From: a virus
Reading direction: 5' to 3' (one strand)
Virus record (IMG/VR): IMGVR_UViG_3300047323_000675
Length of the DNA: 64,000 nt
In this document: piece by piece, positions 1 through 64,000 of the stretch
Layout: every line of letters starts with the position of its first letter
Position numbering within the stretch: position 1 is the stretch's first letter
Position numbers and translations under genes: made by a program
The notes under the pieces: generated by a model
What the model saw: only the letters and a program-made list of their open reading frames with translations
What the model was told of the DNA's origin: nothing
Databases searched by the model: none

Positions 1-385
1 AAATGTCAGAAAGTTTTCCAACATAAGAAGAAGAAATAAGTTTTAAATTACCATTGTTTTTTTCGTAAAACAAGACATTGCAAGGCTTGTTGAGAGAACA
101 CAGTAATTCACTATCTATTTGAAAACAAATATGATAATTATTGTCATCTTCAACAAGTGGATCTTCATGCGAATTAGGTGTAACTATTCTAAATTTATAC
201 AAATCTATATATATATCTTTTGAATATATCTCATTATTATTTTCATCTACTAAAGAAAAATAATAAGCTTTGTTGCCTATTAGCTCCTTTGGGACTCCAA
301 ATTGCACCATAAAAAAATGAAAAAAAGAAATACCTTCTTGGAAGAATCTAAATCCTTTTTCTACAGAAAAAATTACATTACTCAT
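1..385 (-). CDS. Hypothetical protein, partial (runs off the window start)
   Basis: Manual translation from ATG at 385 (MSNVIFSVEKGFRFFQEG...) stays open to position 1; not in the ORF track. Confidence 0.6.
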   Translation of the reverse strand, partial: MSNVIFSVEKGFRFFQEGISFFHFFMVQFGVPKELIGNKAYYFSLVDENNNEIYSKDIYIDLYKFRIVTPNSHEDPLVEDDNNYHICFQIDSELLCSLNKPCNVLFYEKNNGNLKLISSSYVGKLSDI

Positions 386-502
386 GATTTCAAGACTTTT
401 ATTTGAAAAAAGCTTATATCGTTTAAAGATAAAAGGCAAGTATTAGTTTGACAATTATTTTTTTCTGAATATAATTTCCTAAATTTTTAAGGAATATGAG
501 CT

Positions 503-1252
503 ATGTTATTACAAGATTTATTTAAGGAAGAAAACAAAAATTTGAAATCAGCTTATTCCATTACATTAAATGATGAGTCATCTTCTGTAGAATATTCAAC
601 TCCTCCATTAAATTTAGAAGAGATTGGTTTTATATTTCGGGTTAATGAAGAAGGTGAAATAGAAGAAAATTTATTAGATGTAATTATTAATTGTGGCTTA
701 AAGAATTTACCTACTTTAGTTGAAGTTCCTAGCCAATTAATTTCCGAAGAAAAAGTTTCAGTAAAATATTTGATTCAAATGGCAAGTAATATTGGATTTT
801 TCTTAGCATTTCTTCCGCCAGGTCATGAAGAAGTAGGAAACTTAATTACTATCTCGCAATACAAAGATGTAGTTATGCAAGTTACCGAAGAGATGCTAAA
901 AAGACCTAATTTTGATAAGTTTGTTTATCCTGTTTCAAATTATTTTGAGTACTTAATGTTAGAACAAATTTTAGGCAAAGATAAGCTTGTAAATTTTAGA
1001 CCTGAAAGTGAATATATCAAAGATAATTTTTCTAATTTAATGACAAGTAAGGATAGTGACGATTTTAAATTATCTATTCGTAATCGTTTATATGATTTTT
1101 ATGGTGGAGAAAATGAATTTAATTTAGTTGCTCAAACTATTTTAGATGGTGTTTATGAAAAAAGTAAGGAAATATTTACAGATATAGTTGAGCATTCTCT
1201 TCCGGAACAAGAGGGAAATAATATTAATGAATTAAACAATGAAAATAAATAA
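503..1252 (+). CDS. Hypothetical acidic protein
   Basis: 249-aa ORF; TTGACA..TATAAT promoter upstream, AAGGA RBS, hairpin terminator at ~1263-1287. Confidence 0.8.
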   Translation: MLLQDLFKEENKNLKSAYSITLNDESSSVEYSTPPLNLEEIGFIFRVNEEGEIEENLLDVIINCGLKNLPTLVEVPSQLISEEKVSVKYLIQMASNIGFFLAFLPPGHEEVGNLITISQYKDVVMQVTEEMLKRPNFDKFVYPVSNYFEYLMLEQILGKDKLVNFRPESEYIKDNFSNLMTSKDSDDFKLSIRNRLYDFYGGENEFNLVAQTILDGVYEKSKEIFTDIVEHSLPEQEGNNINELNNENK

Positions 1253-1341
1253 ATTTTAAATTAAGAGGCTCTTTAAGGGCCTTTTTTCTTGATTTCATAA
1301 AAAAAGACACTAAAATAAATATAATATTAAGGGAAAAATAT

Positions 1342-2382
1342 ATGAAAAAAGATATACTAAGCAAATTAAGTGCTGAAACATTTAGCCAAATGGCTGCTAA
1401 TGGGGATATTTCTGATAACTTTTCAAAAGGTTTAACAGATAAATTCTTAAGTTTAGGTGTTACAACTGTTTTAGCTGGAATGATGTTTCTTTCTAGCGGA
1501 GTTGCACATGCTGATGATGTAAGAACTGGTGCAATTACTTTAAGCGGTTTATTTGGATTAATGTCTAATAATACAAAACCAAAAGATATTCCTTCGGATT
1601 GCTATGTGCAAGGAACAAGTGGAATGAAAACTGGTGGTGCTGGTGCTGTTGGTGGTTGGTTGGGTAGTAAAGTAGGCGATGGCAATGGTCAAAAAGTTGC
1701 AACTATTGCTGGAGCAATTATTGGTGTTACTGCTGCTCAGACTAGCGAAAACGATAGAATGAGAAGAGAGTGTTCTGAGCAAATGGCTTATAACAAAAAA
1801 GTTAATGGTATCCCAATGTATGCCACTAATAATAGTTCTCCACAATCACCTATTCTATATGAAGGCAGAACTGTAAATGGAAGAAGCTTTTATGTAACTA
1901 TGCAAGATAGCCCAGGTATTGCCGGATTATCTGGAAGAGTTGCTGGTGGTGCTAGTGTAGATAATGACCCAATTGTAAGAAATGCAATGGAAAAAGGTTC
2001 TGAATTATTAGCTATGTCTTATAAAAATTTAGAAAAACAAGCACAAGTATATAATAAAGTAATGAGTGGTAGAACCACTGTAGCAAAATTAACTAGATAT
2101 GCTGTAGATACAAATGATGTTGGAGCCAATTCTGAATTAAATAGGAATAACCAAGCAATGCTTGCTCAAGCTAAAAGAGAATTTGATATGGCTTATAGCG
2201 AATATTCAAGAAGGAGATCAGTATTTGCAAATGTAGCAGATAATGCAGTTGTAGATGGATTTGATATTTCTAGATATAGGGATTCATTAGAGTATTTTGT
2301 ACCGCCAGATTCAGCAACTATGACTTATAATGGTAGATTAAGTAATAGTTATGCCGTAATTCCTGCTCCTGCAAGACCATAA
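1342..2382 (+). CDS. Exported/membrane protein with glycine-zipper 2TM motif
   Basis: GAGAVGGWLGSKVGDGNGQKVATIAGAIIG matches the glycine-zipper 2TM pattern; hydrophobic segment ending AHA-DD resembles a signal peptide after a long N-region. Confidence 0.7.
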   Translation: MKKDILSKLSAETFSQMAANGDISDNFSKGLTDKFLSLGVTTVLAGMMFLSSGVAHADDVRTGAITLSGLFGLMSNNTKPKDIPSDCYVQGTSGMKTGGAGAVGGWLGSKVGDGNGQKVATIAGAIIGVTAAQTSENDRMRRECSEQMAYNKKVNGIPMYATNNSSPQSPILYEGRTVNGRSFYVTMQDSPGIAGLSGRVAGGASVDNDPIVRNAMEKGSELLAMSYKNLEKQAQVYNKVMSGRTTVAKLTRYAVDTNDVGANSELNRNNQAMLAQAKREFDMAYSEYSRRRSVFANVADNAVVDGFDISRYRDSLEYFVPPDSATMTYNGRLSNSYAVIPAPARP

Positions 2383-2415
2383 TTTATATAAAAGAAAGCC
2401 CTCACATGAGGGCTT

Positions 2416-2619
2416 TTATTTTTTCTGAACCGCATTAAAAACATTAATATTGATTGGCTTATTACAAATCTTACAATCAATTTGTTTAGGGTTATAGCAA
2501 TTATTTTCTTTATCATATGCGATAGTCACACTCATCCTTAAAAGGCAGTGTGGACACATAATAGGAAAACAATTAAATTTAGATGATCGTAGTTTATAAT
2601 AAGTTTCTATATGATTCAT
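2416..2619 (-). CDS. Small zinc-ribbon-like protein
   Basis: CPHC...CKIC pair of CxxC motifs; ends at the shared bidirectional terminator ~2395-2418. Confidence 0.55.
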   Translation of the reverse strand: MNHIETYYKLRSSKFNCFPIMCPHCLLRMSVTIAYDKENNCYNPKQIDCKICNKPININVFNAVQKK

Positions 2620-2783
2620 GTTTTGAATTAATTATGTTTTCGACAATATTAATATTTTATCTAAAAACCGAAATTATTGCAACAACTTATTAATATATTA
2701 AAACTTAATACACCATTAAATAATTTAAGCTTGACTTTAATTTATCTCTGTTATAAATTTCTTTTTAACAACTAGGTTAAAAT

Positions 2784-3254
2784 ATGCAAAATACAAATCT
2801 TGAAAATTTAATTGATGGAATAAATCATATAAGTTTAAATCACGAGGATTTATTAGATACAGTATTAGACTTTGCTAGTTTATATAGCAAACAAAATCCA
2901 AATGAAGCAACAGTAATAGATAGATTTTTCGTTTACGGGACATTTATTGACCAATCTGTAATCGCAGCAAGAGAAGCGATAGTTTTAGCAATGAATGCAA
3001 TTACTTTAAATGAACAAATAGATTTTGAAGATGTTATTAAGGGTTGTGTAAATCTTACCAATCAAAGACAAGCTGAAGATGATATTTGTGCTGATGATGA
3101 TACAAAAATTGCAATGCAACAGTTCCTTAAAGAACTAAGAAAAGAATTATTCAGCCGCTTATATTCACAAAATAAAGATTTTGACCGTTATTCCAAAATT
3201 AGTAAATCTGTTCTCAAACACCGATTTGATTTGTTTATGAATCAAACATTTTAA
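2784..3254 (+). CDS. Hypothetical protein
   Basis: 156-aa ORF with upstream TTGACT promoter-like sequence; closely coupled to the next gene. Confidence 0.75.
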   Translation: MQNTNLENLIDGINHISLNHEDLLDTVLDFASLYSKQNPNEATVIDRFFVYGTFIDQSVIAAREAIVLAMNAITLNEQIDFEDVIKGCVNLTNQRQAEDDICADDDTKIAMQQFLKELRKELFSRLYSQNKDFDRYSKISKSVLKHRFDLFMNQTF

Positions 3255-3256
3255 TA

Positions 3257-4180
3257 ATGAAAAATTTTTATTTATTCTCAATGCTTATTGCTTTGGGTGG
3301 ATTTTCACTTGTTCAAGCACAAGATACACTAAAAGATGTAATTAAAGTAGAAAAATCAGATACTTCTACAAAGAAAGAAGCAGATGATGATGTTTTATTT
3401 GTTCAAGAAGGCGAGGAAGAAAAGTCTTCAGCTAAAACATATGATAATTTTTCAATTGCAATTCAATCTAAAGATTATAAAAAAATTGATAGTTATCTAC
3501 TAAAAGGTTCTAATATTAATATAAACCTTTATAATGGCAATACAATAGTTCATATCTCAGCTTTTCATAGAGACTTAGATTTTTTACTTTTTGCTTCTGA
3601 ACGAAAAGCTAATTTAGCTCAACTTAATAATAATGATGAAAGCATTCTATATTGGGCAGCAGGAGGTCAGAGTGTTCAGTATTTAGAAGAAGCTAGAGCT
3701 ATATTAGGTAAAAATTTTAATACTTTATTAGCTAAGCAGACAAAAATAGGAAGAACACCTTTACATTCAGCAATTCTTTATTCAGCTAACTCAGATGTAA
3801 TTAAATGGCTCATTGATAATAAAGTGAATATGAATGCAAAAGATATAAACGGTAAAACAGCACTTCACTATGCTGCTGGGATGCGAAGATGGGAAGCATT
3901 AGAAGTTATGCTAAAAAAAGGAGGAAATATAAATGAAGCAGATGATGAAGGTAAAACTGTAGAAGATTATATTTTTGAAAGAATGGATGTTTTATCTGTA
4001 GATATGTTTTATCCTTATGTAAGTCCTGCCAAAAAATTATTTATAGAAGAATCTATTGGTAAAATATTCCCTGACAAACTTACTAAGCTAAATCCAAAAT
4101 ATAAACAAAATCTTTCACAGTTAAATAAACATGCTCCATTTAAAGAAGAGTTTATTGAAGGAAAAGAAGTTATAAAGTGA
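3257..4180 (+). CDS. Secreted ankyrin-repeat protein
   Basis: N-terminal signal peptide (MKNFYLFSMLIALGGFSLVQA); ankyrin motifs GNTIVHISA, GRTPLHSA, GKTALHYAA. Confidence 0.85.
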   Translation: MKNFYLFSMLIALGGFSLVQAQDTLKDVIKVEKSDTSTKKEADDDVLFVQEGEEEKSSAKTYDNFSIAIQSKDYKKIDSYLLKGSNININLYNGNTIVHISAFHRDLDFLLFASERKANLAQLNNNDESILYWAAGGQSVQYLEEARAILGKNFNTLLAKQTKIGRTPLHSAILYSANSDVIKWLIDNKVNMNAKDINGKTALHYAAGMRRWEALEVMLKKGGNINEADDEGKTVEDYIFERMDVLSVDMFYPYVSPAKKLFIEESIGKIFPDKLTKLNPKYKQNLSQLNKHAPFKEEFIEGKEVIK

Positions 4181-4438
4181 TAAAAATGTATAAATGATTG
4201 TATATCTAATCAATTAAGTAAACTAAGTTTTTCTCAACAGAAACTATGTTAAATTTCTTTAATCATTTTATAAAAATGTTTGCATAAATCTTCTTTTTTT
4301 TGTATATATACATTATTTTCTAAAACATAATGTAAATACTTATATAAATGTATGTAACTATTTGATTTAAAAACATTTATTTAGAAAATAGGAATTTTTA
4401 ATTATATTGCATAAAATTAATTATAAAAGGAAAAAAAC

Positions 4439-4918
4439 ATGAGTAAAAACAATAATTTACATGAATATGTTGAGCCAGTTTTTGCGTTAGAGTATACAAA
4501 AGAAGAAAAAGTTAAATTTGTAAAAAAAGGATTTATTTTCGGAGGGGCTACTGTTCTTTTAATGAAGTTTTTTTTCATACCTTTACTTGCTGAATTTGCT
4601 AGTGTCGCACATAATATAAATTTTTTAGGTATATCTGGAACAACAATACTACTAGTTGGAATATTTTTAGGTGTTCCAATATTATCAGGAATAATACTTC
4701 TTCCAATATTTAAAGTAGCTATAAAAAGTATACAGCAAAAACAATATCCACCTAAAGAACTTAAAGTTTTTCAAAAAACAAGAATAATTAAAGGAAAAAA
4801 AGCAATTGCCAAAGCGGTTATTATTTTGCTATTATATTTTGTTGCAATAATTCCCGTAACTATTTTCGGATATAGCAGTTTAAATATTATGCTTAATAAC
4901 AGGAATAGTGGCAAATAA
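4439..4918 (+). CDS. Membrane protein (3 predicted TM segments)
   Basis: Three hydrophobic stretches; YPP-x-x-KVF motif. Confidence 0.75.
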   Translation: MSKNNNLHEYVEPVFALEYTKEEKVKFVKKGFIFGGATVLLMKFFFIPLLAEFASVAHNINFLGISGTTILLVGIFLGVPILSGIILLPIFKVAIKSIQQKQYPPKELKVFQKTRIIKGKKAIAKAVIILLLYFVAIIPVTIFGYSSLNIMLNNRNSGK

Positions 4919-4949
4919 AAATATTATTATGAAAAGGAAAATATAAATA

Positions 4950-5906
4950 ATGAAGCAATTAAAAAAACAAAAACATCAATTAGTAATTTTAGGTAGTGGT
5001 CCTGCTGGTTGGACTGCTGCAATCTATGCTGCTCGTGCAGGATTAAAGCCTGTTGTTATTTCAGGATTTTCAAAAGGTGGTCAGTTAATGACTACTACCG
5101 ATGTTGAAAATTGGCCAGGAGAAAAAGCTGTAGAGGGACCAGAACTAATTTCTAATTTAGAAGCACATGCGGTTCACTTTGGAACCCAACTCATTGAAGA
5201 TCATATTGATAGAGTAGATTTTTCAAAAAAACCATTTAAGTTATTTAGTCATGAAGCTGAATATGAATGTGATGCAGTTATTATATGTACAGGTGCTAAT
5301 GCAAAATATCTTGGTTTAGATAGTGAACAAGAGTTTTTAGGTCGTGGTGTATCAGGATGTGCTACTTGTGATGGTTTCTTCTATCGTAATGATGAAGTAG
5401 CTGTTGTAGGTGGAGGTAATACTGCGGTTGAGGAAGCAATTTATTTATCTAACATTGCGTCTAAAGTACATTTAGTTCATAGGAGAGATACATTTAAAGC
5501 GGAAAAAATTATGATTGATCGCCTACAAAGAAGAATTGATCAAGGCCTTGTTGAACTACACTTAGATAGTGAAGTAAATGAAGTTAAAGGTGATGAGACA
5601 GGTGTTACATCGTTAGAGATTAAAAATACAAAAAGTGGCGACACTAAGGATATTCCATTAAGAGGTGTATTTATTGCTATTGGTCATTCACCTAACACTT
5701 TAATTTTTAAAGGTCATTTAGAATTAGATAAAAATGGTTATATTCTAACTAAAAAAGCATCTAACCATGTTACTCAAACAAGTATTCGTGGAGTATTTGC
5801 TGCTGGTGATGTTCAAGACAATATCTATCGTCAAGCAATTACGAGTGCTGGTGCAGGTTGCCAGGCAGCATTAGATGCAATTGAATACTTAGAAGGATTA
5901 AATTGA
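4950..5906 (+). CDS. trxB: Thioredoxin-disulfide reductase
   Basis: GSGPAG FAD motif, CATCDG redox centre, [15 protein letters not shown] motif, C-terminal [17 protein letters not shown]. Confidence 0.97.
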
Positions 5907-5963
5907 TTAATCTATAAAATATAAAAAGCTCAGAATTTACTGGGCTTTTTTTTTAAATTTAAT

Positions 5964-6488
5964 TTGTTAAAATATAAGTACACTATTTGGGAATTAAAAA
6001 TGGAATATAAATTGGAAGATCTATCTATTCATCCTAAAATATTAGCAGAGAATAAATATAATAAATTTAATGATAGCACTAAAAGATATAACGAAGAATA
6101 TATGGAGTCATGGCAAAAAACCATTTATAACGATTATGGAAAAGCTTATTTCATAAATTTTAATTTTTATAATATGACTCATATTTATTCGCAACATAAG
6201 ATAAAAGGAAATCCATATTCTTGGGAAGCCGATTTACAGTTTAATTCACTTGATAATGATATGACAGTAAATATCAAAGTTTTTGGAACTCATCGTAATT
6301 TGCATTCTGTGGAAAATTTTTGTGAAAAAATGTTTAATCAAATGCAGTTTAAAAATTATGATTATTACAGTGATGAAGATGAGTATAAGCATAAAAAAGG
6401 TTTAGAAGTTATTAATGATGTAAATGAATTAGAAAAAGAACTGCCAAAATCAAATACTAAGAAAAAGAATACAAAAAGAAAAATTTAA
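5964..6488 (+). CDS. Hypothetical protein with basic C-terminal tail (likely ATG start at 6000)
   Basis: ORF followed by terminator; ends ELEKELPKSNTKKKNTKRKI. Confidence 0.75.
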   Translation: MLKYKYTIWELKMEYKLEDLSIHPKILAENKYNKFNDSTKRYNEEYMESWQKTIYNDYGKAYFINFNFYNMTHIYSQHKIKGNPYSWEADLQFNSLDNDMTVNIKVFGTHRNLHSVENFCEKMFNQMQFKNYDYYSDEDEYKHKKGLEVINDVNELEKELPKSNTKKKNTKRKI

Positions 6489-6558
6489 AAAGGCTCCGTA
6501 AGGGGCTTTTCTTTTATATATATTTTAATATTCTTAACTTATATTAAAATATATACAT

Positions 6559-7017
6559 ATGAAAAATAGATTAATTATTCAAAAAACAGATTCTGATTGT
6601 GGATTAGCTTGTATTACTATGATAGCAGAATGCCCATATGAAGAAGTATTATCTAATTTTATGAAATTAGGATTATATGGGAAACATAACAAAACTCGTC
6701 CTTATGCTACTAATTTTAAAGATGTAAAAAGTATTTTATCTAGCTTAGGCTTTGAAGGAAAAGTGAAAAAATTTAAAACTTGGGATGAAATTAATTGTCC
6801 ATCAATTGTAAAAATTCCCAATGGTAGAAAACGCTCTTTTCATTGGATTGTTGCAATACCACATTCTGAGCATAAAGTAGTAATATATGATCCATGTTTT
6901 GAATTTTTAAGTTATTTTGAAAATCCGCCATTAGATGAAGCATATATTGATCCTAATAATTTTATGGGAAAATTTAAACCAAATGGTTCATTTATTGCAT
7001 GCCAAAAAATAAAATGA
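6559..7017 (+). CDS. C39-like (papain-fold) cysteine peptidase
   Basis: QKTDSDCGLAC catalytic Cys motif, HWIV His and IYDP Asp motifs. Confidence 0.8.
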   Translation: MKNRLIIQKTDSDCGLACITMIAECPYEEVLSNFMKLGLYGKHNKTRPYATNFKDVKSILSSLGFEGKVKKFKTWDEINCPSIVKIPNGRKRSFHWIVAIPHSEHKVVIYDPCFEFLSYFENPPLDEAYIDPNNFMGKFKPNGSFIACQKIK

Positions 7018-7150
7018 TATGACTTAAGTTATCTAGACTTCATGTTAAAAATTGATATAATTAAATAATTAATAAGCTGAAATAATGAAGTTGAAAAATT
7101 ATAAAAAATTTAATAATAAAAAAATCAAATAAAAGAAAGTATAGAAACAA

Positions 7151-7564
7151 ATGCAGAAAAAGATTATCCCAATAGAAGAACAATTAAGTTATTATTTAAG
7201 AGAAGGAAGTGGAATATTTGCATATGCTTTAGCAAAGTTATTTAATCAAGGGAAAATTTATATCCTTTCAGATTTATATGGCGAGGATTGGAGTGATGAT
7301 ATACCATATGAAGTAACACATGTTTATTTCTCACCAGATAGAAAAATATTAATAGATGCTAAAGGTCGTAGAACTGAATCTGCAATGGCGAAAGATTTTG
7401 CTTTGGCAGGAGGAAATTATAAAATAATTGGCGGATTTGAACCAAATGATTTTAAGAAACATTTCATGGGGTCATCTAATAAATATCCATTATTTGGGAA
7501 AAACTCTGATATAATACTAGCTCAAGAATTAATAAAGAAATACTCAAACATTTACTTATTATAA
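7151..7564 (+). CDS. Hypothetical protein
   Basis: 137-aa ORF; HVY...IDAKG motif. Confidence 0.7.
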   Translation: MQKKIIPIEEQLSYYLREGSGIFAYALAKLFNQGKIYILSDLYGEDWSDDIPYEVTHVYFSPDRKILIDAKGRRTESAMAKDFALAGGNYKIIGGFEPNDFKKHFMGSSNKYPLFGKNSDIILAQELIKKYSNIYLL

Positions 7565-7568
7565 GAGG

Positions 7569-7865
7569 ATGTATATGATTTATAAACTTGGAAATGGCGA
7601 AGATCTTAATCGAGAAAATCCTGATACTTTTTATATTCCGACAAGAGAAGAAAGAGAATCTATTAAAGAAGGTGACACCGTAAAGCTTATGTTTATTTTT
7701 GAAGATGAAAATGCAATGACAGAAAGAATGTGGGTACAAGTTGTGTCAAAAGCTGGTAATCAATATAAAGGTTTTTTAGATAATGTTCCTTATTCAACAG
7801 ATTCAATAAAAGCAGGCGATGAAGTTATTTTTTCTCCTGAACATATTATTCAAATTTATTCTTAA
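7569..7865 (+). CDS. DUF2314/YegJ-like small protein (likely start 7575)
   Basis: ERMWVQV...YKGFLDNVP...GDEVIF pattern recalled for this family; AGAGG RBS. Confidence 0.6.
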   Translation: MYMIYKLGNGEDLNRENPDTFYIPTREERESIKEGDTVKLMFIFEDENAMTERMWVQVVSKAGNQYKGFLDNVPYSTDSIKAGDEVIFSPEHIIQIYS

Positions 7866-7893
7866 AAAAAGCCCTCAACTGAGGGCTTTTTTA

Positions 7894-8241
7894 TTACATG
7901 ACTCCAAAAAATATATCAATAAATAAAGCATATATAATTAATACTTGTTCTTGACTGATATTTTTCCAATCTAAATTATTGCGAGAATCAAGTATTTGAA
8001 ATTCCTTCATTTTACTATTCAAATAATTAATTTTAACTGAAGTATTTTTCTTTGTGCTTTCATCTTCAGGATTAACAAAAGATTCATATACACAAATATT
8101 ATCTATATGAGGCCACATTTGGATACATTTACTCGAAATAGTTTGATTCGCAAGCAAAATTGCATTAATTTGCTGTAAATCCTTTTTTAAATGGTAAGAG
8201 GTGCTTCTTTTGCTAGTATTTGTATTGTTAATATTGCTCAT
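7894..8241 (-). CDS. Hypothetical protein
   Basis: 115-aa ORF ending at a bidirectional terminator ~7866-7892. Confidence 0.6.
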   Translation of the reverse strand: MSNINNTNTSKRSTSYHLKKDLQQINAILLANQTISSKCIQMWPHIDNICVYESFVNPEDESTKKNTSVKINYLNSKMKEFQILDSRNNLDWKNISQEQVLIIYALFIDIFFGVM

Positions 8242-8402
8242 GTTTAGTTATTCAAAATTTGAGTAACAATATAGTAGGAAAGAAATAAAGTCAAGATGTC
8301 AACAAGCTTATGTTTATAGGTTTAATTAAGAATAGTGAGCTTCATTTCTATTAACAATAATATAAATTTGTAATTTAATTTGAGCTTGCTACAATAATAG
8401 TA

Positions 8403-9149
8403 ATGGTGGAGAAATTATATATGAAAATTTTAAAAATGAATTGGGCAAAAACTTCTTGGTTAAGACAAGGCTCTTATGGTAATGATTCTTTATTATCATT
8501 TGATTGTTTTATTCCTAAAGATATATTTGAGATAATTAAACCTTCATTTGAAGGCTATATACAAAAAAATGAAAAGAAAACTGCTGTATATAATTTAAAT
8601 GTTATTAGTTCCTTACTTGAAAAGGATCTACAAGTTGAAGTAGACGGTGTAAATATAAATAAAGATGATTTCTATAACCATAAAATGAGAGTTATTGGAT
8701 TATTTGAAAAAAGTACAAATGAAGTAGTCTCAAATTTAGCTAAATTATATAATCAGGAGCTAAAAAATAAAAAATTTAAAGAAGAAGTATCAAAAACAGT
8801 TAATGATATTTTTGGAAATAAGTATTTCATGGAATTATCAATAGGAGTTAAAGTTCCTGAAGATGCAAATTTTGAAAAAATAAATGTAGGTGGGGTGGAG
8901 TACAATATAGATTTTAAATATGGTGTTCAAGAGTCTACCCAATGGGAGGAAGTTTCTCATGAAAACTTTCAAGGAAAATTTGTTTATAGAGCTATACCAA
9001 ACAAAAATAAATTACCAGAATTAAGAGCATTTTTAGAAGAGGCGAAAAATTATGTTAACAATTCTTTAATTGATGAAAATAGCAAATGGTTGCCAGGATT
9101 TGATGCTGCAACTTTTGAACCAAAGAAAAAATTTAGTCCCAAAAAATAA
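8403..9149 (+). CDS. Hypothetical protein
   Basis: 248-aa ORF followed by a hairpin at ~9171-9205. Confidence 0.75.
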   Translation: MVEKLYMKILKMNWAKTSWLRQGSYGNDSLLSFDCFIPKDIFEIIKPSFEGYIQKNEKKTAVYNLNVISSLLEKDLQVEVDGVNINKDDFYNHKMRVIGLFEKSTNEVVSNLAKLYNQELKNKKFKEEVSKTVNDIFGNKYFMELSIGVKVPEDANFEKINVGGVEYNIDFKYGVQESTQWEEVSHENFQGKFVYRAIPNKNKLPELRAFLEEAKNYVNNSLIDENSKWLPGFDAATFEPKKKFSPKK

Positions 9150-9304
9150 AAATCAATATTATCTTTTAAATAAAGCCAAACTTTTTAAATTTGTTTGGCT
9201 TTATTTTTTATTTAAAAAGTTGACAAAATTATAACAAAACTTTATTTGATTCAAATATTTAATTATATCAAAGTATGTTTTTTAAGCTACCCTTTTTACA
9301 AGCA

Positions 9305-9324
9305 TACTGTAAGTATTTACACTA
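9305..9324 (+). promoter_or_regulatory. lux box upstream of luxI
   Basis: TACTGTAAGTATTTACACTA = NN-CTG-N10-CAC-NN imperfect palindrome; centred ~41-42 nt upstream of the start implied by the -10 TATTAT at 9343-9348. Confidence 0.7.
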
Positions 9325-9389
9325 ATCTATAAGCCGGATTTATATTATATCTTAAATAACAAAAACAATAGTAAGCGAAAGGATATAGT

Positions 9390-9986
9390 ATGAAGTATGA
9401 AATTATAAGAAATGGTGATAATTTATTTAAAAAATATGAAGCTGATATTTATAAGCTTAGATATAAAGTCTTTAAAGAAATATTAAATTGGAAAGTTGAT
9501 ACAGTAGATGGTGATAAAGAAATAGATTATTTTGATTCTTTAGATGATTTACACTATGTAATTACTTTAGATGATGATGGAACTTTAGTAGGATGTATGA
9601 GATTACTTCCAACAATAAATGATTATATGTTAGAAAAAGTTTTTCCTAATTTATTAGATAATCAAAATATACCTAAAGAAGAAAAAATATGGGAAATAAG
9701 CAGATTTGCAATAGACCCTGATTATCAAAGACAAACAAACATGTTAGCCTTTAATAAAGCAACTCTTTTATTAATGAAAGGAATGTGTGAGTTTTCTAAA
9801 AATCAAAATATTGATTCATATGTAGCAGTAACAACTGATAGAATGGATAGAATGCTCAAAAAACTTAAAATGGATTCACAAATGTTAGGTAAAAAATTAG
9901 CAATGGAAGATTGTAATGTCGTTACACTTCAATTAAATATGAATAATAACAGTTTTAATGCAGTTGAAGAAGCACTTACAAACTAA
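9390..9986 (+). CDS. luxI: Acyl-homoserine-lactone synthase (LuxI family)
   Basis: LRYKVFKEILNW, EIDYFD, GCMRLLPT, WEISRFAI motifs. Confidence 0.95.
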   Translation: MKYEIIRNGDNLFKKYEADIYKLRYKVFKEILNWKVDTVDGDKEIDYFDSLDDLHYVITLDDDGTLVGCMRLLPTINDYMLEKVFPNLLDNQNIPKEEKIWEISRFAIDPDYQRQTNMLAFNKATLLLMKGMCEFSKNQNIDSYVAVTTDRMDRMLKKLKMDSQMLGKKLAMEDCNVVTLQLNMNNNSFNAVEEALTN

Positions 9987-10671
9987 TCATGTTTTTAGTA
10001 ATAGCTAAAGAAATAATTTGATTTTTAGATACACAATTAAATTTTTTCTTTAGCTTTTCGCTATAATCAACACAAGTTCGATAAGAAATATTCATTATAA
10101 TAGAAATTTCTTCCATTGTTTTACCAATTGCTAACCACTTGAGAAATTCGGTTTCTCTTGGTGTTAGTCTTGGATTTTGGAAAAAGTCATGTTTACTTAC
10201 TTCTAATTCAAAAATTTTATGATGAATAAATGGAACTATTGCATTAATATATAACATTGCCTCAAAAGGTATCTTTTTCTTTCCTGCAATAGCAAATAAC
10301 CCTTTTTCGCCACGAGGACCATGAATAGGAAATGTTATGCCATTAGGAATTCCTGCATCGCTAGATTCTTCTCTTAATTTTGCACAATTTTGAAATAATT
10401 CATCAGACCATTCAATTGGTTGAACATTTTGAAAAGCATATGCAATGGTTGCATCATTAAGATAATACTTATTTTTTTTGTAATGATTGATCCAAGATTC
10501 AGAACAACCAGAAAATATATATGGTTCCTCATTAGTTATGATGCTAGGTGCCTTAATCCCATAATTGAATTCATTAACACCATAAAAATTAATGTTTTTC
10601 AAAATTAATTCCTTAACTTCATTCATTGAAGAAGCTGTTGCAAGATCCTGCATAAAATTGATATTTACCAT
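9976..10671 (-). CDS. luxR: AHL-binding LuxR-family transcription regulator
   Basis: Autoinducer-binding domain (W..HY....YY..D.......P..W, GITFPIHG) plus C-terminal HTH (LTPRETEFLKWLAIGKT.EEI); convergent with luxI, 11-bp overlap. Confidence 0.95.
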   Translation of the reverse strand: MVNINFMQDLATASSMNEVKELILKNINFYGVNEFNYGIKAPSIITNEEPYIFSGCSESWINHYKKNKYYLNDATIAYAFQNVQPIEWSDELFQNCAKLREESSDAGIPNGITFPIHGPRGEKGLFAIAGKKKIPFEAMLYINAIVPFIHHKIFELEVSKHDFFQNPRLTPRETEFLKWLAIGKTMEEISIIMNISYRTCVDYSEKLKKKFNCVSKNQIISLAITKNMISL

Positions 10672-10744
10672 ATACTCTTAAAATTTACTTTTATAATTAT
10701 TAAACAATTCTATAATATCTTATTGATTTAATCAAGAAAGGAAA

Positions 10745-10764
10745 GACTGCATATTTTTACAGTA
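10745..10764. promoter_or_regulatory. lux box upstream of luxR
   Basis: GACTGCATATTTTTACAGTA = exact NN-CTG-N10-CAG-NN; ~74 nt upstream of the luxR start. Confidence 0.7.
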
Positions 10765-10972
10765 TTAAAATATAACAATTTATATATTATAATGGACCAA
10801 AATATAATATTTTTATTATAAAAAAAGCTAACAAAAATAAACCATAAAGACTGAAAATATTGATTAGATTCTTTCCTAAACTCACATTTACTCTATATTT
10901 TAAATACAGAAAAGCAACACTAAAAACCTTATTTGTTTGACATATTTATAACAAATGTATAAAATATAATAT

Positions 10973-11308
10973 ATGTTGACTAAAGGAAACAATATGGAAA
11001 ATAAAGAAATTATATCTCCTGAATTTATTATTTTTAAAGGTGATAAAAGTTTTGTTTTTGGAATCAAAGGATTAAACAAAGAAAATCAGAAGAATATCAA
11101 AAGCTCCATTAATTCATCAGAAGCCTCAATTGAAATTAATGAGAGCAATACTTTGGTCTTACATGCTGGTGAACAATCATATAGTTTTAATCTAGAGCCA
11201 TATTTTGGATTCTTTTCACCATCAAAGTTTTATGTAGGTTTTGATTTTATTGATGAAAAACCTCATTTGGATGATGATTATCGTAGAATGTTTAGAGTGC
11301 AAAAATAA
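10973..11308 (+). CDS. Hypothetical protein
   Basis: Own TTGACA promoter, AAGGA RBS (probable start ~10994), terminator ~11312-11340. Confidence 0.75.
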   Translation: MLTKGNNMENKEIISPEFIIFKGDKSFVFGIKGLNKENQKNIKSSINSSEASIEINESNTLVLHAGEQSYSFNLEPYFGFFSPSKFYVGFDFIDEKPHLDDDYRRMFRVQK

Positions 11309-11382
11309 TAATAAAAACCCACATTTTAGTGGGTTTTTTCTTTATATTATGATATAATAGCCCTTTATTAATAGGGGTAATT

Positions 11383-12435
11383 ATGCACGATTTAACCTGT
11401 AAAGAATATATAGAACTTATCAATAGTTTAAATTTACCATCAAGAAATAGACAAGTCCTTTTCCAAAAAATTAGATATGGTGGTGGAGTTATTAATGCTA
11501 GTTTTGGCGATCAACTTGTTTTTAATTCAAACACTTATGCAACAAGCTATTTCGTTAATGATGTTTTTACTAATTTAGGTAAGGATTTTTACCATTTACT
11601 AAAATATAGTAAATGGAAGAAAGAATTTATAGACGCAATTCCTAACTTCTTTAGTAATACTTCAGGCAGTAAAAAAAATGAATACTTTACTAAAATTTAT
11701 GAAGTAATAAAAAAATCAGAAGAATTAAATTTAAAGAGTTTAGAAAATAGGAATTTTTTTCTCAAAATCTTTCATATTGCTGTAAATATTGAAGCAAAAA
11801 TTGAAGAAGACTCTATTGTTAAAATAATGTATGACATGTTCAAAGATAAAGAGAATATTGATTTAGATTTATTTAAAGAAATTTTTGCTCTTTATATTGA
11901 AAAAATAAAAACAGATGCAAAGTACCAAAAAAGAATTAATGATATTAAAGCTTGGGCTGCAACTCAAGATTTTACTGAATTAACAAAGAAATATAAAAAT
12001 ATTCGTAATTATTTTGATGATTCGAATGAAGAAAAGGTATTTACTGCATCATCAAAAAAGTATGATTTAAAAGCTATTGCAAAACAAAATAAAACTAAAT
12101 TAAGTGTTATTCAGCAAAATTTTAATGAATTAAATAATTTTATTAGTGAAAAATTAAAAACTAATGAAAATATTCAAGATTTTATTATCCGTGATGAAAA
12201 AATATTCTATAAGGTATTGATTGTTTACGATAAAAGAGATTTTGTAATTAATGCAGCAATTAAAATGCATGAATCATTCTTTGCAATGATTAAAGGTAGC
12301 GAATCGCTTGAAAAAGAATTGATGTATTCTCTATGGGATAAATTAATGATGAAGGCAGATCTTGAAAGTAGTTTTGCAGAAGCCAATAAGGGAACAGGTC
12401 AAATAGAGGCTCCTCGTAAAATTACAAAATTATAA
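11383..12435 (+). CDS. Hypothetical protein, paralogue A of a tandem pair
   Basis: MHD.TCKEYIE start and QDF.EL.KKYKNIRNYF shared with 12522..13562. Confidence 0.85.
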   Translation: MHDLTCKEYIELINSLNLPSRNRQVLFQKIRYGGGVINASFGDQLVFNSNTYATSYFVNDVFTNLGKDFYHLLKYSKWKKEFIDAIPNFFSNTSGSKKNEYFTKIYEVIKKSEELNLKSLENRNFFLKIFHIAVNIEAKIEEDSIVKIMYDMFKDKENIDLDLFKEIFALYIEKIKTDAKYQKRINDIKAWAATQDFTELTKKYKNIRNYFDDSNEEKVFTASSKKYDLKAIAKQNKTKLSVIQQNFNELNNFISEKLKTNENIQDFIIRDEKIFYKVLIVYDKRDFVINAAIKMHESFFAMIKGSESLEKELMYSLWDKLMMKADLESSFAEANKGTGQIEAPRKITKL

Positions 12436-12521
12436 TTAAAAAGCTCACAATTTTGTGGGCTTTTTTGTTTTCCTAAGATTTTTAATTATAATTATATTAA
12501 TAATAATTGAAGAGTTAAATT

Positions 12522-13562
12522 ATGCATGATATGACTTGTAAAGAATATATTGAGATTATTGATGGACTTGATATTAGCTTAATTTCTCGTGGTGCTTTGT
12601 ATGACTTAATTAATTATACTAAAGATGGAACTTTAGATAAATTATTTGTAATGGATGTTATTGATTCAGAATATAGTTTAGTCTCAGAAGTTTTTAGACA
12701 TGTCGGACAAGATATTGAACCCTTTCTTCAATATCGAAAATGGAAAAATAAATTTATAGCAGTTGCTCATAACAAGCTCGGTGAAAGCTTTGGACATGAA
12801 AAAAATTTATTGTTTACTAAAATATTTCAAATTTTTAAAAATTCACCTAATTTAAATTTAAAAGAAAAAGATAACCAAGATTATTTTCTTAATTTATTTA
12901 AAAAATCTGTTGAATTAAGAGCTAAAAATGAAGAACAGTCAGTAGTTCATGTTTTATATAGCTTATTTAAAGAAAAAGAGGAACTTACTAAAGAATTTCT
13001 TAAAGAATTATTTGCTATCTATGTAGATAACATAAAAACTGATCCTAAATATCAATATAGAATAAAAGAGATAAAAGATTGGGCTATAAATCAGGATTTT
13101 AGTGAATTATCAAAAAAATATAAAAATATCAGAAATTATTTTAATACTGATTTAAGTGAAAAAATATGTGAAGCATCTGTCAAAAGATATGATTTAAATG
13201 ATATTGCTGAAAAAACAAAAACTAAATTAGTATGGATTGAAGAAAATTTTAATGCCATAACTAAATTAGTAGATAAAAAATTAATAGGAAATACTAATAT
13301 TCATAATTTTGTATGTATAGATGAAAAAATATTTCATAAAGTTATTCTAGTTTATGAAAAAAGAGATTCTATTGTTGAAGCTGCAACAACTATTCATGAT
13401 GTTTTCTTTTCTATGATAAGTAAGACTAAATCTTTAGAAACTGAATTGATAGAAAATTTATGGGAAAAATTATCTTTAAAAGCTGAAATTGAGGCTGATT
13501 TTAATAAACATAATAAACAACATCCCAAACCAAATGTTTCTACCAAAGTGCAGAAGATTTAA
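12522..13562 (+). CDS. Hypothetical protein, paralogue B of a tandem pair
   Basis: Full-length similarity to 11383..12435. Confidence 0.85.
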   Translation: MHDMTCKEYIEIIDGLDISLISRGALYDLINYTKDGTLDKLFVMDVIDSEYSLVSEVFRHVGQDIEPFLQYRKWKNKFIAVAHNKLGESFGHEKNLLFTKIFQIFKNSPNLNLKEKDNQDYFLNLFKKSVELRAKNEEQSVVHVLYSLFKEKEELTKEFLKELFAIYVDNIKTDPKYQYRIKEIKDWAINQDFSELSKKYKNIRNYFNTDLSEKICEASVKRYDLNDIAEKTKTKLVWIEENFNAITKLVDKKLIGNTNIHNFVCIDEKIFHKVILVYEKRDSIVEAATTIHDVFFSMISKTKSLETELIENLWEKLSLKAEIEADFNKHNKQHPKPNVSTKVQKI

Positions 13563-13624
13563 TTAATTTTTTATATTGACAAAAATTATACAAATATTAC
13601 TTATATATAAAAAATGGATAATAT

Positions 13625-13894
13625 ATGATTATTGAAATAACTTTACCAATTCATGATGATTTAACTTTAATTGCTGCTTGGGATTTTTCAGATAAGGTAT
13701 GGAATGAAAAACAAGCAACATTAAATAAATTTATTAACGGAGTATTAAAGATAAAAGAAGTTAAATATCAAGAAAAAAAATGGAAAGAAAATATCATCTT
13801 TGAATTAGATGCTAAACCTTTCCATTTTTATGATATACAAAATTATTTTAATGATTATTTTAAATCTTTGGGTGCTACTATTTTAGTAAATTAA
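13625..13894 (+). CDS. Hypothetical protein
   Basis: 89-aa ORF behind a TTGACA promoter-like sequence. Confidence 0.7.
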   Translation: MIIEITLPIHDDLTLIAAWDFSDKVWNEKQATLNKFINGVLKIKEVKYQEKKWKENIIFELDAKPFHFYDIQNYFNDYFKSLGATILVN

Positions 13895-15366
13895 AATCTG
13901 CGTTTTCTTTGAAGACTTTTTTGATCTAAACCAAAGAAAGAGTCATCTACAACAAAGTATTTACCACCTTTTGGAGTTAATTGACGACAATAGTCATTAT
14001 CAATTAATAAAATCCAATTTTTAGGTTCTTTAACTTTATCTCTTAGTTCAAACTCAAGATCTCCATCAGATAATACAACAACATTGTCAGGATATTTCCT
14101 TTTTTCTTTTTTCATGATTTTAAGAATTTCTTCTTCAATACAGTCAAAACCACCAGCATTACCACCATAAAAGCTAATTTGATGCTTTTTTACATCTACT
14201 TCTTCACAATCATCTCCAAATGCAAAAGCACGGCAATGAACTTGTTTTTCTTTAAGGAGTGATACAACGATATTTGAAAATGTATTAAACATATCACGAC
14301 AAGAGCCTGAAGAGTCAATAAATATCCAAACTTCTTTTTTATCTTTGCCTGAAAATTTTTCTTCTTCTTTAATATTAGGTAAAATAATATTACTGTTTTG
14401 TTTTAAGAATGAGGTATAACGACGATGAGTTCCTACCCAAACCTCATGTTCATCATCACTAATATCTTTTTTCTTAGGAATTAAAAGTTTCATTAATTTA
14501 TTAAAACTAGGCTTTTCTGGTGGTGCTTCAAACTCAACTGTATTTCCTTTAATTCTTTTTCCCAATGGAACACCTTTAGGAATGTGTTCTTTAATGCCTT
14601 CTCCAAATTCAGCAAATTCAGGACTCTCAGCTATAGTCTCAGCTACTTCAGGATTTTTTTCTAAAATATTTTTAAAAGCTTCGGAAAAATTATCAGGAGA
14701 AAACTCTGGAGGCTTATTACCTGAACCACCTTCCTTATCTTCTTTTTTTTCTTTAGAATCTTTTTTATTCCCTTTTCCAGACTTTTGTTTATTTTCATTA
14801 TCTTGGCTCTCTCCATTCCCATGTGAGCCTAATAACTTAGGTTCCTTTTTTAAGTCCTTCCTTTGTGCTAGTTTATTATAGTAGTATTCAAAACTTTTAT
14901 CTGTTGGAACATTTGTTTCTTCAGGAAAGCATGTCTCAACCCAACAATAAGGCTGCCAATCAAATCCTTCTCTATGTAAACCAATTTTTTCATGGATATG
15001 ATGATTAATAACAATATCACTAGCTTGATTGCCAATTGAGAAGTCACCACCTAAAGCAATAATTCTTTTTCCGTGATCATATACCACATGATATAATTCA
15101 TGAAGAACAACGAAAGTTTTAGCATCATCACATAATCCATCCCAAAAATCAGGATTAACAAGCATTTCTAAAGTATTTCCTTCTTTATCAAAAGTAATAC
15201 ATGCAGTAGAAACTTCATCACTATAAGAAACATTAGCAAGATTGTAGAGTGCAGCATAAAAAACATCACACTCTTCAATTCTTTTTTTAATTTTAAAAAA
15301 ATCGCTAATATTAAAAGGTTTTTTCATTATCAATAACCTCTTTTCTTTGGTTTGGAATTCATCCAT
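13891..15366 (-). CDS. VWA-like protein with N-terminal HExxH putative metallopeptidase (DUF2201-type); likely start 15327
   Basis: HELYH motif, NQASDIVIN, low-complexity linker, C-terminal FIDSSGS and VLSDGD MIDAS-like motifs. Confidence 0.85.
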   Translation of the reverse strand: MDEFQTKEKRLLIMKKPFNISDFFKIKKRIEECDVFYAALYNLANVSYSDEVSTACITFDKEGNTLEMLVNPDFWDGLCDDAKTFVVLHELYHVVYDHGKRIIALGGDFSIGNQASDIVINHHIHEKIGLHREGFDWQPYCWVETCFPEETNVPTDKSFEYYYNKLAQRKDLKKEPKLLGSHGNGESQDNENKQKSGKGNKKDSKEKKEDKEGGSGNKPPEFSPDNFSEAFKNILEKNPEVAETIAESPEFAEFGEGIKEHIPKGVPLGKRIKGNTVEFEAPPEKPSFNKLMKLLIPKKKDISDDEHEVWVGTHRRYTSFLKQNSNIILPNIKEEEKFSGKDKKEVWIFIDSSGSCRDMFNTFSNIVVSLLKEKQVHCRAFAFGDDCEEVDVKKHQISFYGGNAGGFDCIEEEILKIMKKEKRKYPDNVVVLSDGDLEFELRDKVKEPKNWILLIDNDYCRQLTPKGGKYFVVDDSFFGLDQKSLQRKRRF

Positions 15367-17054
15367 CCACCACCATAAGATTTATCATAAGGATTATCAT
15401 AAGAATTATCATAAGGATTATTATAAGCTTCTTTTTTTTGAGCTACATAACTTTCTTTGTCAGAAATAGAATCGTATTCTTCTGGAGTGATAATATCTTT
15501 AATATTTTTATTAACAGTAGCGCTCTTTTTTCTTTGAGATGGGCGCGCAGTAAGTTCAGAATAAGTTGATTTTATTTCTTCAGAAGTTAAACCTGCATAC
15601 TTGTCCATAACTTTTTGAATTCTATCATTCATATCTAAAAATTGAGTATCAATGTCATTCTTTTTCCAAATATAAGATGAAACAGATGGATCTAAAAAAG
15701 AATCAAAAGTTTTTTGTATGGAATCATTAATACTTGTTTCAGCAGAAATTAATGCAAAAACAATACCAATTCTTTCAGCTATCTGTTCTTTTGCTCTTTC
15801 TATTGTAATACTATTACTCTTTGCAGCACTTATAGCTTTATTGGTAACATTTCTCATCTTGTTCCAATTAAAGATTTTAATATCTGAACCACTTAATTTC
15901 CAAGATTTTTTCATTAATCCCTGTTCATCAATTAAGCTAACTAATGTTTTTTCAGCATTACTATCAGGAATCAAGCTATTTTCAATTAATGCTTTAGTTG
16001 CAGCAGCTTTTTGAACATATGCCTCTTTAACTTCTTCGGTCATAAATTCTTTAAATTGCTCGAAATTCTTTTTAACAAAAGGATTTTTACCTGGATTCAT
16101 ACAAACAATATCTTTAATAATATCTTTTGCTACAATAGCATTATCCGAGTTTTCAGTACCAATTTTCATGATTAAATCATGAACTTTGCTTTTAGATAAG
16201 AATTCTTTAGAAAGCCATTCTTTATCTAAATGTGGTAAGAAAAACTCAAATATTTCACGGTTACTTCTGAAATAGTTAGCTACATTGGTTGGATAATTCT
16301 TACTTAAAATACCTTTTGATGCACCTACAGTCTTAGCATTAAAATCTTTTTCCAATATAATTAATTGACTTGCAGATTTTAAATCTTCTTTAAGTTTTTG
16401 TGTATTGCCAACAGTAATCATGTCAGCTAAATCACCACCAACTAAATGGAACTGTACCGAGTCAAACAATCTTCGTGGACTAATTTCTTTCTGAACAGCT
16501 TCTGGTTGGTTTTGCCACCAATTACAGAATATTTCTCCTACTTGACCATAAGATTTTTTAAAGTATGCAACATCTACTTCGTATGGTATTTTAATATGGA
16601 TTTGAAATCTATCTTTTACAGCAGGATCTAATGGCTCAACATGGTATTCTTCATCTTCAGTATGAGGATTGATTGCGGCCCAAATCATTTTAATATTATA
16701 TGGTTTACCATTAATAGTTTTAAATTGCATTAACTCCATTAATGCGTTCATTACTTTTTTAGGAGCGCGATTAAGTTCATCAATAAATATAACATCATAT
16801 TTATCATCTACAAAATCTTCTGGAGGAATAAGTCTTAAAACTTCTTTTCCATCTTCTCTGGTAACTGTACTAGGAACACCAACTAAATCTGTCCAAGGGT
16901 CCATAGTAGGTGCAGAAAAATATTTAACTCTATATCCCGCTTTCAGAAAAGTGCTGGAAATAATAGAGGTTTTACCAACTCCTCTTTGTCCTTCAAATAA
17001 AACATTGTAATTATTATTTACATATAGTTCTAATTTTCTTTGATCAACTAACAT
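15330..17054 (-). CDS. MoxR-type AAA+ ATPase
   Basis: Walker A GQRGVGKT, Walker B IFIDELNRA, AAINP, LDPAVKDRF; coupled to the VWA gene. Confidence 0.9.
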   Translation of the reverse strand: MLVDQRKLELYVNNNYNVLFEGQRGVGKTSIISSTFLKAGYRVKYFSAPTMDPWTDLVGVPSTVTREDGKEVLRLIPPEDFVDDKYDVIFIDELNRAPKKVMNALMELMQFKTINGKPYNIKMIWAAINPHTEDEEYHVEPLDPAVKDRFQIHIKIPYEVDVAYFKKSYGQVGEIFCNWWQNQPEAVQKEISPRRLFDSVQFHLVGGDLADMITVGNTQKLKEDLKSASQLIILEKDFNAKTVGASKGILSKNYPTNVANYFRSNREIFEFFLPHLDKEWLSKEFLSKSKVHDLIMKIGTENSDNAIVAKDIIKDIVCMNPGKNPFVKKNFEQFKEFMTEEVKEAYVQKAAATKALIENSLIPDSNAEKTLVSLIDEQGLMKKSWKLSGSDIKIFNWNKMRNVTNKAISAAKSNSITIERAKEQIAERIGIVFALISAETSINDSIQKTFDSFLDPSVSSYIWKKNDIDTQFLDMNDRIQKVMDKYAGLTSEEIKSTYSELTARPSQRKKSATVNKNIKDIITPEEYDSISDKESYVAQKKEAYNNPYDNSYDNPYDKSYGGGWMNSKPKKRGY

Positions 17055-17166
17055 GATTTTCCTTATAATTATTTTTATATTATAAAAGATTTAAAAATGT
17101 TTTCAAATATTTGATTTATATTTTTGATAGTATTCTAAATAAAAAAGACCAAACGAATTGGTCTTT

Positions 17167-17751
17167 TTATAATTTCAATTTTTTGTGATTTTTATCGGTA
17201 TTAATTTTAATGTCTTTTTGTAATATCAAATGCCAATATTCTGGTTCATCATATGGTCTTCCTTCATAATAGAACTCAACATTATTTTGTTCTACGATTG
17301 CAGGCCCATCTTCCCTATGTAGTTTTCCGAAGACTATCCACATTGTTTGTTCACCAACAGAACAAAATGCTGGTTCGTTATTTGGATTATGTAATTGTCC
17401 ATTATAATACCAAGCATAGCTTCCATCCGAATCAATTCTGGCTGGACCATTTTCACGATGTAATTGATTATTTTTATACCAAAACATATCACCATTAGGA
17501 TTTGTTGTCGTAGGATTATCGCCATCACGATGCCTTTTACCATGCTTCCACCATTCTTTTCTACCATCTGAATAAATAATAGCTGGCTCATCATTATCTC
17601 TATGAAGTTTTCCCTTAAAATACCATTCTTCAGTCCCATCAGCATGAATAATTGCAGGGCCATTTATTCTATGTGGTTCTCCATTAACTTCCCAATGTTT
17701 ATCACCACAACTACCAATTCTTGTTGGATTATCTATCATAATTAAATGCAA
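17167..17751 (-). CDS. HRxDGPA beta-repeat protein (array 1, gene 6)
   Basis: Tandem WYxNGxLHRxxxPA repeats; basic tail HKKLKL. Confidence 0.85.
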   Translation of the reverse strand: MHLIMIDNPTRIGSCGDKHWEVNGEPHRINGPAIIHADGTEEWYFKGKLHRDNDEPAIIYSDGRKEWWKHGKRHRDGDNPTTTNPNGDMFWYKNNQLHRENGPARIDSDGSYAWYYNGQLHNPNNEPAFCSVGEQTMWIVFGKLHREDGPAIVEQNNVEFYYEGRPYDEPEYWHLILQKDIKINTDKNHKKLKL

Positions 17752-17779
17752 AATATTAAATAAAAAATTATACCATAAT

Positions 17780-18775
17780 TTAAATTTTCAACTTCTTTTT
17801 ATCTATAGAATGTTTTTTATCAACTTCATTATTTAATTGGAAATACAAGAATTCTTTTTCTGTAATCTTTTCATTATTAACCCAATATTCAATATCTCCA
17901 TTTTCATATATAACAGCCGGTCCTGTAAGCCTATGCTTATTGCCTTTAAAATACCATTCTTTTTTATCTCCTGGAATATAAACTGCTGCTTCATCATTGG
18001 GGTTATGAAGAACGCTTTCACAATACCACTTATATCCGCCATCTTTAAAAATCATTGCTGGAGCATTATCTCTATGAATATATCCTTTGTTATACCAAAA
18101 TTTATCGCCATTTGCGAAAATAATTGCAGGCTTGTCATTATCTCTATGAATTTCACCATTTTGATACCAATATTCTGAACCATGTTTATCTATAACAGCA
18201 GGCTTATCTCCATCTCTATGGTATTTATCATTTATATACCATTCCTTAGCTCCATTATCATTTATAATAGCAGGTAAATCATTATCTCTATGAATTTTTC
18301 CATGTTTATACCAAATTTGCTCTCCGTCAGGATCAATAATTGCAGGAAGATCATTTTCTCTATGTTCTTTACCATTTATTACCCAAGCTTGAACTCCATC
18401 TGAATGAATAACAGCAGGTTTATCACCATCTCTATGAACATCACCATTTTTATACCACATTAATTTACCATCTTCTTTGATAACTGCTGGCTCATCACCA
18501 TCTCTATGAAGCTCTCCATCTTTATACCATTCTTGTTTACCATTTTTATAACTAACTGCTGCTTCAGTTAAACAATGTAATTGACCTTCAAAATACCATT
18601 TAGTAAATTCACGACTAATAATAGCTGGTCCATCAACTCTATGTAACCTTCCATGTTTGTACCACTCTTGTCTGCCATCTTTACTAATAATAGCTGGACC
18701 ATCTTCACGATGATGTAAACCATTTAATAGCCAATGTTCAATTCCATTCTGATTAATATATTCTATTTTATCCAT
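17780..18775 (-). CDS. HRxDGPA beta-repeat protein (array 1, gene 5)
   Basis: About 12 WYxNGxxHRDxDxPA repeats; tail KKKLKI. Confidence 0.9.
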   Translation of the reverse strand: MDKIEYINQNGIEHWLLNGLHHREDGPAIISKDGRQEWYKHGRLHRVDGPAIISREFTKWYFEGQLHCLTEAAVSYKNGKQEWYKDGELHRDGDEPAVIKEDGKLMWYKNGDVHRDGDKPAVIHSDGVQAWVINGKEHRENDLPAIIDPDGEQIWYKHGKIHRDNDLPAIINDNGAKEWYINDKYHRDGDKPAVIDKHGSEYWYQNGEIHRDNDKPAIIFANGDKFWYNKGYIHRDNAPAMIFKDGGYKWYCESVLHNPNDEAAVYIPGDKKEWYFKGNKHRLTGPAVIYENGDIEYWVNNEKITEKEFLYFQLNNEVDKKHSIDKKKLKI

Positions 18776-18776
18776 T

Positions 18777-19226
18777 TTAAACCTTTAACTTCTTTTTTCC
18801 AAATTCATCGTTTGTAGTTAACTCAATATTTAATTCATTATTTAATTTAAATCTATTAAATTCATGCTCGGTATATTCAATGCCATCAATGTACCATGAT
18901 AATTTACCTCTTGGATGAATTATTGCAGGGCCATCTATTCTGTGTGGTATACCATTTTTGAACCATTCTTGCATAGCACCATTTTGCATAATTAAAGCCG
19001 GACCATTTTCCCTATGTAAATCCCCCTTTTGATACCATCCTTGATTACCATCTTTGAAAACTACAGCAGGTAAGTCATTATCTCGATGTAATTTCCCTTT
19101 TTGATACCATTGTTCTGTTCCATTTTTAGTAATGACAGCAGGCAAATCATTATCTCTATGAAGTAATCCATTTTTATACCAAACTTGACTACCGTTCTCG
19201 TCTATTTCCATTATTTCATCAGCCAT
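18777..19226 (-). CDS. HRxDGPA beta-repeat protein (array 1, gene 4)
   Basis: Same repeat; tail KKKLKV. Confidence 0.9.
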   Translation of the reverse strand: MADEIMEIDENGSQVWYKNGLLHRDNDLPAVITKNGTEQWYQKGKLHRDNDLPAVVFKDGNQGWYQKGDLHRENGPALIMQNGAMQEWFKNGIPHRIDGPAIIHPRGKLSWYIDGIEYTEHEFNRFKLNNELNIELTTNDEFGKKKLKV

Positions 19227-19234
19227 AATAATCC

Positions 19235-19837
19235 TTATATCTTTATTTTCTTTTTAACTGAAGCACTATTGATATTTAAATCTTTTGTTAATTTTTTATG
19301 CAATTTGATTGCATTAAATTCTTGTTCAGAATACTGAACTCCCCGAATCCAATATTCTTTACTACCATCAGCTTTAGTAATAGCTGGTCCATTTAAGCGA
19401 TGTCTTTTACCACGAAGCCACCATTCTTCACATTTATTTGCATGAATAATAGCTGGTTTACCTTTTCTATGATATTGCCCATTAACTGCCCATACTGTTC
19501 TTGCTCCACGAACATACATTGCTGGCTCGCCATTAGGATTATGTAATGAACCATCTTTATACCATGCATAAGAACCATCTTTTTCAATTTCTGCGGGTCC
19601 ATTATCTCTATGTTTTAAACCGTTTTTGAACCAATTTTTAGCACCATCAGCAAATATGATTGCAGGCTCATCATTATCTCTATGAAGTAATCCATTTCTA
19701 TACCATTTTTTTAAACCACCAACATAAATTTCAGCAGGACCATCTTCCCGATGAGATCTACCATTAACTTTCCAAAATTGATTACCTAAAAGATCTTGTT
19801 CATATATTGGTTCTTGCTTCTCTACTTTTTCATTCAT
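19235..19837 (-). CDS. HRxDGPA beta-repeat protein (array 1, gene 3)
   Basis: Same repeat; ATGA overlap with upstream gene; tail KKKIKI. Confidence 0.9.
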   Translation of the reverse strand: MNEKVEKQEPIYEQDLLGNQFWKVNGRSHREDGPAEIYVGGLKKWYRNGLLHRDNDEPAIIFADGAKNWFKNGLKHRDNGPAEIEKDGSYAWYKDGSLHNPNGEPAMYVRGARTVWAVNGQYHRKGKPAIIHANKCEEWWLRGKRHRLNGPAITKADGSKEYWIRGVQYSEQEFNAIKLHKKLTKDLNINSASVKKKIKI

Positions 19838-20598
19838 ATTTTAACTTTTTTAATTATATTTTTTTTATTATTTAAATCTTCAAATTCTAATTCTTTTTCA
19901 AGCATATTTTTAATAATTTCATAAAAATTTTCTCTGGTATATTCTTTCCCATCAATCCAATACTCTGATTTTTGATTGTTAATCATTGCTGGACCATCTA
20001 AACGATGTAACTTGTTATATTTATACCATTTCTCATGACCATTATGAGTTATAACTGCTGGTTTGCCATCTCGATGACAAAATCCATTGTGATACCAATA
20101 TTTATCACCATTCGCATCTATAGTAGCAGGTAAATCGTTATCTCTATGCCATTCACCATTTTTATACCACTCTTGTGAACCATCTGCTTTAATTACTGCT
20201 GGTAAGTCATTATCTCGGTGAAGAAATCCATTTTTGTACCATTCTTTAGTTCCATCAGCTTTAATAATTGCAGGTAAATCATGATCTCTGTTTAATTGAC
20301 CATTTTGATACCATTTTTGTGTTCCATCATTATAAATGCCAGCAGGCATATCATTATTTCTATGGATTAATCCTCTAATTCTCCATTCTTTAGTGCCATT
20401 TGAGTCAATAACAGCAGGAAGATCATTATCTCTGTGAAGTAATCCTTGTTGATACCATAATTCAAGTCCACCAGGAATAATCCTCGCAGGTCCATCTTCA
20501 CGATGAAAGAAACCACCCGCTTTCCAAGTTTTAACTCCATTTTCTAATAATTCATAAACAGGATTTTCCCAATCTATATCGTCCCATTTTACTTTCAT
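19834..20598 (-). CDS. HRxDGPA beta-repeat protein (array 1, gene 2)
   Basis: Same repeat; ATGA overlap; tail IKKVKI. Confidence 0.9.
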   Translation of the reverse strand: MKVKWDDIDWENPVYELLENGVKTWKAGGFFHREDGPARIIPGGLELWYQQGLLHRDNDLPAVIDSNGTKEWRIRGLIHRNNDMPAGIYNDGTQKWYQNGQLNRDHDLPAIIKADGTKEWYKNGFLHRDNDLPAVIKADGSQEWYKNGEWHRDNDLPATIDANGDKYWYHNGFCHRDGKPAVITHNGHEKWYKYNKLHRLDGPAMINNQKSEYWIDGKEYTRENFYEIIKNMLEKELEFEDLNNKKNIIKKVKI

Positions 20599-21020
20599 AA
20601 TTTCATTTTCTTTTTATTAATTATTTTTTCGGTAAGTTCTTTATTTAAGCTAATAGCATTAAACTCCTGTTCAGAAATTTTTATGCCATTAAGCCACCAA
20701 GATTTAAATCCTTCGTTTGTTATTACCGCAGGTCCGTCTTCACGATGATATTTTCCATTTAAAGCCCATATAGTTGAAGCCTCAGTATATGAAGCTGGCT
20801 CAGTTCCTTCTCTATGAATTTCTCCATTTTTATACCATGTGAACCACCCTTTAGGATGTGTCATTGCAGGACCATTTTCTCTATGTTTTTTTCCATTCAA
20901 ATACCATTGTTCAGTTCCATCTCTTCCAATGATAGCAGGGCCATCCTCACGATGAAGCTTTCCATTTAATCTCCAAAATATATTTCCTGCTTCTTCTTGT
21001 CTAATAGGATTTTGGCTCAT
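20595..21020 (-). CDS. HRxDGPA beta-repeat protein (array 1, gene 1)
   Basis: Same repeat; tail KKKMKL. Confidence 0.9.
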   Translation of the reverse strand: MSQNPIRQEEAGNIFWRLNGKLHREDGPAIIGRDGTEQWYLNGKKHRENGPAMTHPKGWFTWYKNGEIHREGTEPASYTEASTIWALNGKYHREDGPAVITNEGFKSWWLNGIKISEQEFNAISLNKELTEKIINKKKMKL

Positions 21021-21152
21021 AATTTAAATTTTTAGGTGTTATTTTAAGATTATAAAACATTTTAGTATAATTCCAAATTATATAATCTGGCAATTAAATT
21101 TATTTTCAATAATTACATTTAAACGACATTATAATTTATTTTTAAAAATGCG

Positions 21153-21181
21153 TTGACTCATTTTAAAAAACGCCCTATATT
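21153..21181 (+). promoter_or_regulatory. sigma70 promoter with GC-rich discriminator (stable-RNA type)
   Basis: TTGACT-N17-TATATT followed by TCCGCC. Confidence 0.7.
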
Positions 21182-21187
21182 TCCGCC

Positions 21188-21566
21188 TTCATGTTTTATG
21201 CGTCGATTAAAAAAGGAGTTATCTTACTCTTTTCATATTCACGATTGGAGCATTATAACCACCAAATAGCTTGATGTTGAGGCATGGATAAACAAAACTG
21301 ACAACCTATCTTGAAAAGATAGCCATTTATAGTAAAAGTTGGAGTATTGGTTAATAAGGATAAAAATCTGAAGGTAGTACAATGGGAGCACAGCACACTA
21401 TCACCGAAGCTAAATCTAGACCGGGCTGTGGGGTTTTTAAGTAACCTGAACTAGAAACTTGCGAAACTTAAAATTAGCAAGGCCGTATCTTGGGCAAACC
21501 TTGGCGTGCAAAGCAAAAGGAAAACTTTCTTGGTTTTTCTATAGGGAAAGCTTTGCCGTCCAAGGC
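21188..21566 (+). ncRNA. Candidate structured non-coding RNA, family unknown
   Basis: GC-richer than flanks, no convincing ORF. Helices: 21211-19/21226-33, 21306-12/21316-22, 21389-94/21425-30, 21458-62/21477-81, 21499-514/21550-65. Confidence 0.5.
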
Positions 21567-21642
21567 ATATAAAAATCAATAATAAAGATCAATAGGTAAA
21601 TTTAAATATATTAAATAAAGTTAACTTTGAATTAAACTACAT

Positions 21643-21813
21643 TTAATTTCCTGAATAAACTTTTTGTAATGTATCAGTAGGAAAAATTTTACTTCTAAAA
21701 TCATTGCCATCATCCCAAATGCAATATATATCATCTTTTGATTTATTACTAACAGTCATTTTTGGACTGCCGCTTTTCAATTGAACAATATCTCCAATTT
21801 TTAACTCTCCCAA
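21643..21813 (-). CDS. YodC/DUF2158-family small protein (TTG start)
   Basis: Manual translation MGELKIGDIVQLKSGSPKMTV...CIW (56 aa); GGGAGA RBS; below the ORF-track cutoff. Confidence 0.8.
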   Translation of the reverse strand: MGELKIGDIVQLKSGSPKMTVSNKSKDDIYCIWDDGNDFRSKIFPTDTLQKVYSGN

Positions 21814-21956
21814 AATATTCTCCCAAATTAATAATTTAACATTATGTAAAATTCATATAAAATCAAGAATTGTATATTCACCATAATAATTATTGAACAA
21901 AAAGCATTGTGTGTTTGATTAAAAATATTATAATTAAATTAAAACAAGAATAATTT

Positions 21957-23666
21957 ATGTCAGAACCAACACAATTTACCAATCAAGAAATATTAAATAG
22001 TACTTTATTATCAAGTATGGCTTATTTAGAAGATAGACTGATTCGTCATGGTGATACTCTTCAAAGAAGAACTATGTCAAAATTGGATATAATTACTTTT
22101 TTAAATGAAAATAAAATTTCTAAAGAAAGTATTAAAACTATTGAAGATTTTGATAAATGTGTGGATAAATGCCTTCAGAAAGTAATGTCCAATCCATCAT
22201 TTAAAAACATTGTTGCTCAGAAAACAGAATTTTATAGAAGTTTTCAAGAAGAGTTTGGTATTGTTGAGAACACTAATAAAACTGTTATCACTAAAATTGC
22301 TAGAAAAGATTCTATTTGGGAACTTAAAAAAATTGTTACCGAGAATTTAATTAAAGAATTAAAGCTTTTTGATATTAAATTTATTGATTATAGAAACAAT
22401 TTAGAAAAGCGAATAATCAAATCAGTTGTAAGTGGTAATGAAGAAAAAAGGATGATGTATAGAGATGTGAAGAATTTATGGGAAAAATTTTCACCAATAG
22501 ACTTTTCATTAGAACTACAAAAAAAGTATAAACTTTATGACCCAAAGAATGACAGCAATATTAAAGCTACCTTTTATAATGGCTATATAGATGCTGGTCA
22601 AGGAGGAAAGAAATATAAGGATGCTTCTTTACTTATGGGATATGTTAAAGAAAAAAATGAAGATGTTTTATATATCTCTTTTCGTGGAACTGAACAAAAA
22701 GTTAAATCTGCATTTAGATATTTTTTAGAAAATTATCCGAATATGGAAAGGCAGTATAATTATTTTGAACCAATTATTAAAGATGTTTTAAAAGAAGAGA
22801 TTAAGAAATATAAATTATCACATCCTAATAAAAAGTTAAAAGTTATTTTTACTGGACATAGTTTAGGGGCAGCACTAGCTGAGAAATCACTCGATAAATT
22901 TCATGATGATGAAAATACATCATTTAAGGGAATTTTTGTTTCAAATCCTGGTTCATTTCACTATGTTCAAAATATGGTGAATAAATTAGACCAAATTGAT
23001 TGCGATTTAGATAAAATAAAGAATTCCAATATAAAAAATGGTAAAACTAAATTTTTATCACTTGGAGCTACTGCAATGAAAAAAGCAATAAAAGTTGTAA
23101 AAATAGCAGTATTGGGAATAGTTGGAACTACAAGTTATATGGTAGGTGCTGTGGATATAAAAATAAAACAAATGAGCATAAAAGATGTAAATAGAGCAGA
23201 ATTATTTGCTGATATGTTTGAGCTTTCAACTCTATATACTGCAAAGATGTTAAATGTTGGATTCAGAGGTGCTTTTTCTAGTATAAGTTGGCTAATTAAA
23301 AAAGCAGTTTCTCCTGTGATTGATAAAAAAAGTGCAGATCCTAGAGCTTGCACTATTAATCATGAACAAGACAATATACCACATATAGGTAAAGCATTAT
23401 TCCAGAACCACAATCCACAAAGTGTTATATTAAATAGTCCATTACCAATTGAAGAAAATAAAAATATTGTCGCCAAAATTTTCCAAATTGATTATCATGG
23501 GCGTGAGGTTTACTATACTGAATTAAAGCGTAAATCGTTAGAAGGTGATTTATATAAACCGAAAGGAAGTACAGAAAAAGCACCTATAGTTGACAAGATT
23601 AAGAAACTGAGAGAGAATCTGGCAACTAATAAAGCAAAAGAGAAAACTAATGGTAAGAAAATATGA
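21957..23666 (+). CDS. Lipase class 3-like alpha/beta hydrolase
   Basis: ISFRGT lid/oxyanion motif, FTGHSLGAALA nucleophile elbow, D..P and C-terminal H; paralogue of 40897..42654. Confidence 0.85.
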   Translation: MSEPTQFTNQEILNSTLLSSMAYLEDRLIRHGDTLQRRTMSKLDIITFLNENKISKESIKTIEDFDKCVDKCLQKVMSNPSFKNIVAQKTEFYRSFQEEFGIVENTNKTVITKIARKDSIWELKKIVTENLIKELKLFDIKFIDYRNNLEKRIIKSVVSGNEEKRMMYRDVKNLWEKFSPIDFSLELQKKYKLYDPKNDSNIKATFYNGYIDAGQGGKKYKDASLLMGYVKEKNEDVLYISFRGTEQKVKSAFRYFLENYPNMERQYNYFEPIIKDVLKEEIKKYKLSHPNKKLKVIFTGHSLGAALAEKSLDKFHDDENTSFKGIFVSNPGSFHYVQNMVNKLDQIDCDLDKIKNSNIKNGKTKFLSLGATAMKKAIKVVKIAVLGIVGTTSYMVGAVDIKIKQMSIKDVNRAELFADMFELSTLYTAKMLNVGFRGAFSSISWLIKKAVSPVIDKKSADPRACTINHEQDNIPHIGKALFQNHNPQSVILNSPLPIEENKNIVAKIFQIDYHGREVYYTELKRKSLEGDLYKPKGSTEKAPIVDKIKKLRENLATNKAKEKTNGKKI

Positions 23667-24318
23667 TCCTCAGGATGTCTTTGAGGAAATTAAAAACAAT
23701 TTTAAATCAATTGAAACTTTTGATAAGTTAGTGCAATCTTCAGCACTCTACTATCAAGAGTATGGCTTATTAGATGTTCTAAAGCTCTTTATTCCTAACA
23801 ACAATAACTATGATTGTTTAAATCAATGGACTACTGAAAAAGCTGAAACAGCAGCCAATGATGTTATTCGCGTCTTTATGGAACAAAGAATCTCTAATGC
23901 ATATCTTAAGGAAATCCAACAGGAAGGTATCTATTTGGCTTTCCAAACTAGAACTTCAGTATTTTTGAGCTATTCTGAATATATTGGAGAAGCATCTTAT
24001 ATAATCGGTAATGCGAGAAATAATGGTGTTAGTATTACTGCTGATGAGTGGCTTAGAGATTTCCCTTATGAGTTTCATGCAGCTTGGTATAACCGTACAG
24101 CAGTGTCGGAAGAAATCGCTATTTTGTTAAAAGAACCAGAAAATGAAATTTTAGCTCAAGCACTTTATGATGGTAAACAAAATTGGTTAGAAAATTTTAG
24201 ATACCCAGAAATTGACAATTGGAGTCCTACTAGTAAATTTATTGAAGTTTTTCAATGGGATGATACTGAAGATGAAAAACAACAGTTAACAAAAGAATTT
24301 AGAAAAAATTATAACTGA
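23650..24318 (+). CDS. Hypothetical protein
   Basis: 222-aa ORF overlapping the lipase stop; terminator ~24325-24350. Confidence 0.75.
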   Translation: MVRKYDPQDVFEEIKNNFKSIETFDKLVQSSALYYQEYGLLDVLKLFIPNNNNYDCLNQWTTEKAETAANDVIRVFMEQRISNAYLKEIQQEGIYLAFQTRTSVFLSYSEYIGEASYIIGNARNNGVSITADEWLRDFPYEFHAAWYNRTAVSEEIAILLKEPENEILAQALYDGKQNWLENFRYPEIDNWSPTSKFIEVFQWDDTEDEKQQLTKEFRKNYN

Positions 24319-24379
24319 ATACTTATAGCCCAACTACGGGCTATATTTTTAATTTATTTTTAAAATCCTAATTTTTCAT

Positions 24380-25021
24380 TCATAATTTCAATTTCTTTTT
24401 ACTAGAATTATTTATATCTAATTCTTTTTGTAGCATTGAATAATTAAATTCTTGTTCGGTGATTTTTTTTCCATCTAACCACCATTCTTTTCTACCATCT
24501 CTATAAACTACAGCAGGACCATCTTCACGATGTATTTTTCCATCAACTGCCCATGTTTGTTTGTCTTTTCCTACAGTAGCAGGTTTTCCGCCATCTCTAT
24601 GATGTAACCCATTTTTGTACCATTTCATAGCACCATTAGCTTTTATAGTAGCAGGTAAATCACCATCTCTATGCAAGACTCCATTTTTATACCATTGTTT
24701 AACTTTTGGGTTAATCACAGCAGGTAAGTCTCCATCTCTATGAAGTTTTCCATGTACATACCACTCTTGCATTAAACTTGATAATTGTCTTGCTGGAAGG
24801 CCATTATCCCTATGTTTAACTCCATTAAGCCACCATTCTTTTAAACCATGTGTGTATACTTTTGCAGGAAGATCTCCGTCACGATGGTACTTCCCATTGA
24901 TAGCCCACTTTTTATTTCCATGAGCTAGTTCTACCGCAGGGCCATCTTCACGATGAAGTTGGCCATTAACTTTCCAATACTTATTTCCTTTAACATCTAT
25001 TTCTGTAGGTTCCATGCTCAT
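24380..25021 (-). CDS. HRxDGPA beta-repeat protein (array 2, gene 5)
   Basis: Repeat motif; tail KKKLKL. Confidence 0.9.
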   Translation of the reverse strand: MSMEPTEIDVKGNKYWKVNGQLHREDGPAVELAHGNKKWAINGKYHRDGDLPAKVYTHGLKEWWLNGVKHRDNGLPARQLSSLMQEWYVHGKLHRDGDLPAVINPKVKQWYKNGVLHRDGDLPATIKANGAMKWYKNGLHHRDGGKPATVGKDKQTWAVDGKIHREDGPAVVYRDGRKEWWLDGKKITEQEFNYSMLQKELDINNSSKKKLKL

Positions 25022-25668
25022 AATTTTAATTTTCTATTTAATTTTTCAGAATTAATTTCTAAAACTTGTTCTAGTTTATAATGATTTACCTCTTGTTCTG
25101 AGCTAACTTTTCCATGAAGCCACCACTCTATTCCACCATCAGACCAAATTACTGCTGGTCCATCTTCTCTATGATATTCATCATTTAGTGCCCAAACTGT
25201 TTTAGTCTTTCCAACGAATGCAGGCTTTCCACCATCACGATGTAATTTACCATTTTTATACCATTTTTGACTACCTTTATGAGTAATACTAGCAGCCTGA
25301 TCATTATCTCTATGTAATAATCCGTGTTTGTACCATTTTTGATCGCCTTTTTTATTAATTGATGCAGGTAAATCTGTCTCTCTATGCAGTTGACCATTTT
25401 GGTACCATTCTTTTCTCCCATTATGTGAAACTATAGCGGGTAAATCACTATCTCTATGAAGTAAACCATTCTTATACCATTCTTGATGACCATCTTTGAA
25501 ATTAATAGCTGGCTCATCATTATATGAATGCAATTCCCCATTTTTATAATAATACTCTACATAACTAGAGATTACTGCTGGACCATCTTCACGATGAAGT
25601 TTGCCATCTACTTTCCAACATTTATTTCCTTTCGCATCTATCTCTGTAGGATTTGAATCATCTCTCAT
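25018..25668 (-). CDS. HRxDGPA beta-repeat protein (array 2, gene 4)
   Basis: Repeat motif; tail NRKLKL. Confidence 0.9.
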   Translation of the reverse strand: MRDDSNPTEIDAKGNKCWKVDGKLHREDGPAVISSYVEYYYKNGELHSYNDEPAINFKDGHQEWYKNGLLHRDSDLPAIVSHNGRKEWYQNGQLHRETDLPASINKKGDQKWYKHGLLHRDNDQAASITHKGSQKWYKNGKLHRDGGKPAFVGKTKTVWALNDEYHREDGPAVIWSDGGIEWWLHGKVSSEQEVNHYKLEQVLEINSEKLNRKLKL

Positions 25669-25680
25669 AACTATTCACTC

Positions 25681-26259
25681 TTATATTTTCAATTTCTTTT
25701 TATTATTATCATTTATGCATAATTCTTTTGCTAATTCATTATTAAATTTTAAAATTTTTATTTCTTCTTCATTAAGTTTTACACCATTGATCCACCACTC
25801 TTCATATGCTCCACTGATGACCGCTGGTCCATCAAATCTATGTTTATTTCCGTTAATATACCAAGCTTGATATGGGTGTTTATTGTCAGGTTCAACAACA
25901 GCCGGGCCATCTTCACGATGCAACAATCCATGCTGCATCCACTTCTCATTACCATATTTATCTTTAATAGCTGGACCATCTTCACGATGGGGAACTCCAT
26001 AAGTATACCAAGATTCTTTTCCGTTTTCTATAATAGCTGGTCCATTAATACGATGTAGTTCTCCCTCAAAATACCATTTTTGGTATTCATTTCCATTAAT
26101 GACAGCCGGACCATCTATTCTATGTCTTTTTCCATATTTAAACCATTGTTCTGTTCCGTCAAGATCAATAGTAGCTGGTCCATCTTCTCTATGAAATTTA
26201 TCATCAAGTAACCATATTTGACGATTAAATCGATCTAAGCTTTTTATTGGCTGATTCAT
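25681..26259 (-). CDS. HRxDGPA beta-repeat protein (array 2, gene 3)
   Basis: Repeat motif; tail KKKLKI. Confidence 0.9.
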   Translation of the reverse strand: MNQPIKSLDRFNRQIWLLDDKFHREDGPATIDLDGTEQWFKYGKRHRIDGPAVINGNEYQKWYFEGELHRINGPAIIENGKESWYTYGVPHREDGPAIKDKYGNEKWMQHGLLHREDGPAVVEPDNKHPYQAWYINGNKHRFDGPAVISGAYEEWWINGVKLNEEEIKILKFNNELAKELCINDNNKKKLKI

Positions 26260-26627
26260 ATTTTTAATTTTTTTGTACCTTTTTCATTAAAGGTTAACTC
26301 TTTTTGTAATATAATAAAATTAAATTCTTGTTCGGAATATTTAACACCATCAATCCACCATTCTTTTAAATTTAATCCATTTACCTCATCTTCTACAGCA
26401 GGACCATCTTCTCTATGAGCTTTTCCATGTTTAAACCAAACTTTTTTACCGCAATGTGTTTCCATCGCGGGACCATCATCTCTATGTTGTAATCCATTTA
26501 TATACCACACTTTAGTTCCTGATTTTGCTTCAATTGCAGGACCATTTTCTCTATGAAGCTTTCCATCAACTTCCCAAAATTTACATCCGTCAGAATCAAT
26601 TCTTGTAGGTTTATCATTGTTATTCAT
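26256..26627 (-). CDS. HRxDGPA beta-repeat protein (array 2, gene 2)
   Basis: Repeat motif; tail TKKLKI. Confidence 0.9.
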   Translation of the reverse strand: MNNNDKPTRIDSDGCKFWEVDGKLHRENGPAIEAKSGTKVWYINGLQHRDDGPAMETHCGKKVWFKHGKAHREDGPAVEDEVNGLNLKEWWIDGVKYSEQEFNFIILQKELTFNEKGTKKLKI

Positions 26628-27292
26628 AATTTAATTTTCTTCTTAGTAAATTCATCGTTCACGGATAGCTTGTTTCTTAATTCTTCATTTAGTTTTATTG
26701 CATTAAATTCTTTTTCTGATAGTTGTTTACCATTTAACCACCATTCATTTTCACCATTTGTTCGTATAACTGCTGGCCCATTATCTCTATGAAATTCACC
26801 TTCAACAACCCATGCTATATATTTATCTTTTTTATAAATTGCAGGTTTGGTTATATCAGGATTATGAATTTTATCATCGGTGTACCATTGATATGAACCA
26901 TCAGGATATTCTTCAGCCGGTCCATCTACACGATGTTTTTTACCATTTATATACCATATTTTAATGCCATTAGCTTTGAGATTTGAAGCTTCAATAGCTG
27001 GTCCATCATCTCTATGTAGAACTCCATATTTATACCATCTTTCGCTTCCATTAGAATCAATACTTGCAGGATCATTATCCCTATGTAATTTACCATCTTG
27101 ATACCAATGCATTTCACCATTTACATCAATAATTGCAGGTTGATCATTATCTCTATGAATTTTATCATTTTTAAACCATATTTCTTTGCCGTTTGCTTCA
27201 ATTACGGCAGGCCCATCTTCACGGTGAAGTTTACCATCTACTTCCCATAATTGGCTACCATTTTCATCAATATTTGTAGGTCTTGAACTCAT
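26624..27292 (-). CDS. HRxDGPA beta-repeat protein (array 2, gene 1)
   Basis: Repeat motif; tail KKKIKL. Confidence 0.9.
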   Translation of the reverse strand: MSSRPTNIDENGSQLWEVDGKLHREDGPAVIEANGKEIWFKNDKIHRDNDQPAIIDVNGEMHWYQDGKLHRDNDPASIDSNGSERWYKYGVLHRDDGPAIEASNLKANGIKIWYINGKKHRVDGPAEEYPDGSYQWYTDDKIHNPDITKPAIYKKDKYIAWVVEGEFHRDNGPAVIRTNGENEWWLNGKQLSEKEFNAIKLNEELRNKLSVNDEFTKKKIKL

Positions 27293-27636
27293 ATTTATAA
27301 TTTAAATATACTGTTTAAATTATAAAAAAATTATGATTAAAAAACAAATAAATATAGATAATTACTTATAAAATTATTTATTTTTAAAGAAAATTATGGT
27401 AAATCAAAAGAAATAGATGATATACAAACTATTTTAATTGGCAGGCATGCAAACAGACTAATGATCAAAAATACTACAGCTTTGAACAAGAAATTTTTAG
27501 AAAAGCCTGGAATAGTGGAACTATTTATAAACAAAACAATATTATAAATTATGATCCAATCGATCATATAGTATTATCTAATGAACAGATTAAAAATGTA
27601 AATTTATAGAGCCTACATTGAGTCGGCTTTATTTTT

Positions 27637-29037
27637 TTGTATAATAAAGATAATTATATTGGAGTATCAATGAAATTATATACATTTGAAGAATTAGAGA
27701 AATTTACAAAAAAAGATATTAAAAATATCTTAACAGAGCGTGCTAAGATGTGTGGATCTTTATTAAATGATGCTCTCATTGGAAAAACTATAGAATCAGA
27801 AGGAAATGATGAAGAAGAAGAACCATTAAATTTCAAAATAAAAGAAATTATTTATCATCCTAGTAAAGAATTATCAATCAACGAAAAATTTATAGCCATA
27901 CCAGTAAACATCTATTTAGAAGATTATAATTGCACAACTAAAGCAGAAATTATATATGAAAATGAAACAACAGATTTTTCAATAAAAGATTTATTGCAAG
28001 AACAGATAATTAAAGGAACTAGATTTAGTTGGCGAGCAAAAAGGCTTCAGGGTTTAGATTATATTAATATAGAAATATTAATTCCTAATGCATTAATTAA
28101 TCCTGATATTAAAATATTTAATGAATATAATGATTTCATTACAACAAATCAAAAAGTAAGTTCAGTTAAAAAAATAAAACACAGAAAAGAATTAGAAAAA
28201 AAATTAGCTTTAGAAATAGAGGAGTTAAAATATCAAAAATTTAATATAGTAAAGGAATCTGGTTCGTATGTGCCTGAAGATAAAGAAGAATTAATGCAAT
28301 TTATTCATCATGCTAATCGAGTCTCTTTTGATAAACAAGCATTGGTTGAAGTTATGAAGAAATATTCAGATAATAAAGAAATAGTCGAAGCTATATTAGC
28401 AGGTTTTTATGAAGATATTTTCAAGTATGCATCAAATAGATTAAAAAACGATAGGGATTTTATAGAGTCATGTCTTGATAAAAAAATAGTCACTATCATG
28501 GAATATGTATGTGATAAATTTAAAGATGATGATGTATTAATACATAAAGCTGTTACAGTAAATGGTTCAGTTATTGAACATGCATCAGAAAGATTAAAAG
28601 ATGATAAAAATATCGCTCTAATTGCTGTCGGAAACAATCTAAGTGGGGATAGTGCTTATTTTAGTATTTCTGAGAATTTAAAAAAAGATAAAGATATTAT
28701 ATTAAAATTGGTTGAAACTAGAGGAGATTTTTTTGCAGTTTGTCCTGAAGTAGAAACCAATAAGGAACTGTTAATTAAAGCGTTTTCTACCGCATTTGAT
28801 CGTCAAAGCAGCAATTTATTAAGAAATACTAGTGAAGAATTAAGAAATGATAAAGAAGTTGCTTTAGCTGCAATAAAATGTAACCCTGATAACATTTATC
28901 ATATCGGTGAAAAATTAAAAAAAGAAATTGGTAGTTTTGATCCTTATACATATTTAAGTAGAATAGATTTATACAATGAAATAAATGAAGAAGTTATTAA
29001 TCATGAAGTTAGCCCAAAAAGAAAAATGAAAATGTAA
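27637..29037 (+). CDS. DUF4116-repeat protein, paralogue A (likely start 27670)
   Basis: Repeats ASxxLKxDxxxxLxAV (ASNRLKNDRDF, ASERLKDDKNIALIAV, SEELRNDKEVALAAI); GGAG RBS before 27670. Confidence 0.85.
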   Translation: MYNKDNYIGVSMKLYTFEELEKFTKKDIKNILTERAKMCGSLLNDALIGKTIESEGNDEEEEPLNFKIKEIIYHPSKELSINEKFIAIPVNIYLEDYNCTTKAEIIYENETTDFSIKDLLQEQIIKGTRFSWRAKRLQGLDYINIEILIPNALINPDIKIFNEYNDFITTNQKVSSVKKIKHRKELEKKLALEIEELKYQKFNIVKESGSYVPEDKEELMQFIHHANRVSFDKQALVEVMKKYSDNKEIVEAILAGFYEDIFKYASNRLKNDRDFIESCLDKKIVTIMEYVCDKFKDDDVLIHKAVTVNGSVIEHASERLKDDKNIALIAVGNNLSGDSAYFSISENLKKDKDIILKLVETRGDFFAVCPEVETNKELLIKAFSTAFDRQSSNLLRNTSEELRNDKEVALAAIKCNPDNIYHIGEKLKKEIGSFDPYTYLSRIDLYNEINEEVINHEVSPKRKMKM

Positions 29038-29046
29038 GGAATAAAT

Positions 29047-30417
29047 ATGAAATTATATACAATATCAGAATTAGAAAAATTATCATCAGATGAAATTATT
29101 GAGATTATTAATAGCCGTTACAAGCTATTCACCAAACTAACTAATGATGCAATTATTGGTAAAAAAGTAGAAACAATTGGCAGTAAAGCTAAAGAGATCA
29201 ACGGAAGACAGGAAAAAAGATCTTTCCCTATAAAAAACATTGAATATTTAGAGAATAAAAATCCACTTTTTGGTCAAGATGTTGCGATAATTCCAATCAA
29301 TATAATTCTAGATGGATATGATAGTAAAAGTAAAAATGGAACTCTTTATCATGATCATTTAACAACCAGTTCAATAAGTAATTTATTGCAAAAAAAAATA
29401 GAGAAAGACATAACAATTCATTGGAGTGCTAAAAAATTACAAGGACAAAATCATGTTAGTTTTGATTTATTATTCCCAATCAAGTTGATTGCTCCTGATA
29501 TAATTGCATATATAGATTATAATCCCGATTGGAATTCTAAAAAAATAATATCAAAAATAATAGATAATGAAAAAAAACAAAAATTAGAAAATAAATTATT
29601 AAAAGAAATTGAAGAAATTCAAAATAATAAATTTAATTTAATCAAGGAAAAACATGCATATGTTCCTGACAATAAAGAAGAATTAATGGAATTTATTCAA
29701 AAATATTCAAAAATATATGATAAAGATGCTTTAAATGAAGTAGTTAAAAAATATCCTGATAACAAAGAAATAGTATTAGCTGCAATAGGTCTTTTTAATG
29801 ATGAAGTTTTTAAATATGCATCAGATAAACTAAAAGATGATAGAGAATTTGTTAATTATTGTATTGAAAATCATAAAGGTAACATACTTGAATTTGCATC
29901 AGAAAGACTAAGAGATGATGAATCATTACTGCTAAAAGCAATTAAATCGGTCGGTGGTCAAATAATGAGAGCAGCATCAGATAGATTAAAAAATGATAAA
30001 AATATTGCGTTGATTGCAATTCAAAGTCAAGCAATGGCTTACACACACATTTCAGAAAATTTAAAAACGGATGAGGAAGTTATATCTATATTAATAGAGC
30101 AAAAGCCTGATTTTTTCAAACCACCTCCGATTATTCGAAATAACAAAGAACTTTTAATTAAAGCATTTAAAAATGCTTATCCTGACAGTAGCAATTTACT
30201 TTTAGAATATACTAGTGATGAACTTAAAAATGATACTCAAGTGGCTTTAGCTGCAATTGAATGTTCTCCAAGAAATATTGAATATATTGGTCAAAAATTA
30301 AAAGATGAAATTGGTGATTTTGAACCTTTTGCTTATTTAAAAAATATTGACTTATATAAAGAAATGCATAATGAAATGACAAATGACAATAGTAGTAAAA
30401 GAAAGCCAAAGATGTAA
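29047..30417 (+). CDS. DUF4116-repeat protein, paralogue B
   Basis: Same repeats and N-terminus MKLYT..ELEK; tail KRKPKM. Confidence 0.85.
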   Translation: MKLYTISELEKLSSDEIIEIINSRYKLFTKLTNDAIIGKKVETIGSKAKEINGRQEKRSFPIKNIEYLENKNPLFGQDVAIIPINIILDGYDSKSKNGTLYHDHLTTSSISNLLQKKIEKDITIHWSAKKLQGQNHVSFDLLFPIKLIAPDIIAYIDYNPDWNSKKIISKIIDNEKKQKLENKLLKEIEEIQNNKFNLIKEKHAYVPDNKEELMEFIQKYSKIYDKDALNEVVKKYPDNKEIVLAAIGLFNDEVFKYASDKLKDDREFVNYCIENHKGNILEFASERLRDDESLLLKAIKSVGGQIMRAASDRLKNDKNIALIAIQSQAMAYTHISENLKTDEEVISILIEQKPDFFKPPPIIRNNKELLIKAFKNAYPDSSNLLLEYTSDELKNDTQVALAAIECSPRNIEYIGQKLKDEIGDFEPFAYLKNIDLYKEMHNEMTNDNSSKRKPKM

Positions 30418-30781
30418 AAAAAGCCAAATTAGTGGGCTTTTTTAATTTGTTATAATAAATTTATTATGAACTTTTATTTTTCTTTTCAAATACAGTTATT
30501 AAAGAGTATAAAATAATTGATATTACACTTGAAACAACCAATCCTGACAAGAAATCACTTAAACAAATAGTAGAGTGTAAAGGAGTGTCAAGTAATGGTG
30601 AGGGAATTGAAAAACTAATATTCCCAAAATCAAACATATCTTTCAAATTAGAAAATGGCGAAATAAGCATATTTAAATCCTTATAGTTGTACTTTTCTAT
30701 TTCTATTAAATTATTTACTAAAAGTAAAATATTTTTTTCATTAATATCTAAATTAGACTATTTTCTGCTATAATACACTTT

Positions 30782-31639
30782 TTGAAGATATGGAGAAAAA
30801 TCATGTTTTGGAGATTACATAAAGCTATTTTTGCGGAACAGATAGATAAAGCTGTGGAAGTAATCAAAGGATTAGGTGATGAATTCCAAGTAGTAAGTGG
30901 CACTCCATCTCAATTAGCCGAAGCTCCACTATCTATTAATCAACCAGCATTAGCTATTACTACTTTACAAGATGCACAAAGATTAATTCGAAAGGATTAC
31001 CCTAGTACTCCTTGGTTATTCTTCAATAATAATAAATATAAAGTATCTCATTGGTTGCCTCGTATTGATAAAACCATCCCAACTCTTAATAGAGAGGCTA
31101 TATTTCTTCCTGTTGGATTACTCAAAAACCTGACTTCTCAACAAGTTGATCGTATTGTTCCTAAAGGGGAAAAGATTTTTATTAAACCAGATACAGGAAA
31201 TAAAGTATTCACTGGATTTAGTATTATTAATGATGAAAACTTTATGAAAAACATTGAAGATAATTTAATGTTTTCACATATTGAAGCTGAAGAAATGTGT
31301 GTTTTATCTCCACACAAAGAATTGGAAGAAACTGAATGGCGTTTTTGGATTGCTGAAGGTGAAGTTATTGCCTATACACCATACTCATGGGATGATGAAC
31401 CTGAATTTTTTGAAGCTCCTAGCCAAGTTTTACAAATGGCCAAAGCTATGGCCAAAAACAATTGGCAACCCGATTATGTTTATGTAGCTGATTTTTGTAC
31501 TACAAAAGAAGGAGAAGTAATGCTGATAGAGATTAATGCTGCATCAACATCAGGTGTATATAAGGCTCAATTAGATAAACTATTACCAGGAATAAGACAT
31601 ACTTGCATTAGAGAATACGAAGGAACTATTGAAGATTAA
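30782..31639 (+). CDS. R2K-clade ATP-grasp protein (DUF4343-like)
   Basis: FIKPD...KVFTG, EWRFWI..G.VI, VADF...G..LIEINAA motifs. Confidence 0.8.
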   Translation: MKIWRKIMFWRLHKAIFAEQIDKAVEVIKGLGDEFQVVSGTPSQLAEAPLSINQPALAITTLQDAQRLIRKDYPSTPWLFFNNNKYKVSHWLPRIDKTIPTLNREAIFLPVGLLKNLTSQQVDRIVPKGEKIFIKPDTGNKVFTGFSIINDENFMKNIEDNLMFSHIEAEEMCVLSPHKELEETEWRFWIAEGEVIAYTPYSWDDEPEFFEAPSQVLQMAKAMAKNNWQPDYVYVADFCTTKEGEVMLIEINAASTSGVYKAQLDKLLPGIRHTCIREYEGTIED

Positions 31640-31658
31640 TAATTAAAAGGAGATTACG

Positions 31659-32036
31659 ATGGATGAAGTTAAAAGTGTATCTAAAAAATTTAAAAAACCA
31701 GTATATATAGTTGATACTTCAAATAATCAGATTATAAGCAATGATACTGTATTTTCTATTAATGGTTATGATTTTGGTGATAGATTACTAGAAGGTGTGA
31801 TGTTTAGAGCTAAATTATCTGAAGATGGCAAAGAACTTACCGTTATTGGAACAAGTGATAATAAATATATGTCTGATCTTAATTCTGAAAAGTGGATGAA
31901 AGTAGCATTAAAGCTATTTACTCAAATCGCAAATGAAGGTGATTTTGTGTTTAGTGAAAAAAGCCATAAAAGCTCAGATTTAATTTTAGCAACAGAAGAA
32001 ATTATGCAAGAACATTATCCTGAATTGATAAAATAA
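31659..32036 (+). CDS. Hypothetical protein
   Basis: AGGAG RBS; terminator ~32037-32060. Confidence 0.75.
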   Translation: MDEVKSVSKKFKKPVYIVDTSNNQIISNDTVFSINGYDFGDRLLEGVMFRAKLSEDGKELTVIGTSDNKYMSDLNSEKWMKVALKLFTQIANEGDFVFSEKSHKSSDLILATEEIMQEHYPELIK

Positions 32037-32064
32037 AAAAAGCTCCTATTGGAGCTTTTTTAAA

Positions 32065-33288
32065 TTAAACTTTAGGTCTTTTAGGTTTTACCTCGTTTGA
32101 ATCTAATGTGTCATTAAGATTATGATACATATAATATTGATGAACAAATTTGGCATCCATATTAGTGCTTAATTCATCTTCACCATGATATGATTCTGAC
32201 CAGGTTAATCTAATTTTTTCTGATACTTCTAAAACACCTTTTAAAGCTGTTAACAATATTTTTTCAGCTTTTTCTAAATTTTCATAAGTATCTGTGGAAA
32301 AATATAAGATAACATTAGACTGATGTTCTTTGTTTTCAATATTAGTAATTGTTATATCCTCACCTATAAGCTGCATAAATTCAGAACTAGCAACTACTGT
32401 TAAACAATGAGTAGCTATATTTGATAAATGCCTTCCATCCTTATGTGTTAAGCCATATTGTTCAATCAATAGAAATAGATTTATGTCTATACATCCTTGA
32501 CATAATCGTTTAGTAGAGAAAATCTTTGATTCTAATAAATTTGGATAATACTTAAAATTTTCTTCTAGATGATTTGGAAAATTCTGTTTCATATATGAAT
32601 GAATTTTTTTCTGTGAATCATAATTTAAAAATTTACAATAATTAACTAATTTACGAGTTTCTTCATCTTTGATGGTGCAAAAGAAATCTAAAGTATTTAA
32701 AAACCATTCATGTGTAATTTTATCATTTGGAGTAACTTCTAATAATTTAAAAAAGTTAGCCACTTCTTCATCAACTGATTGATGGCTAAATCTTTTATAT
32801 TCAGCTAATATTTCAATAAATTTGTTATTTATTTTATCTATAATTTTTTCATTTCTATTATTTAAATAATCTAAGTAAATACTAAAAAAATCTCTTATAT
32901 GCCAATCGTTGTAATCTTTTGGTTCATAATTTAAATTATCTAATAAAATTTTAGTTATATCTATGTTATCTTTTTTAAGGAGGTCTAATAATTCAACTGA
33001 CAAATAAGATGACGACTGAATATTTGGAGTATCATTATATTGAAAATCACCATGCTCTGATCGATAAAAACTTGCAATATTTTTTAATAATCCACCGATT
33101 TTCTCACCATTTGAAATCATTTTCTCCCACTCTGGAAACTTGTCTTCTCTCTTAAACCATGAGTAGTACCTATGGTGCACATCAAACCTCGCTAATATTT
33201 TTTCTTTCCAGAATTTGCGAGTTTCATCAGAAAATTTTATATTTTTAAGTGGTGTATGTAATTCAATTTTCATATAGTTATTATTCAA
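32065..33288 (-). CDS. Hypothetical protein with basic tail
   Basis: 407-aa ORF ending LNDTLDSNEVKPKRPKV. Confidence 0.8.
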   Translation of the reverse strand: MNNNYMKIELHTPLKNIKFSDETRKFWKEKILARFDVHHRYYSWFKREDKFPEWEKMISNGEKIGGLLKNIASFYRSEHGDFQYNDTPNIQSSSYLSVELLDLLKKDNIDITKILLDNLNYEPKDYNDWHIRDFFSIYLDYLNNRNEKIIDKINNKFIEILAEYKRFSHQSVDEEVANFFKLLEVTPNDKITHEWFLNTLDFFCTIKDEETRKLVNYCKFLNYDSQKKIHSYMKQNFPNHLEENFKYYPNLLESKIFSTKRLCQGCIDINLFLLIEQYGLTHKDGRHLSNIATHCLTVVASSEFMQLIGEDITITNIENKEHQSNVILYFSTDTYENLEKAEKILLTALKGVLEVSEKIRLTWSESYHGEDELSTNMDAKFVHQYYMYHNLNDTLDSNEVKPKRPKV

Positions 33289-33390
33289 TTTATTACTTAT
33301 AATTATAAAAGAGTGGAAATTTAAGTCAATTAAAACTTCACATTACAATATAATTAAGTATAATATTATTAATAAAGAAAAGGATAAATA

Positions 33391-33954
33391 ATGAAAGTTA
33401 AAGTTATCAAAGACCCTGGATATTATCGTCTTGTTTGTAATGACCAAGCTATCAACGAAAAATATAATCGTTCAGAAGGTAGTCCTATTGAATTAGCTAC
33501 AATGAGTACATGGGAAATGTCTAAGTGTTGGAAGCTAAGAGATATTCGTTTAGAAAATATGTTTTATCCTAGAGGTCATTTAGAAGGAAATAACTTACAA
33601 AAATATACTCCTGTTGATGAAGAAGATGCAAAGAATCTTAAATCACAACTTAGATATTATAAAGAAACCCCTGAAGGTGAAATTAGATGGGGAACTTTTG
33701 TTGGTATCGTAGGTATGGGAGATAGAACTGATCACCCTGATAATCCTAGTTGGATTGCACAATCAGTAGAAGGATGTTGGAGTTTTAATGCTGCAAGAGA
33801 AAAGTTTAAAGAAATCAAAGAGTTTTGGAAGAACTTCCAAGGTGATGATTTGGAAAGCGCAATGATGGAAAATCCAAATAAACAAATAAGTGAATTTGAT
33901 TATAGATTCCAAAAAGGTGAATATAGTAGCACTCCAAAAAAAAATAAAATGTAA
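33391..33954 (+). CDS. Hypothetical protein
   Basis: AAGGA RBS; tail PKKNKM. Confidence 0.8.
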   Translation: MKVKVIKDPGYYRLVCNDQAINEKYNRSEGSPIELATMSTWEMSKCWKLRDIRLENMFYPRGHLEGNNLQKYTPVDEEDAKNLKSQLRYYKETPEGEIRWGTFVGIVGMGDRTDHPDNPSWIAQSVEGCWSFNAAREKFKEIKEFWKNFQGDDLESAMMENPNKQISEFDYRFQKGEYSSTPKKNKM

Positions 33955-33968
33955 TATTAAGGATAATT

Positions 33969-34499
33969 ATGGTTCAATTTGATTTAAAAAAAACAAATAT
34001 TTTCATTCGTTTTGCTCCTAATTTACAAGAAGAATTAGAAGAGTATATGTTTGTCTATTCTGATATAAATGGTTTAGCTCATTTAGAAAAAAAACTAAAA
34101 GAAGATAATCTATTTTCTGATTTATTAAACCCGCCTGAAATTCTTGAAAAAATGGTAAATAAAATTTCTGCTAAATTTTCTTCTAATGAATTTCCAGGTA
34201 TTGATTCTGGAGCATGGATTGGAAGATTTATAGGTGCATTTCCAAAAAAAGGTCAAAATTTGGATGAGCATCTTATACCTTGGATGATTAAGCTAGAAAA
34301 TTTATTGGGGAAAGAAAATATTTTTAAAGTAGTTATTCCATTAAAAGAGTTTGATGATTATACGAAATCAATTAGAAATAAAGAAAAAGATGAACGCAAC
34401 CAATTAGTATTGCGTTATATTGAAAGCTATAGACTGAAATTAGAACTAGAAAATGATTTAAAAGATAGTAAAAATTATAAAACTAAAATTAAATTATAA
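33969..34499 (+). CDS. Hypothetical protein, paralogue A
   Basis: QFDL.K.NIF, LGKENIF, YRL.LEL.NDL shared with 34530..35069. Confidence 0.8.
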   Translation: MVQFDLKKTNIFIRFAPNLQEELEEYMFVYSDINGLAHLEKKLKEDNLFSDLLNPPEILEKMVNKISAKFSSNEFPGIDSGAWIGRFIGAFPKKGQNLDEHLIPWMIKLENLLGKENIFKVVIPLKEFDDYTKSIRNKEKDERNQLVLRYIESYRLKLELENDLKDSKNYKTKIKL

Positions 34500-34520
34500 A
34501 ACTAAAATTAAATTATAAAA
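34472..34520. repeat. 19-bp tandem duplication spanning the stop codon of 33969..34499
   Basis: AAATTATAAAACTAAAATT x2 plus an 11-nt partial third copy. Confidence 0.85.
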
Positions 34521-34529
34521 GAAGAATAT

Positions 34530-35069
34530 ATGAAACAATTTGACTTAGATAAACCGAATATTTTCATGAAATTAATGTTTGTTGATGAAGAAACTAATAA
34601 TAAAGAATTAACATTCCTTTATTCCGATTCCAATGGAATGAAACATTTAGAGACAGTATTAGAACAAAATCCTTTATTCTCAAATTTATTGTCTCCAACA
34701 GAAGTGCTAACGAAAATGTCTTATGAAATAGCAGGATTATTTGCTTCTAATCAATTTACAGGAGTTGAATCCTGTGGTTGGATAGGTAAATTTGTAAAAG
34801 CATTTTCTAATGAAGAGCCGTATTTTAATACAGAATTTAATAAATGGAAGAACCAATTAGAGGCATTTCTTGGTAAAGAAAATATTTTTGAGGTTAAAAT
34901 TCCGGCTAATGAATTTGATACATACTACGAATCAATAATTAATTCAGGTATTCATAGACATGAACAAAGTATTCATATTTTTAAATTTGTTGAAACTTAT
35001 AGATTAAATTTAGAATTAAGAAATGATTTGAATATAAACGACAATCCTAATCGTAAGCATAAATTATGA
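34530..35069 (+). CDS. Hypothetical protein, paralogue B
   Basis: Similar to 33969..34499. Confidence 0.8.
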   Translation: MKQFDLDKPNIFMKLMFVDEETNNKELTFLYSDSNGMKHLETVLEQNPLFSNLLSPTEVLTKMSYEIAGLFASNQFTGVESCGWIGKFVKAFSNEEPYFNTEFNKWKNQLEAFLGKENIFEVKIPANEFDTYYESIINSGIHRHEQSIHIFKFVETYRLNLELRNDLNINDNPNRKHKL

Positions 35070-35674
35070 AAAAAAATAAATTCTTAAAAATATCTGAATC
35101 CATAAAAATTTACTTTTATGGTATTAAGAATAAATTTAAAGATGATACTCAAAAAGGTAGAGACTTTTATGAATTATCGGTTTGTTTACAAGTAGGTAAT
35201 ATAAAAAAATTTGACGAATTTTTTCTTAAAAGATATAATCCGATTTCATTTATCTCATTAATTGCTCCAGCAATTGGGAATGGTAAATTAGAAACTTTTT
35301 TAGCACTCGAAGAAAAAGCTATTAAAACGAATAAAATTGAACAATTTTATGAAACTGCTCTTGATTTAGTAACGAGTTTAAATAACTTAGATGTATTAAA
35401 ATATTTGATTAACAATAAACTTATTGATAAAGAAAAAATTGATTATGCATATATAATTAATGCTTATGAATCGGATTCAAAAGATGTATTGAACTATCTA
35501 TTATATGAGTTTAGAGTTCCTACAAATAATGATTTAAATATTAGTTTAAAATCAAATCCGATTGGAAAGTCATATCCTGAAATAATTGAATTAATAGAAA
35601 AACGAGATTTAATGTTTCAGTTAAAAAAAGATTTAAATCAAGAAGAAAAGAAACCAAAACCGAAAAAAATTTAA
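35066..35674 (+). CDS. Degenerate ankyrin-like helical repeat protein
   Basis: GNIKKF, NNLDVLKYLI motifs; paralogue of 39596..40252. Confidence 0.7.
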   Translation: MKKNKFLKISESIKIYFYGIKNKFKDDTQKGRDFYELSVCLQVGNIKKFDEFFLKRYNPISFISLIAPAIGNGKLETFLALEEKAIKTNKIEQFYETALDLVTSLNNLDVLKYLINNKLIDKEKIDYAYIINAYESDSKDVLNYLLYEFRVPTNNDLNISLKSNPIGKSYPEIIELIEKRDLMFQLKKDLNQEEKKPKPKKI

Positions 35675-35685
35675 GAAAGAAAAAT

Positions 35686-36513
35686 ATGAAAACAACTTGG
35701 ATTATGCAAACAAATATGGGTGAAAACAGCGATATTCAAGAGTATGTTCAAGCTGTAAGAGATAGTGGAGCAGATGTAATAGAGGTGGAATATAAAGCAT
35801 TTTCTGATGATTATCCGAATATAGATATTGCTGGACCTGTAGTAGTTTATGGTGCAGTTAATTGGGTAAAAAATATTCAAAAAGCAGGCTTATACCCTTT
35901 AGGTATATTTGGAACTCCTGAAACTTTTACTTATAAGTCTTGGGCAGAGCATTATGGCTCAATGTTACTTAATTCTCCTGATAGCACTCAACTTACAACA
36001 ATTGGTGATTTTTGCTCAGATAAAAGAGATCCTAATGAAGATATTTTCGTTAGACCACAACATGACACCAAAACATTAGTTGGTAGAGTTTGGACTACTA
36101 GTGAATTTAAAAAATGGTGTTTAGAAGCAGCTACAGGCAAACATGCTGAAGTAGATGCAAATACACCAATTGTTGTTGCAACTCCATATGGTATTGAAGC
36201 AGAATGGCGTTTATTTGTAGTGGATAACAAAGTAGTAGGTGCCTCCCAATATCATAAAAAAGGAAGATTGTTTAAATCACCTGGTGCTCCTCAAGATATT
36301 TTAGATTTTGCAGAGAAAGTTATTGCTAAATGGATGCCTGCTCCTGCATATACTTTAGATTTATGCCGTTCAGCAGGTAATTGCTATATTGTTGAAGCAC
36401 AAGGCTTTAATAGTGCAGGACAGTATGCTTGTGATGTTAAAAAAGTTGCAGATGCAGTAAATGAAGTTGCAGTTAAATTATGGAAACAGCATACTAAAAA
36501 AGCTAAGCCTTAA
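35686..36513 (+). CDS. R2K-clade ATP-grasp protein (DUF4343-like)
   Basis: FVRP..DTKTLVG, EAEWRLFVVDNKVVGASQY, YTLDL......IVE...FNSAG. Confidence 0.85.
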   Translation: MKTTWIMQTNMGENSDIQEYVQAVRDSGADVIEVEYKAFSDDYPNIDIAGPVVVYGAVNWVKNIQKAGLYPLGIFGTPETFTYKSWAEHYGSMLLNSPDSTQLTTIGDFCSDKRDPNEDIFVRPQHDTKTLVGRVWTTSEFKKWCLEAATGKHAEVDANTPIVVATPYGIEAEWRLFVVDNKVVGASQYHKKGRLFKSPGAPQDILDFAEKVIAKWMPAPAYTLDLCRSAGNCYIVEAQGFNSAGQYACDVKKVADAVNEVAVKLWKQHTKKAKP

Positions 36514-36547
36514 AATAAAGCCCTTGGCGGGGCTTTTTTATTTCACA

Positions 36548-36994
36548 TTAATCAACTAACTCCCATTTAATTTCAGGTTCTACATAATTTTGAGTATCAT
36601 ACATCGTTTTTGCTAAGAACATTTTTTCAGGATTTTCTTTAATAATTTTATTGATAATATTTTGATACTTTTTTTGTTCATATAAATTCTCTTCAATATC
36701 TATACAAGCTGCAAATATTAGCCAAAATTTAGCTGCTAAAATTAATGTTAAAGGAAAGAAAAGTAGAATAATTTTAGCATTGTCTTTTATAGATAATAAT
36801 TCGTAATGAAATATTAAAAAACCGAATACAAAAATTAATCCAATACTGAAAAAAAGCTGAAGGATATTTTTTTTGATATTTAATAGGTGAACAGATTGTG
36901 AATCTCCTAACCTATTATTCTCATTATCTTTAAGGTAATAACCTTTTTTATCGTAACACATTTGATAGTCCTTCATTTGAAACAACTTCTCCAT
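36548..36994 (-). CDS. Membrane protein (2 TM)
   Basis: Two hydrophobic segments. Confidence 0.65.
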   Translation of the reverse strand: MEKLFQMKDYQMCYDKKGYYLKDNENNRLGDSQSVHLLNIKKNILQLFFSIGLIFVFGFLIFHYELLSIKDNAKIILLFFPLTLILAAKFWLIFAACIDIEENLYEQKKYQNIINKIIKENPEKMFLAKTMYDTQNYVEPEIKWELVD

Positions 36995-37039
36995 AAAAAG
37001 ACCATCTTATACGATAACCTTATTTTTTCAAGTATGAAA

Positions 37040-37498
37040 TTAATTAATCTTAAAATTTATTTTATTTCTTTTAGATGGATGATTGGCTTTTTCTAATGCA
37101 AGTTCATAAAAATAAGTCATATAATTTACAAAATCTTCTTCAGAAGATTGCATAGTTAAGTTTTTACCATGCTCATCATATTTTAATAAATCTACTAATT
37201 GATTTTTAAATGCTAGAGGATAAACTACTCCAGGAACATTAGCTCTGAAGGTTTCGGTATTGTGATCTTCAAATACATAATAGGTTTTTCCATTAGATTC
37301 AAAAAGAGCTATATCATCACTAAATGGATCGCACAAGACAGCTTCAGCTTCGCTTTTATCATCAAGAACTAAAGAACCATCTTTTTTCACATATGCATGG
37401 AAGTTTTGCATTGAACCTTCCAAGTAAAACAAGCCTTCAATCAAAAAATCATTTTCTGAAATTGCAGCTTTTTTACTGTCCTTATATGCTTTATCCAT
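37040..37498 (-). CDS. Hypothetical protein
   Basis: GGGAG RBS; 152-aa ORF. Confidence 0.75.
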   Translation of the reverse strand: MDKAYKDSKKAAISENDFLIEGLFYLEGSMQNFHAYVKKDGSLVLDDKSEAEAVLCDPFSDDIALFESNGKTYYVFEDHNTETFRANVPGVVYPLAFKNQLVDLLKYDEHGKNLTMQSSEEDFVNYMTYFYELALEKANHPSKRNKINFKIN

Positions 37499-37635
37499 AT
37501 TAATCTCCCAATTTAATAGTTATCAAATTATACCAAATTACCATCAAAAATGATAATAATTTACATTTAAATTAAATAAATATTGATTTCTTTAAATCAT
37601 TCCTTAGTCTATATTTAACATTTAAAGGATATGAT

Positions 37636-38214
37636 ATGGATAATTATACACATATAGGATTTATAAATAAAAATTTATCTATTAATGAAGCTATAATTCT
37701 TAATAGAATATCTAGTTATACTAGAACCAATATAGAAAATTATGTTTTAAATGAAATAAAGTTTCAACTTGCAGATTTAGAGTTTGTTTTAGACAATCGT
37801 AATGATGCACTGATGTTTTTTATTAGTAAAAGTGGAGAGATTTATTACCATAAAGTATTGGGAACTATTCAGAAAACTCTTTATAGGGAAGATACAGGAG
37901 CAGTTGTTACATTAAAAGTAATAACACAAAGTACTGCTCCAAATCGTGCAAGCAATAATATTACTAGTCTTGCTCTACCAGCTTATACTTTTGAAATTAT
38001 AGGGAAAAGGATGAGTCATTGGGATTTTATTAACAAAATGCATTTAGATAATCCTGAAGATAAAGTTTCAGCAGAGGATACACATACAAAAGGCATTCCC
38101 CTCCTTCAGCAAGATTATAAATTTAAATTATTTAATATTTTGCCTGATTTAAATATTAATTTTCCTATAACACAAATCAGGTTTAAAAAAGGTAGTTCAC
38201 CATATAAAATTTAA
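37636..38214 (+). CDS. Hypothetical protein
   Basis: AAGGA RBS; terminator ~38216-38242. Confidence 0.75.
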   Translation: MDNYTHIGFINKNLSINEAIILNRISSYTRTNIENYVLNEIKFQLADLEFVLDNRNDALMFFISKSGEIYYHKVLGTIQKTLYREDTGAVVTLKVITQSTAPNRASNNITSLALPAYTFEIIGKRMSHWDFINKMHLDNPEDKVSAEDTHTKGIPLLQQDYKFKLFNILPDLNINFPITQIRFKKGSSPYKI

Positions 38215-38312
38215 AAGAAAGCCTACTTATGTAGGCTTATTTTTATTCATAATTAATTTTGACAATATTCTATTTTTAAATATATACTCATTTAAATTAT
38301 TTTAATAATATT

Positions 38313-38699
38313 ATGAAAAAAGCAAAGCCATTCACATATAAACCAATTACTCCAATCATTCCTCAGTCATCTAAAAATCTGAAATATGATAATGGATTAG
38401 ATATTAAGCCTATTGTTAATCCTGCTCATCAATCAATGTATTTAAAAGAAGAAAATAAATTTCAACAATTTATTTATTTAAGTGATAAAGATATTGAAAA
38501 ATTGGGCAATTTCTATGTAGAAGATTTTTTTGTTGATGTTAAAAAGAAAAGAGGAGAAATTTGGTTATTTATAAATGATATTTATCTTGTCTTAAGTGAT
38601 TTAAATATTAAAATCATTGAGGAATTACAGAAGAAAAAATTAGATTTTTGTTTCTTTAAAGAAGATAAGACTTTTATTACTGCATTCAGATTGGCATAA
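38313..38699 (+). CDS. Hypothetical protein
   Basis: TTGACA promoter upstream; terminator downstream. Confidence 0.75.
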   Translation: MKKAKPFTYKPITPIIPQSSKNLKYDNGLDIKPIVNPAHQSMYLKEENKFQQFIYLSDKDIEKLGNFYVEDFFVDVKKKRGEIWLFINDIYLVLSDLNIKIIEELQKKKLDFCFFKEDKTFITAFRLA

Positions 38700-38730
38700 A
38701 TAAAGCTCCTTTAAAGAGCTTTATGAATAT

Positions 38731-39243
38731 TTATTTACCGACTTCATTTAATTTACCTTTTGAATATAAAACTTTGACAATAACTTTTTTATTTGGAAAG
38801 TTTGGTGCATCATTTTCGCCCACTTCTAAAGCATCAAAAGAAATATTCATATCACCATTTTTATTTTCAATAGCTTTAGCTTTAAGTCCCTGCACACCTC
38901 GCCAACCTTTTCCACCAATAGGGATATTATCTACATAGGTATAATAAGGCACATTATTTTCATTAAAGTTTTCTTCAAATATTGCTAAGAATTGAGTATG
39001 ATTATTTCCACCACCAAATCCTTCCATTGTAAACACAGTAAGAACCAGTTTAGATGAACCTTTTCTATTTATGAAATCCACATAAGTAGCAGGAGTATAA
39101 GAGACAGCATAACCATCACTTAATAATTCACCTAATTTTTGCACTTGAATTGTAAGTTCTTTAGGGATTTGTTTTTCTTTAGTTGCTGCATGAGAAAGTA
39201 AACAAATTGAAGATAATAATAGTGATATTACGATTTTTTTCAT
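38731..39243 (-). CDS. Secreted hypothetical protein
   Basis: Signal peptide MKKIVISLLLSSICLLSHA; FTMEGFGGGNNHTQFLAIF core. Confidence 0.8.
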   Translation of the reverse strand: MKKIVISLLLSSICLLSHAATKEKQIPKELTIQVQKLGELLSDGYAVSYTPATYVDFINRKGSSKLVLTVFTMEGFGGGNNHTQFLAIFEENFNENNVPYYTYVDNIPIGGKGWRGVQGLKAKAIENKNGDMNISFDALEVGENDAPNFPNKKVIVKVLYSKGKLNEVGK

Positions 39244-39245
39244 AA

Positions 39246-39530
39246 TTATTCTTGCTCCTTTATTAAATTTTTAGTTGTTTGATATTTTTTAATTCTAATA
39301 ATTACTACTTTTAAAAATAATAAAGGACCTAGTATATATGACATCCATAAGATAATCTCTGTTATTGCTTTAGTATGTGGAGGCCCAAAACAATGACCAT
39401 TAACAACATCTCCAATACCTGCTGCTTTTGCAGAAAAAGATATGAGCAAAAACATGAATATAAATATTTTTTTCATTATAAATCCATAATAATTAATAAT
39501 GGTTATATAGAATAAATTCATTATTATCAA
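39246..39530 (-). CDS. Small exported/membrane protein (true start probably MKKIFIF)
   Basis: Signal-like segment plus one TM helix. Confidence 0.6.
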   Translation of the reverse strand: MIIMNLFYITIINYYGFIMKKIFIFMFLLISFSAKAAGIGDVVNGHCFGPPHTKAITEIILWMSYILGPLLFLKVVIIRIKKYQTTKNLIKEQE

Positions 39531-39595
39531 TAGTAGTCTTATTTGTTAATCGTTTTAATATTGATATAATAGGTATTATATAGAATGTCATTAAT

Positions 39596-40252
39596 ATGAA
39601 AAATAATATTTTTTTAAATATTTCCAATTCAATCAGTTGGATAAAAGATTTGTTCAGAAATAACGATTTTTGGTATAATCAAGATTTTTATACTGAAAAA
39701 GCTGTTAAAGAAGGTAATATAAAAAAATTTGAGCAAATATGTAATGGTAGAAATCCACATACTGATTTTAGTTATTTATCAAGTTATGCAATTTTACAAG
39801 ATAACTTAGAATTATTTTTTAAAATAGAGCAAAAAGCTATTCAAGCTAGAAAAAATAGAGCTAGTAGTAGAAATTTTGAAAAAAAATATAAAACTAAGCA
39901 TTTAAAATATTTATTTTATAACGAAGTTATAGATGCTGCTATTACAAGAGATAACATTGAATTAGTAAAATATTTAATTGAAAATAAAAAAATAGACAAA
40001 AAAGAAGCATTTGATGGACATTCAGTATTGCAAATGGCTAGATATGATGCATATAAAGTTTTGAAATATGTCTTATTTGAGTTAAATATACCGCTTAGTG
40101 ATATATTAATGCAAAAGTTAGAGTATGATGACAATGGAAATAAACATACTAAAACATTAGATTTAATTGAAAAAAGAAATATGTATTTCCAATTAAATAG
40201 TAGTTTAGAAAAGTCTAACCAAATTAATAAAAATAAGTCATTAAAAATATAA
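39596..40252 (+). CDS. Degenerate ankyrin-like helical repeat protein
   Basis: AVKEGNIKKF, AAITRDNIELVKYLI; paralogue of 35066..35674. Confidence 0.75.
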   Translation: MKNNIFLNISNSISWIKDLFRNNDFWYNQDFYTEKAVKEGNIKKFEQICNGRNPHTDFSYLSSYAILQDNLELFFKIEQKAIQARKNRASSRNFEKKYKTKHLKYLFYNEVIDAAITRDNIELVKYLIENKKIDKKEAFDGHSVLQMARYDAYKVLKYVLFELNIPLSDILMQKLEYDDNGNKHTKTLDLIEKRNMYFQLNSSLEKSNQINKNKSLKI

Positions 40253-40350
40253 AAGCCCACAAAAAGGCTTTTTTTCTTCTTCAACATTTATTATGATAGA
40301 AAGTAGAACAGTAGTTTGAAATAACTATTTTTTCAATATGTCTGAACGAT

Positions 40351-40743
40351 TTGGTGTTTTACTGTCCCATTACTAGTATGGCAAACAACGAAAGGACAGT
40401 TATGAAATTTCCTAATATTAAGGTTGGTGATGTAGTTGGGCTAAAAAGCGATAACCCGAATTCACTTCGTTATTACAAATATGAACGAGCTAAAGTGTTG
40501 GAGATAAATGATGATCAATTTAGATTGGAACGAGGATGGTTTTCAAAAGAATATGGTCGTAAAGGATTTAATATTGTCATTTCTCTTGAGGAACTAGAGG
40601 AAAATAATTCAATTTTTTACAGAGAGCGTACTGCAAATCGCTTATTAGAGAATATAAACAAAAAATTAAGCAATCTTGGAACTTCTCCAACTGATGTAGC
40701 ACTATTAGAGAATATAAATAACATTCTTAGTAGCTATACTTAA
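40351..40743 (+). CDS. Hypothetical protein (SH3/KOW-like N-terminus; likely start MKFPNIKVGD)
   Basis: IKVGDVVG motif; AAGGA RBS before the internal ATG. Confidence 0.65.
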   Translation: MVFYCPITSMANNERTVMKFPNIKVGDVVGLKSDNPNSLRYYKYERAKVLEINDDQFRLERGWFSKEYGRKGFNIVISLEELEENNSIFYRERTANRLLENINKKLSNLGTSPTDVALLENINNILSSYT

Positions 40744-40896
40744 GAATTTTATAAAATATTTGTTTGAATGTATGGGAAGCCAATTCAAGAAAGCTCTGAT
40801 ATGAACCGTTTTTCAGAGGATTATTTAAATATTTTTAATGATAGTTATAAATGATATTGAACATTAATTTATTCTTGGTATCATTAATATAAATAC

Positions 40897-42654
40897 ATGG
40901 GAATATTTATGCTCAATTTTAGTAATCAAGAAATATTGAATAGCACTTTATTGTCAAGTATGGCATATATTGAAGATAGAGATATTCGTGGTGGAGAATT
41001 GTATCTTCAACAATTAGTGCCTAAATCTCAAACTCAAGATTTCCTTAACAGAAATAATATTACTACAGAAACTATAAAATCAATAGAAGACTTTGATAAA
41101 TATGTAAACTTTTATTTAGAAGAGGTAAGAAACCTTCCACTATTTAAAAGAGTAATGGGACAAAAAGCTAGATTTTATCAAAGATTTAAAGATGAATTTT
41201 ATATTCAATATAATTCCTCTGATTATAAAGCTGAAGATGATGAGGATACCCAGTTTAAATTCTTTTATAACTTAGCAAAGCAAGATGCTATTATTGAAAC
41301 TAAAAGAATTATTACAGAACAAATGATGAAAGAATTAAAACTTTCTGGAGTTATGTTTGAAACTTATAAAACAAAAATTGATAACGATATAATAACAAGA
41401 ATAGATTATAAAGACTCAAATAATATTAAGAGAAAAATATTAAATAGAGATGCTAGTGCTTTATGGCAAAAATTTACACCTATATCATTTTCAAAAGAAT
41501 TAAAAGATAAATATAAACTTTACGATCCAAAAAATAATAACAATATAAAAGCTACTTTCAGCATTTTAGGTTATATAGATGTAGCTAAAGTAAATAACCC
41601 AGGCCATAGAGAAAAACTTACAAAAGATGCCTCTGTATTAGTTGGATATGTAAAAGAAAATGATGAAGATGTTTTATATATATCTTTTCGTGGAACAGAA
41701 CAAAAAGTAAAGTCTGCTTTAAAATATTTCTTGGAAAATTACCCTAATATGGAAAGGCAATATAATTATTTTGAACCTATCCTAAAAGATATAATAGAAG
41801 TAGAAAGTAAAAAATATAAAGAATTACATCCTGATAAAAAACTTAAAGTTATTTTTACAGGACATAGCTTGGGAGCAGCTTTGGCCGAGAAAGCCCTAGA
41901 TAAATTTCAAGATAATGAAAATATTTCCTATAAAGGTATATTTGTTTCAAATCCTGGTTCATTTCACTACTTACAAAATGTAGTTAATAAATTAGATAAA
42001 TTTGAATACGATATAGATAGAATTAAAAATAGCCAAATTAATACTAATAAAGCTAAATTCTTAGCATTAGGTGCAGAAGTTATGGAAGTTGGCATTAAAT
42101 CCGTAAAAGCAACTTTACTTTTAGGTGTTGCTTTTACTAGCTATTTAAGTGGCTCCATAAATATAAAAATGCATCTTAGAGAAGATGAAATATCTAATTA
42201 TCCTAATGGATTTTCATTATATTCGGATAATTTTTTACAAAATTTAGAAAATTCAATTATTAAATTGTTTTCTAGAGGAATAACAGGAACAATTAAAAAA
42301 CTAGCTACTCCTATTATTGATAAAAAAAATGCTGATCCAAGAGCATGCACTATTAATCATGAACAAGATAATATACCCAAAATTGGTAGAGCTTTATTTC
42401 AAAATAATAATCCTCAACAAGTAATTTTAAAAGATTTACTTCCCATTGATGAAAGTCCTAACTTTTTAGGAAAAGTATTCCAAATTGATTATCATGGTAG
42501 AGATGCTTATTATTCGGAACTTAAAAAATTATCTATGCTTGGCGATATTTATCAACCTCAAGTTAGTGAAGATAAAGAGCCAGTTATTCAAAGGATTAAG
42601 AATTTAAGAAATAATTTTAATAATACAGAAACACAAAAGTATAAAATTAGATAA
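40897..42654 (+). CDS. Lipase class 3-like alpha/beta hydrolase
   Basis: ISFRGTEQKVKSA, FTGHSLGAALA; paralogue of 21957..23666. Confidence 0.85.
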   Translation: MGIFMLNFSNQEILNSTLLSSMAYIEDRDIRGGELYLQQLVPKSQTQDFLNRNNITTETIKSIEDFDKYVNFYLEEVRNLPLFKRVMGQKARFYQRFKDEFYIQYNSSDYKAEDDEDTQFKFFYNLAKQDAIIETKRIITEQMMKELKLSGVMFETYKTKIDNDIITRIDYKDSNNIKRKILNRDASALWQKFTPISFSKELKDKYKLYDPKNNNNIKATFSILGYIDVAKVNNPGHREKLTKDASVLVGYVKENDEDVLYISFRGTEQKVKSALKYFLENYPNMERQYNYFEPILKDIIEVESKKYKELHPDKKLKVIFTGHSLGAALAEKALDKFQDNENISYKGIFVSNPGSFHYLQNVVNKLDKFEYDIDRIKNSQINTNKAKFLALGAEVMEVGIKSVKATLLLGVAFTSYLSGSINIKMHLREDEISNYPNGFSLYSDNFLQNLENSIIKLFSRGITGTIKKLATPIIDKKNADPRACTINHEQDNIPKIGRALFQNNNPQQVILKDLLPIDESPNFLGKVFQIDYHGRDAYYSELKKLSMLGDIYQPQVSEDKEPVIQRIKNLRNNFNNTETQKYKIR

Positions 42655-42690
42655 TAAAAAAGCCTCATAAGAGGCTTTATATATTAGGAG

Positions 42691-43431
42691 TTATACTTTA
42701 ATTTTTTTGTTTGTTTTTTCATTGCCAATTAAATCGTTTTCTAGTTCTATTTTTAGTAACTTCTTTTCATGATAATTATTAATAGCTATGACTCTTTGAT
42801 TCTTATCTCTATAGTTAGTCCAATAAGGTTCTTTGGCAGAGCAATTGATGAAAATACTTTCTACTTCTTCTAAATTAAAGGGCTTCCAATTAGATAAATC
42901 TTTATCAAAATTACTTCCGTAAAACATAATTTCCATACGATTTACTTTTGAAACATCCCAATTGCAGATATCGCCATTAAAATTAGAGTTGTTAAACATT
43001 CCTCGCATATCTTTTACATTAGATACATCCCATTTTGAAAGATCACCAATAAAACTGGAATTATAAAACATTTGCCTCATATTGTTTACTTTGGAAGTAT
43101 TCCATTTAGATATATCACCGTTAAATTTAGAATATTGAAACATACAATTCATATTCTTAACATTAGCGGTATTCCATTTTGATATATCCCCATTAAACAT
43201 AGAACCATAGAATAAATGACTCATATTAATAACATTAGAGGTGTCCCATTGAGAAATATCTCCATTAAAACATGAAGATACAGCTAAATAATCTGAAAAT
43301 AATTCGCTTAAGTCTCTAATATTACTTATGTCTATATGATTTAGATCACACTCTTTTCCATTAATTCTAATTTCATCTTGGATTAAGTTTACTAAATGTC
43401 TTTTATTTTGTGCAATTATTTTAGATTTCAT
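42691..43431 (-). CDS. BspA/DUF285-type LRR protein (array gene 7)
   Basis: 25-aa FNGDISxWxxSxVxxMxxMF repeats; CDLNHID N-cap; KPF...PYW C-cap. Confidence 0.9.
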   Translation of the reverse strand: MKSKIIAQNKRHLVNLIQDEIRINGKECDLNHIDISNIRDLSELFSDYLAVSSCFNGDISQWDTSNVINMSHLFYGSMFNGDISKWNTANVKNMNCMFQYSKFNGDISKWNTSKVNNMRQMFYNSSFIGDLSKWDVSNVKDMRGMFNNSNFNGDICNWDVSKVNRMEIMFYGSNFDKDLSNWKPFNLEEVESIFINCSAKEPYWTNYRDKNQRVIAINNYHEKKLLKIELENDLIGNEKTNKKIKV

Positions 43432-44150
43432 ATTTTTAATTTTTTTATTTCACTTTTATTATTATTCAAATCATGAATTAATTCATTTTTTAAACAATAT
43501 TTTTCAATAGCTAATTTTCGTTCTTCCGCAGTTTCAAAAACACTCCAATAAGGAAAATATGTAGACTTGTCGTGATACATAGCAAAACTATTTTCTAAAT
43601 TAATCGGTTTCCAACTAGATAAATTTTTATTAAATGGAGCTTCATAAAACATATATTCCATTTCTGTTACATTGGAAACATCCCATTGACTAATATCTTT
43701 ATTAAAAAAAGAACGCATAAACATTCTATTCATATTTTGAACATTTGATGTATTCCATTTAGAAATATCACCATTAAATTCAGAATCCATAAACATTCTA
43801 TTCATATTTTGAACATTTGATGTATTCCATTTGGAAATATCACCTTTAAATTTAGAATGAGCAAAAACAGAATACATGTTTGTTACTTTAGAAGTATCCC
43901 AATTACTTATGTCGCCATTAAAAATAGATGAACAAAATAAATTTTCCATATTCGTAACTTGAGAAGTGTCCCAATCAGATATATTTCCGTTAAAGTATTT
44001 GAATAAAATTTTACTAAATAAACCACTTATATTAGTAACTTCTTTTATATCAATATGATTTAAATCACATTCAAACCCATTAATGGTTATTGATTCCTGA
44101 ATTAAACGAATTAAATCATCTCTATCTTGAGCTATTACTTTTGGTTTCAT
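43428..44150 (-). CDS. BspA/DUF285-type LRR protein (array gene 6)
   Basis: Same repeats; ATGA overlap. Confidence 0.9.
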   Translation of the reverse strand: MKPKVIAQDRDDLIRLIQESITINGFECDLNHIDIKEVTNISGLFSKILFKYFNGNISDWDTSQVTNMENLFCSSIFNGDISNWDTSKVTNMYSVFAHSKFKGDISKWNTSNVQNMNRMFMDSEFNGDISKWNTSNVQNMNRMFMRSFFNKDISQWDVSNVTEMEYMFYEAPFNKNLSSWKPINLENSFAMYHDKSTYFPYWSVFETAEERKLAIEKYCLKNELIHDLNNNKSEIKKLKI

Positions 44151-44788
44151 ATCTTTAATTTTTTCTTTTCAACTTCGTTATTGATTAAATCTTTCTGTAA
44201 CTCTTTTTCTAACCAATATGAATCAATAGCTTTTCTTCTTTCTTCTTTATCTACAATTTTCGCCCAGTAAACATCAAAATCTAGCGGAAATGAAGGATCT
44301 ATATATAAATTATATGGCTTCCATTTAGATAAATCAAAATTTATATTTTTCTTTTCAAACATATTGTCCATATCACTAACTTTAGATACATCCCAATTAG
44401 AAATATCGCCATTAAATTTTGAATTATAAAACATAAGATACATATCTCTTACATTAGAAACATCCCAATTACTTATATCACCATTAAACTGAGAATTTTG
44501 AAACATTCTTTTCATACTTACTACTTTTGAAGTATTCCATTTTGAAATATCACCATTAAATCTAGAGGAAGTAAACATTTGATACATACTTTCTACATTT
44601 GATACATCCCATTCTGAAATATTACCATTAAATTTTTCAGTCCCAAGGGTGGCAAACAAATTTTCCATATCTGTAATATTGCTTACATCTATATGATTTA
44701 AATCACAATTATTACCACTTTGGTAAATTTCTTCAGCAATCAAATTATGTAAGTCTCTTTGATTTTCAGCTATAACTTTAGGTTTCAT
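44147..44788 (-). CDS. BspA/DUF285-type LRR protein (array gene 5)
   Basis: Same repeats; ATGA overlap. Confidence 0.9.
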
Positions 44789-45705
44789 AATTTTAATTTT
44801 TTAATACTATTATTTTGTTTAATATTTAATTCTTTATCTAACCAATAATTATTAATAGAAATAACTATTTCTTTATTTGTTTTATAATTAGCCCAATACG
44901 GAACATTTGACACATTGTTTTCAAAAGCTCTATCACTTCTTTTCAAACTATAAGGCTTCCAATTATTTAAATTTCCATTAAACTGTGCATCTGAAAAAAT
45001 ATTATCCATATATTCAACATTAGAAACATCCCAATTTGATATATCTTTGTTAAATTGAGATTCCTGAAACATATAGCTCATGTCTGTCACATTAGATACA
45101 TCCCACTTTGATATATCTCCGTTAAAAACAGAGCCGTAAAAAATAGCATTCATACTCTTAACATTAGAAACATTCCAATTACTAATGTCACCTGTGAATT
45201 GAGAACCTGAAAACATAATACTCATACTTTCAACATTAGAAACATCCCATTTACTAATGTCACCATTAAATTTTGATTTACCAAACATTATTCCCATTCT
45301 TTTAACACGAGAGACATCCCAATTAGAAATGTCTCCATTAAATTCAGAATTACTAAACATACTACTCATATCATCAACTTTAGAAACATTCCATTTTGAT
45401 AAATCACCATTAAATTTACTAGCACGGAACATATCTGACATAATTTTTACATTTGAAACATCCCAATTACTAATATCACCATTAAATTCAGAGCCAAGAA
45501 ATAAGTTTTTCATAGTATTTACATTTTTTGTATTCCACTTTGAAATATCACCATTAAAATTTGATTGATAAAATAAATCGCTTAAATCTGTAATATTAGA
45601 AATATCAATATGATTTAAATCGCATTCAAGACCATTTAAACTAATTTCATTTTGAATTAAGTCTATTAAACTTCTTTTATCTTTAGCTACTATAGTTGGT
45701 TTCAT
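44785..45705 (-). CDS. BspA/DUF285-type LRR protein (array gene 4)
   Basis: Same repeats; ATGA overlap. Confidence 0.9.
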
Positions 45706-46415
45706 ATCTTTAATTTTTTCTGTTTGATTTCACTATCATTTAAATCTTCATCCAATTCTTTTTTCATCCAATAAGCATTAATAGCTTTACTTCGTTCATC
45801 TTTATCTTCTATTTCAGCCCAATAGGGAATAGGTGCGGAGCATTCAAAAAAAGCAAAATCTAAATACTGTAAATCATACGGTTCCCAGTTAGATAAATCA
45901 CCATTAAATTTAGAATTTGAGAAAGCAGACTTCATATTAATAACATTAGACACATCCCAATTACTAATATCGCCATTAAAGTCACTTTCTTCAAACATTT
46001 CATATATATGCTTAACACTAGATGTATTCCATTTAGATAAGTCCCCGTTAAATGTTGTATCTGCAAACATTCTATTCATTGCAATAACATTTTCTACATT
46101 CCAATTACTAATATCACGATTAAATGGTGAACCTTTAAACATATTTCTCATATCAACTACTTTTGATACATTCCATTTAGAGATATCACCATTAAAATCA
46201 GAAAATTCAAACATGTAACCCATATGGTCAACATTACTAACATTCCATTCAGAAATATCTCCATTAAATTCTGAACAAGTAAATAAATAGCTCATATTTG
46301 TAATATTACTTACATCAATATGATTCAAAGAACACTCATTACCATTTAATTCAATCTCTTTTTGGATTAACTCTTTTAGATGCTCTTTATTTTTAGCAGT
46401 AATAGTCGTTTTCAT
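45702..46415 (-). CDS. BspA/DUF285-type LRR protein (array gene 3)
   Basis: Same repeats; ATGA overlap. Confidence 0.9.
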
Positions 46416-47125
46416 ATTTTAGGCTTTTTATTTTTAATATCATTATTAATTAATTCACTATCCAACTGTTTTTGTAATGAATAAGCATCAATAGCTTTTT
46501 TTCTTTTATCTTTATTCTTAATTTTAGCCCAATATGGGATTGGAGATTCACACATATCAAAAATACCATTTATATTTCCTAAATTATATGGTCGCCATTC
46601 TGATACATCTTTTGTGAATAATGACTTATAAAAGATCATTTTCATATCTTCAACTTTAGATACATCCCAATTAGATATATCGCCATTAAATTTAGCTCTA
46701 CAAAACATACTATATAAACTTGTTACTTCTGATACATTCCATTTAGAAATGTCACCATTAAAATTAGAATCACTAAACATACTAGACATTTTTTGTACAT
46801 TACTAACATCCCAATTGCTTATCTCTTTATTAAACTGTGAACAAGCAAACATGTTATCCATCTTTTTTACATTGGACACATTCCATTTACTGATATCTCC
46901 ATCAAATTTTGAATTTGCAAACATCCCATTCATATCCATTACTTTTGATACATCCCATTGAGATATGTCTCCATTGAATTCAGAGCCAAAAAATAATCCT
47001 TTCATATCTATAATATTAGAAACATCAATATGATTTAAATTACATTTATTTCCATTTAATGATATTCCCTGTTCAATCAGTTCTGTTAAATGTTCTTTAT
47101 TTTGAGCGATTATGGTTGGTTTCAT
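46412..47125 (-). CDS. BspA/DUF285-type LRR protein (array gene 2)
   Basis: Same repeats. Confidence 0.9.
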
Positions 47126-47145
47126 ATTTTTAATTTATATTTTCT

Positions 47146-48294
47146 TCACATTTTTAATTTTTTTGGTTTAATTACATCATTATTATTTAATTCTTTGTGC
47201 AATTCCTTTTGTAATAAATAAGCTCCGATAGCTCTTTTTCTAGCTCCAACATCGTTAAATTTAGACCAATAAGGAATTGGTGCTTCAGATAGTTCAAATA
47301 TGTTAGTTATATCTATTGCACGATATGGTTTCCAATTAGTTAAATTTTTATTAAATTTTGATTTCTCAAACATACAACTCATATTGTTAACATTTGATAT
47401 TTTCCATTTCGATAAATCTCCGTTAAACTCAGAATGAGAAAACATCTTTTTCATATTTCTAACTTTTGATACATTCCAATTTGAAATATCACCATTAAAT
47501 TTTGACTGCTCAAACATATGGCTCATATCTGTCACCTTTGATACATTCCAATTACTAATATCTCCATTAAATTCTGAACAATTAAATGTACATGCCATAC
47601 TTATAACATTAGACACATCCCAGTTACTTATATCACCATTAAATTCTGTTTTTTCAAACATGCTTGCTATATTTACAACATTAGACACATTCCATTTACT
47701 TAAATCTTTATTAAATTTAGATTCTTTAAACATTTCATACATAGAAATGACATGAGAAGTATCCCATTTAGAAATATCACCATTAAATTCTGATTTACTA
47801 AACATACCAATTAAATGTGTTGCTTTAGAAAGAACCCAATTGGAAATATCGCCATTAAATTTAGAATTAGAGAACATTTCATTTACAGTAAAAGCATTGG
47901 CAAGATTCCATTTAGATATATCTCCATTAAATATAGAATTTGAAAAAATTCTATCTAGATTAATTACATTAGAAACATTCCATTTTGATATATCACCATT
48001 AAATTGAGAATTCATAAACATTTCAATCATACCTTTTACATTAGACACATCCCATTCTGATATGTCACCGTTAAATTGAGAATTACAGAACATTCCACTC
48101 ATATCCTCTACATTGGAAACATTCCATTTACTAATATCACCATTGAATTGTGTTCCTCTAAATAGATGCCTCATTTGAGTAATATTGGATACATCAATAT
48201 GATTCAAAGAACATTCATTACCATTTATTGCAATTTCATTTTCAATTAAATTATGTAAATGCTTATTATCTTTAGCTATAATTATATTTTTCAT
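47146..48294 (-). CDS. BspA/DUF285-type LRR protein (array gene 1, longest)
   Basis: About 11 repeats; tail KPKKLKM. Confidence 0.9.
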
Positions 48295-48421
48295 ATTTTT
48301 AATTTTTTCTTATTATTACTATTATTTTAGTTTTCATCTTCTTATTAAATTATAAAATATTAAATTGAGTTTACAAAATAATTATGATAAAGTAATCACA
48401 ATATAATAAAGAAAGGAACAA

Positions 48422-48625
48422 ATGACTAAATTTTATATGGATATAAGCCACAACTATGCATCATTTAAATTAAACGATAAAACCATATTTATAGATAGTT
48501 TTGATAACTTAAATTTTGAAGTAAGAGTAGGAACGATAGAAAAGCCAGAATATCTAGTTAATATTGAAGCTAAGTCTACTGAAGAACTAAATAAAAAGTT
48601 ATCTGAATTAGCTGAACAAATTTGA
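48422..48625 (+). CDS. Small hypothetical protein
   Basis: AAGGA RBS; terminator ~48637-48660. Confidence 0.7.
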   Translation: MTKFYMDISHNYASFKLNDKTIFIDSFDNLNFEVRVGTIEKPEYLVNIEAKSTEELNKKLSELAEQI

Positions 48626-48708
48626 GATAGAAAAATAAAAGCCCATGAAGGGCTTTTTTTGTTTAATTGTTTATAATTTTACCTTTTCTGCTTTTTTCAT
48701 ACTAAGTA

Positions 48709-49083
48709 TTATTTTTTAAAAGATTCACGAACCTTTTGGTCAGCTTTAACTAAATCATCTAAAAATTTATCACATCGTTCTTTTTTAGCCTCACAAAGAA
48801 GATCCCTTTTAATTGAAACTAGTCCATCATTTCCAATATTTTCTGAAACTGTCATTTTTACTACTGAGGGATATATTGGAGATTCTTTAGGAACAAAAGC
48901 CCATATTATATGATTAGTATCATCCGTAGCCATAATTTGACCATTAATATTTCTCATTTCAATTCTCTTATTAGCTTTAAGTACAGAAAAAGCTTCCGAA
49001 ACAGATTTATATTCAATTTTAGGTTGAGCATGAACAGATGAATATAAACATAATAATAAAGCTAATAATTTAATTTTTTTCAT
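48709..49083 (-). CDS. Secreted hypothetical protein
   Basis: Signal peptide MKKIKLLALLLCLYSSVHA; C-terminal CEAKKERC motif. Confidence 0.75.
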   Translation of the reverse strand: MKKIKLLALLLCLYSSVHAQPKIEYKSVSEAFSVLKANKRIEMRNINGQIMATDDTNHIIWAFVPKESPIYPSVVKMTVSENIGNDGLVSIKRDLLCEAKKERCDKFLDDLVKADQKVRESFKK

Positions 49084-49132
49084 AATTTATCTTTAGAAAA
49101 TTAAATAATAATTAACAAAATAATATAAATAA

Positions 49133-49921
49133 TCAAATCTTTACATTTTTTCTACTCATCTCACTTATAGCAAGATCTTTATTCAATTCTTTATATAAAT
49201 TGAAAGAGTCAATCGCTTGTATTCTTTTCTCTTGTTCTTCAATCTCTGCCCAATAAGGAATATTTTTATAATTATTATCAAATATATTTTCAATAGAATT
49301 TAATGCATATGGTTTCCAATCAGATAAATCAGTATTAATTTTTGATTCAAAAAACATATATCTCATAATTTTTACTTTGGATACATTCCATTTAGAAATA
49401 TCACAATTCATTTGTGATTTACTGAACATTCCATCCATATTTTGGACATTAGAGACATCCCATTGACTTAAATTTGTAGAAAAATTAGTGCAAAAAAACA
49501 TACTACTCATATTTATTACATTAGATGTATTCCATTTAGAAAGGTCTTGGTTAAACTCACTATTCCAAAAAAACATACAATTCATACATTCAACATTTGA
49601 AACATTCCATTGAGAAATATTTCCATTAAATTTAGAACTCCAAAACATTTGACTCATTGTTTTAACTTTAGAAACATCCCAATTACTGATATCTCCATTA
49701 AATTTAGAATTGATGAACATTTCATTCATATTCTCAACATTTGAAACATCCCATTTAGAAATGTCACCATTAAATTTTGTGTTTGCAAATAACTCACTCA
49801 TATCTGTAATATTAGAAACATCGATATGATTTAAATCACAATTACCACCAAATTTTCTTCGTGCTTTTTTAATCAATTGTTTTAAGTGTTCTTTATCTTT
49901 AGCGATAATGGTAATGTTCAT
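49133..49921 (-). CDS. BspA/DUF285-type LRR protein (dispersed copy)
   Basis: Same repeats and caps. Confidence 0.9.
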
Positions 49922-50037
49922 ATATTATGATTAGCAAATTTTATGAAATTATAACAAATTTACTTTAAATAAGAAACTAAAAAATTTGACAATATTTTTC
50001 TTAATATATATGATTTAATAAAACTACAGGACTTAAA

Positions 50038-50331
50038 ATGAATAAGCAAGAACAATTAGCATGGGCTAAAAAAGAATTGAAAGCAATAATGGATGATTCT
50101 AATAAAACCCGTTATAAAGCACTTGTATCTACACCTAATGATTTATTGTCCCTTGAAGAAGCTTTTCTTTTTATAGCCAATTCAAAAGCACAAGCATATA
50201 AATCATCTATGCTAGGCAACTATCAACAATCTTTTAATTGGGTTAATGAAAATTCCGATATGGCCAAAAGTATTCTTCTACTACAGCAAAATATAATTGC
50301 TATTAATGATGTTGCCATGCTTCCTGATTAA
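50038..50331 (+). CDS. Hypothetical protein
   Basis: TTGACA promoter, AGGA RBS, terminator ~50341-50367. Confidence 0.75.
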   Translation: MNKQEQLAWAKKELKAIMDDSNKTRYKALVSTPNDLLSLEEAFLFIANSKAQAYKSSMLGNYQQSFNWVNENSDMAKSILLLQQNIIAINDVAMLPD

Positions 50332-50368
50332 TATATAAAAGAAAAGCCCCTAGATGGGGCTTTTTTCA

Positions 50369-50503
50369 TCAAATCTTACGCTGAACATCTTTTGCTAATT
50401 CTTGCACTTTTTCACCACCCTTTTGAACATCCTGACCAATACCACTAATAGTATTGCAACCAGTTAATCCTACTAACAATAATATCGCAAATATTTTTTT
50501 CAT
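50369..50503 (-). CDS. Entericidin EcnA/B-family lipoprotein
   Basis: Manual translation MKKIFAILLLVGLTGCNTISGIGQDVQKGGEKVQELAKDVQRKI; lipobox LTGC then NT..G.G.D; AAGGAG RBS. Confidence 0.85.
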   Translation of the reverse strand: MKKIFAILLLVGLTGCNTISGIGQDVQKGGEKVQELAKDVQRKI

Positions 50504-50615
50504 CAAAGACTCCTTAGTTATAATGAAAATATAAAATATTTTTATAGAAATGCAATTATTGTAATCATATTCTTTTTTGGTAAAATATTATAAATAATAT
50601 ATTTAGAGGAAAAAA

Positions 50616-51305
50616 ATGGCAAAGAAAATAAAGCATCCATATATTTTAGATACAACTTATCAAGTCTATGAAAATGGTCAGTTTGATGAATTAGAAAATG
50701 TTATAGTTAAAATTTATGAATACACAGATAAAGCTGAGGAAGAACAATTAGATCTTGACGAAAGAAAAGATTACTTGGAAATTAGAATGAAAAGAATTAT
50801 CCCAAGCAGAGAAATAAACGATGTATTAGACATTGCAGATAGTGACAGTGCTGAACTTTTACATGCAATAGCTCCAATTTTAAAAGAAGGTCATGAAGAA
50901 TTCATTGCTAGTGCTTTAAAAATTGATGACTATATATTATTAGATAAATATATTTATATTGATACTATTGAAAAACATGGTGATTTCTTAGAACAATCTA
51001 TTCCTGCTGCAATCTCTAGAGCGTTAACTGTAATAACAAAAGGTTTAGAACCTGAAGATTGGGTTGCAGTTATGTATGAGGCTCACACAATATCTGAACA
51101 AAATAATGAAGTTGATATGAAGAGGAATAAAGTTGGTTCTATACTTAAAAACTTAGGATTCCTTGCTTTACCTGAGGTAGTATCTAATGTAGAAAAAGAG
51201 CATAATGTTCTTAATATTGTAGGTGGAAATACCTTAAATAAAAATTTAGAGTATTCTCCTGAATTGCTAGAAGAAAAGAAAAAAGATAAAAAAATTAAGC
51301 CTTAA
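50616..51305 (+). CDS. Hypothetical acidic protein
   Basis: GAGG RBS; terminator ~51307-51330. Confidence 0.75.
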   Translation: MAKKIKHPYILDTTYQVYENGQFDELENVIVKIYEYTDKAEEEQLDLDERKDYLEIRMKRIIPSREINDVLDIADSDSAELLHAIAPILKEGHEEFIASALKIDDYILLDKYIYIDTIEKHGDFLEQSIPAAISRALTVITKGLEPEDWVAVMYEAHTISEQNNEVDMKRNKVGSILKNLGFLALPEVVSNVEKEHNVLNIVGGNTLNKNLEYSPELLEEKKKDKKIKP

Positions 51306-51329
51306 ATAAAGCCCCTTAATGGGGCTTTA

Positions 51330-52121
51330 TTATATTTTTATTTTTTTAAGTTGAATATCATTTTTAATCAAATCATTATCCAACTCCTTATTTAACCAAT
51401 ATTTATCAATAGCTTTTTTTCTATCTTCGTTATCATCATAATTAGCCCAATAAGGAATTGGAGCAATAGACTCTTCAAATATTGTTAATGCAGCTTCAAA
51501 CATTAATAAATATGGTTTCCAATTAGACAAGTCTCCATTAAATTCTGATCTAGAAAATAATCCTGGAGCATTTTGTAAGCTAAAAACATTCCAATTACTT
51601 AAATTGCCATTAAATTTAGAATCAGAAAACATAGAATTCATATTTTTAACTTTTGACACATCCCATTGACTTATATCACCATTGAATTTTGAAGCCCAAA
51701 ACATGGCTATCATATCTTTTACACTAGATGTATTCCATTTAGAAATATCACCATTAAATTCAGAATGAGAAAACATATGTCCCATATGATGCACTTGTGA
51801 TACATCCCATTTAGATATCTCTCTATTAAATTCAGAGTTGTTAAACATTCCTATCATACTCTGAACATTAATCACATTCCATTGGCTTATATCACCATTG
51901 AATTTAGAACTATCAAACATGCAATTCATGTTAATAACATTAGAGACATCCCATTGGCTTATGTCACCATTAAATTTTGAATCATAAAATAACCTTTCCA
52001 TATCCTCTATCTTTGAAACATCAATATGATTCAACTCACATTGATTTCCATTAAGTGCAATCTCATTATTAATTAATTGTTCTAAATGTTCTTTATTTAT
52101 TGCGATAACTTTAGGTTTCAT
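51330..52121 (-). CDS. BspA/DUF285-type LRR protein (dispersed copy)
   Basis: Same repeats and caps. Confidence 0.9.
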
Positions 52122-52705
52122 ATCTTCATTCTTTTACTATTATTTCCTTCATTACTTAAACTATCATAAAGTTCTTGTGCTTGAACAAATTTTTCATAAC
52201 GGTTTAATATTCCAGGAACAAATTGCTTAGATCTATCTTGCATAAGATAATAGTCTTTTTTAATCCTTTCAATATAAGGACGAATATCCATTTTATAATC
52301 AAAAACTAAATACTCAAGCATATGTTTTGGAGCTAGGTTGAAACAATACATACAATCTAAACGAGCATAATCTTTTGTTTTAGCATCAGTTAACAAGAAT
52401 TTAGCAGATTCTACTGCACCTTCCTGAACAGCACATCTTAATGCTTCATTACATTTTTGCGGTAAGTTAATCTCCTTTGGAAATTCGTCAATAAAATATT
52501 TAATAATATCTAAGTGACCATCACCAGCAGCCAATATAAAAGCCTGTTCTTTTTTATATTCTTGAATCCTACTAAAATATTCAAACTCAGTGTTCATCAA
52601 ATATTTTACAGCTTCTAAATCATTTCTTCTAGCAGCAAAAATAAGCTCATTTCCATTATCAATGCTTGGCATATGAAATAATTTCTTTTGTTCTTCAGTA
52701 ATCAT
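52118..52705 (-). CDS. Ankyrin-repeat protein
   Basis: [42 protein letters not shown]. Confidence 0.85.
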
Positions 52706-52778
52706 AGTAAATATAAGTTTTTAATTAATTCTAGCAGAAAATAGATGTAAAAAAAGCCCTTGGAAGGGCTTGTGGTTT

Positions 52779-53759
52779 TTAGAATTGTGATTGTTCTTGG
52801 ATATAGCTTTTAACTATTTCTTTATAAGGTTCTCTTGTTAATAAAGTTCCTCTAGAAAATGGCTTGTTTTGTATCTCTGACACTTCCTTAGCTAATATAA
52901 TAGCTAATTCATTTGAACTTTTAAACTTTATATAATTATTCCTATAAGATTCAATTATTTTTTTAACGATATCTAATCTTTCATGCATTTTCTCAGATTT
53001 ATATTCGTGAACAGAAGAATATTTTTTAGGAGATGGAGGAATATCATTATTCTCATGAATCCAATCATATCTTTTTCTTTGTTTTATAAACCAAATTGTG
53101 CTTTTATGAACATTAAATTCTTTTGAGAGTTCAGTTAATGTTTTATTTTCGGCATAAAAAATATATAAAGCTTGTTCTTTTGTTAGTTTTCTCTGAATAG
53201 TATTATTTTCTAAATGACCAAATTGGCCACTATTAGGCTTTCTTAAAATATTAATATTTTCTTTTAATCGCTTTTTACCAGCACATGATTTACTGCAAAA
53301 AGCCTCTTTACAAGTTCTTTTTAGTTTATTGTCTCTAGAAAATTCTTTAGTGCAGAAGCCACATACATAAGTATATTTAGGCTTGTAGTCATCATAAAGG
53401 CTCTGAAAATTTTTAGTGTTATATTTCTGTGAAACATAATCAAATGCATACTTTAAATCTTCTTTCCTCATTACTCTAACTTTATAGCCTAATGATTCAG
53501 CTAGAGCAGTTTTTTTGTTAACACTATCTTCTTTTTCATAGCCCTTAGGCTCAATAATTGTTATTCCATCAGCTAATAAAAAATCTGGACAATAAACTAA
53601 TTTATCTTTTTTAAGTTGACCAGGAAAACGAGTAAATTTAATACCATGATCTAAAGCATGGATTGCCCAACATAATTCATAGGTTGAACCACAATATAAA
53701 CCTTTGTAATGTCCTTGCTTACTTCTTCCTGACTTTACTCTATAACCTCCACCTGGCAT
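52779..53759 (-). CDS. Putative PD-(D/E)XK endonuclease with zinc-finger and HTH modules (homing-endonuclease-like)
   Basis: STYE..., YCPDFLL...IIEPKG nuclease core; CGFC...CSKSC zinc motif; TLTELSKEFNVHKSTI HTH. Confidence 0.7.
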   Translation of the reverse strand: MPGGGYRVKSGRSKQGHYKGLYCGSTYELCWAIHALDHGIKFTRFPGQLKKDKLVYCPDFLLADGITIIEPKGYEKEDSVNKKTALAESLGYKVRVMRKEDLKYAFDYVSQKYNTKNFQSLYDDYKPKYTYVCGFCTKEFSRDNKLKRTCKEAFCSKSCAGKKRLKENINILRKPNSGQFGHLENNTIQRKLTKEQALYIFYAENKTLTELSKEFNVHKSTIWFIKQRKRYDWIHENNDIPPSPKKYSSVHEYKSEKMHERLDIVKKIIESYRNNYIKFKSSNELAIILAKEVSEIQNKPFSRGTLLTREPYKEIVKSYIQEQSQF

Positions 53760-53902
53760 ATTATTAGACTTTTAAAATGTCTAATAATATTATAAAAATA
53801 GTTGATTAAAGTCAATATTTTAAGATTAAAATAAGTGGTAAAAATTTACAGTATTTTAAAATTATATATTATGAAAAAATAGGTTTTTAAAAGGAGATTT
53901 AA

Positions 53903-54067
53903 ATGAAATTTGAAATATATAAAGATAAAAATGGAGAATGGCGTTGGAGAATTAAAGCAGCTAATGGAAAAATAATAGCTGATTCATCAGAGGGATATAA
54001 AAATAAACAAGATGCAATAAATATGATAAATGCTATTGTTGCAATTAAAGAATATAATGAAATATAA
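53903..54067 (+). CDS. YegP/DUF1508-family small protein
   Basis: Manual translation MKFEIYKDKNGEWRWRIKAANGKIIADSSEGY... (54 aa); AAGGAG RBS. Confidence 0.85.
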   Translation: MKFEIYKDKNGEWRWRIKAANGKIIADSSEGYKNKQDAINMINAIVAIKEYNEI

Positions 54068-54079
54068 TTTTTAAGCTCG

Positions 54080-54110
54080 AAAAAGAAAAGCCTACATTTC
54101 TGTAGGCTTT
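54080..54110. terminator. Bidirectional intrinsic terminator closing the tRNA operon and the YegP-like gene
   Basis: AAAGCCTACA-tttc-TGTAGGCTTT with a U-tract on the minus strand. Confidence 0.8.
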
Positions 54111-54118
54111 GTCATCGT

Positions 54119-54346
54119 TTAAACCATTTGTTCTGCTTTAGCAGTATTAATATTGTCAACATGTTTTTTTATCCATCTCATGAAAAGAATTGCTTTGTCA
54201 TCTGCTCCGAAAGAAGCATCCCCTGTGTCTGATATTGGAACTGGAAACTCAAATCCGCACTCAGTTTTGTACCATAATTCACTTTGTTGATAGCGAATAA
54301 ATTGAACTCTTTTCCCGTTGTTGACCATCTCTTTTATGCTGCTCAT
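54119..54346 (-). CDS. Small hypothetical protein, last cistron of the tRNA operon
   Basis: AAGGAG RBS; LWYKTECGFEFPVPISD...KAILFMRWIKKH; same strand, directly downstream of the array. Confidence 0.8.
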   Translation of the reverse strand: MSSIKEMVNNGKRVQFIRYQQSELWYKTECGFEFPVPISDTGDASFGADDKAILFMRWIKKHVDNINTAKAEQMV

Positions 54347-54420
54347 TATATTTCTCCTTTTATTTATAATAATGATTAATTGGTGGTAAATTAATTATAA
54401 GAAGCCACCACTTCTTATTC

Positions 54421-54495
54421 TGGCATCGCGTACGAGAATCGAACTCGTATCATTTGGTTGAAGGCCAAATATTCTCACCATTAAACTAACGCGAT
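54421..54495 (-). tRNA. tRNA-Glu(TTC), atypical C33
   Basis: Cloverleaf ATCGCGT/ACGCGAT, anticodon arm TTTGG-CCTTCAA-CCAAA, T-loop TTCGATT, encoded CCA. Confidence 0.85.
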
Positions 54496-54507
54496 ATTAA
54501 ATCTATT

Positions 54508-54601
54508 AAGAGTTTGCGGAGTCGAACCGCTTCTCTGCCTGCAAGCAGCGCATGAAGCCGACTAGTGATTGCAGTCACCAATACGCACATGCTGAACTCT
54601 T
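54508..54601 (-). ncRNA. Aberrant tRNA-like element (GCA/Cys-like loop, very long variable region, no CCA)
   Basis: Acceptor AAGAGTT/AACTCTT, T-arm GCGG-TTCGACT-CCGC, GGTGA-CTGCAA-TCACT arm, ~30-nt variable insert, weak D-arm. Confidence 0.55.
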
Positions 54602-54606
54602 TAACT

Positions 54607-54682
54607 TGGTGTCTCTAGAGGGATTTGAACCCTACATCTCCGGTGGGATTACGCGGCGATTTAACCATTAATCTATAGAGAC
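54607..54682 (-). tRNA. Glu-family tRNA body with scrambled anticodon arm (anticodon undetermined)
   Basis: Acceptor GTCTCTA/TAGAGAC + ACCA; D- and T-arms resemble the neighbouring Glu tRNAs; anticodon region CCG-CGTAATCCCAC-CGG is non-canonical. Confidence 0.7.
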
Positions 54683-54688
54683 AAAACT

Positions 54689-54772
54689 TGGTGGATGAGG
54701 TTGGATTTGAACCAACGAACCCGAAGGAAATGATTTACAGTCATCGCGCTTTAGCCACTTGCATACTCATCC
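54689..54772 (-). tRNA. tRNA-Tyr(GTA)
   Basis: G1-C72, A73, loop CTGTAAA, long variable arm, CCA; identical to 55943..56026. Confidence 0.95.
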
Positions 54773-54798
54773 ATTAAAACTATTTACTGATTAAATCT

Positions 54799-54876
54799 TG
54801 GTATCCAGTATGGGGGTTGAACCCATTTTCTCGGATTGAGAATCCGATTTCCTAACCTACCGTAGAAGAACTGGAT
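54799..54876 (-). tRNA. tRNA-Glu(CTC)
   Basis: Arm TCGGA-TTCTCAA-TCCGA; acceptor ATCCAGT/ACTGGAT; CCA. Confidence 0.9.
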
Positions 54877-54900
54877 ATAGAACTATTTACTGCATAATTT

Positions 54901-54985
54901 TGGTGGATCAGGTAGGATTCGAACCTACTCATCCGAAGAAACGGGGTTACAGCCCATCACACCTCTCCAACTGTGTCGCTGATCC
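54901..54985 (-). tRNA. tRNA-Tyr(GTA)
   Basis: Arm ATGGG-CTGTAAC-CCCGT; long variable arm; CCA. Confidence 0.92.
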
Positions 54986-55020
54986 AAATTTAAAAATTCT
55001 TTCAAAAAAATACTTAAATT

Positions 55021-55102
55021 TGGTGGATGAGGTAGGGATCGAACCTACTTGCCGAAGCCACGGAGTTACAGTCCGCTGCCCTACCATTAGAGCATCTCAT
55101 CC
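55021..55102 (-). tRNA. tRNA-Tyr(GTA)
   Basis: Arm GCGGA-CTGTAAC-TCCGT; variable arm GGCTTCGGC; CCA. Confidence 0.93.
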
Positions 55103-55107
55103 AAAAA

Positions 55108-55216
55108 TTAAGTGTATTTGCGTAGACGGAAAATCCGTTCTTCGGGATGGGTTAAGGCTCGTAGCCCCGATTCTGCAAATCCCCATTTACTAGCCAGGAG
55201 ATAAACTCACACTTAA
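55108..55216. ncRNA. Structured non-tRNA element inside the tRNA array
   Basis: Closed by TTAAGTGT/ACACTTAA; internal ATTTGC/GCAAAT, ACGGA/TCCGT and GGCT/AGCC helices; GC-rich in an AT-rich context. Confidence 0.55.
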
Positions 55217-55235
55217 AAACTTTACTACTACAATT

Positions 55236-55310
55236 TGGTATCGTGTATGGGATTCGAACCCATGTCCAAGGAGTGAAAGTCCAAGTATCCTTCCAGTAGA
55301 TGAACACGAT
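55236..55310 (-). tRNA. tRNA-Glu(TTC), weak anticodon stem
   Basis: GGA-CTTTCAC-TCC with two T.T mismatches below; acceptor ATCGTGT/ACACGAT; CCA. Confidence 0.85.
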
Positions 55311-55336
55311 ATAAAACTATTTTTATTACTTAAAAT

Positions 55337-55414
55337 TGGTGTCCCCAACGGGATTTGAACCCGTGTTTTCGGATTGAAAGTCCGACGATCTCGACCAAAC
55401 TAATCTATGAGGAC
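55337..55414 (-). tRNA. tRNA-Glu(TTC)
   Basis: TCGGA-CTTTCAA-TCCGA; CCA. Confidence 0.92.
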
Positions 55415-55440
55415 GATGAAACTTTTTACTACTTTTAAAC

Positions 55441-55525
55441 TGGTGGAGATGGATGGATTTGAACCACCGCGCCTTTTGGAAACTGATTTACAGTCAGTCG
55501 CATTCGACCCCTCTGCCACATCTCC
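55441..55525 (-). tRNA. tRNA-Tyr(GTA)
   Basis: ACTGA-CTGTAAA-TCAGT; long variable arm; CCA. Confidence 0.93.
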
Positions 55526-55548
55526 ATTAAAACTTTTACTACTTAATT

Positions 55549-55625
55549 TGGCACACCCAACGAGGATTGAACTCGTATTTTCGGATTGAAAGTCCGATGT
55601 TCTCGACCAATTAAACTATGGGTGT
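55549..55625 (-). tRNA. tRNA-Glu(TTC)
   Basis: TCGGA-CTTTCAA-TCCGA; acceptor ACACCCA/TGGGTGT; GCCA. Confidence 0.92.
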
Positions 55626-55647
55626 AAAACTTTTTACTACATTATAT

Positions 55648-55723
55648 TGGAGCACCTAACGGGGATCGAACCCGTATTTTCAGATTGAAAGTCTGACTAT
55701 CTAACCAATTAATATATAGGTGC
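55648..55723 (-). tRNA. tRNA-Glu(TTC)
   Basis: TCAGA-CTTTCAA-TCTGA; acceptor GCACCTA/TAGGTGC; TCCA. Confidence 0.92.
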
Positions 55724-55729
55724 TTTGTT

Positions 55730-55805
55730 TGGTATGGGTAACGGGATTTGAACCCGTGTCTGCGGATTGAAAGTCCGCTGATCTATCCAACTAATCTATA
55801 CCCAT
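55730..55805 (-). tRNA. tRNA-Glu(TTC)
   Basis: GCGGA-CTTTCAA-TCCGC; acceptor ATGGGTA/TACCCAT; ACCA. Confidence 0.92.
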
Positions 55806-55853
55806 GTAAATATTTACAAATTTAAAAACTCTTTATTTAAAAGTGTTTAAATT

Positions 55854-55937
55854 TGGCGTTCCGTGGGGGATTCGAACCCCAGTCTTTCGACATCACCTTG
55901 AAAGGGTGAGGACGGTTGCCGGCCGTCAACACGGAAC
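55854..55937 (-). tRNA. tRNA-Glu(TTC) with an unusual long variable arm
   Basis: TCACC-CTTTCAA-GGTGA; variable hairpin GTC-GAAA-GAC; 5-bp D-stem GACGG/CCGTC; GCCA. Confidence 0.85.
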
Positions 55938-55942
55938 ATATT

Positions 55943-56026
55943 TGGTGGATGAGGTTGGATTTGAACCAACGAACCCGAAGGAAATGATTTACAGTCATCG
56001 CGCTTTAGCCACTTGCATACTCATCC
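55943..56026 (-). tRNA. tRNA-Tyr(GTA)
   Basis: Exact duplicate of 54689..54772. Confidence 0.95.
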
Positions 56027-56053
56027 ATATTCACAACATTTACTACTTTAATT

Positions 56054-56139
56054 TGGTGGGGCAGGTAGGAATCGAACCTACAAGCCGTAAGGCGACCGCT
56101 TTACAGGCGGCTGATTTCACCACACTTACCATCTACCCC
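56054..56139 (-). tRNA. tRNA-Tyr(GTA), first tRNA of the operon
   Basis: GCCGC-CTGTAAA-GCGGT; long variable arm; ACCA. Confidence 0.93.
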
Positions 56140-56163
56140 AAATTTGCTACTTTTACTACGCTC

Positions 56164-56179
56164 AATTTTTAAAGAACAA
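56164..56179 (-). promoter_or_regulatory. boxA antitermination signal (rrn-type)
   Basis: TTGTTCTTTAAAAATT on the minus strand, 25 nt before the first tRNA; matches the TGCTCTTTAACA-type consensus. Confidence 0.8.
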
Positions 56180-56188
56180 TACTACTCA

Positions 56189-56207
56189 TGTTGTCGTTTT
56201 GACAACA
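56189..56207 (-). promoter_or_regulatory. boxB-like hairpin preceding boxA
   Basis: TGTTGTC-AAAAC-GACAACA perfect 7-bp stem. Confidence 0.6.
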
Positions 56208-56210
56208 CTA

Positions 56211-56246
56211 CAAAAACAAAAAAGGCACCAATTTCTCGGTGCCTTT
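56211..56246 (-). terminator. Attenuator terminator (segments 3:4) between the leader ORF and the tRNA array
   Basis: AAAGGCACC-GAGAAATT-GGTGCCTTT followed by TTTGTTTTTG. Confidence 0.9.
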
Positions 56247-56380
56247 GATTTACTTCTTACTTACTTGTCAGAGTGAACTCAGTTAATATAAACTTGGGTT
56301 TCCTTGTTTACATTAACCTTTGCATCAACACTATCTGAACGAGCAAAAGTAAATGCGACACCGTTGGTGTTCATTTCCTC
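56237..56380 (-). promoter_or_regulatory. Attenuator RNA switch: 1:2 protector and 2:3 antiterminator
   Basis: 1:2 = GAG-G-AAATG-A-ACACC / GGTGT-CG-CATTT-A-CTT. 2:3 = CGGTGTC/GGCACCG, ATTTACTT/AAGTAAAT and TTGCT/AGTAA; it uses the terminator 5' arm. Confidence 0.8.
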
Positions 56381-56413
56381 TCGTTCATAATAATAAGTGT
56401 TCATGCGGTTCAT
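56279..56413 (-). CDS. Tyr/Glu-sensing leader peptide (44 aa)
   Basis: MNRMNTYYYEREEMNTNGVAFTFARSDSVDAKVNVNKETQVYIN*; codons TAT TAT TAT GAA CGA GAG GAA; GAGAGA RBS; lies between promoter and terminator. Confidence 0.85.
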   Translation of the reverse strand: MNRMNTYYYEREEMNTNGVAFTFARSDSVDAKVNVNKETQVYIN

Positions 56414-56460
56414 GTTATTTCTCTCAAATAAATAAGTTTGTCTAAATCTTCAATGTAATC

Positions 56461-56489
56461 ATTATGCCTCAGTTGCAATTCCGTGTCAA
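56461..56489 (-). promoter_or_regulatory. sigma70 promoter P2 of the leader/tRNA operon
   Basis: TTGACA-N17-CATAAT with an AT-rich upstream tract. Confidence 0.85.
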
Positions 56490-56568
56490 TAGGTTTCTTC
56501 AAAATATTTTTATTGTTTCAAAAAAACAACACATGACACTTGTTGCTCAACTGCATTCAATGAAGTGA

Positions 56569-56598
56569 ATTATATATTAAATTTCAATTAGGTGTCAA
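56569..56598 (-). promoter_or_regulatory. Candidate upstream sigma70 promoter P1
   Basis: TTGACA-N18-TATAAT about 110 bp upstream of P2. Confidence 0.6.
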
Positions 56599-56605
56599 AC
56601 AATAT

Positions 56606-56854
56606 TTATAATTTACTATGTTTGGAATATACATGATGAGAAAAGCCAGCAAACATAAAAAATGAGATAACAGCCAAGCAAACACATATAAGAATTACTA
56701 CTGCTTGAAAAAAAGAATAATTCCATGTTTTCATCATTATTACTAAAACCATTAAAATTGATATAGCACAATATCCCATAACCATAAGCATAATTCCAAT
56801 TGGACATAAAGCGAATAATTTTAATTCATACCAAAAATTTTTTAGTTTATTCAT
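56606..56854 (-). CDS. Small membrane protein
   Basis: Two hydrophobic segments. Confidence 0.6.
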   Translation of the reverse strand: MNKLKNFWYELKLFALCPIGIMLMVMGYCAISILMVLVIMMKTWNYSFFQAVVILICVCLAVISFFMFAGFSHHVYSKHSKL

Positions 56855-56994
56855 AATATACCTATTCTATTGAGTTTAGATATTAGAGGTAAGTTCAAAA
56901 TAGTCAATAGTATGCTTAGTCTTAAAAATATGCCATATTGTATTGATAAGAAGATAAGAGTATAATTATTAGAATAATATATGAAGGAATCATT

Positions 56995-57879
56995 ATGAAA
57001 ATCAAAGAAATATTAACCTCAGCAGAAGATAAGTCTGTGAACTTTATCTATGACAATTGGATAGAGGCTAGATTTGTAAGAAGAGAAGCTGATTACTTCA
57101 TTATTTATCTTTCATCGCATGATGGTTGTAATAAGGCATGTCGTTTCTGCCATTTAACTCAAACAAAACAAACTTCTTTCAATCGGGTAACAATAGAAGA
57201 ATATCTAATGCAAGCTGAAGATGTCTTGAATTACTACGACTCAATTAAAAATAACCAAGGTGCTGCAAAAAGGGTTAACTTTAATTTTATGGCTAGAGGA
57301 GAAGCCCTAGCTAACCAAGTTATTTTGGAGAATGCTAAAGAATTATTTTCTAGTTTGGAAAATTTAGCATTAAAAAGAGGTTTAAGTGCAAGATTTAATA
57401 TTTCAACAATTATGCCAATGGAAATAGAATCAAAAGATTTGGCTGATATTTTCAAGGATGTTACTCAAGATTATGGGATTTATTATTCACTATATAGTGT
57501 CGATGATAAATTTAGGAAGCGCTGGCTACCGAAAGCTTTAAATTATGAAGTAGCACTAAAAAAATTAGAAGAATTACAGCTAAAAAGAGGAGCAGATATT
57601 GCCTTCCATTGGGCATTTATTGAAGGTGAAAATGATAGTAAAGAAGATTTAGATGAATTAAAGAATGTCTTGTCTAATTACAACATTAAGGCCAAGTATA
57701 ATTTAGTAAGATATAATCCCTATAGTTCCAATCAAGGGAAAGAACCAACAGAGGATGTTTTGCAGTATAATTTTAATGAATTAAATGAATTTTTTAAAAG
57801 TCCTGCATCTAGAATTGTTCCTCGTGTTGGATTTGATGTTAAAGCCTCATGTGGGATGTTTGTAATCAATAATAATTGA
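56995..57879 (+). CDS. RlmN/Cfr-like radical SAM enzyme (divergent, lacks the resolving Cys)
   Basis: LSSHDGCNKACRFC, FMARGEAL (cf. MGMGEPL), IEGEND, NLVRYNP, C-terminal ASCG; Tyr at the RlmN C118-equivalent position. Confidence 0.8.
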   Translation: MKIKEILTSAEDKSVNFIYDNWIEARFVRREADYFIIYLSSHDGCNKACRFCHLTQTKQTSFNRVTIEEYLMQAEDVLNYYDSIKNNQGAAKRVNFNFMARGEALANQVILENAKELFSSLENLALKRGLSARFNISTIMPMEIESKDLADIFKDVTQDYGIYYSLYSVDDKFRKRWLPKALNYEVALKKLEELQLKRGADIAFHWAFIEGENDSKEDLDELKNVLSNYNIKAKYNLVRYNPYSSNQGKEPTEDVLQYNFNELNEFFKSPASRIVPRVGFDVKASCGMFVINNN

Positions 57880-57882
57880 TTT

Positions 57883-58338
57883 TTATTTTCTTGGCTTAGG
57901 TCTACTTATTTGCTTATCAATGAAATTTTCACGCAAAGATAATATTGGTTTTATTCCATCATTCTCAGATAAGTTTTTTAATCTCTTTAATTCCGATTTT
58001 ATATATTCTTTTTCATTTGGATTCATGGCATCATAACTATCTTGCATAATTTTTTCATTATCGGGTATAATATTACGATTTTTGCCGTTACGAATTAAAA
58101 TTGTTGCTAATATAACAGGCCCTATTACTGTTGCAGCATATCCCATCATCCATATAGATAAATTTGATTGACTTAAATTAGGCGATTGAGAAGTAAGTGC
58201 AATACCTAATGAAGTCGCACCTAATGCTATAAAATTAATATTTTTAACAATTTTTCTAAATGATTTTTCGCTGACAACTTCTAATTCTGCTTCTTGAAAT
58301 GATTTTGTAGTAGAACTATTGATTAATTTTTTTGCCAT
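57883..58338 (-). CDS. Membrane protein (2 TM)
   Basis: Two hydrophobic helices; basic tail. Confidence 0.7.
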   Translation of the reverse strand: MAKKLINSSTTKSFQEAELEVVSEKSFRKIVKNINFIALGATSLGIALTSQSPNLSQSNLSIWMMGYAATVIGPVILATILIRNGKNRNIIPDNEKIMQDSYDAMNPNEKEYIKSELKRLKNLSENDGIKPILSLRENFIDKQISRPKPRK

Positions 58339-58385
58339 AATTTATCCTTTTATTTTATATTAAAAAAACTTTAATCAAATTATCA

Positions 58386-58790
58386 TTAAAGTTTTTTTTT
58401 AATCTTACTTTTTTTGCTTGCTAAAGTCTCTTTGAAGCTATCTTTTAATTCCCCATAATTATCAAAAACTTCTTTAATAGACTTATAATCGTTTATAACT
58501 TTAGCAAGGTCTTCAGAACATTTTAAATTCATATGTGCAATATGTTTAATAGGATGATTGCTTTCATCTTTAAAGCTTTTTTGGAGTTTCTTTAGTTCTT
58601 TAAAACTAATTTCCTTATCTGTCTTATCAAAGCCTTCTTCTCTAGAATAAATAATTTTAATATCTAATGCTGTTTCATCAAAATAAAGTGAATAAATATG
58701 TGTACTTCTATTGAATAACACAAATCCATATTTACTAAATAATTGATAATTTTTGGTTCTTGGTTGCATGATATTAATCTTTAAATTCAT
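58386..58790 (-). CDS. Hypothetical protein with basic tail
   Basis: 134-aa ORF; paralogue of the interrupted gene upstream. Confidence 0.75.
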   Translation of the reverse strand: MNLKINIMQPRTKNYQLFSKYGFVLFNRSTHIYSLYFDETALDIKIIYSREEGFDKTDKEISFKELKKLQKSFKDESNHPIKHIAHMNLKCSEDLAKVINDYKSIKEVFDNYGELKDSFKETLASKKSKIKKKL

Positions 58791-58796
58791 TAATAA

Positions 58797-59180
58797 TTAA
58801 ATTTTATTTTTAACTTTGTTTTTCTTGCTTGCCACAATATCTTTAAAACTATCTTTTAAATCCCCGTAATTATCAAATATTGTTTTTATATCACTATAAT
58901 GTGTAATAGCTTTTTCTAATGTATCAGAAAACATTTTCTCCATATTAGAATGATTGCCATTCTGGCTACTGATAGAATTTTGAAATCTTCTATTAAATTC
59001 ATTTAACTCTTCAATGCTCATTTCCTTTGTTTGTTTTTTTTATACTGAGAAACCCTCTTCTTTTGTATGAATTATCTTAATATCTAAATCGGGTTCATTG
59101 TAATAAATTGAAAAGATATATTTAATTCCAAAAAAAGAAGCTTCATTTTGACTATATAATTGGTAATTTTCTAAGTTCAT
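58797..59180 (-). pseudogene. Paralogue of 58386..58790 interrupted by an in-frame TAA (59040-59042)
   Basis: ATG at 59180 gives MNLENYQLYS...LDIKIIHTKEEGFSV*KKQTKEMSIEEL...; same frame on both sides of the stop; aligns with NYQLFS...LDIKIIYSREEGF...FDNYGELKDSFK. Confidence 0.8.
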
Positions 59181-59698
59181 AATTTAGGCTTATCTTGTTT
59201 TACAGTATTTTCACTATTTAACTCATTATTTAACTCATTATTTACACTTCTTATTTTAAATAATTTTTCTACATATTCTGCCATATCATGATGAGGTGTA
59301 TTTTTAGATTCATTAAGAAAATTGTCTATATCTTTAGTGCGATTGATTTTGCAATCAAATATAAGGAACTCTAATATATCATTATAATTTCCTGCATTAT
59401 AATTTCTTAAAAAAGTTACTATAAAAGCTGAATCATTACCAACATGTATATCTGCATGTTCTGTTAGTTCATCTGATGTTAATAAATACTTAGCCAATGC
59501 TAAATCTTTGTCAATTAATGCATTTCTTAATGGAAGCCCTTTTTCACCATGAGCTTGTGTATTAATATCAGCATGTTTTGATAATTCTGGACTAGTTAAT
59601 AAATATTTAACCAATGCCATATCTTTTGATTTGCATGCTTTAATTAAGCATTCATCTAAATCATATTGATCTAAATTTTGATATTTTTCTTTGTTCAT
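59177..59698 (-). CDS. Ankyrin-repeat protein (array gene 8)
   Basis: KYLLTSPEL..HADI motif; tail DKPKL; closest to 62110..62637. Confidence 0.85.
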   Translation of the reverse strand: MNKEKYQNLDQYDLDECLIKACKSKDMALVKYLLTSPELSKHADINTQAHGEKGLPLRNALIDKDLALAKYLLTSDELTEHADIHVGNDSAFIVTFLRNYNAGNYNDILEFLIFDCKINRTKDIDNFLNESKNTPHHDMAEYVEKLFKIRSVNNELNNELNSENTVKQDKPKL

Positions 59699-59718
59699 AT
59701 ATTTAATCCTTATATTTT

Positions 59719-60234
59719 TTATAATTTATGTTTTCGTTGTTGTTCTTTTATATCTAAAGAATCACTTAATTCTTTATTTAAGTCTCGCAAATCAAACCAA
59801 TGTTTTATTTTTTTTATTAATACATCATAGTCACTACCATGCTTATGATGATTTTTATAATTTTCAATCCAATCAATTTTGTTTATTTTTAAATCAAATA
59901 TAAAATATTTTATTATATTTTCAGAAAAATTATTATATGCATAACCAAAAAAATTATTGCGTCCACTAAATGCATCAAATGGTTTTTCTATATCAGCTTG
60001 TATATTAATTTCTTTATTTAAGTTTAATAGTAATTTAAGGGCATCTACCTGATCAAATATGCAAGTGAAATCAATTAAATTATTTGTAATACTAGGATGA
60101 TAAATTAACTGTGGTGAAGTTAATAAGTATTTTATAGTATCAATTTCACCATGTTTACATGCATCAATAATTACATCATCTAATTTTTGATTAGACATAT
60201 CTTTAAATTTCAGATGTAATTTTACATTTTCCAT
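59719..60234 (-). CDS. Ankyrin-repeat protein (array gene 7)
   Basis: ACKHGEIDTIKYLLTSP; tail RKHKL. Confidence 0.85.
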   Translation of the reverse strand: MENVKLHLKFKDMSNQKLDDVIIDACKHGEIDTIKYLLTSPQLIYHPSITNNLIDFTCIFDQVDALKLLLNLNKEINIQADIEKPFDAFSGRNNFFGYAYNNFSENIIKYFIFDLKINKIDWIENYKNHHKHGSDYDVLIKKIKHWFDLRDLNKELSDSLDIKEQQRKHKL

Positions 60235-60252
60235 ATTGTTAAAATTTAATTT

Positions 60253-60858
60253 TTATAATTTAGGCTTTTTTTGTGATTCATTAATATCTAAGGATTCATT
60301 TAATTCCTTATTTAAGTCTCGTAAATTAAACCATGAAGTGATTTTTTCATCAGGGTGGTTTGTTAAAAATTCATTAATATTATTTGTTTTTTCAATATTG
60401 AGATCAAAAATCAAACAATTAACTATGTCGTATACTTTATATTGAGTGCAATAAATAAATGTTTCATCATTGTTGATATGAATATCAGGCTTGTTAATTA
60501 CTTCAGGAGAACCTAATAAATATTTAATTATTTCAACTCTATTGTTATCGTATGCTGAATATATGAATATATTATCAGGGTGTTGAGGGCAAGCATGTTC
60601 TTTTATTTCTGGAGAAGCTACTAAATATTTTACAATATCTAAATGGCCAAATTTACATGCATTTCGTAAAGGCTCATCCTCATCTGCATGAATGTCAGCA
60701 TGAAGTTTAAGTTCGGGAGAAGTCAAGCAAAATTTAACCACATCTAATTCATTATTAATACAAGCTAGAATTAGAGCATGGTTAATAGAATGTTGGTTAT
60801 TAAAGTTAATGCCTCTTTTCTTTAACTTTTGTATTAGTAAATCTGATTCATCGGACAT
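60253..60858 (-). CDS. Ankyrin-repeat protein (array gene 6)
   Basis: ACKFGHLDIVKYL; tail KKPKL. Confidence 0.9.
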   Translation of the reverse strand: MSDESDLLIQKLKKRGINFNNQHSINHALILACINNELDVVKFCLTSPELKLHADIHADEDEPLRNACKFGHLDIVKYLVASPEIKEHACPQHPDNIFIYSAYDNNRVEIIKYLLGSPEVINKPDIHINNDETFIYCTQYKVYDIVNCLIFDLNIEKTNNINEFLTNHPDEKITSWFNLRDLNKELNESLDINESQKKPKL

Positions 60859-60916
60859 AATTATCTCTTAGGAATAGTTATAATTATAATACAAAAAGAT
60901 GGTTAATCAATTTTAA

Positions 60917-61399
60917 TTATAATTTAGGTTTTTTTTGTTGACTATTATTGGTATCTAAATTTTGGATTAATTCTTGATTCAAGTCTCTCAATTCAAACCA
61001 GGAAATAGGTAGTTTATCAGGGTGATTTTTAAAGTAATTATTTACAATTTCAGTTCTTTCAATCTTTAAATCAAAAATAAGAAATTTCAATATCTCCATA
61101 TTCCCATTTGTTATGATGTCACTAAATATATGATTAATATTAGAGTTAATATCAGGATTTTCTTTTAATTCAGATGAAGTAAGCAAAAATTTCATAACAT
61201 TTAAGTGGCCACGACTAGATGCAACTCTTAATGCATAATGTAGATTATTAAGACTATTTAAATGTTTTGACAGTTCATCATTTGTTAATAGATATTTAAC
61301 TAAATCAAAATTACCATTTCTACAAGCAATATCTAAAGACTTTTTAAGATCTTTAGGATTATCATAATGATGTGTTCTGTATATTTCATTAATGGGCAT
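60917..61399 (-). CDS. Ankyrin-repeat protein (array gene 5)
   Basis: ACRNGNFDLVKYLL; tail KKPKL. Confidence 0.9.
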   Translation of the reverse strand: MPINEIYRTHHYDNPKDLKKSLDIACRNGNFDLVKYLLTNDELSKHLNSLNNLHYALRVASSRGHLNVMKFLLTSSELKENPDINSNINHIFSDIITNGNMEILKFLIFDLKIERTEIVNNYFKNHPDKLPISWFELRDLNQELIQNLDTNNSQQKKPKL

Positions 61400-61402
61400 A
61401 TT

Positions 61403-62113
61403 TTAAATTTTTATTTTATTCTGAGGTTGTTTTTGGTTATTTAGATTTAGATCATTATTTAAATTTTGAGCTAAATCGGTTCTGAGTTCTCTAGTTTTAA
61501 ACATAGATTGTACTTGCTGATTATTTGATTCTTTTAAATATTTATCAATCTGTTCAGTTTTTTTTATGAAACAATCAAATATTAAGTAATGAAGCATTTC
61601 ATTTTGTTCATGTACGCAAGCTTGGCGAAATGCGGCATCATCAGCCATATGAATATCAATTTTTTCTTTTAGTTCTTTTGAGTGAAGAAAGAAATCAACA
61701 ATATCTATATGTCCTCCTGAACAAGCAAAGGATAGTGCATTAATTTTATTATCAACTATTTTTGCATGATTTTGTATTTCATTTGATGTCATTAAGTATT
61801 TAACAATATCTAGGTATCCATGAAAAGCTGCAAATAGTATAGGTTCATCATTGTTAGCATGAATGTCCGCATATTGTTTTAAATCAGGAGATGATAGAAG
61901 ATATTTAACTATATCTAAATGTCCTTTTTGGCATGCAACTCTTAATGCTACACTTTTATTATGATTAATTTCTGCATTAACTTTTAATCTAGGTGATGTA
62001 AGTAAAAACTTAACAACATATAATTTTCCAATTTCACAAGCATTGGATAATGAATAATTTAAGTCATCAAGTGGAAAATCTTTAAATCCCTCGTATAATT
62101 CATCTTCGGTCAT
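61403..62113 (-). CDS. Ankyrin-repeat protein (array gene 4)
   Basis: ACQKGHLDIVKYLLSSP; tail NKIKI. Confidence 0.9.
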   Translation of the reverse strand: MTEDELYEGFKDFPLDDLNYSLSNACEIGKLYVVKFLLTSPRLKVNAEINHNKSVALRVACQKGHLDIVKYLLSSPDLKQYADIHANNDEPILFAAFHGYLDIVKYLMTSNEIQNHAKIVDNKINALSFACSGGHIDIVDFFLHSKELKEKIDIHMADDAAFRQACVHEQNEMLHYLIFDCFIKKTEQIDKYLKESNNQQVQSMFKTRELRTDLAQNLNNDLNLNNQKQPQNKIKI

Positions 62114-62637
62114 ATTTTTCTTTCTTTATGCTTATTCTCAGAAATAGTCATTTTTTTATCTAATTCATTATTTAATTCTTTATTTAATTCTTTATTTAAA
62201 CTTCTAGTCGTGAACATTTTCTCAACAAGTTTTTTCATCTCTATGTGATTGTGATTATTAGAAGGACTCAAAATAAAGTCTATATTTTTTGTTCGTTTTA
62301 TGTCGTAATCAAAAATAAGACATGTTAAAACATCAATTTGTTTTCTATAAAAAGCTGATCTAAAAATATCATCTGAAGCAACATGGATATCAGCATGTTC
62401 TTTTAACTCAGGCGAAGTTAATAAATAATTCGCTAATTCAAAATTTTTATAACAAAATGCTGTTCTTAACGGTTGTCCATTTTCACCATGACATAAGGTA
62501 TTAATATCAGCATGAATAGATAACTCGTTGCTAGTCAATAGGTATTTAACTAATTCAAAATCAGAATCTATACATGCATCAATTAAGTATTGGTCTAAAT
62601 CATATTGCAGTAAATTATTGTATTTTTCTTTATTCAT
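62110..62637 (-). CDS. Ankyrin-repeat protein (array gene 3)
   Basis: LVKYLLTSNEL..HADI; tail KERKI. Confidence 0.85.
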   Translation of the reverse strand: MNKEKYNNLLQYDLDQYLIDACIDSDFELVKYLLTSNELSIHADINTLCHGENGQPLRTAFCYKNFELANYLLTSPELKEHADIHVASDDIFRSAFYRKQIDVLTCLIFDYDIKRTKNIDFILSPSNNHNHIEMKKLVEKMFTTRSLNKELNKELNNELDKKMTISENKHKERKI

Positions 62638-62648
62638 GTAGTTAATTT

Positions 62649-63359
62649 TTATAATTTAGGTTTCTTTGTGATTTCATTGTTATCAGGTAAAGAATTGTTT
62701 AGCTGCTTATTTAATTCTCTAAGTTCAAACATATTTTTAGCTTCATTTACTAAGTTTCCGTTAGGATCTTCTAAGTATTTATTAATATCATCAGTTCTAT
62801 CAATGTTAAGGTCATAAATTAAATATTGAAGCGTTTTCATATCGCCAAATTCACATGCTTTTATAAAAATAGAATCTTCATGAATATGTATATTTACGGG
62901 TTCTTTTAAATCTGGTGAATTAAGTAAATAATCAACAATATCTATATTCCCCATTTGAATTGCATATTCCAATGAATGTCTTTTGATATTAGAATGTTCT
63001 TTTAAATCAGGAGAGGTTAATAAATATCTTACAATTTCAAAGTGACCTTCATTACAAGCAATGTTTAGAGTCCAATCATTTTTTGAATGGATATCAGAAT
63101 GTTCTTTTAATTCAGGCGATGAAAGAAGATATTGAATTATGTGTAATTGATTATGTTCACAAGCTTGGTGAAGTGGTTTGTCTTCTTTATAGTGTATGTC
63201 AGCATTATGTCTTAACTCAGGTGATGTCAATAAAAATTTAACTTTATCCAAGTCACCATCTATACATGCATCGAGAAGTGATTCATTTATTTGTTTTTTG
63301 GTAAATTTATGGATTTTAGAGTAAAAGTCTGAATTTTTATGGTTCATATATATTCTCAA
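62649..63359 (-). CDS. Ankyrin-repeat protein (array gene 2)
   Basis: ACNEGHFEIVRYLLTSPDLKEH; tail KKPKL. Confidence 0.9.
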   Translation of the reverse strand: MRIYMNHKNSDFYSKIHKFTKKQINESLLDACIDGDLDKVKFLLTSPELRHNADIHYKEDKPLHQACEHNQLHIIQYLLSSPELKEHSDIHSKNDWTLNIACNEGHFEIVRYLLTSPDLKEHSNIKRHSLEYAIQMGNIDIVDYLLNSPDLKEPVNIHIHEDSIFIKACEFGDMKTLQYLIYDLNIDRTDDINKYLEDPNGNLVNEAKNMFELRELNKQLNNSLPDNNEITKKPKL

Positions 63360-63372
63360 ATATTTTATAAGT

Positions 63373-63984
63373 TTATATTTTAACTTGTTTTTTACTTTTT
63401 TGGTTAGAAACTAAATTATTATCAAGATCTTTTTTTAATTCTACTTTATTAAAACAATTCTCTAAATCTTTAGAAGAGTATTGTGGATAATTAGATAATA
63501 GATGTGAGATATGATCATTTTTCCGTAGTTCAAACTCAGTAATTAAATATTTAAGTGACTTATGAGCACGAGCAAAAAATGCAGAGTGGAAAATATCTTG
63601 GAATTCTTTTTTTAAATTAATTTTACCTTTAAGTTTTGGATGGGTTAAGAGGAACTGAACAACATCTAGACTTTCTGTTGTGCATGCAGTTTGAATAGGA
63701 GTCCCATAGCTTGTATGTTTTGCATTAATATTAGCATGTTCTTGGAGTTTTGGCGATGTTGATAAAAATTTTACTGCGGTTAAATCGCCTTCACTGCATG
63801 CATTAAAAAGAGCAATATCTTTTTTAGTATGTATATCGGCTTTATAATGAAGTTTTTCAGAAGTTAATAAATATTCCATTAGTTCATAATCCCTATGAGC
63901 AAAGGCTTCTAAAAACTCTTTATTGATTTCTTTTTTATTTAAATACTCTAAATATTCAAATCTATTATATGGTCGTCTTGTCAT
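63373..63984 (-). CDS. Ankyrin-repeat protein (first array gene within the window)
   Basis: ACSEGDLTAVKFLSTSPKLQEHANI; tail KKQVKI. Confidence 0.85.
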   Translation of the reverse strand: MTRRPYNRFEYLEYLNKKEINKEFLEAFAHRDYELMEYLLTSEKLHYKADIHTKKDIALFNACSEGDLTAVKFLSTSPKLQEHANINAKHTSYGTPIQTACTTESLDVVQFLLTHPKLKGKINLKKEFQDIFHSAFFARAHKSLKYLITEFELRKNDHISHLLSNYPQYSSKDLENCFNKVELKKDLDNNLVSNQKSKKQVKI

Positions 63985-64000
63985 TTTTTACTTTTTTTTA

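Follow-up and report, generated by a model that had tools for sequence, protein, structure and literature searches.

Why do so many proteins encoded by one stretch of DNA end in the same few residues, and what might read such an ending? The question arises from an IMG/VR record of 64,000 nucleotides (the window, by which we mean this whole 64-kb stretch), the source of which is an uncultured, very AT-rich soil bacterium of a Burkholderiales-like lineage. Greedy ORF calling with the tRNA array excluded gave 87 ORFs, of which 45 end in K-[ILVM], 35 in [KR]-x-[KR]-[ILVM] and 33 in the strict form K-x-K-[ILVM]. Two of the 45 were set aside as doubtful (Table 1), leaving a tag set of 43 proteins, in good agreement with the approximately 44 K-[ILVM] ends counted in the preliminary description. 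Only 0.23 strict tails are expected among the 87 ORFs from amino-acid composition. The strict motif has a rate of 0.2% inside proteins and 0.87% before all six-frame stops, and in the window it stands at the end of none of 62 shadow ORFs. The binomial P value for the strict tails is 5e-62, or 7e-45 using the six-frame rate.

When the bodies of the tagged proteins were compared by BLAST without their last 45 residues, they fell into about 13-15 families. It had been proposed that the carriers are unrelated to one another; this is too strong, because most of them are paralogues, with 29 of the 43 lying in three tandem arrays (11 HRxDGPA-repeat, 9 DUF285/BspA-LRR and 9 ankyrin proteins), but the tag does span at least 13 families without sequence relationship. 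About half of the window's genes, from at least a dozen unrelated families, thus end in one 25-residue tail, for which we found no published description in the literature.

Table 1. Tagged genes of the window and the untagged or doubtful genes referred to in the text.
Feature	Coordinates	Strand	Tail or remark
Orphan protein, 174 aa	5964..6488	+	…KKKNTKRKI; no Pfam family
Two paralogous 350-aa proteins, no known family	11383..13562	+	weaker tag (…PRKITKL, …STKVQKI)
Six tandem HRxDGPA-repeat (MORN-variant-like) genes	17167..21020	-	6/6 tagged: …KKKLKI, KKKLKV, KKKIKI, KKVKI, KKKMKL, KKLKL
Class-3 lipase-like protein, 569 aa	21957..23666	+	…TNGKKI
Five further tandem HRxDGPA-repeat genes	24380..27292	-	5/5 tagged
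Two DUF4116 proteins	27637..30417	+	…KRKMKM, …KRKPKM
Orphan protein, 407 aa	32065..33288	-	…KPKRPKV; convergent gene next
Orphan (33391), paralogue pair (33969/34530), weak ankyrin-like (35066)	33391..35674	+	all four tagged
ORF, doubtful K-[ILVM] end	37636..38214		set aside
Weak ankyrin-like protein, paralogue of 35066	39596..40252	+	…NKSLKI
Lipase-like paralogue	40897..42654		…KYKIR; no match to tag
Seven tandem DUF285 (BspA-type LRR) genes	42691..48294	-	7/7 tagged
DUF285 genes 49133-49921 and 51330-52121, ankyrin-family gene 52118-52705	49133..52705	-	tagged
Genes between the DUF285 genes 49133-49921 and 51330-52121	50038..50331, 50616..51305	+	untagged
Small membrane protein, doubtful K-[ILVM] end	56606..56854		set aside
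Two small orphans, 134 and 74 aa	58386..59021	-	tagged
Eight tandem ankyrin-repeat genes	59177..63984	-	8/8 tagged

Across the 43 tags the tail is a module of about 25 residues in a fixed register. Position -1 is I, L, V or M and position -2 is K in 43/43, in a set that was itself defined by a [KR]-[ILVM] end; position -3 is L, P or I and positions -4 and -5 are K or R. An Asn/Ser linker occupies positions -6 to -12, and upstream of it lies a helix with Leu at -13/-17/-21 and Asp or Glu at -14/-18. The helix motif [LIMFVY]xx[EDQKS][LIMFV]xx[EDNKQSH][LIMFVP] was found in 30/43 tails as compared to 6/40 non-tail proteins, starting at -21/-22 in 23 of the 30 motif-bearing tails, so that the helix, noted earlier as an L.xEL.xxL pattern upstream of the tip, is both real and in register. 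Asp and Glu account for 0.8% of the last six residues and 20.6% of positions -10 to -25, Asn, Ser, Thr and Gln for 38% of positions -7 to -14, and the last eight residues carry a net charge of +3.4. The position of the tail is strictly terminal: in a search of 1.84 billion proteins with a tail HMM, 15 of the 17 significant hits stop exactly at the final residue. In an AlphaFold2 model of the ankyrin gene product 60917-61399 the tag is predicted as a long terminal helix (residues 129-153, mean pLDDT 85-94 up to residue 150) with a low-confidence basic tip (mean pLDDT 53 over the last 10 residues).

Orthologues of the DUF4116 proteins in other metagenomes (36-63% identity) have retained the K residues at -2 and -4, and distant DUF4116 proteins (Chlamydiales, Naegleria and others) are without the tag. 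A second, divergent 180-kb genome piece of a relative, G405, carries the tag on 140/237 ORFs spanning 23 BLAST-unrelated families, with 107 strict tails. Its homologues of window proteins are only 30-57% identical to them, and its tags have the same register as those of the window (L at -13/-17/-21, E at -14/-18, K at -2/-4/-5). The tag is therefore portable across families and conserved across divergent genomes.

Tail and Sec signal peptide exclude each other. As scored by a crude hydropathy test rather than SignalP, a hydrophobic N-terminus is present in 0/43 window tags and 1/107 G405 strict tails (1/150) as compared to 33/139 other ORFs (P = 1e-10). The proteins previously named as tail-less, namely TrxB, LuxI, LuxR, the radical SAM protein at 56995, the AAA and DUF2201/VWA pair and the Sec-signal proteins at 3257, 38731 and 48709, do indeed lack the tail; among them, the ankyrin protein 3257-4180 has a signal peptide and no tag. 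The T9SS, T2SS and T5SS were rejected as export routes, since their substrates need an N-terminal Sec (or Tat) signal and the tagged proteins have no hydrophobic N-terminus.

We propose that the tail is probably a Sec-independent C-terminal translocation signal, most like the type IV signals of the Dot/Icm kind, and that its most likely role is to mark a great many host-interaction proteins for export. As in type IV signals, the last 20-30 or so residues are acidic and polar, Glu is excluded from the last four, the end is hydrophobic and there is no Sec signal. We infer both the export function and the kind of machine involved: the tag would be a portable C-terminal address of about 25 residues on cytosolic, Sec-independent proteins, read by one common machine, most likely the substrate receptor of a one-step type IV-kind system (a coupling-protein complex as in Dot/Icm). 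The carriers, mainly repeat proteins of kinds associated with eukaryote interaction (ankyrin, BspA-type LRR, DUF4116) plus a lipase, would leave the bacterium and probably enter a eukaryotic host, for example a soil protist. The helix, amphipathic (Leu-x3-Leu-x3-Leu) and bearing Glu/Asp on one side, may dock on an adaptor or a basic receptor surface, with the Asn/Ser linker as a spacer and the free Lys-Lys-x-Lys-hydrophobic-COOH tip held in a pocket that senses the terminal carboxylate. The tip is also compatible with other readers, of the ClpX-degron or importin-NLS type.

The resemblance to Dot/Icm (type IVB; Legionella, Coxiella) lies in several features. There too the signal occupies the last 20-30 residues of soluble effectors without a Sec signal, with an acidic stretch at about -10 to -18, a spacer of polar Ser/Asn residues and no Glu in the last four positions, and the repertoires comprise hundreds of proteins, with many ankyrin and LRR domains among them. 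More widely, Glu, Ser, Lys and Asn are over-represented in type IV secretion C-termini, with Glu under-represented in the final four residues (PMC3915618). For Dot/Icm, the optimal signal obtained by computation ends in …SSLKL; its last Leu is essential, in that an L-to-E change there abolishes transport, and the acidic block is read by DotM (PMC5802825); many of our tails share the final three residues L-K-L-COOH. LvgA reads an F-x3-L-x3-K (FxxxLxxxK) helix near the C-terminus (PMC7251119), likewise a short i/i+4/i+8 helix used as an adaptor-binding motif. However, Legionella signals are degenerate whereas the tag is nearly invariant and in fixed register, their optimum has Ser at -4/-5 where the tip here is strongly basic (K at -2, -4 and -5), and in place of their solid Glu block the acidic residues here are spread along an amphipathic Leu helix. 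Furthermore, the lineage is Burkholderiales-like and not Legionellales, and there is no Dot/Icm gene in the window or G405. Searches with Pfam, NCBIfam or PHROGs found no secretion system genes in the 64-kb window or the 180-kb G405, no T4SS coupling protein (DotL/VirD4) being present within either.

Type IVA systems provide a further parallel (compare PMC8714903). Agrobacterium VirE2 and VirF and the Bartonella Beps (BID plus basic tail) have a net-positive, unstructured C-terminus that is needed for VirD4 recognition, and the XVIPCD of Xanthomonas X-Tfe is one conserved C-terminal module on otherwise unrelated effectors; X-T4SSs are also present in some Betaproteobacteria. Unlike the tag, which has about 25 residues, is Lys-based and has an obligatory hydrophobic end, those signals are Arg-rich or are domains of 100-140 residues (BID, XVIPCD).

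The suggestion made earlier, of a common export, packaging or degradation tag on an effector-like repertoire, is supported as to one shared tag on a large effector-like set, on the evidence of the 13 or more families, the orthologues that keep it at 36-63% identity, G405, the lack of the tag in distant homologues and the exclusion of Sec signals. Packaging is disfavoured because the window is without virion genes. An obligate intracellular bacterium would not usually carry LuxI/LuxR and large radical SAM clusters, and the lifestyle and host proposed here are accordingly tentative.

Type IV effector signals are notoriously degenerate, so that repertoires are guessed by machine learning and tested protein by protein. 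Here an uncultured lineage with closed 2.2-Mb genomes has one crisp 25-residue tag on about half of the genes across hundreds of kilobases. Should the tag be an export signal, it would give a complete effector catalogue from sequence alone, a defined peptide for fishing out the receptor and a natural experiment on signal-receptor co-evolution. A bolder form of this proposal, which we advance tentatively as a possibility rather than an expectation, is a near-deterministic secretion code with a dedicated receptor, either a divergent carboxylate-sensing T4SS coupling complex or an undescribed exporter, in an undescribed Burkholderiales-related, protist-associated soil lineage. If true, the effector set that could be read out in full would comprise hundreds of proteins, perhaps at least a quarter of the 2.2-Mb genome, and the 25-residue peptide could serve as receptor bait.

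The consensus for a monopartite NLS is K-[KR]-x-[KR], which is similar to the c-Myc and SV40 signals. This sequence occurs within the last six residues in 24/43 tails, which together with the net charge of +3.4 over the last eight residues and the ankyrin and LRR carriers, typical of host-directed effectors, would suit a tag that acts inside the host cell instead of or besides export, as an NLS of this type or as a polybasic membrane-binding patch directing its carriers to one host compartment. We regard this as unlikely. An NLS or lipid patch needs no extreme C-terminus, terminal hydrophobic residue or fixed-distance helix, but here the helix register is fixed, and position -2 is always K and position -1 always I/L/V/M, within the limits of a set defined by that end; moreover, 19/43 tails lie outside the NLS consensus. 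A single destination for lipases, LRR and ankyrin proteins and many orphans is implausible, and an export signal would still be needed, with nothing else common to the carriers. Two other candidates were rejected, the peroxisomal PTS1 ([SAC]-[KRH]-[LM]-COOH) matching 0/43 tails and the ER dilysine signal (KKxx/KxKxx-COOH) 2/43.

Recognition by a bacterial AAA+ unfoldase or protease, with unsecreted or surplus proteins kept short-lived or passed on to a chaperone, appears improbable to us. The strictly C-terminal KKxK[ILVM]-COOH tip is similar to the ClpX degron of the phage Mu transposase, C-terminal RRKKAI-COOH (PMC8138137), also a basic run with a hydrophobic last residue whose free C-terminus is read by a ring ATPase. 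However, ClpX C-terminal degrons do not include a conserved helix or a fixed spacer, and the MuA degron, which has neither upstream, serves a single regulatory substrate as compared to half of the local genes here. The carriers are eukaryote-interaction domains and not regulators, and to build a degron into roughly every second gene along hundreds of kilobases would be sensible only as an adjunct to export.

Type I secretion signals are C-terminal and uncleaved, and often bear an amphipathic helix. On these grounds an ABC transporter might read the tag, as happens in Ehrlichia and Orientia with ankyrin and tandem-repeat proteins; Ehrlichia ankyrin proteins are T1SS substrates (PMC3417381), and the window encodes a stand-alone C39-like peptidase domain at 6559-7017. 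The composition of the tails makes this quite improbable. T1SS signals, in the account of Delepelaire (2004) as cited in PMC3417381, are rich in LDAVTSIF and poor in KHPMWC, whereas the last 50 residues here contain 41.8% LDAVTSIF, below the window average of 48.2%, and 24.8% KHPMWC, more than the average of 20.9%. A genome with hundreds of T1SS substrates would also be atypical.

A functionless tail, produced incidentally by AT-rich codon bias, by A-rich initiation regions for ATGA-coupled genes or by paralogue descent, is hardly credible, even though the genome has 27% GC, Lys makes up 10.5% of residues, 14/43 tagged genes overlap the next start codon and the 29 array carriers are paralogues. 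Beyond the excess of strict tails over composition and shadow ORFs, a control set of 146 AT-rich IMG/VR loci with genes for homologous DUF285 or HRxDGPA families contained 7 strict tails in 2,917 ORFs, with 1 in 579 ORFs at GC below 30%. AT bias fails because of these control loci and because the tail favours Lys codons that end in G, AAG being 21.7% of tail Lys codons as compared to 12.2% in the bodies of the tagged genes (P = 0.0035). Translational coupling fails because 14 tails precede convergent genes (five) or gaps >30 nt (nine). On these results we reject the preliminary description's own alternative, in which A-rich initiation regions or AT bias account for the tail. Against descent, at least 13 unrelated families carry the tail, and identity over the last 22 residues is 22% between families (6% for a control segment), about the similarity within families (31%), whereas the bodies cannot be aligned. 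Synonymous codon identity between families is 0.626 versus 0.649 expected and is thus not raised, which excludes recent DNA copying of the tails. These controls refute AT bias, A-rich initiation regions and paralogue descent as explanations; selection on the tail acts at the protein level. The AAG enrichment also interrupts A-runs in the tail.

G405 is mislabelled in IMG/VR as a provirus, and with one such effector island filed in this way, viral catalogues are contaminated by arrays of this kind.

Greedy ORF calling gave 87 ORFs outside the tRNA array of the window. Of these, 45 end in K-[ILVM], so that the preliminary description, which put such ends at about 44, had the number right. The strict tail, K-x-K-[ILVM], is found on 33 ORFs where 0.23 would be expected from composition. 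The motif rate is 0.2% at internal positions and 0.87% ahead of stops in all six frames. Not one of 62 shadow ORFs carries the motif, and the enrichment of strict tails has P = 5e-62 to 7e-45.

Two doubtful cases of the 45 were left out and the other 43 tails were aligned and profiled from the C-terminus, the last residue being position -1. Lysine is invariant at -2 (43/43) and is followed by Ile (21), Leu (15), Met (4) or Val (3). Position -3 holds Leu in 13 tails, Pro in 7 and Ile in 6, and K/R stands at -4 in 35/43 and at -5 in 36/43. Positions -6 to -12 are rich in Asn and Ser, with Glu/Asp frequent at -9, and further upstream Leu recurs at -13, -17 and -21 (21, 20 and 14 tails) next to D/E at -14 and -18 (21 and 19 tails). 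The upstream helix proposed from the sequence alone was also borne out, its motif being present in 30/43 tails (starting at -21/-22 in 23) as against 6/40 untagged proteins. Together with the positional profile this shows the tail to be a fixed-register module some 25 residues long, and more than a basic end. For the ankyrin protein 60917-61399, an AlphaFold2 model predicts a single long helix at residues 129-153, with mean pLDDT of 94 and then 85, followed by a value of 53 for the last ten residues. A tail HMM run against 1.84 billion representative proteins gave 17 matches at E <= 1e-3, and 15 of the 17 end exactly at the last residue, which confirms the terminal position; all 17 belong to families already in the window and hold little information on diversity. 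The same HMM against 5.8 billion proteins ('longer' mode) returned three own-genome matches, a search that is uninformative because long proteins crowd out relatives.

The carriers had been called unrelated, and here independence was overstated although the number stood. BLAST of the protein bodies without their last 45 residues grouped the 43 tagged proteins into some 13-15 families, with 29 of the 43 lying in three tandem arrays. The tail is common to at least a dozen families without detectable similarity. Counted ungapped from the C-terminus over the last 22 residues, identity is 22% between families and 31% within them, whereas a control segment 40 codons upstream gives 6% between families. 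Residues shared between families use the same codon at a frequency of 0.626, compared with 0.649 predicted from tail codon usage. As the codon match is no higher than predicted, the likeness of the tails is maintained at the protein level and does not reflect recent DNA copying.

The window has a GC content of 25-33% (per 4-kb window; ~27-28% overall), and the preliminary description asked whether AT bias or gene overlap alone might explain the tail. Neither does. Scanning IMG/VR twice, with DUF285 and HRxDGPA as the query families, supplied 146 control loci that belong to other organisms; most are giant-virus-like or phage contigs, and a GC content of 22-30% is common among them. Strict tails occur there on 7/2,917 ORFs, and on 1/579 at GC below 30%, against 33/87 in the window (P = 3e-47 and 4e-31, respectively), which rules out AT bias as the cause. 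A mutational A-bias is further opposed by the more frequent G-ending Lys codons in the tail, which interrupt A-runs (21.7% vs 12.2% elsewhere in the same genes, P = 0.0035). The alternative that the tails are A-rich initiation regions for translationally coupled genes fails as well: overlap with the following start codon is seen for 14 tagged genes, but 5 precede a convergent gene and another 9 a gap that exceeds 30 nt.

The tail is also conserved outside the window. Full-length relatives of the DUF4116 protein 27637-29037, at 36-63% identity in other metagenomes, keep a K-x-K-[MI] end in all but one case, and their alignment shows almost no departure from K at -2 and -4, whereas distant DUF4116 proteins (Chlamydiales, Naegleria and others) lack it. 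Scanning metagenomes with this alignment yielded four short contigs, three of them with tagged neighbours, which belong to other families. Further evidence comes from IMGVR_UViG_3300047323_000673 (180,807 bp). Although IMG/VR classes this record as a provirus (CheckV completeness 28), it is part of the chromosome of a bacterium related to that of the window, and viral catalogues are thus contaminated by effector arrays from this lineage. The tail HMM matches this piece at 99 places, and 140 of its 237 ORFs end in K-[ILVM], 107 of them strictly, in 23 BLAST-unrelated families. A Pfam scan of 136 tagged ORFs found DUF285 (64), ankyrin (32) and DUF4116 (8), together with DUF6745, an Api92-like domain, WGR, an AEP-like primase and others. 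Homologous proteins of window and relative share only 30-57% identity, and the register of the tag is the same in both (L at -13/-17/-21, E at -14/-18, K at -2/-4/-5). The relative also encodes an arginyl-tRNA synthetase (ArgRS), a GGDEF protein, a photolyase-like gene and others. Its ArgRS lies amid tagged genes. In a comparison with 400 sampled Gammaproteobacteria (GTDB sense), it is no more than 39% identical to their ArgRS and matches only 40 of the 400 at E <= 1e-60; it could be of foreign origin or a second copy.

The window itself is part of a 2,230,803 bp contig from a rhizosphere metagenome. One DNA sequencing run matched; it is from a rhizosphere metagenome, probably the sample of origin. 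No RNA sequencing runs containing the window were listed. Relatives of its TrxB form a ladder of 94, 93, 85, 82, 76, 75, 70 and 68% identity, below which lies a plateau at 63-66% with named Burkholderiales only; at least three closed contigs of ~2.22 Mb exist for this lineage. The TrxB tree gives the window a long branch, with Betaproteobacteria as its nearest neighbours but without support. Among the matches listed in a TrxB scan of genome contigs, all were at <= 64% identity and none was AT-rich. No member of the lineage was found in 401 Burkholderiales-order and 400 class-level GTDB genomes, sampled with the DUF4116 and tag alignment, a relative's TrxB and the ArgRS of the 180-kb piece as queries (the order sample was identical both times).

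What the tagged proteins lack is as consistent as what they share. Those in the window are all free of transmembrane stretches and of hydrophobic segments at the N-terminus, and, largely as the preliminary description had it, signal-peptide proteins (including the ankyrin protein 3257-4180) and housekeeping and regulatory proteins are without the tag. Over both genome pieces a hydrophobic N-terminus occurs in 1/150 tagged and 33/139 other ORFs (P = 1e-10). Soluble cytosolic carriers of eukaryote-interaction type, exclusion from the Sec route and the need for a free C-terminus form a pattern that points to recognition by a one-step exporter independent of Sec. We therefore lean, by a small margin of confidence, towards the tag being an export signal, and suggest more tentatively that the export is of type IV. 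To our knowledge, among known systems C-terminal signals are read only by type I and type IV, and by type VII in Gram-positives. Type I signals are Lys-poor and LDAVTSIF-rich (PMC3417381), the reverse of the window tails in composition. Glu, Ser, Lys and Asn are over-represented at the C-termini of type IV substrates, of which the final four positions are nonetheless depleted of Glu (PMC3915618). In Legionella, DotM binds an acidic block, and the computed optimal signal FSSDDVLLEEEEEEEESSLLSSLKL ends in L-K-L and loses transport when the last Leu is changed to Glu (PMC5802825), while the adaptor LvgA binds an F-x3-L-x3-K helix near the C-terminus (PMC7251119). Three elements recur in the tag in the order that they have in these signals: first a helix that carries acidic residues and hydrophobic ones spaced i/i+4/i+8, then a polar spacer, and lastly Φ-K-Φ-COOH. 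The tip of the tag, however, is much more basic and the tag as a whole far less degenerate. As type IV signals fit the tag better than those of type I, a T4SS-type coupling complex would be the favoured reader. No secretion genes were found in the 64-kb window or the relative's 180 kb, and no IcmS/IcmW/LvgA-like adaptor among ten small untagged proteins (NCBIfam).

Host-side sorting by the tip is a rival to export, since 24/43 tips fit a classical NLS core; PTS1 (0/43) and dilysine (2/43) signals do not fit, and sorting would leave the obligatory terminal position and the fixed helix unexplained. The tip also resembles the RRKKAI of MuA (PMC8138137), and a ClpX-type degron is plausible only as a secondary role. 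Packaging into a virion or particle is opposed by the lack of structural phage genes in the window, PHROGs having identified no virion proteins among ten untagged proteins. We found no published description of such a tag in the literature, Ichthyocystis and Procabacter included. The recognisable proteins of the window, assigned by Pfam, are listed below with the other features.

Features of the window and, in the last row, of the relative's record
Feature	Coordinates	Strand	Assignment or remark
TrxB			Pfam
LuxI-type autoinducer synthase / LuxR-type regulator	9390-10671		convergent, 11-nt overlap
AAA ATPase (574 aa) and DUF2201 putative metallopeptidase with weak VWA match (491 aa)	13891-17054	-	overlapping pair
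R2K-clade (peptide-ligase-type) ATP-grasp proteins, two	30782-31639, 35686-36513	+	Pfam; second ends …TKKAKP
Radical SAM protein, one			Pfam
Tagged orphan	5964-6488
Peptidase_C39-like domain, stand-alone, 152 aa	6559-7017	+	E = 4e-9
Class-3 lipase-like proteins, two			Pfam
DUF4116 proteins, two			Pfam
DUF285 (BspA-type LRR) proteins, nine			Pfam
Ankyrin-family proteins, nine, plus two weak ankyrin-like and one with signal peptide			Pfam
HRxDGPA-repeat proteins, eleven
Orphans, many
tRNA array, 14 genes (13 by Rfam)	54421-56139	-	GC-richest part of window
Untagged paralogue of tagged lipase	40897-42654		ends …KYKIR
Untagged protein	50616-51305		ends …KKDKKIKP
Untagged protein	8403-9149		ends …KKFSPKK
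ArgRS of the relative	L168:5962-7629	-	L168, part of IMGVR_UViG_3300047323_000673

The tRNA array is composed solely of tRNA-Tyr(GTA) and tRNA-Glu(TTC, one CTC). The AAA/DUF2201 pair matches the phage families phrog_1297 and phrog_1314 and has no homologue in the relative's 180 kb. An ESM Atlas query with the orphan at 11383 returned nothing usable. Both ATP-grasp proteins lie amid tagged genes and are themselves untagged, and the C39-like domain directly follows the tagged orphan, with no ABC transporter attached. Quorum sensing of the LuxI/LuxR kind would be unusual in an obligate intracellular lifestyle, and hence the bacterium may be facultative or extracellular. Four untagged proteins, the lipase paralogue and the second ATP-grasp protein among them, have near-miss basic ends, which may be decayed or variant tags.

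Follow-up and report, generated by a model that had tools for sequence, protein, structure and literature searches.

Leader-peptide attenuators (trpL, hisL, pheL, leuL, thrL, ilvL and pheM) control amino-acid biosynthetic operons and pheST. T-box riboswitches likewise rely on a leader RNA in which the choice between terminator and antiterminator responds to tRNA status. The trn operon of Anabaena sp. PCC 7120 is a silent long tRNA array that becomes induced under translational stress, its promoter being controlled by the RHH repressor TrcR bound to direct repeats (PMC8421152; PMC10272220). Phage tRNAs, in turn, counter tRNA-targeting defences, as illustrated by the tRNA-Tyr of T5 acting against retron-Eco7 PtuAB and by tRNA-Lys acting against PrrC (PMC11555353; PMC10264068). 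This protection reportedly relies on a strong promoter, with no sensing element described (PMC11555353). Literature searches returned no precedent for a leader-peptide attenuator that controls tRNA genes. Here, we describe an operon whose tRNA genes are, judging from sequence and modelled folds, probably governed by a ribosome-mediated leader-peptide attenuator of the trp/his/pheST type.

The operon occupies positions 54080–56598 on the minus strand of a 64,000-nt window, i.e. the whole stretch of DNA that was analysed. It comprises promoters, a leader ORF, a terminator, a hairpin, a boxA-like site, a tRNA array, a 75-aa ORF and a final terminator, and every part that an earlier note had listed was found at its coordinates on this strand. 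The upstream promoter P1 (TTGACA-18-TATAAT, 56569–56598) matches the sigma-70 consensus at 12/12 positions and is conserved in close relatives only, while P2 (TTGACA-17-CATAAT, 56461–56489) matches at 11/12 and probably starts transcription near 56454; a TTGACA promoter 5′ of the leader is retained by all relatives, including distant ones. Downstream lies the leader ORF of 44 codons (56279–56413; MNRMNTYYYEREEMNTNGV...), followed by an intrinsic terminator (56211–56246) that is made up of segments 3b and 4, AAAGGCACCGA-GAAA-UUGGUGCCUUU, with an 11-bp stem and a U-tract. The region between this terminator and the array lacks a conserved promoter—the sole candidate scores 9/12 and is lost in L007 and L011—so that expression of the array would depend on read-through. 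The last gene of the operon (54119–54346) is the 75-aa ORF, which matches PHROG 20427 (E = 6e-32), an ORF associated with tRNA clusters of jumbo phages. Its homologue sits in the same place 3′ of the array in L011, L003, L005, L006 and L063, and the operon terminator follows at 54087–54110. Upstream neighbour genes vary from locus to locus, with no conserved partner gene adjoining the leader.

The array itself (54421–56139) is 1.7 kb long and untranslated. ARAGORN called 14 tRNA genes within it, namely six Tyr(GTA), seven Glu(TTC) and one Glu(CTC), 12 of which score above the gathering threshold of the Rfam tRNA model. The Tyr tRNA at 55021–55102 (the thirteenth) has only a sub-threshold tRNA-Sec match in Rfam, Glu(CTC) at 54799–54876 scores under the threshold, and the ‘Glu’ gene at 55854–55937, whose tRNA has a long variable arm and an acceptor stem of 8 bp, has no Rfam match. 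Three odd tRNA-like or structured elements complete the array: a tRNA-like gene whose anticodon arm is aberrant (54607–54682; 46 bits in Rfam), a tRNA-like element of 94 nt that lacks CCA (about 54508–54601) and a structured element of roughly 109 nt (55108–55216). The description of the array as holding only Tyr and Glu tRNAs is thus not strictly correct. The isodecoders are diversified, with pairwise identities of 52–68% for Tyr and 39–78% for Glu.

Between the leader terminator and the array, a boxB-like hairpin (GUUGUC-AAAAC-GACAAC, 56190–56206), read off the sequence and conserved in close relatives, precedes a boxA-like element, TGTTCTTTAAAAA (56166–56178). The latter agrees at 11/13 positions with the E. 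coli rrn boxA, TGCTCTTTAACAA. The boxA-like GTTCTTTAAAAA at 56177–56166 is the sole match in the 64-kb window, where 0.28 are expected, and the element is retained in L003, L007, L011, L063, L069 and L070. As in rrn-type boxA/Nus antitermination, a boxA-like 13-mer (11–12/13) follows a hairpin and opens a long untranslated unit, and as in rrn units, it lies downstream of tandem promoters. Unlike its rrn counterpart, the site is located 3′ of the regulated terminator and before tRNA genes only; from its sequence, it may serve antitermination here as well.

Twelve additional versions of the leader were recovered from metagenomes, giving 13 distinct leaders in total. These relatives are few and all stem from one lineage of elements; the leader was absent from the reference genome and virus collections searched. 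In 12/13 cases the genes that come next encode Tyr or Glu tRNAs, and 86 of the 87 tRNAs called across the arrays are Tyr(GTA) or Glu(TTC/CTC), the remaining one being Arg(ACG). Homologous arrays lacking the Tyr/Glu run, which according to the earlier note would have refuted an attenuator, were looked for and none was encountered: across the 12 aligned leader peptides, mean column identity is 44% and the only invariant columns are YYYEREE and one Val.

In the window's leader, this run reads TAT TAT TAT GAA CGA GAG GAA and covers codons 7–13 (56375–56395). Three nucleotide changes were seen within the 21-nt run, each of them a synonymous Glu GAA/GAG exchange; by our count, only about 16% of the possible single changes would be synonymous. 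Given the amino-acid frequencies of the window, the chance of finding at least three Tyr and at least three Glu within seven residues of a 44-aa ORF is ~1.6e-4, and no such stretch occurs in the 17,639 aa of the window's ORFs. The run begins 3–6 codons past the called start codon (5–6 in most leaders), with variable codons in between. The Shine-Dalgarno-like GAGAGA (56425–56420) is weak and is sequestered in helix H0 in the mature fold; distant relatives carry a purine-rich Shine-Dalgarno sequence at an equal distance but of differing sequence (AGGAA, AAGGA). Leader homologues span 31–44 aa, two being called with longer N-terminal extensions. Both termini are variable, and the C-terminal part varies in length and frame, which fits a leader peptide rather than a functional protein. 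CGA, a rare codon in the window DNA at 2.0 per 1000 codons and about 6% of Arg codons, is nevertheless invariant in the leader. Since, in addition, the Arg(ACG) tRNA that decodes CGA sits in the array of L011, the pattern suggests that the sensor was originally a Tyr/Glu/Arg sensor.

The leader RNA is exceptionally structured, with a minimum free energy of -79.3 kcal/mol and z = -9.3. A long hairpin, H1, has as its 5′ arm segment 1 (56366–56406), which holds the codon run, and as its 3′ arm segment 2 (56322–56362; GGUGUC GC AUUUACUU ...). Segment 2 shows complementarity to segments 3a and 3b as well; segment 3a lies past the ORF stop and ahead of the terminator (56247–56275). In the minimum-energy and centroid folds of the free RNA, segment 3a pairs instead with the 5′ UTR strand of helix H0 (56421–56448), which includes the Shine-Dalgarno-like motif; its alternative pairing with segment 2 would extend the antiterminator. 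The helices of H1 and H0 are imperfect and extend over a long 25–35 bp. A further hairpin, H2, lies within the 3′ part of the ORF (56281–56318); since the distant relative L011 has none, it is not essential to the design. All leaders folded retain H1 and the terminator, and the latter is conserved with compensatory changes: in L008, GGCACC/GGUGCC has become GACACC/GGUGUC, and other variants occur in L067 and L068.

Several observations bear on the alternative pairing. The duplex between segments 2 and 3 has an energy of -17 to -27 kcal/mol, with z-scores of -2.3 to -4.6 relative to shuffles. In 10/11 leaders, it ranks first or close to first among the 45-nt windows of the locus, whereas in L069 it comes only 24th of 647. 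When the duplexes are taken per sequence, changes on both sides of the pairing are found at position 1 (G-C to A-U in L067), at position 13 (A-U to G-C in L067 and L068) and in L008, where UCAGA:UCUGA is replaced by UUUAGA:UCUAAA. Column-wise covariation in alignment A2 yields no both-sided changes for this pairing; in the same alignment, 82% of cells are paired compared with 38–47% in slid controls, the structure having been derived from one aligned sequence. Across the leaders, segment 1 is frozen, segment 2 drifts and segment 3 tracks segment 2.

The switch was modelled by cutting the transcript before the 3′ arm of the terminator and placing a stalled ribosome on the run. With the ribosome at Glu codon 10, the predicted pairing probability of the terminator 5′ arm rises from 0.02–0.24 without a ribosome to 0.70–0.99 in 8/9 leaders, while in L068 the arm is already paired in the ‘free’ model. 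Placing the A site at Glu codon 13 gives a weak switch for the window's leader (0.12) and for L003 (0.38). Full-length folding with a masked ribosome still yields the terminator as the minimum-energy structure, meaning that the antiterminator could act only kinetically, as in trp.

In silico, the analysis has thus shown the parts and how they are conserved, the run of codons, pairings that exclude one another and compensatory changes. The claim that a leader-peptide attenuator gates a Tyr/Glu array passed every in-silico test applied (leader–array linkage, run, terminator and hairpin geometry), and the earlier note's interpretation is partly supported overall. The weak Shine-Dalgarno sequence and its sequestration, the extension of the ORF beyond segment 2 and the small number of relatives count against the attenuator. 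Translation of the ORF, stalling, read-through, a role of the boxA-like site and the physiological trigger belong to the proposed mechanism, which would operate as follows. Transcription would start at P2 (and P1). When Tyr and Glu tRNAs are plentiful, the ribosome would reach the stop codon, just 5′ of segment 3a, and H1 would re-form behind it; the terminator 3b:4 would then fold and transcription would end after about 240 nt. When charged tRNA-Tyr or tRNA-Glu is scarce, and possibly also the tRNA-Arg that reads CGA, the ribosome would stall on the run and occupy segment 1. Segment 2, the 3′ arm of H1, would thereby be set free to pair with segments 3a and 3b and mask the loop-proximal half of the terminator 5′ arm, so that the terminator could not nucleate. 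RNA polymerase would read through and pass the boxB/boxA-like site, where it would probably load a Nus-type antitermination complex for the array, so that Tyr and Glu tRNAs would be produced along with the 75-aa protein. The new tRNAs would relieve the stall, making the circuit a negative-feedback homeostat for two tRNA specificities.

Much of this design resembles trpL-, hisL- and pheM-type attenuators, which share its promoter-proximal short ORF and a cognate-codon run in segment 1. As in trp-type attenuators, the pairings 1:2, 2:3 and 3:4 exclude one another, the structural genes lie behind an intrinsic terminator and the signal proposed to be sensed is how much charged tRNA reaches the ribosome; the mixed codons of the leader have a precedent in the thr and ilv leaders. 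Unlike in trp, his and pheST, the genes regulated are tRNAs and one small protein rather than biosynthetic enzymes or a synthetase, and the output would be the sensed molecule itself, creating a direct feedback loop. In addition, the ORF, at 31–44 codons, is longer and, unlike trpL, runs well past segment 2, and the extra helix H0, which joins the 5′ UTR to segment 3a, and the boxA-like site after the terminator have no equivalent in trp-type attenuators. The leader differs from a T-box: no Rfam match to one was found even at E <= 1, it has neither a specifier loop nor a T-box sequence, sensing would use the translating ribosome, and the output is tRNA, not synthetase. Like Anabaena trn, the operon carries redundant tRNA genes in an array on an accessory replicon and is proposed to be off by default and on when translation is impaired; however, trn has neither a leader ORF nor a terminator switch, and it contains 26 tRNA genes (PMC10272220) compared with two specificities here. 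With anti-defence phage tRNAs, it shares element-encoded extra tRNAs including tRNA-Tyr, diversified isodecoders and a jumbo-phage-like setting. The cassette might, as the earlier note proposed, supply back-up tRNAs against nucleases such as colicin E5, PtuAB or the RloC type.

An identical anatomy could serve a translation-dependent attenuator that senses general translation stress (slow ribosomes, antibiotics or host shut-off) rather than Tyr/Glu supply specifically. The operon would then be a stress-induced tRNA supplement like Anabaena trn, the one silent tRNA array that has been studied well, which is switched on by translation stress (PMC8421152; PMC10272220). Any slowing of ribosomes over segment 1 would free segment 2, and the rare CGA would slow ribosomes generally. 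Yet nothing about a general sensor would call for Tyr and Glu codons specifically, and the fact that YYYEREE, the only invariant block of the leader peptide, matches in every lineage the only two specificities that the array has, at the chance of ~1.6e-4 given above, leaves this reading unlikely.

We also consider it improbable that the stretch from promoter to terminator stands on its own as a structured small RNA or small-protein gene, with the array transcribed through constitutive leaky read-through and the run a by-product of H1. The z-score of -9.3, the terminator as minimum-energy structure in all full-length folds and the lack of formal column-wise covariation of the alternative pairing would suit such a unit; the run, moreover, is nearly invariant in nucleotides and lies within a helix arm, so that some of this invariance could be structural. 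However, it would not be expected that the H1 3′ arm is the best or nearly the best complement of the terminator 5′ arm region in 10/11 leaders, with compensatory changes, nor that segment 3 follows a drifting segment 2 while segment 1 is frozen. Furthermore, a Shine-Dalgarno sequence and ATG are retained about 5–6 codons 5′ of the run in differing sequences, all changes in the run are synonymous and the run encodes exactly the amino acids of the array, whereas the peptide outside it is poorly conserved, with shifts in frame and length, arguing against a functional small protein. Finally, H1 and H0 might be targets of a protein or RNase, e.g. rrn-like RNase III processing stems or a site bound by an antiterminator that the element encodes. 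Their length and imperfect pairing fit this idea, as does the imitation of an rrn leader by tandem promoters, boxB-like hairpin and boxA-like site, but the variable upstream neighbours offer no conserved partner gene, and the amino-acid invariance of the run, its kept frame and the 2:3 complementarity would go unexplained. As the sole explanation it is very unlikely, though compatible with an attenuator rather than exclusive of it.

If the attenuator proves true, a feedback design not found described for tRNA genes would operate in these elements, whereby a shortage of Tyr and Glu tRNAs switches on the very genes that encode Tyr and Glu tRNAs.

On the minus strand, two near-perfect sigma-70 promoters (56598-56569 and 56489-56461) precede a leader ORF of 44 codons (56413-56279) whose ATG, at 56413, has an SD-like GAGAGA 7 nt upstream and whose codons 7-13 (56395-56375) read TAT TAT TAT GAA CGA GAG GAA, i.e. 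the peptide YYYEREE. A strong intrinsic terminator (56246-56211) follows, then a hairpin (56206-56190), a boxA-like site, TGTTCTTTAAAAA (56178-56166), and an array of 14 tRNA genes called by ARAGORN (56139-54421; six Tyr(GTA), seven Glu(TTC) and one Glu(CTC)), 12 of which score above threshold with the Rfam tRNA model. A 75-aa ORF downstream of the array (54346-54119) and a second terminator (54110-54087) complete the operon, and no conserved promoter was found between the first terminator and the array when the window and its relatives were compared. All parts that the earlier note had listed (promoters, leader ORF, terminator, boxA and hairpin, tRNAs, small ORF and final terminator) are present, and its observation of a leader ahead of a Tyr/Glu array is confirmed. 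Its statement that the array holds only Tyr and Glu tRNAs applies to all 14 ARAGORN calls, but needs to be qualified for three non-canonical elements and for a 'Glu' tRNA with a long variable arm.

Used as a query, the 44-aa peptide retrieved six close homologues; a distant homologue of 32 aa came from a metagenome scan (locus L011), and querying 1.84 billion representative proteins with a profile added eight further, more diverged leader peptides. The contigs of these relatives were retrieved for locus comparison. Leader homologues were absent from the reference genome collections and from the virus collections searched, including IMG/VR, and near-identical DNA in phage records was limited to a single tRNA-Tyr (93% to Ralstonia phage RSP15). 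Among the 13 distinct leaders, 12 are followed next by Tyr or Glu tRNAs; homologous arrays lacking the Tyr/Glu codon run, which the earlier note had named as evidence against its reading, were looked for and did not turn up. In the one remaining case (L065/L066), no array lies within 800 nt of the leader, which is explained by an insertion of ~420 bp with inverted repeats (gcaagcccctctgaaagtgtgttg / caacacactttcagaggggcttg; L066 ~340-800) that looks MITE-like and splits the terminator. Array size varies from 3 to 15 tRNA genes among the relatives and copy number changes fast, and 86 of the 87 tRNAs called in leader-linked arrays are Tyr(GTA) or Glu(TTC/CTC). The sole exception is an Arg(ACG) tRNA in L011, which, once A-to-I edited, decodes CGA. 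This rare Arg codon (2.0 per 1000 codons in the window, ~6% of Arg codons) is invariant within the run.

Several lines of evidence suggest that the leader is read as codons. Across 12 aligned leader peptides with a mean column identity of 44%, the only invariant columns are Y7, Y8, Y9, E10, R11, E12 and E13 plus V19. The residues preceding the run vary freely, with the run beginning 3-6 codons past the called start (5-6 in most), and the C-terminal part is variable in sequence, length (31-44 aa) and even frame, consistent with a leader peptide, not with a functional protein. An SD-like purine run and an ATG are kept at a fixed distance in all 13 leaders, even though the purine sequences differ (GAGAGA, AGGAA, AAGGA). 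Only three nucleotide changes occur family-wide within the 21-nt run, and all are synonymous: GAA to GAG at codon 13 and, in L068, GAA to GAG together with GAG to GAA at codons 10 and 12. By our own count, the run allows 63 single changes, of which ~10 have a synonymous outcome, making three out of three unlikely (~0.004) without selection on the encoded residues. The composition of the run is likewise unusual. Six of its seven codons are cognate to the array (three UAU and three GAA/GAG), and given the amino acid usage of the window (Tyr 4.2%, Glu 7.6%), the chance of finding at least three Tyr and at least three Glu within seven residues of a 44-aa ORF is ~1.6e-4; no such stretch exists in 17,639 aa of window ORFs.

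The leader RNA is also predicted to be highly structured. The leader transcript (~56454-56217) folds with an MFE of -79.3 kcal/mol, compared to -41.8 +/- 4.0 for dinucleotide shuffles (z = -9.3), and contains four predicted helices: H0, in which the 5' UTR including the SD pairs with the 29 nt preceding the terminator; the long hairpin H1; the hairpin H2, which is missing in L011; and the terminator. In the predicted fold, the 5' arm of H1 (segment 1, 56406-56366) holds the codon run and its 3' arm (segment 2) spans 56362-56322, so that, in the model, a ribosome stalled on the run sits over segment 1 and leaves segment 2 free. Both H1 and the terminator recur across the leaders folded, RNAalifold retains H1, H2 and the terminator, and two synonymous changes within H1 remain pair-compatible. 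Compensatory changes also occur within the terminators of L008, L067 and L068.

Freed segment 2 has a plausible partner in segment 3, which comprises the stretch between ORF stop and terminator (3a) and a terminator arm (3b). One part of this pairing joins GGUGUC to G(G/A)CA(C/U)C, which forms the half of the terminator arm next to the loop, and would thereby take away the site where the terminator hairpin nucleates; the other joins the remainder of segment 2 to the pre-terminator stretch, e.g. AUUUACUU:AAGUAAAU and UCAGA:UCUGA. Duplex energies range from -17 to -27 kcal/mol (z -2.3 to -4.6 against shuffles) and are significant in every leader. Compared with all 45-nt windows of its own locus, the true partner ranks first or close to first in 10 of 11 leaders. 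Compensatory changes are found at position 1 of segment 2 (G-C to A-U in L067), at position 13 (A-U to G-C in L067 and L068) and in the extension, where UCAGA:UCUGA becomes UUUAGA:UCUAAA in L008 and where the window sequences are replaced by different, again complementary ones in L011. Strict column-wise analysis of the 2:3 pairing (alignment A2) found 82% of cells paired versus 38-47% in slid controls, but no change on both sides of a pair; segment 3a aligns poorly in this alignment, which limits the result.

Whether this pairing can compete with the terminator depends on how the RNA is modelled. When full-length transcripts are folded with the ribosome footprint masked, the terminator is still the MFE structure and the antiterminator is not, meaning that any antiterminator must act kinetically. 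We also modelled the switch on nascent transcripts ending before the 3' arm of the terminator. Without a ribosome, the pairing probability of the terminator 5' arm is 0.02-0.24 in eight of nine leaders, while with a ribosome at codon 10 this arm pairs with segment 2 at 0.70-0.99, again in eight of nine, the outlier being L068. Placing the A site at codon 13 results in a weak switch (0.12 for the window leader, 0.38 for L003). It is because of these nascent-transcript folds that we keep the attenuator model, on kinetic grounds, despite the outcome of the full-length constrained folds.

Taken together, comparative and structural computation lend good support to the reading of this element as a leader-peptide attenuator, which we consider rather likely to be correct. 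Beyond the predicted existence and mutual exclusion of the structures, we infer the following course of events. When Tyr and Glu codons are decoded fast, the ribosome would clear the run and terminate at the stop codon, right in front of segment 3a; H1 would re-form, the terminator would fold and an RNA of ~240 nt would be released. Slow decoding of Tyr or Glu, and perhaps of CGA as well, would instead leave the ribosome on segment 1, allowing segment 2 to capture 3a and 3b so that the terminator cannot nucleate and transcription proceeds. With a trailing ribosome at the start site, the 5' UTR would meanwhile be unable to compete, through H0, for segment 3a. The products of the array would eventually relieve the stall, constituting a negative feedback.

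Transcription of the long untranslated part of the operon might receive further assistance. Near its start, with the hairpin adjoining, lies the boxA-like site, which scores 11/13 in the window, whereas the corresponding TGCTCTTTAAAAA of L011 and L069 scores 12/13; both values refer to the E. coli rrn boxA consensus. The motif GYTCTTTAAMAA has one match in the window against 0.28 expected. By analogy with rrn operons, this site probably recruits a Nus complex once the polymerase has passed the terminator, which would shield the array from Rho.

Leader-peptide attenuation is a textbook mechanism, and to our knowledge all described examples control genes for amino acid biosynthesis or aminoacyl-tRNA synthetases. 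The window operon resembles them in its predicted structure but differs in the genes controlled, since those behind its leader encode tRNAs and a 75-aa protein. It is the use of tRNA genes as the target that is new here; enzyme targets are customary among the known members, but the mechanism does not require them. A T-box riboswitch was rejected as there is no Rfam T-box match at E <= 1 in 53500-57500, where no other credible Rfam cis-regulator was found either. In the Anabaena trn operon, the best-studied case of a tRNA array with conditional expression, control lies with the repressor TrcR, which acts at the promoter (PMC8421152; PMC10272220), whereas the conserved leader-terminator switch of the window would represent a different control point. 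For the T5 tRNA-Tyr that counters retron-Eco7 PtuAB, the published account points to a strong promoter, without a sensing element (PMC11555353). The earlier note knew of no leader-peptide attenuator driving a tRNA array, and our search of the full-text literature agrees in that it found no description of an attenuator upstream of tRNA genes, though its coverage is incomplete and nothing more than an absence of evidence can be claimed.

The choice of Tyr and Glu is not explained by codon demand alone: AAA (90 per 1000 codons) and AAT (75) are used more in the window than GAA (63) and TAT (37), yet ARAGORN finds no Lys or Asn tRNA there. An encoded CCA and a 7-nt anticodon loop are common to all array tRNAs. 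Their pairwise identities are 52-68% among the Tyr genes, except for one exact duplicate, and 39-78% among the Glu genes; judging by sequence, they are old, diverged copies. The duplicate, two 100% identical tRNA-Tyr genes (55943-56026 and 54689-54772, minus strand), points to a recent duplication in a fast-changing array. Diverse isodecoder panels have been discussed as a means of nuclease evasion (PMC10264068), and the diversity of the array fits such a panel, although it proves nothing by itself.

Not all members of the array are canonical. The 84-nt 'Glu' tRNA with anticodon UUC (55854-55937, minus strand; L011 6387-6470) combines a long variable arm with acceptor and T stems of 8 and 4 bp, respectively, and obtains no score from the Rfam tRNA model. 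L011 has preserved it, with compensatory changes in the acceptor stem (GTTCCGTG/CACGGAAC vs GTCGCATG/CATGCGAC). It resembles an allo-tRNA and could be charged with an amino acid other than Glu. A tRNA-like gene (54607-54682, Rfam match 54610-54682, minus strand; L006 7019-7094; L009 2260-2335) has normal acceptor, D and T arms and, in the window copy, an encoded CCA, but its aberrant anticodon arm, CCG-CGUAAUCCCAC-CGG, means that no anticodon can be assigned. Two further minus-strand elements fill tRNA-sized slots of the array: a tRNA-like RNA of 94 nt with a T arm and without CCA (~54508-54601), conserved in L003 and L005, and a GC-rich structured element of ~109 nt without tRNA features (55108-55216).

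The 75-aa ORF belongs to PHROG 20427, known from GAP32-, XacN1- and CBB-like phages, and its gene also closes the operon in L011 and L063. Annotation of XacN1 and RsoM2USA had suggested a gene unlinked to tRNAs; this was rejected because at 50 IMG/VR jumbo-phage loci encoding a homologue the gene lies mostly inside tRNA clusters. ARAGORN calls tRNA genes within 5 kb at 46 of these loci, and in 24 of the 50 the homologue starts at most 60 nt after a same-strand tRNA. No leader-like sequence was found near the 50 homologues. The predicted fold is a small beta sheet with a C-terminal helix (pLDDT 83.7); the protein belongs to no Pfam family, and neither PDB sequences nor Foldseek (E <= 0.001) gave a match. 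It may be a tRNA-related factor.

Divergent from the operon, a radical-SAM gene (56995-57879, plus strand) belongs to PHROG 27142, which occurs in phiKZ- and CcrColossus-like phages and carries an RlmN-like annotation in some phages. It may encode a tRNA or rRNA modification enzyme. As a synteny anchor it yielded no relatives in IMG/VR; L005, too, has a radical-SAM gene, located upstream of the leader at a distance of a few genes. The best relatives of both flanking genes, 75-aa and radical-SAM, are in jumbo phages. A 54-aa DUF1508 (YegP-like) ORF (53903-54067, plus strand) converges on the operon end, and in L006 the 75-aa gene is likewise followed by a DUF1508 ORF. Four relatives encode an orphan IF3 a short distance upstream of the leader (L008 930-1454; L011 4498-5040; L063 1643-2185; L068 2645-3181); the protein-atlas cluster nearest to it is 47% viral (Uroviricota). 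In L063, a CysRS gene comes after the operon. On gene content, the tRNA cassette seems to sit within a small 'translation island'.

The DNA is AT-rich and may belong to a large element. G+C is 24-34% outside the array and ~27% in the window, which is densely filled with ankyrin, DUF285 and DUF4116 paralogues, also encodes LuxR, TrxB-like, R2K ATP-grasp and MoxR-like proteins, and contains no housekeeping genes over its 64 kb. AAGGA-type Shine-Dalgarno motifs are common at its start sites, so bacterial-type expression signals apply. In the protein index, the longest contig is 2,230,803 bp for the leader-peptide cluster and 2,217,227 bp for the cluster of a close relative. Some relatives come from NCBI assemblies with very high contig accession numbers, e.g. 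JACCDQ010479254, which we take to suggest eukaryote-associated samples.

The earlier note had proposed a back-up against tRNA nucleases. In its fullest form, which we put forward tentatively and consider rather unlikely as a whole, this reading would make the operon a self-contained sense-and-respond counter-defence module on a giant phage-related element of ~2.2 Mb: an anticodon nuclease of the host or of a rival would destroy tRNA-Tyr and tRNA-Glu (and, in the ancestral state, the tRNA-Arg that reads CGA as well), ribosomes would stall on the decoy leader, diversified nuclease-evading isodecoders and the 75-aa protein would be made, and synthesis would be shut off once decoding recovers. If true, this would be the first inducible tRNA homeostat run by the ribosome itself.

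The attenuator model as such predicts that codon swaps retarget the response and that compensatory mutations break and restore it. If it is confirmed, attenuation logic would here close the loop on tRNA supply, a shortage of tRNA switching on the genes for that tRNA, and tRNA abundance would be regulable autonomously, specificity by specificity, by a compact and portable sensor that could in principle be retargeted by a few codon changes. The accessory tRNA arrays of phages and giant elements, which have been discussed as counter-defence against tRNA nucleases, would thereby gain inducible control.

Follow-up and report, generated by a model that had tools for sequence, protein, structure and literature searches.

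Divergent tRNA-Tyr and tRNA-Glu genes arrayed behind a predicted leader-peptide attenuator with Tyr and Glu control codons

Introduction

Isotype-sorted blocks of tRNA genes have been described on pMEGA, the low-GC megaplasmids of Enterobacteriaceae, and the authors propose that they confer resistance to host tRNA nucleases (bioRxiv 10.1101/2025.09.30.679422). Anticodon-loop changes at tRNase sites occur in phage tRNAs (PMC10264068), and the tRNA-Tyr of phage T5 rescues infection from retron-Eco7 PtuAB, which depletes tRNA-Tyr (PMC11555353). Among the tRNA array units of bacteria and mycobacteriophages, which hold many or all isotypes and favour core-isoacceptor redundancy, Tyr is one of the rarest isotypes, at about 2% (PMC4758250; PMC5966550).

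Here we describe an array of tRNA genes for Tyr and Glu in a 64-kb stretch of DNA (hereafter, the window). The window shares with pMEGA its low GC content, ankyrin/DUF285 arrays and tRNA blocks, and both replicons are giant and of very low GC; in each, ankyrin or solenoid paralogues are massed and ribosomal genes are absent from the vicinity. The blocks are also alike in being tight, often devoted to one amino acid each or to a few alternating types, and in joining the same anticodon to very divergent tRNA bodies. The two differ in source (rhizosphere or soil for the window, Enterobacteriaceae for pMEGA), in the size of the window replicon (~2.2 Mb) and in regulation: the words "leader" and "promoter" are absent from the pMEGA preprint text, whereas the window block sits behind a predicted codon-matched attenuator. 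No sequence relative of the window was found in PLSDB or in the complete E. coli genomes.

Phage counter-defence tRNAs (PMC10264068; PMC11555353; PARIS AriB, PMC12409363) are likewise encoded by extra genes on accessory DNA and differ from host tRNAs in the anticodon loop, with tRNA-Tyr as a documented target (retron-Eco7 PtuAB). However, those phages carry one, rarely two or three, copies per anticodon, whereas full arrays of the present type carry 6–7 Tyr and 8–11 Glu genes, and T5 tRNA-Tyr has a strong constitutive promoter, whereas the window operon is predicted to stay silent as long as decoding works. The tRNA array units resemble the window array in their high gene density, horizontal origin, and rearrangement, deletion and duplication, but the window array contains two isotypes only. 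Against the definition of such units (at least 20 genes at a density of at least 2 per kb; PMC4758250), it is dense enough and, with 15 genes, too small.

Results

A dense array of two tRNA isotypes and two further RNAs

ARAGORN placed 14 tRNA genes on the minus strand within 54421–56139 (6 Tyr-GUA, 7 Glu-UUC and 1 Glu-CUC) and no tRNA genes beyond those 14 in the whole window (Table 1). Gene parsing reproduced the diversity described in the original prediction: the Tyr genes have five kinds of anticodon stem and two loop types (A or C at position 38), with G1-C72, A73 and a long variable arm in all six, and the Glu genes have four loop types, either A-U (5) or G-C (3) as the 1-72 pair, and A (4), G (3) or U (1) as the discriminator. 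The accompanying claim that the array serves just two amino acids is correct for all genes whose anticodon can be read and has to be widened for the rest, since the array also contains a tRNA whose anticodon arm is disrupted, detected with Rfam (the odd tRNA), and two tRNA-sized slots filled by conserved non-tRNA RNAs, X and Z. The array holds 15 tRNA genes in 1.72 kb (~9 per kb). At the RF00005 gathering threshold of 29 bits, Rfam recognized 12 of the 14 genes and the odd tRNA; 54876–54799 scored 25.6 bits, and 55937–55854 gave no match.

Table 1 Features of the array, its leader and the downstream gene
Feature	Coordinates	Strand	Basis or remark
Promoter-like site P1, upstream; 12/12 consensus matches	56569..56598	-	Promoter scan
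Promoter P2, upstream of leader; TTGACA, 17 nt, CATAAT	56461..56489	-	Promoter scan
Leader ORF, 44 codons; codons 7–13 (56395–56375) YYYEREE	56279..56413	-	ORF translation
Protector hairpin in leader ORF; outer arms 56386–56380/56343–56337, inner 56370–56366/56362–56358	56337..56386	-	Full-leader MFE fold
Intrinsic terminator, 11-bp stem and U-run	56221..56246	-	Terminator scan
Post-terminator leader; hairpin 56205–56191, putative boxA-like word 56178–56166	56166..56205	-	97–100% conserved in 5/6 relatives
tRNA-Tyr GUA, A38	56054..56139	-	ARAGORN; identical in L010, two differences in L001
tRNA-Tyr GUA, A38	55943..56026	-	Exact second copy at 54772–54689
84-nt tRNA, UUC; 8-bp acceptor stem, 4-bp T stem, long variable arm, G73	55854..55937	-	ARAGORN drawing
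tRNA-Glu UUC, A1-U72, A73	55730..55805	-	ARAGORN; Rfam 72.1 bits
tRNA-Glu UUC, G1-C72, U73	55648..55723	-	ARAGORN and gene parsing
tRNA-Glu UUC, A1-U72, G73	55549..55625	-	ARAGORN and gene parsing
tRNA-Tyr GUA, A38	55441..55525	-	L001 counterpart: C38, altered 31-39 pair
tRNA-Glu UUC, G1-C72, A73	55337..55414	-	ARAGORN and gene parsing
tRNA-Glu UUC, C38; two conserved U.U mismatches in anticodon stem	55236..55310	-	Family of 8, all five arrays
Element X, ~101-nt structured non-tRNA RNA	55112..55212	-	In four arrays, always directly before same Tyr family
tRNA-Tyr GUA, C38, short D loop	55021..55102	-	ARAGORN and gene parsing
tRNA-Tyr GUA, C38	54901..54985	-	ARAGORN and gene parsing
tRNA-Glu CUC, U32, large D loop	54799..54876	-	Identical in L005, L010
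tRNA-Tyr GUA	54689..54772	-	Second exact copy of 56026–55943
Odd tRNA; acceptor, D and T arms normal, CCA encoded; anticodon arm 3 bp, U33 absent	54607..54682	-	Rfam 46.2 bits; ARAGORN relaxed mode
Element Z, ~95-nt tRNA-like four-way junction without CCA	54508..54602	-	All five arrays, directly before last Glu gene
tRNA-Glu UUC, A1-U72, G73, C33 replacing U33	54421..54495	-	ARAGORN and gene parsing
Weak hairpin 3' of last tRNA	54399..54416	-	Read from sequence; conserved in relatives
75-aa gene 3' of array, PHROG 20427, function unknown	54119..54346	-	Follows array in every complete relative

The features of a bacterial type-II tRNA-Tyr (GUA, G1-C72, A73 and long variable arm) are present in the six window genes and in all 22 distinct Tyr sequences of the five arrays compared. 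The identity set of the enterobacterial tRNA-Glu, read by E. coli GluRS, consists of G1-C72, U2-A71 and G73 with a UUC anticodon. This set is incomplete in most of the window Glu genes: G1-C72 is found in 3/8 and G73 in three, and the two occur together in the 84-nt gene alone; U2-A71 is present in 29 of the 33 distinct Glu genes.

The 84-nt gene (55937–55854) has no counterpart among the four other arrays, and its MFE fold (−33.7 kcal/mol) gave the same 8/4 cloverleaf as ARAGORN. It alone combines the 12-bp 8/4 branch, long variable arm and G73 or U73 of an 8/4 allo-tRNA, and its branch, arm and G73 are shared with the 8/4 or 9/3 allo-tRNAs (PMC5389517). Those have a tRNA-Sec-like long D stem with a tetraloop, whereas this gene has a 5-bp D stem and a 7-nt loop; it also differs in its UUC anticodon, its place inside a Tyr/Glu array and its restriction to this strain. 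The odd tRNA is conserved in the relatives L007 and L010. Element X, which matched no Rfam family, has a consensus fold of three hairpins. The consensus fold of element Z (−34.7 kcal/mol) combines an acceptor-like stem and a canonical T arm with two further arms, one long with a 6-nt loop and one short, and its closing stem and T stem covary. The hairpin after the last tRNA gene (54416–54399) was not called by the terminator scan.

Compensated stems and variable loops

Identity within the window is 59–74% among the Tyr copies and 47–78% among the Glu copies, and the five arrays hold 22 distinct Tyr and 33 distinct Glu sequences. Stem positions were paired at 154/154, 109/110 and 109/110 in Tyr and at 230/231, 150/165 and 163/165 in Glu, or 91–100% overall, with 3–5 pair types at each stem position. 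Since pairing has persisted through many compensatory changes, these are working genes and not decaying duplicates: the array tRNA genes are intact, and their cloverleaves are maintained by compensatory change. To this extent the bet-hedging panel of the original prediction gains support as a maintained set of functional variants with paired stems and preserved anticodons. The odd tRNA, the 8/4 gene and the genes with C33 or with U.U pairs may nevertheless be poor tRNAs.

Across 59 Tyr/Glu genes in 14 families, the anticodon has one variable position, the UUC/CUC wobble base, and the encoded CCA is retained. Within families, base 73 (0.29) and the loop positions outside the anticodon (0.23) had the highest rates of variable sites, and the T stem (0.03) and the anticodon (0.02) had the lowest; changes were modestly enriched in the anticodon arm (odds ratio 1.67, p = 0.02, uncorrected for relatedness). 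The variation falls at sites read by tRNases and modification enzymes: positions 32, 33, 37 and 38, the anticodon stem and base 73. For instance, the Tyr family of 55021–55102 (7 members) has six variable positions, which are 31, 38, 39, 40 and two in the D stem. Among the distinct Tyr genes, 9/22 have C38 and lack the A36-A37-A38 motif, which is recognized by MiaA (PMC13434334). The distinct Glu genes include C33 in 5/33 and G37 in 3/33, with A-U (19) or G-C (14) as the 1-72 pair and A (23), G (7) or U (3) at base 73. Several D-arm types occur in the array genes, one of them E. coli-like.

Turnover within a conserved two-isotype set

The same operon is found in six related metagenomic loci, with its gene sets shuffled and replaced. 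Five related arrays and one partial contig gave 63 standard tRNA calls, every one of them Tyr or Glu, which excludes a chance origin of the two-isotype content; beyond these, only the odd tRNA with its broken anticodon arm was called, in three copies. Each full array has 6–7 Tyr and 8–11 Glu genes, 15–17 genes altogether. Compared with L010, the flanks are ~90% identical, whereas five consecutive genes (55937–55425) are swapped for unrelated Glu/Tyr genes. In collinear stretches, X and Z are 96% identical, tRNA genes 84% and spacers 81%; between strains, the tRNA genes thus change nearly as quickly as the spacers. The two-isotype set is thus conserved in related strains despite the shuffling and replacement of its genes.

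A predicted attenuator with Tyr and Glu control codons

The hexamers of P2 are invariant in all seven leader versions, with varying bases between them, and both P1 hexamers are conserved in 4/6 relatives and absent in L008 and L009. The leader ORF is 37–44 codons long across the seven leaders; hardly any nucleotides differ in its first ~30 codons, whereas the UTR and the peptide tail diverge. The YYYEREE run is kept in the leader ORFs of all six homologues, and it is the sole heptad with at least three Y and at least three E among the 44,315 seven-residue windows in the six frames of the window. The terminator stem covaries among the relatives, both arms having changed together in L009. The 3' half of the protector (56363–56349) forms the predicted antiterminator strand, which would be joined by the terminator 5' arm and the segment 56253–56247.

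We modelled the folding of the seven leader versions. The terminator 5' arm was free in all seven in the unstalled nascent transcript, and with a ribosome placed at Y9, E12 or E13 and all upstream bases masked, the ORF-internal strand captured this arm in 7/7. When only the ribosome footprint was masked, the antiterminator was predicted in 6/7 versions; the switch was confined to stalls on codons 7–13 in four versions and less narrowly placed in L008 and L009, where stalls across a broader range triggered it. In the leader of the window itself, the two states differed little in energy, with the antiterminator 0.8–1.3 kcal/mol above a competing fold that has long-range 5'-UTR pairing. The full-length equilibrium fold always preferred the terminator, and the switch would therefore depend on co-transcriptional kinetics.

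The layout of a leader-peptide attenuator, with a promoter, a short ORF bearing a control-codon run and a terminator before the genes, is present and conserved in 7/7 versions. It resembles the trpL, hisL, pheL and ilvGMEDA leaders in the arrangement of promoter, ribosome-binding site and short ORF, in the protector, antiterminator and terminator alternatives predicted here, and in control codons cognate to the operon products. Those leaders regulate biosynthetic enzymes, whereas the window operon would regulate tRNAs; its ORF is longer than the classical ones, continuing 31 codons beyond YYYEREE, and its predicted antiterminator, unlike theirs, spans ~110 nt. Full-text literature searching found no published tRNA operon under leader-peptide attenuation.

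We give about an even chance to the reading that the minus strand from 56489 to ~54399 forms one operon, gated by an attenuator, whose tRNA genes are spares for Tyr (GUA) and Glu (UUC, one CUC) only. As modelled, gating by Tyr and Glu control codons would fit a response to the loss of exactly those two tRNAs. An outcome regarded beforehand as refuting the original prediction, that the tRNA genes simply form many similar unregulated clusters sorted by amino acid, is contradicted in its "unregulated" half by the predicted attenuator ahead of the array.

The downstream gene and its surroundings

Homologues of the 75-aa gene sit within tRNA-rich regions of large phages: the one in phage GAP32 lies 20 nt after a tRNA, and those in L093 and L095 lie among 11 and 15 tRNAs, respectively. 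At IMG/VR loci of this gene, tRNAs were found within 3 kb in 58/80 cases and at most 100 nt upstream in 26/63. Both genes neighbouring the array have large-phage relatives. The window yielded neither a tRNase nor a tRNA ligase nor any known defence gene, and its PADLOC scan was negative for known tRNases.

Discussion

The array might have grown neutrally, with phage-type tRNA genes piling up via duplication, recombination at spacer motifs and horizontal import, so that Tyr/Glu dosage rose and the differences were unselected. The loop, 1-72 and base-73 variants of the array recur in the Tyr and Glu tRNAs of unrelated large phages, and same-anticodon pairs in the tRNA regions of those phages are equally divergent (median identity 61%); diversity alone is therefore no evidence of local diversifying selection, and much of it may derive from a mobile-element tRNA pool rather than from local generation. 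A conserved spacer motif, which separates most array genes, provides possible recombination sites, 12 of the 27 gene families across the arrays are singletons, and the window array contains one exact duplicate. We nevertheless consider neutral growth rather unlikely: import would not hold the content at two isotypes through repeated replacement in five strains, the leader written in Tyr and Glu is left unexplained, the stems have stayed paired, and changes cluster in the anticodon arm inside close families. If the replicon or a mobile island instead moves among hosts that differ in GluRS, TyrRS and modification enzymes, a varied set would insure that some members are always charged and modified. 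The Glu genes do vary at the acceptor-end positions that synthetases read, and the several D-arm types, including the E. coli-like one, and the large-phage relatives of both neighbouring genes agree with such movement. All 22 distinct Tyr genes, however, keep G1-C72, A73 and the long arm and are equally diverse elsewhere, much of the within-family variation lies in the anticodon loop and stem, the Tyr variation leaves the tracked Tyr identity elements untouched, and the five strains are closely related yet carry different sets, which makes this insurance improbable. The suggestion in the original prediction of differing host synthetases accordingly fails for Tyr, whose identity elements are invariant, and may hold for Glu.

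Codon compensation, the classical explanation of phage tRNAs, would have the AT-rich replicon add decoding capacity for its own genes, which do prefer GAA over GAG (1140 vs 220) and TAT over TAC (671 vs 101). A single anticodon, however, reads both codons of each pair, and Lys (10.4%), Asn (8.5%), Ile (8.2%) and Leu (8.2%) all exceed Glu (7.5%, rank 5th) and Tyr (4.25%, 12th), yet the window has no Lys, Asn, Ile or Leu tRNA. Supply would also require copies and not divergent ones, and a default-off attenuator, as predicted, misfits a constitutive demand; we regard this explanation as highly improbable. Very little credence is left for a non-translational use, either of Tyr- and Glu-tRNA as substrates for aminoacyl-tRNA-dependent chemistry by peptide or natural-product enzymes, or of the RNAs as decoys or sponges. 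X, Z and the odd tRNA, the most conserved parts of the array, and the atypical loops of several members would suit such a use, but a Pfam census of the 78 window proteins recovered no recognized aminoacyl-tRNA-dependent enzyme family, strict conservation of the anticodon matters only for decoding or for anticodon-reading proteins, and the leader is predicted to sense decoding.

Bet-hedging against tRNases, an idea already put forward for phages and for the isotype-sorted tRNA blocks of low-GC megaplasmids, would fit the array. In the mechanism that we propose, transcription from P2 would normally end at the terminator (56246–56221). When charged Tyr- or Glu-tRNA runs short, a ribosome would stall on YYYEREE and block the protector hairpin; the freed 3' half of the protector could then pair with the terminator 5' arm, and RNA polymerase would read into the array. 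Because extra tRNA is useful only if the tRNA, and not the amino acid, is missing, the likeliest trigger would be damage to both tRNA species. Candidate agents are nucleases of the anticodon or of the acceptor end and modifying toxins, which could come from host defence, from a competitor or from conflict systems of the element itself. To our knowledge, no nuclease targets Tyr and Glu tRNAs together. With members that vary in the anticodon stem and D arm, at positions 32, 33, 37 and 38, and at 1-72 and 73, the panel would have better odds that some of them escape; at base 73, CdiA-CT NC101 cleaves tRNAs bearing G73, tRNA-Glu among them, and replacing G73 with A is protective (PMC5737660).

Tentatively, the locus may be a self-sensing tRNA immune reserve, in which stalling on a Tyr/Glu test peptide opens a fast-turning-over library of nuclease-resistant replacements, co-transcribed with X, Z and the 75-aa protein; we hold this fuller proposal to be possible rather than probable. 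If it is true, X, Z and the 75-aa protein may be decoys, inhibitors, or repair or processing factors, and the two-isotype rule would point to one or more undiscovered tRNases specific for tRNA-Tyr and tRNA-Glu in soil proteobacteria.

Results

A tRNA array of two isotypes

As originally predicted, 14 tRNA genes lie at 54421-56139 on the minus strand; ARAGORN called 6 Tyr (GUA), 7 Glu (UUC) and 1 Glu (CUC), and none elsewhere in the 64-kb window. The claim that these genes are not simple copies was reproduced when the cloverleaves were redrawn and the arms parsed. The Tyr anticodon arms comprise five distinct stems and two loop types (A38 or C38), and the Glu genes differ in loop (four types), 1-72 pair (A-U or G-C) and discriminator (A, G or U). 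The bacterial Tyr features G1-C72, A73 and a long variable arm are present in 6/6 Tyr genes. Pairwise identities in the window are like those of unrelated tRNAs (59-74% for Tyr and 47-78% for Glu genes), and one Tyr gene has an exact duplicate within the array. The original observation is real, and stronger than it was put.

Several members depart from the standard form (see the table). The 8/4 tRNA with a Glu anticodon is confined to the strain of the window, and its sequence had no match in viral contigs in exact or degenerate DNA scans; if it were charged by SerRS, Ser would enter at GAA/GAG codons. Nothing indicates an alternative genetic code: under table 11 the long ORFs remain unbroken.

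Features of the array and its flanks
Feature	Coordinates	Strand	Description
Radical SAM gene	56995-57879	+	Cfr/RlmN family, short (294 aa), upstream of array
Promoter P2	56489-56461	-	near-consensus, upstream of first tRNA
Leader ORF	56413-56279	-	44 codons; codons 7-13 encode YYYEREE
Intrinsic terminator	56246-56221	-	strong, after leader ORF
Hairpin and boxA-like word	56166-56205	-	in conserved 80-nt stretch between terminator and first tRNA
8/4 tRNA	55937-55854	-	8/4 cloverleaf fold, long variable arm, G73, Glu anticodon; no Rfam match
Spacer motif, examples	55526-55548, 55415-55440, 56027-56053	-	about 25 nt
Element X	55212-55112	-	structured RNA of about 101 nt, three predicted hairpins, tRNA-sized slot
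Odd, fifteenth tRNA	54682-54607	-	Rfam call; 3-pair anticodon arm, no U33
Element Z	54602-54508	-	tRNA-like four-way junction of about 95 nt, tRNA-sized slot
tRNA-Glu with C33	54495-54421	-	C33 replaces U33 (arm parsing)
Weak hairpin		-	after last tRNA, before 75-aa gene
75-aa gene (PHROG 20427)	54346-54119	-	own ribosome-binding site, downstream of array

Related arrays keep the isotypes and exchange the genes

The array is preceded by a leader with a short ORF, and the peptide it encodes has six homologues, with the YYYEREE run kept in 6/6. Their contigs yielded four further arrays (L001, L005, L007 and L010) and two partial ones (L008 and L009), with L004 being the same as L001, and L006 the same as L005. 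All 63 of the 63 standard tRNA calls in these related loci were Tyr-GUA, Glu-UUC or Glu-CUC, and the only non-standard calls were three copies of the odd tRNA. The arrays hold 8 to about 17 genes each, and several non-canonical members that are conserved between strains escaped ARAGORN, among them a Glu gene whose T loop is abnormal and which three strains share unchanged.

The flanks of the arrays are collinear between strains, whereas the interiors are rearranged. Compared with L010, the closest relative, the flanks are about 90% identical, and the five consecutive genes at 55937-55425 are swapped in L010 for unrelated genes that are likewise Tyr/Glu-specific. Clustering at 82% identity grouped the 66 parsed genes into 27 families, of which 12 have a single member; 59 of the genes are Tyr/Glu genes in families, three are copies of the odd tRNA and the remainder are singletons. 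Exact or degenerate DNA scans of viral contigs and GTDB genomes gave no match to the leader, and the metagenome DNA scan merely recovered the L001 strain a second time.

The tRNA fold is maintained while the sequences diverge

Among 22 distinct Tyr and 33 distinct Glu sequences, the acceptor stems were paired at 100% (Tyr) and 99.6% (Glu) of positions, the T stems at 99%, and the anticodon stems at 99% (Tyr) and 91% (Glu), the Glu shortfall being due to one family with two conserved U.U pairs. Since the stems remain paired and each stem position is occupied by 3-5 pair types, the genes appear to be under selection for the fold and not in decay. Inside the families, variable columns were most frequent at base 73 (fraction 0.29), followed by the non-anticodon loop positions (0.23), the D arm (0.18), the anticodon stem (0.17), the acceptor stem (0.14), the variable region (0.11), the T loop (0.09), the T stem (0.03) and the anticodon (0.02). 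The anticodon arm was more variable than the rest (odds ratio 1.67, p = 0.02, ignoring shared ancestry), and this apparent enrichment of changes is suggestive only, because shared ancestry is uncorrected. In a 7-member Tyr family (around 55102-55021), the six variable positions are 31, 38, 39 and 40 plus two in the D stem.

In collinear segments, the identity between strains was 96% for elements X and Z, 84% for the tRNA genes and 81% for the spacers. tRNA genes that diverge about as fast as their spacers yet form perfect cloverleaves are unusual, and the pattern fits a tolerated or favoured turnover.

Conserved non-tRNA elements and spacers

By its sequence conservation, element X ranks among the best-conserved parts of the putative operon, and it always lies directly upstream of one and the same Tyr tRNA family. 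Element Z precedes the last Glu gene in 5/5 arrays; it has a canonical T arm, covarying stems and a long arm with a 6-nt loop, and lacks a D arm and CCA. Neither element matched an Rfam family at E <=1. A conserved AT-rich spacer motif of about 25 nt occurs between most tRNAs and before the first one, and a second, palindromic spacer type of about 36 nt recurs at fixed places; both could be processing signals or recombination sites.

A leader predicted to gate the array

Seven versions of the leader were aligned. The promoter hexamers are invariant while the bases between them vary, the 5' UTR and the peptide tail are divergent, and the first ~30 codons of the ORF are almost invariant, synonymous sites included. 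The terminator arms change together across the seven leaders, and a hairpin within the ORF uses the Glu-Arg-Glu codons themselves as its outer 5' arm. Among 44,315 heptads in the six frames of the window, YYYEREE alone contains >=3 Tyr and >=3 Glu.

We modelled the nascent transcript by ending it before the 3' arm of the terminator. Without a ribosome, the terminator's 5' arm was unpaired, whereas with a ribosome at Tyr-9, Glu-12 or Glu-13 it paired with an ORF-internal strand (56363-56357), the pairing being extended by 56354-56349 with 56253-56247. When all bases upstream of the stalled ribosome were masked, 7/7 leaders switched. With only the footprint masked, four versions switched exclusively for stalls at codons 7-13 and two over a wider stall range; in the leader of the window, the antiterminator then lay 0.8-1.3 kcal/mol above a competing fold that needs long-range 5'-UTR pairing. 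In full-length equilibrium folds the terminator persisted throughout, even with masked 5' parts, and only the nascent-transcript model switched; the model is therefore kinetic, like classical attenuators. Our literature search found no published leader-peptide control of tRNA genes.

Downstream of the terminator, the hairpin and boxA-like word suggest rRNA-operon-style antitermination of a long untranslated transcript. Between P2 and P1, a promoter-like site further upstream, a short conserved segment (56520-56569, minus strand) ends in a hairpin and U-run. It may represent a small RNA or another terminator.

Neighbouring genes and the replicon

The GC content outside the array is 24-34%. Paralogues of the DUF285, ankyrin and DUF4116 families prevail in the window, which also carries luxI/luxR, trxB, two R2K ATP-grasp genes and a gene for a C39 peptidase. 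No known defence or tRNase family was found in the window. The two R2K-clade matches came from a Pfam search of 78 ORFs; this clade includes RimK-like peptide ligases, and enzymes of the wider R2K/RimK-like group add Glu or Tyr to proteins. The window's leader peptide is encoded on a contig of 2,230,803 bp and one homologue on a contig of 2,217,227 bp, indicating that the replicon is chromosome-sized and not a phage. The best DNA match of the window was from a rhizosphere metagenome, and the window's TrxB is <=64% identical to beta- and gammaproteobacterial TrxB, with no low-GC relative found.

The 75-aa protein has 221 homologues and is highly conserved. Large phages carry its gene within their tRNA clusters, in many cases no more than 100 nt downstream of a tRNA gene. 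The AlphaFold model of the protein (pLDDT 74) has three strands and a long helix, and Foldseek and profile searches gave no significant PDB match. The radical SAM enzyme, whose nearest phage relatives are in jumbo phages, was considered as a dedicated tRNA modifier and rejected: three genes lie between it and the array in L001, L005 and L007 lack it within 10 kb, and no tRNAs are near its closest relatives, which are in L002 and L003. Given that its linkage to the array is not conserved, we treat it as an incidental neighbour.

Discussion

It has long been asked why phages and giant plasmids carry tRNA genes, and the favoured answer, escape from tRNA-cleaving immunity, rests on few single-tRNA examples. 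As a general idea, escape has been published before for both phages and megaplasmids. On low-GC Enterobacteriaceae megaplasmids with ankyrin-type paralogues, up to 208 tRNAs with divergent bodies are grouped in blocks, many of them sorted by amino acid, which the authors of a 2025 preprint interpret as protection from host tRNA nucleases (bioRxiv 10.1101/2025.09.30.679422). These megaplasmids are the closest published parallel to the array, but no sequence relationship was found: neither the array nor the 75-aa gene had a relative in PLSDB or in complete E. coli genomes. What is new here is that the array keeps strictly to two isotypes while genes are replaced, has an extreme number of copies per anticodon, lies behind a predicted codon-matched attenuator and contains conserved non-tRNA RNAs.

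The original prediction read the diversity of the tRNA bodies as bet-hedging against anticodon nucleases or differing host synthetases; this reading is plausible and agrees with recent publications. Retron-Eco7 PtuAB depletes tRNA-Tyr, and a phage tRNA-Tyr rescues (PMC11555353); anticodon-loop changes at tRNase sites occur in phage tRNAs (PMC10264068); and a CDI toxin cleaves G73 tRNAs, including tRNA-Glu, with a G73-to-A change blocking the cutting (PMC5737660). These precedents cover both ends of the tRNA molecule, but do not identify the attacker here. We found no nuclease in the literature that targets both Tyr and Glu tRNAs, and to our knowledge none takes the two together. The C38 Tyr loops do lack, as had been noted, the A36-A37-A38 motif that MiaA recognises (PMC13434334), and this loss could be relevant to nucleases that read modified loops.

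The array genes are probably functional and gated, through the predicted leader switch, by Tyr/Glu decoding. tRNA made on slow decoding would help only if the tRNA itself is limiting, which makes tRNA damage a likely trigger. That the purpose of the array is escape from tRNA-targeting enzymes is a tentative reading, to which we give slightly less than even odds of being right, and the combined statement, a functional, gated Tyr/Glu tRNA reserve against tRNA damage, is evenly balanced between true and false. Codon or amino-acid supply is improbable, as amino-acid demand in the window does not set Tyr and Glu apart; insurance for host range, to which the idea of differing synthetases belongs, is a little less so, if still quite unlikely. 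A non-translational use of the array RNAs seems the most far-fetched.

Neutral accumulation of phage-type tRNAs is unlikely, though it deserves more weight than these three. Pairs of genes with the same anticodon are just as divergent in 80 unrelated large-phage loci (median identity 61%), where the Tyr/Glu genes likewise include C38, C33, A1-U72, discriminators A/G/U and CUC isoacceptors; sharing this divergence and these variants, the array draws on a general mobile-element tRNA pool. Against mere accumulation stands the maintained fold. The unrelated large phages have at most 3 copies per anticodon, in contrast to 6-7 Tyr genes and 8-11 Glu genes in each full array, and this concentration of copies is what is special to the array. 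In large-phage tRNA regions (L093, 1-2600, and the other IMG/VR loci L096-L175), genes with the same anticodon are often adjacent or alternating at only about 61% identity, such as Glu-Glu, Asp-Asp and Phe-Gln-Phe-Gln, so that phage tRNA clusters seem in general to contain divergent duplicates.

The array offers an unusually clean natural test case, with two specificities only and many intact variants side by side. The five strain versions reveal which parts of the array are constant and which are replaced, and the built-in, predicted sensor indicates what the operon responds to. The array may point to a Tyr/Glu-directed tRNase so far undescribed and, if the gate works as predicted, trp-type attenuation would be extended from amino-acid to tRNA-integrity sensing.

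Follow-up and report, generated by a model that had tools for sequence, protein, structure and literature searches.

On the minus strand of the window, by which we mean the whole stretch of 64,000 nucleotides that was analysed, we found a leader that is probably a ribosome-mediated, leader-peptide transcription attenuator whose regulatory codons match the tRNA genes under its control. This reading is based on computational and comparative evidence, without transcript data. The promoter, the Shine-Dalgarno sequence, a short ORF, an intrinsic terminator and the tRNA array follow one another in this order (Table 1). These sequence elements, their conservation, the alternative pairings of the RNA and the in-silico dependence of the pairings on the position of the ribosome are all direct observations. 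Leader-attenuated tRNA genes that are cognate to the sensed codons have not been described in the literature that we could search and this is the new part, the design itself being that of classical attenuation.

Table 1. Features of the leader and of the putative operon, in window coordinates.
Feature	Position	Strand	Remarks
Promoter P1	56569-56598	-	TTGACA-N18-TATAAT, 12/12 consensus; kept in closer homologues
Promoter P2, taken to drive the leader	56461-56489	-	TTGACA-N17-CATAAT, 11/12 consensus
Shine-Dalgarno	56420-56425	-	GAGAGA, 6 nt 5' of ATG
Leader ORF	56279-56413	-	44 codons and stop, MNRMNTYYYEREEMNTNGVAF...; open frame kept in homologues
Regulatory codons (Y7-E13)	56375-56395	-	TAT TAT TAT GAA CGA GAG GAA
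Full extended 1:2 hairpin	56327-56401	-	
Segment 1	56366-56387	-	5' arm of the 1:2 anti-antiterminator
Segment 2	56334-56363	-	CGGUGUC..AUUUACUU..UUGCU..UCAGA; partner is segment 1 or 3
Middle hairpin	56281-56318	-	13 pairs, between segments 2 and 3
Segment 3	56237-56272	-	UCUGA..AGUAA..AAGUAAAU..GGCACCG; partner is segment 2 or 4
Intrinsic terminator	56211-56246 (stem 56221-56246)	-	11-pair stem, GAAA loop, then UUUUUUGUUUUUG
Segment 4	56221-56231	-	
Terminator U-run	56211-56220	-	
Hairpin and boxA-like element	56166-56206	-	Hairpin (56190-56206), then, 11 nt on, boxA-like UGUUCUUUAAAAA (56166-56178); 3' of the terminator
14 tRNA genes	54421-56139	-	6 Tyr(GTA), 7 Glu(TTC), 1 Glu(CTC); CCA encoded in all
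Conserved 75-aa ORF	54119-54346	-	3' of the tRNA array
Second terminator	54087-54110	-	With the 75-aa ORF, closes the putative operon

An earlier note on this DNA had proposed a four-segment switch with the geometry of trpL, in which three helices compete. The three helices do exist and are mutually exclusive, segment 2 pairing with segment 1 or 3 and segment 3 with segment 2 or 4. The segments lie where they had been placed and extend slightly further, and all the pairings claimed between segments 2 and 3 (CGGUGUC/GGCACCG, AUUUACUU/AAGUAAAU, UUGCU/AGUAA and UCAGA/UCUGA) were found. The regulatory codons fall within the 5' arm of the 1:2 helix, those for Glu-Arg-Glu-Glu lying in the arm and the Tyr codons in its extension. 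Furthermore, the 2:3 helix takes up the 5' arm of the 3:4 terminator: GGCACCG belongs to both helices and, because it is the terminator 5' arm, 2:3 and 3:4 exclude each other. The size given for the 1:2 helix, about 13 bp, has to be corrected, as it has around 21 pairs in the core and around 30 with the extension.

Regarding the energies, the extended 1:2 hairpin of the window was calculated at -22.1 kcal/mol, the 2:3 duplex at -25.9 to -26.7 kcal/mol and the terminator at -16.0 kcal/mol. The whole leader RNA (56455-56205) folded at -79.3 kcal/mol, with z = -7.75 relative to 200 dinucleotide shuffles, and its minimum-energy fold was the terminated conformer, which consists of the extended 1:2 hairpin, the middle hairpin and the terminator. 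The 2:3 duplex was better than all the 1000 dinucleotide shuffles of segment 3 (z = -4.6), and the middle hairpin would shorten the loop that this duplex closes. A fifth pairing was considered as well, between the Shine-Dalgarno region and the UCUGA that lies upstream of segment 3; it is strong in the window and was rejected as it is not conserved.

A profile search of 1.8 billion proteins gave eight additional leader-peptide clusters, and through the peptide we obtained from metagenomes the DNA of 13 further distinct leaders (L001, L004, L006-L009, L012-L017 and L020). Together with the window, these made up the 14 DNA sequences that were aligned with MAFFT. All the trpL-like structural predictions of the earlier note hold in the window and in the 13 homologues. 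A TTGACA box with a -10 box around 17 nt downstream precedes the leader in each of the 14, and GAGAG or AGGA occupies the Shine-Dalgarno position in all homologues. The 2:3 duplex ranges from -16 to -29 kcal/mol across the 14 sequences and, in the seven that were tested against shuffles, z ranged from -3.0 to -6.6. The terminator stem, followed by a U-run, has -12 to -17 kcal/mol in 13 of the 14, and -7.7 in the variant L016. This L016 (5001-5260) is a natural variant of L015 in which GGCAACG replaces GGCACCG in the terminator 5' arm, a change that weakens the terminator (-7.7 versus -14.4 kcal/mol) and also the 2:3 duplex.

The reading frame of the ORF is open in the 14 DNA homologues and in the eight further peptides. 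The ORF crosses segment 2 in all homologues and stops 23-41 nt 5' of the terminator arm, that is, inside the loop that 2:3 would close. One could suppose that the transcript of around 240 nt is mainly a stable small RNA, or a riboregulator that binds a protein or a ligand, and that it does not matter whether the ORF is translated. In favour of this, the z value of -7.75 indicates a very stable fold, a strong promoter with an efficient terminator would give an abundant short RNA, and folding of the complete transcript of the window predicts a paired Shine-Dalgarno sequence (P = 0.89). However, the start codon, the Shine-Dalgarno sequence and the reading frame are kept in all lineages, the insertions and deletions that can be placed in the ORF are whole codons, and the sequestration of the Shine-Dalgarno sequence is not conserved (0.19-0.89). 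The RNA has no Rfam match either: between 52000 and 58000, at E <= 1, the search returned no amino-acid leader family (Trp, His, Leu, Thr, Phe and others) and no match to the T-box covariance model, by model search only, and no family except tRNA gave a convincing match. We find it hardly credible that translation plays no part, and a trans-acting role of the terminated RNA would not exclude attenuation anyway.

The peptide motif YYYEREE is unchanged in 15 peptide clusters. Its seven codons are the same in all 14 DNA sequences, except for a synonymous GAA/GAG change at the last Glu, and GGUGUC follows this last Glu codon at a distance of 12-15 nt in all of them. Tyr and Glu together represent 12% of the residues in the ORFs of the window and, from this figure, we estimated by hand a chance of about 7e-4 of finding six Tyr or Glu among seven consecutive residues anywhere in 44 aa. 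The codon choice of the leader is suggestive as well, as CGA is rare in the ORFs of the window (1.5 per 1000) and GAG is the less used of the two Glu codons.

The tRNA genes that follow carry the same amino acids. All 14 assignable tRNAs of the window are Tyr or Glu, none of them being Arg, and arrays with Tyr and Glu only were found in L001 (15 genes), L004 (13), L006 (5), L009 (13), L012 and L013 (7 each) and L015 (5). The arrays of the two most distant lineages, L017 and L020, contain in addition a tRNA-Arg(ACG), located among the Tyr and Glu genes (L017:5473-5547 and L020:5523-5597). Every locus long enough to show it has the array after the terminator, with these specificities and no others. 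Since tRNA-Arg(ACG), the decoder of the CGA codon of the leader, is carried by the L017 and L020 arrays, the conserved Arg inside YYYEREE is explained, and the match of the sensed codons to the array tRNAs covers Tyr, Glu and, in these two lineages, Arg.

This exact match, including tRNA-Arg(ACG), speaks against YYYEREE being a nascent-peptide arrest motif, or against general translation stress (antibiotics, damaged ribosomes) throwing the switch instead of the tRNA supply. The motif is certainly invariant, Arg included, the residues N-T-x-G-V-x-F further along the peptide are conserved too, and translation inhibitors induce the tRNA array of Anabaena (PMC8421152). Nevertheless, the residues after EE are conserved because segment 2, that is, GGUGUC and the bases that follow it, encodes them, and therefore the RNA pairing accounts for them. 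We consider arrest or general stress an unlikely trigger.

The 14-sequence alignment allowed us to ask how well each conformer is kept. For the antiterminator core plus the proximal helix 94.3% of the cells are paired, against 32-44% when the partners are slid, and for the terminated conformer (1:2 plus 3:4) the figure is 92.1%, against 35-50%. Judged from the alignment, such a comparable retention of both conformers is what would be predicted for a switch. Compensatory changes were found in the proximal 2:3 helix (L012 and L017), from A-U through G-U to G-C and from U-A to A-U. Several more occur in L008: in the distal UCAGA/UCUGA helix a C-G pair became U-A, where the segment 2 change alters the peptide and the segment 3 change restores the pairing; in the terminator a compensatory change from G-C to A-U leaves 2:3 still paired; and the middle hairpin has another change from C-G to U-A. 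The cognate 2:3 duplex of L008 is 4 kcal/mol better than the non-cognate one. The L009 sequence at the position of the middle hairpin does not align and, by eye, is also able to form a hairpin. The covariation across homologues, for which the earlier note had called, fits both conformers and includes these compensatory changes, whereas its statistical support is weak: the three double-sided pairs observed in 2:3 were reached by 58 of 500 shuffles, and three double-sided pairs in the terminated conformer by 2 of 500. The reason is that there is almost no variation in the core, so that most pairs are uninformative.

Outside the part that overlaps the helices, the peptide behaves differently. Both of its ends differ freely between homologues, in sequence as well as in length, the total length being 31-47 aa, and only the stretch overlapping the RNA helices is fixed, which is the pattern typical of leader peptides. 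Such freedom is not easily reconciled with an ordinary small protein gene with its own terminator, the array being transcribed from a separate downstream promoter and the helices being incidental. Moreover, the 2:3 complementarity is far beyond chance and maintained by compensatory changes. The ORF does exceed classical leaders in length, and after the terminator there is a promoter-like TTGTCA-N18-TATTGT (9/12) at 56205-56176, but this candidate is weak and overlaps the conserved hairpin/boxA element. We hold this explanation to be very unlikely.

In order to follow the pairings along the ORF, we folded the nascent RNA codon by codon, moving the A site through the frame and keeping unpaired the 31 nt that the ribosome would cover. 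When the terminator was complete, it won at equilibrium at every ribosome position and therefore the switch must be kinetic. We then took as antiterminator probability the ensemble pairing of GGUGUC with GGCACC while segment 4 is not yet transcribed. In the window this probability was 0.00 without a ribosome; it was 0.40, 0.77, 0.64, 0.67, 0.95, 0.99 and 0.79 with the A site at codons 7 to 13, respectively, and 0.00 again from codon 14 through the stop. In the seven close sequences, the values were around 0 when the ribosome was absent and 0.40-1.00 while the A site lay within codons 7-13; at codon 14 four of the seven gave 0.00 and the others 0.12-0.81, and at codons 15-24 none exceeded 0.01. 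The antiterminator was also allowed at codons 2-5 in L007-L009 and at codons 26-31 in L004, L007 and L008. The distant homologues showed a broadly similar dependence on ribosome position, some of them allowing 2:3 again late in the ORF, and L017 was an exception in which 2:3 is favoured even without a ribosome while segment 4 is absent.

As a positive control we ran the same script on E. coli trpL, taken from NC_000913.3. With segment 4 absent, the upstream pairing of the terminator 5' arm had a probability of 0.08 when no ribosome was present, rose to 0.86-0.87 for an A site at Trp11/Arg12 and was back at 0.08 with the ribosome at the stop and, as in the window leader, the terminator wins at equilibrium when it is complete. 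The E. coli trpL profile was reproduced and therefore the folding procedure recovers known biology. In these models the window leader behaves like trpL, and more sharply. The claim that a ribosome stalled on the Tyr/Glu codons lets 2:3 form is in keeping with these foldings, in silico only.

We propose the following course of events, in which translation of the ORF, stalling, the kinetic choice of helix and the physiological signal are inferred. Transcription would start at the strong P2 and a ribosome would translate the leader. If Tyr-, Glu- and Arg(ACG)-tRNA are plentiful, the ribosome would run across segment 2 and 1:2 would re-form behind it; segment 3 would then be free to pair with segment 4, and the RNA polymerase would terminate at the U-run. 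Termination would likewise be expected without any translation. Should any of these tRNAs run short in its charged form, the ribosome would stall with the A site on codons 7-13, covering segment 1 and ending just short of segment 2, whose start is 12 nt past the last Glu codon. Segment 2 could then capture segment 3 as it emerges, taking up the terminator 5' arm, and the polymerase may continue past the boxA-like element, transcribing the tRNA array and perhaps the 75-aa gene as well.

The distance of the stop codon had been raised in the earlier note as a caveat, and it is real, as the ORF runs around 55 nt past segment 2. It is not fatal to the attenuation model. Since the ORF crosses segment 2 and stops before the terminator arm, an unstalled ribosome first occludes segment 2. 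For termination to occur when the tRNAs are plentiful, 1:2 has to form again or the coupling has to be tight. The 1:2 hairpin, local and very stable by calculation, can form again behind such a ribosome.

What the circuit would respond to can be inferred in part from its output. More tRNA cannot relieve amino-acid starvation and therefore the circuit makes sense only as a response to tRNA shortage, from which we infer that the signal is a shortage of the tRNAs themselves. In well-studied bacteria the wobble bases of Tyr-GUA, Glu-UUC and Arg-ICG tRNAs are modified, and tRNAs of these classes are targets of known anticodon nucleases. It is possible, and we offer it only as a tentative idea, that the switch is a sensor of tRNA damage, in which tRNAs depleted by a nuclease stall the ribosome and diversified replacement tRNAs are switched on. 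The depleted tRNAs would be Tyr-GUA, Glu-UUC and Arg-ICG, the nuclease would come from a competitor, a host or a defence system, and the 75-aa protein would be part of the response. If this were true, the array would be a chromosomal counterpart of phage tRNA-based counter-defence.

Compared with known systems, the window leader resembles trpL and the his, thr, leu and ilvGMEDA leaders in having a short ORF with clustered regulatory codons and an intrinsic terminator, and it shares with the trpL class the four RNA segments that form 1:2, 2:3 and 3:4, with a kinetic choice that we infer to be set by the position of the ribosome. Like ilvGMEDA, it senses tRNAs of more than one amino acid. Unlike the trpL class, however, it controls cognate tRNA genes and not genes for biosynthesis, transport or aminoacyl-tRNA synthetases; its ORF, of 31-47 codons among the homologues, exceeds theirs in length and stops shortly ahead of segment 3; there is an extra hairpin between segments 2 and 3; and a boxA-like element follows the terminator. 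The E. coli pheM-pheST operon is under leader-peptide attenuation, where cognate codons sense the charged tRNA and control the aminoacyl-tRNA synthetase. This is the closest system in logic, as both control a component of the decoding pathway that is sensed, although the product is the synthetase in pheM-pheST and the tRNA itself, in many diversified copies, in the window.

The closest system in biology is the trn operon of Anabaena sp. PCC 7120, also a conditional, supernumerary tRNA array, which comprises 23 functional tRNAs and whose expression is low and rises once translation is impaired (PMC8421152). The repressor TrcR controls it by binding to direct repeats at the promoter (PMC10272220). 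Therefore, the two arrays differ in that the Anabaena one has many specificities with TrcR acting at the promoter, whereas that of the window has only two to three specificities and a leader switch. The terms 'attenuat' and 'leader' are absent from the text of PMC8421152, and a full-text search of the literature found no account of leader-peptide attenuation of tRNA genes.

If the attenuation model is true, the speed of decoding at particular codons would feed back directly on the transcription of the tRNAs that read them, and the extra tRNAs would probably be made only when ribosomes slow on the Tyr, Glu or Arg codons of the leader. Bacteria, and not phages alone, would hold a conditional tRNA reserve under codon-specific control, and there would be a testable handle on the reason for supernumerary, diversified tRNA arrays. 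The leader would also be a compact natural sensor for the availability of individual tRNAs, and the oldest known RNA switch design would reach the translation apparatus itself.

Regarding the genomic setting, the leader peptide is encoded on a contig of 2.23 Mb and a close variant on one of 2.22 Mb. In the related loci the gene order is conserved and includes IF-3, CysS, many ankyrin genes and a protein of the 17-kDa antigen type. The setting thus seems to be chromosomal, in an AT-rich bacterium with abundant ankyrin genes, rather than that of a phage. No match to the leader was found in phage records, plasmid records gave generic tRNA matches only, and a pattern scan of GTDB species genomes did not find the leader. 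A pattern scan of metagenomes gave one duplicate of L001 and one chance match in GC-rich DNA, and nothing more. An RlmN/Cfr-like radical SAM gene (56995-57879, plus strand) lies divergent from the leader and has many homologues with 50-88% identity. It is linked to the tRNA array in the closest relative, L001, and unlinked in most relatives; two of the loci with RlmN-like relatives, L002 and L003, are without a tRNA array. Neither the RlmN-like neighbour nor the leader pattern was found in viral contigs.

Between the terminator and the array, 13 of the 14 homologues share the pattern [CT]G[CT]TCTTTA, and L012 and L020 read UGCUCUUUAAAAA. The UGUUCUUUAAAAA of the window resembles the boxA consensus of rrn operons. 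The element suggests Nus-type antitermination for polymerases that have passed the attenuator, without functional data. At the other end of the array, a protein of 73-75 aa is encoded in the window and in six other loci compared (65-84% identical), its gene being possibly co-transcribed with the array. It had no convincing match in Pfam (best E = 0.087, below the cut-off) and none in PADLOC, and its structural model was poor (pLDDT 62), with no informative match in PDB or Atlas.

The tRNA copies of the window array have diverged strongly. Among the Glu copies, almost all have an acceptor stem of their own, and A1 is the first base in several. A long variable arm is present in the Glu gene at 55854-55937. 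In the last Glu gene of the array (54421-54495) the anticodon loop is CCUUCAA, without U33, and in two Tyr genes it is CUGUAAC. A tRNA-like gene at 54610-54682 (minus strand) scored 46 bits against the Rfam tRNA model and was rejected by ARAGORN; it encodes CCA and has an irregular anticodon arm. We considered it as a decayed tRNA-Arg, which it is not clearly, and no assignment was possible. Relatives that share its 3' end occur in L001 (minus strand) and in L004 near 6008-6083. There is also a gap of around 130 nt between two tRNA genes (55108-55216, minus strand). According to an earlier reader, it contains a structured, GC-rich element other than a tRNA, and it has no Rfam match.

Finally, P1 lies around 110 nt upstream of P2 and, with the conserved stretch 3' of it, occupies 56490-56598 (minus strand); in this stretch there is a weak hairpin followed by U7. 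The motif CATTGAA is present after P1 and again after P2, a repetition that may point to promoter duplication or to a short transcript of its own.
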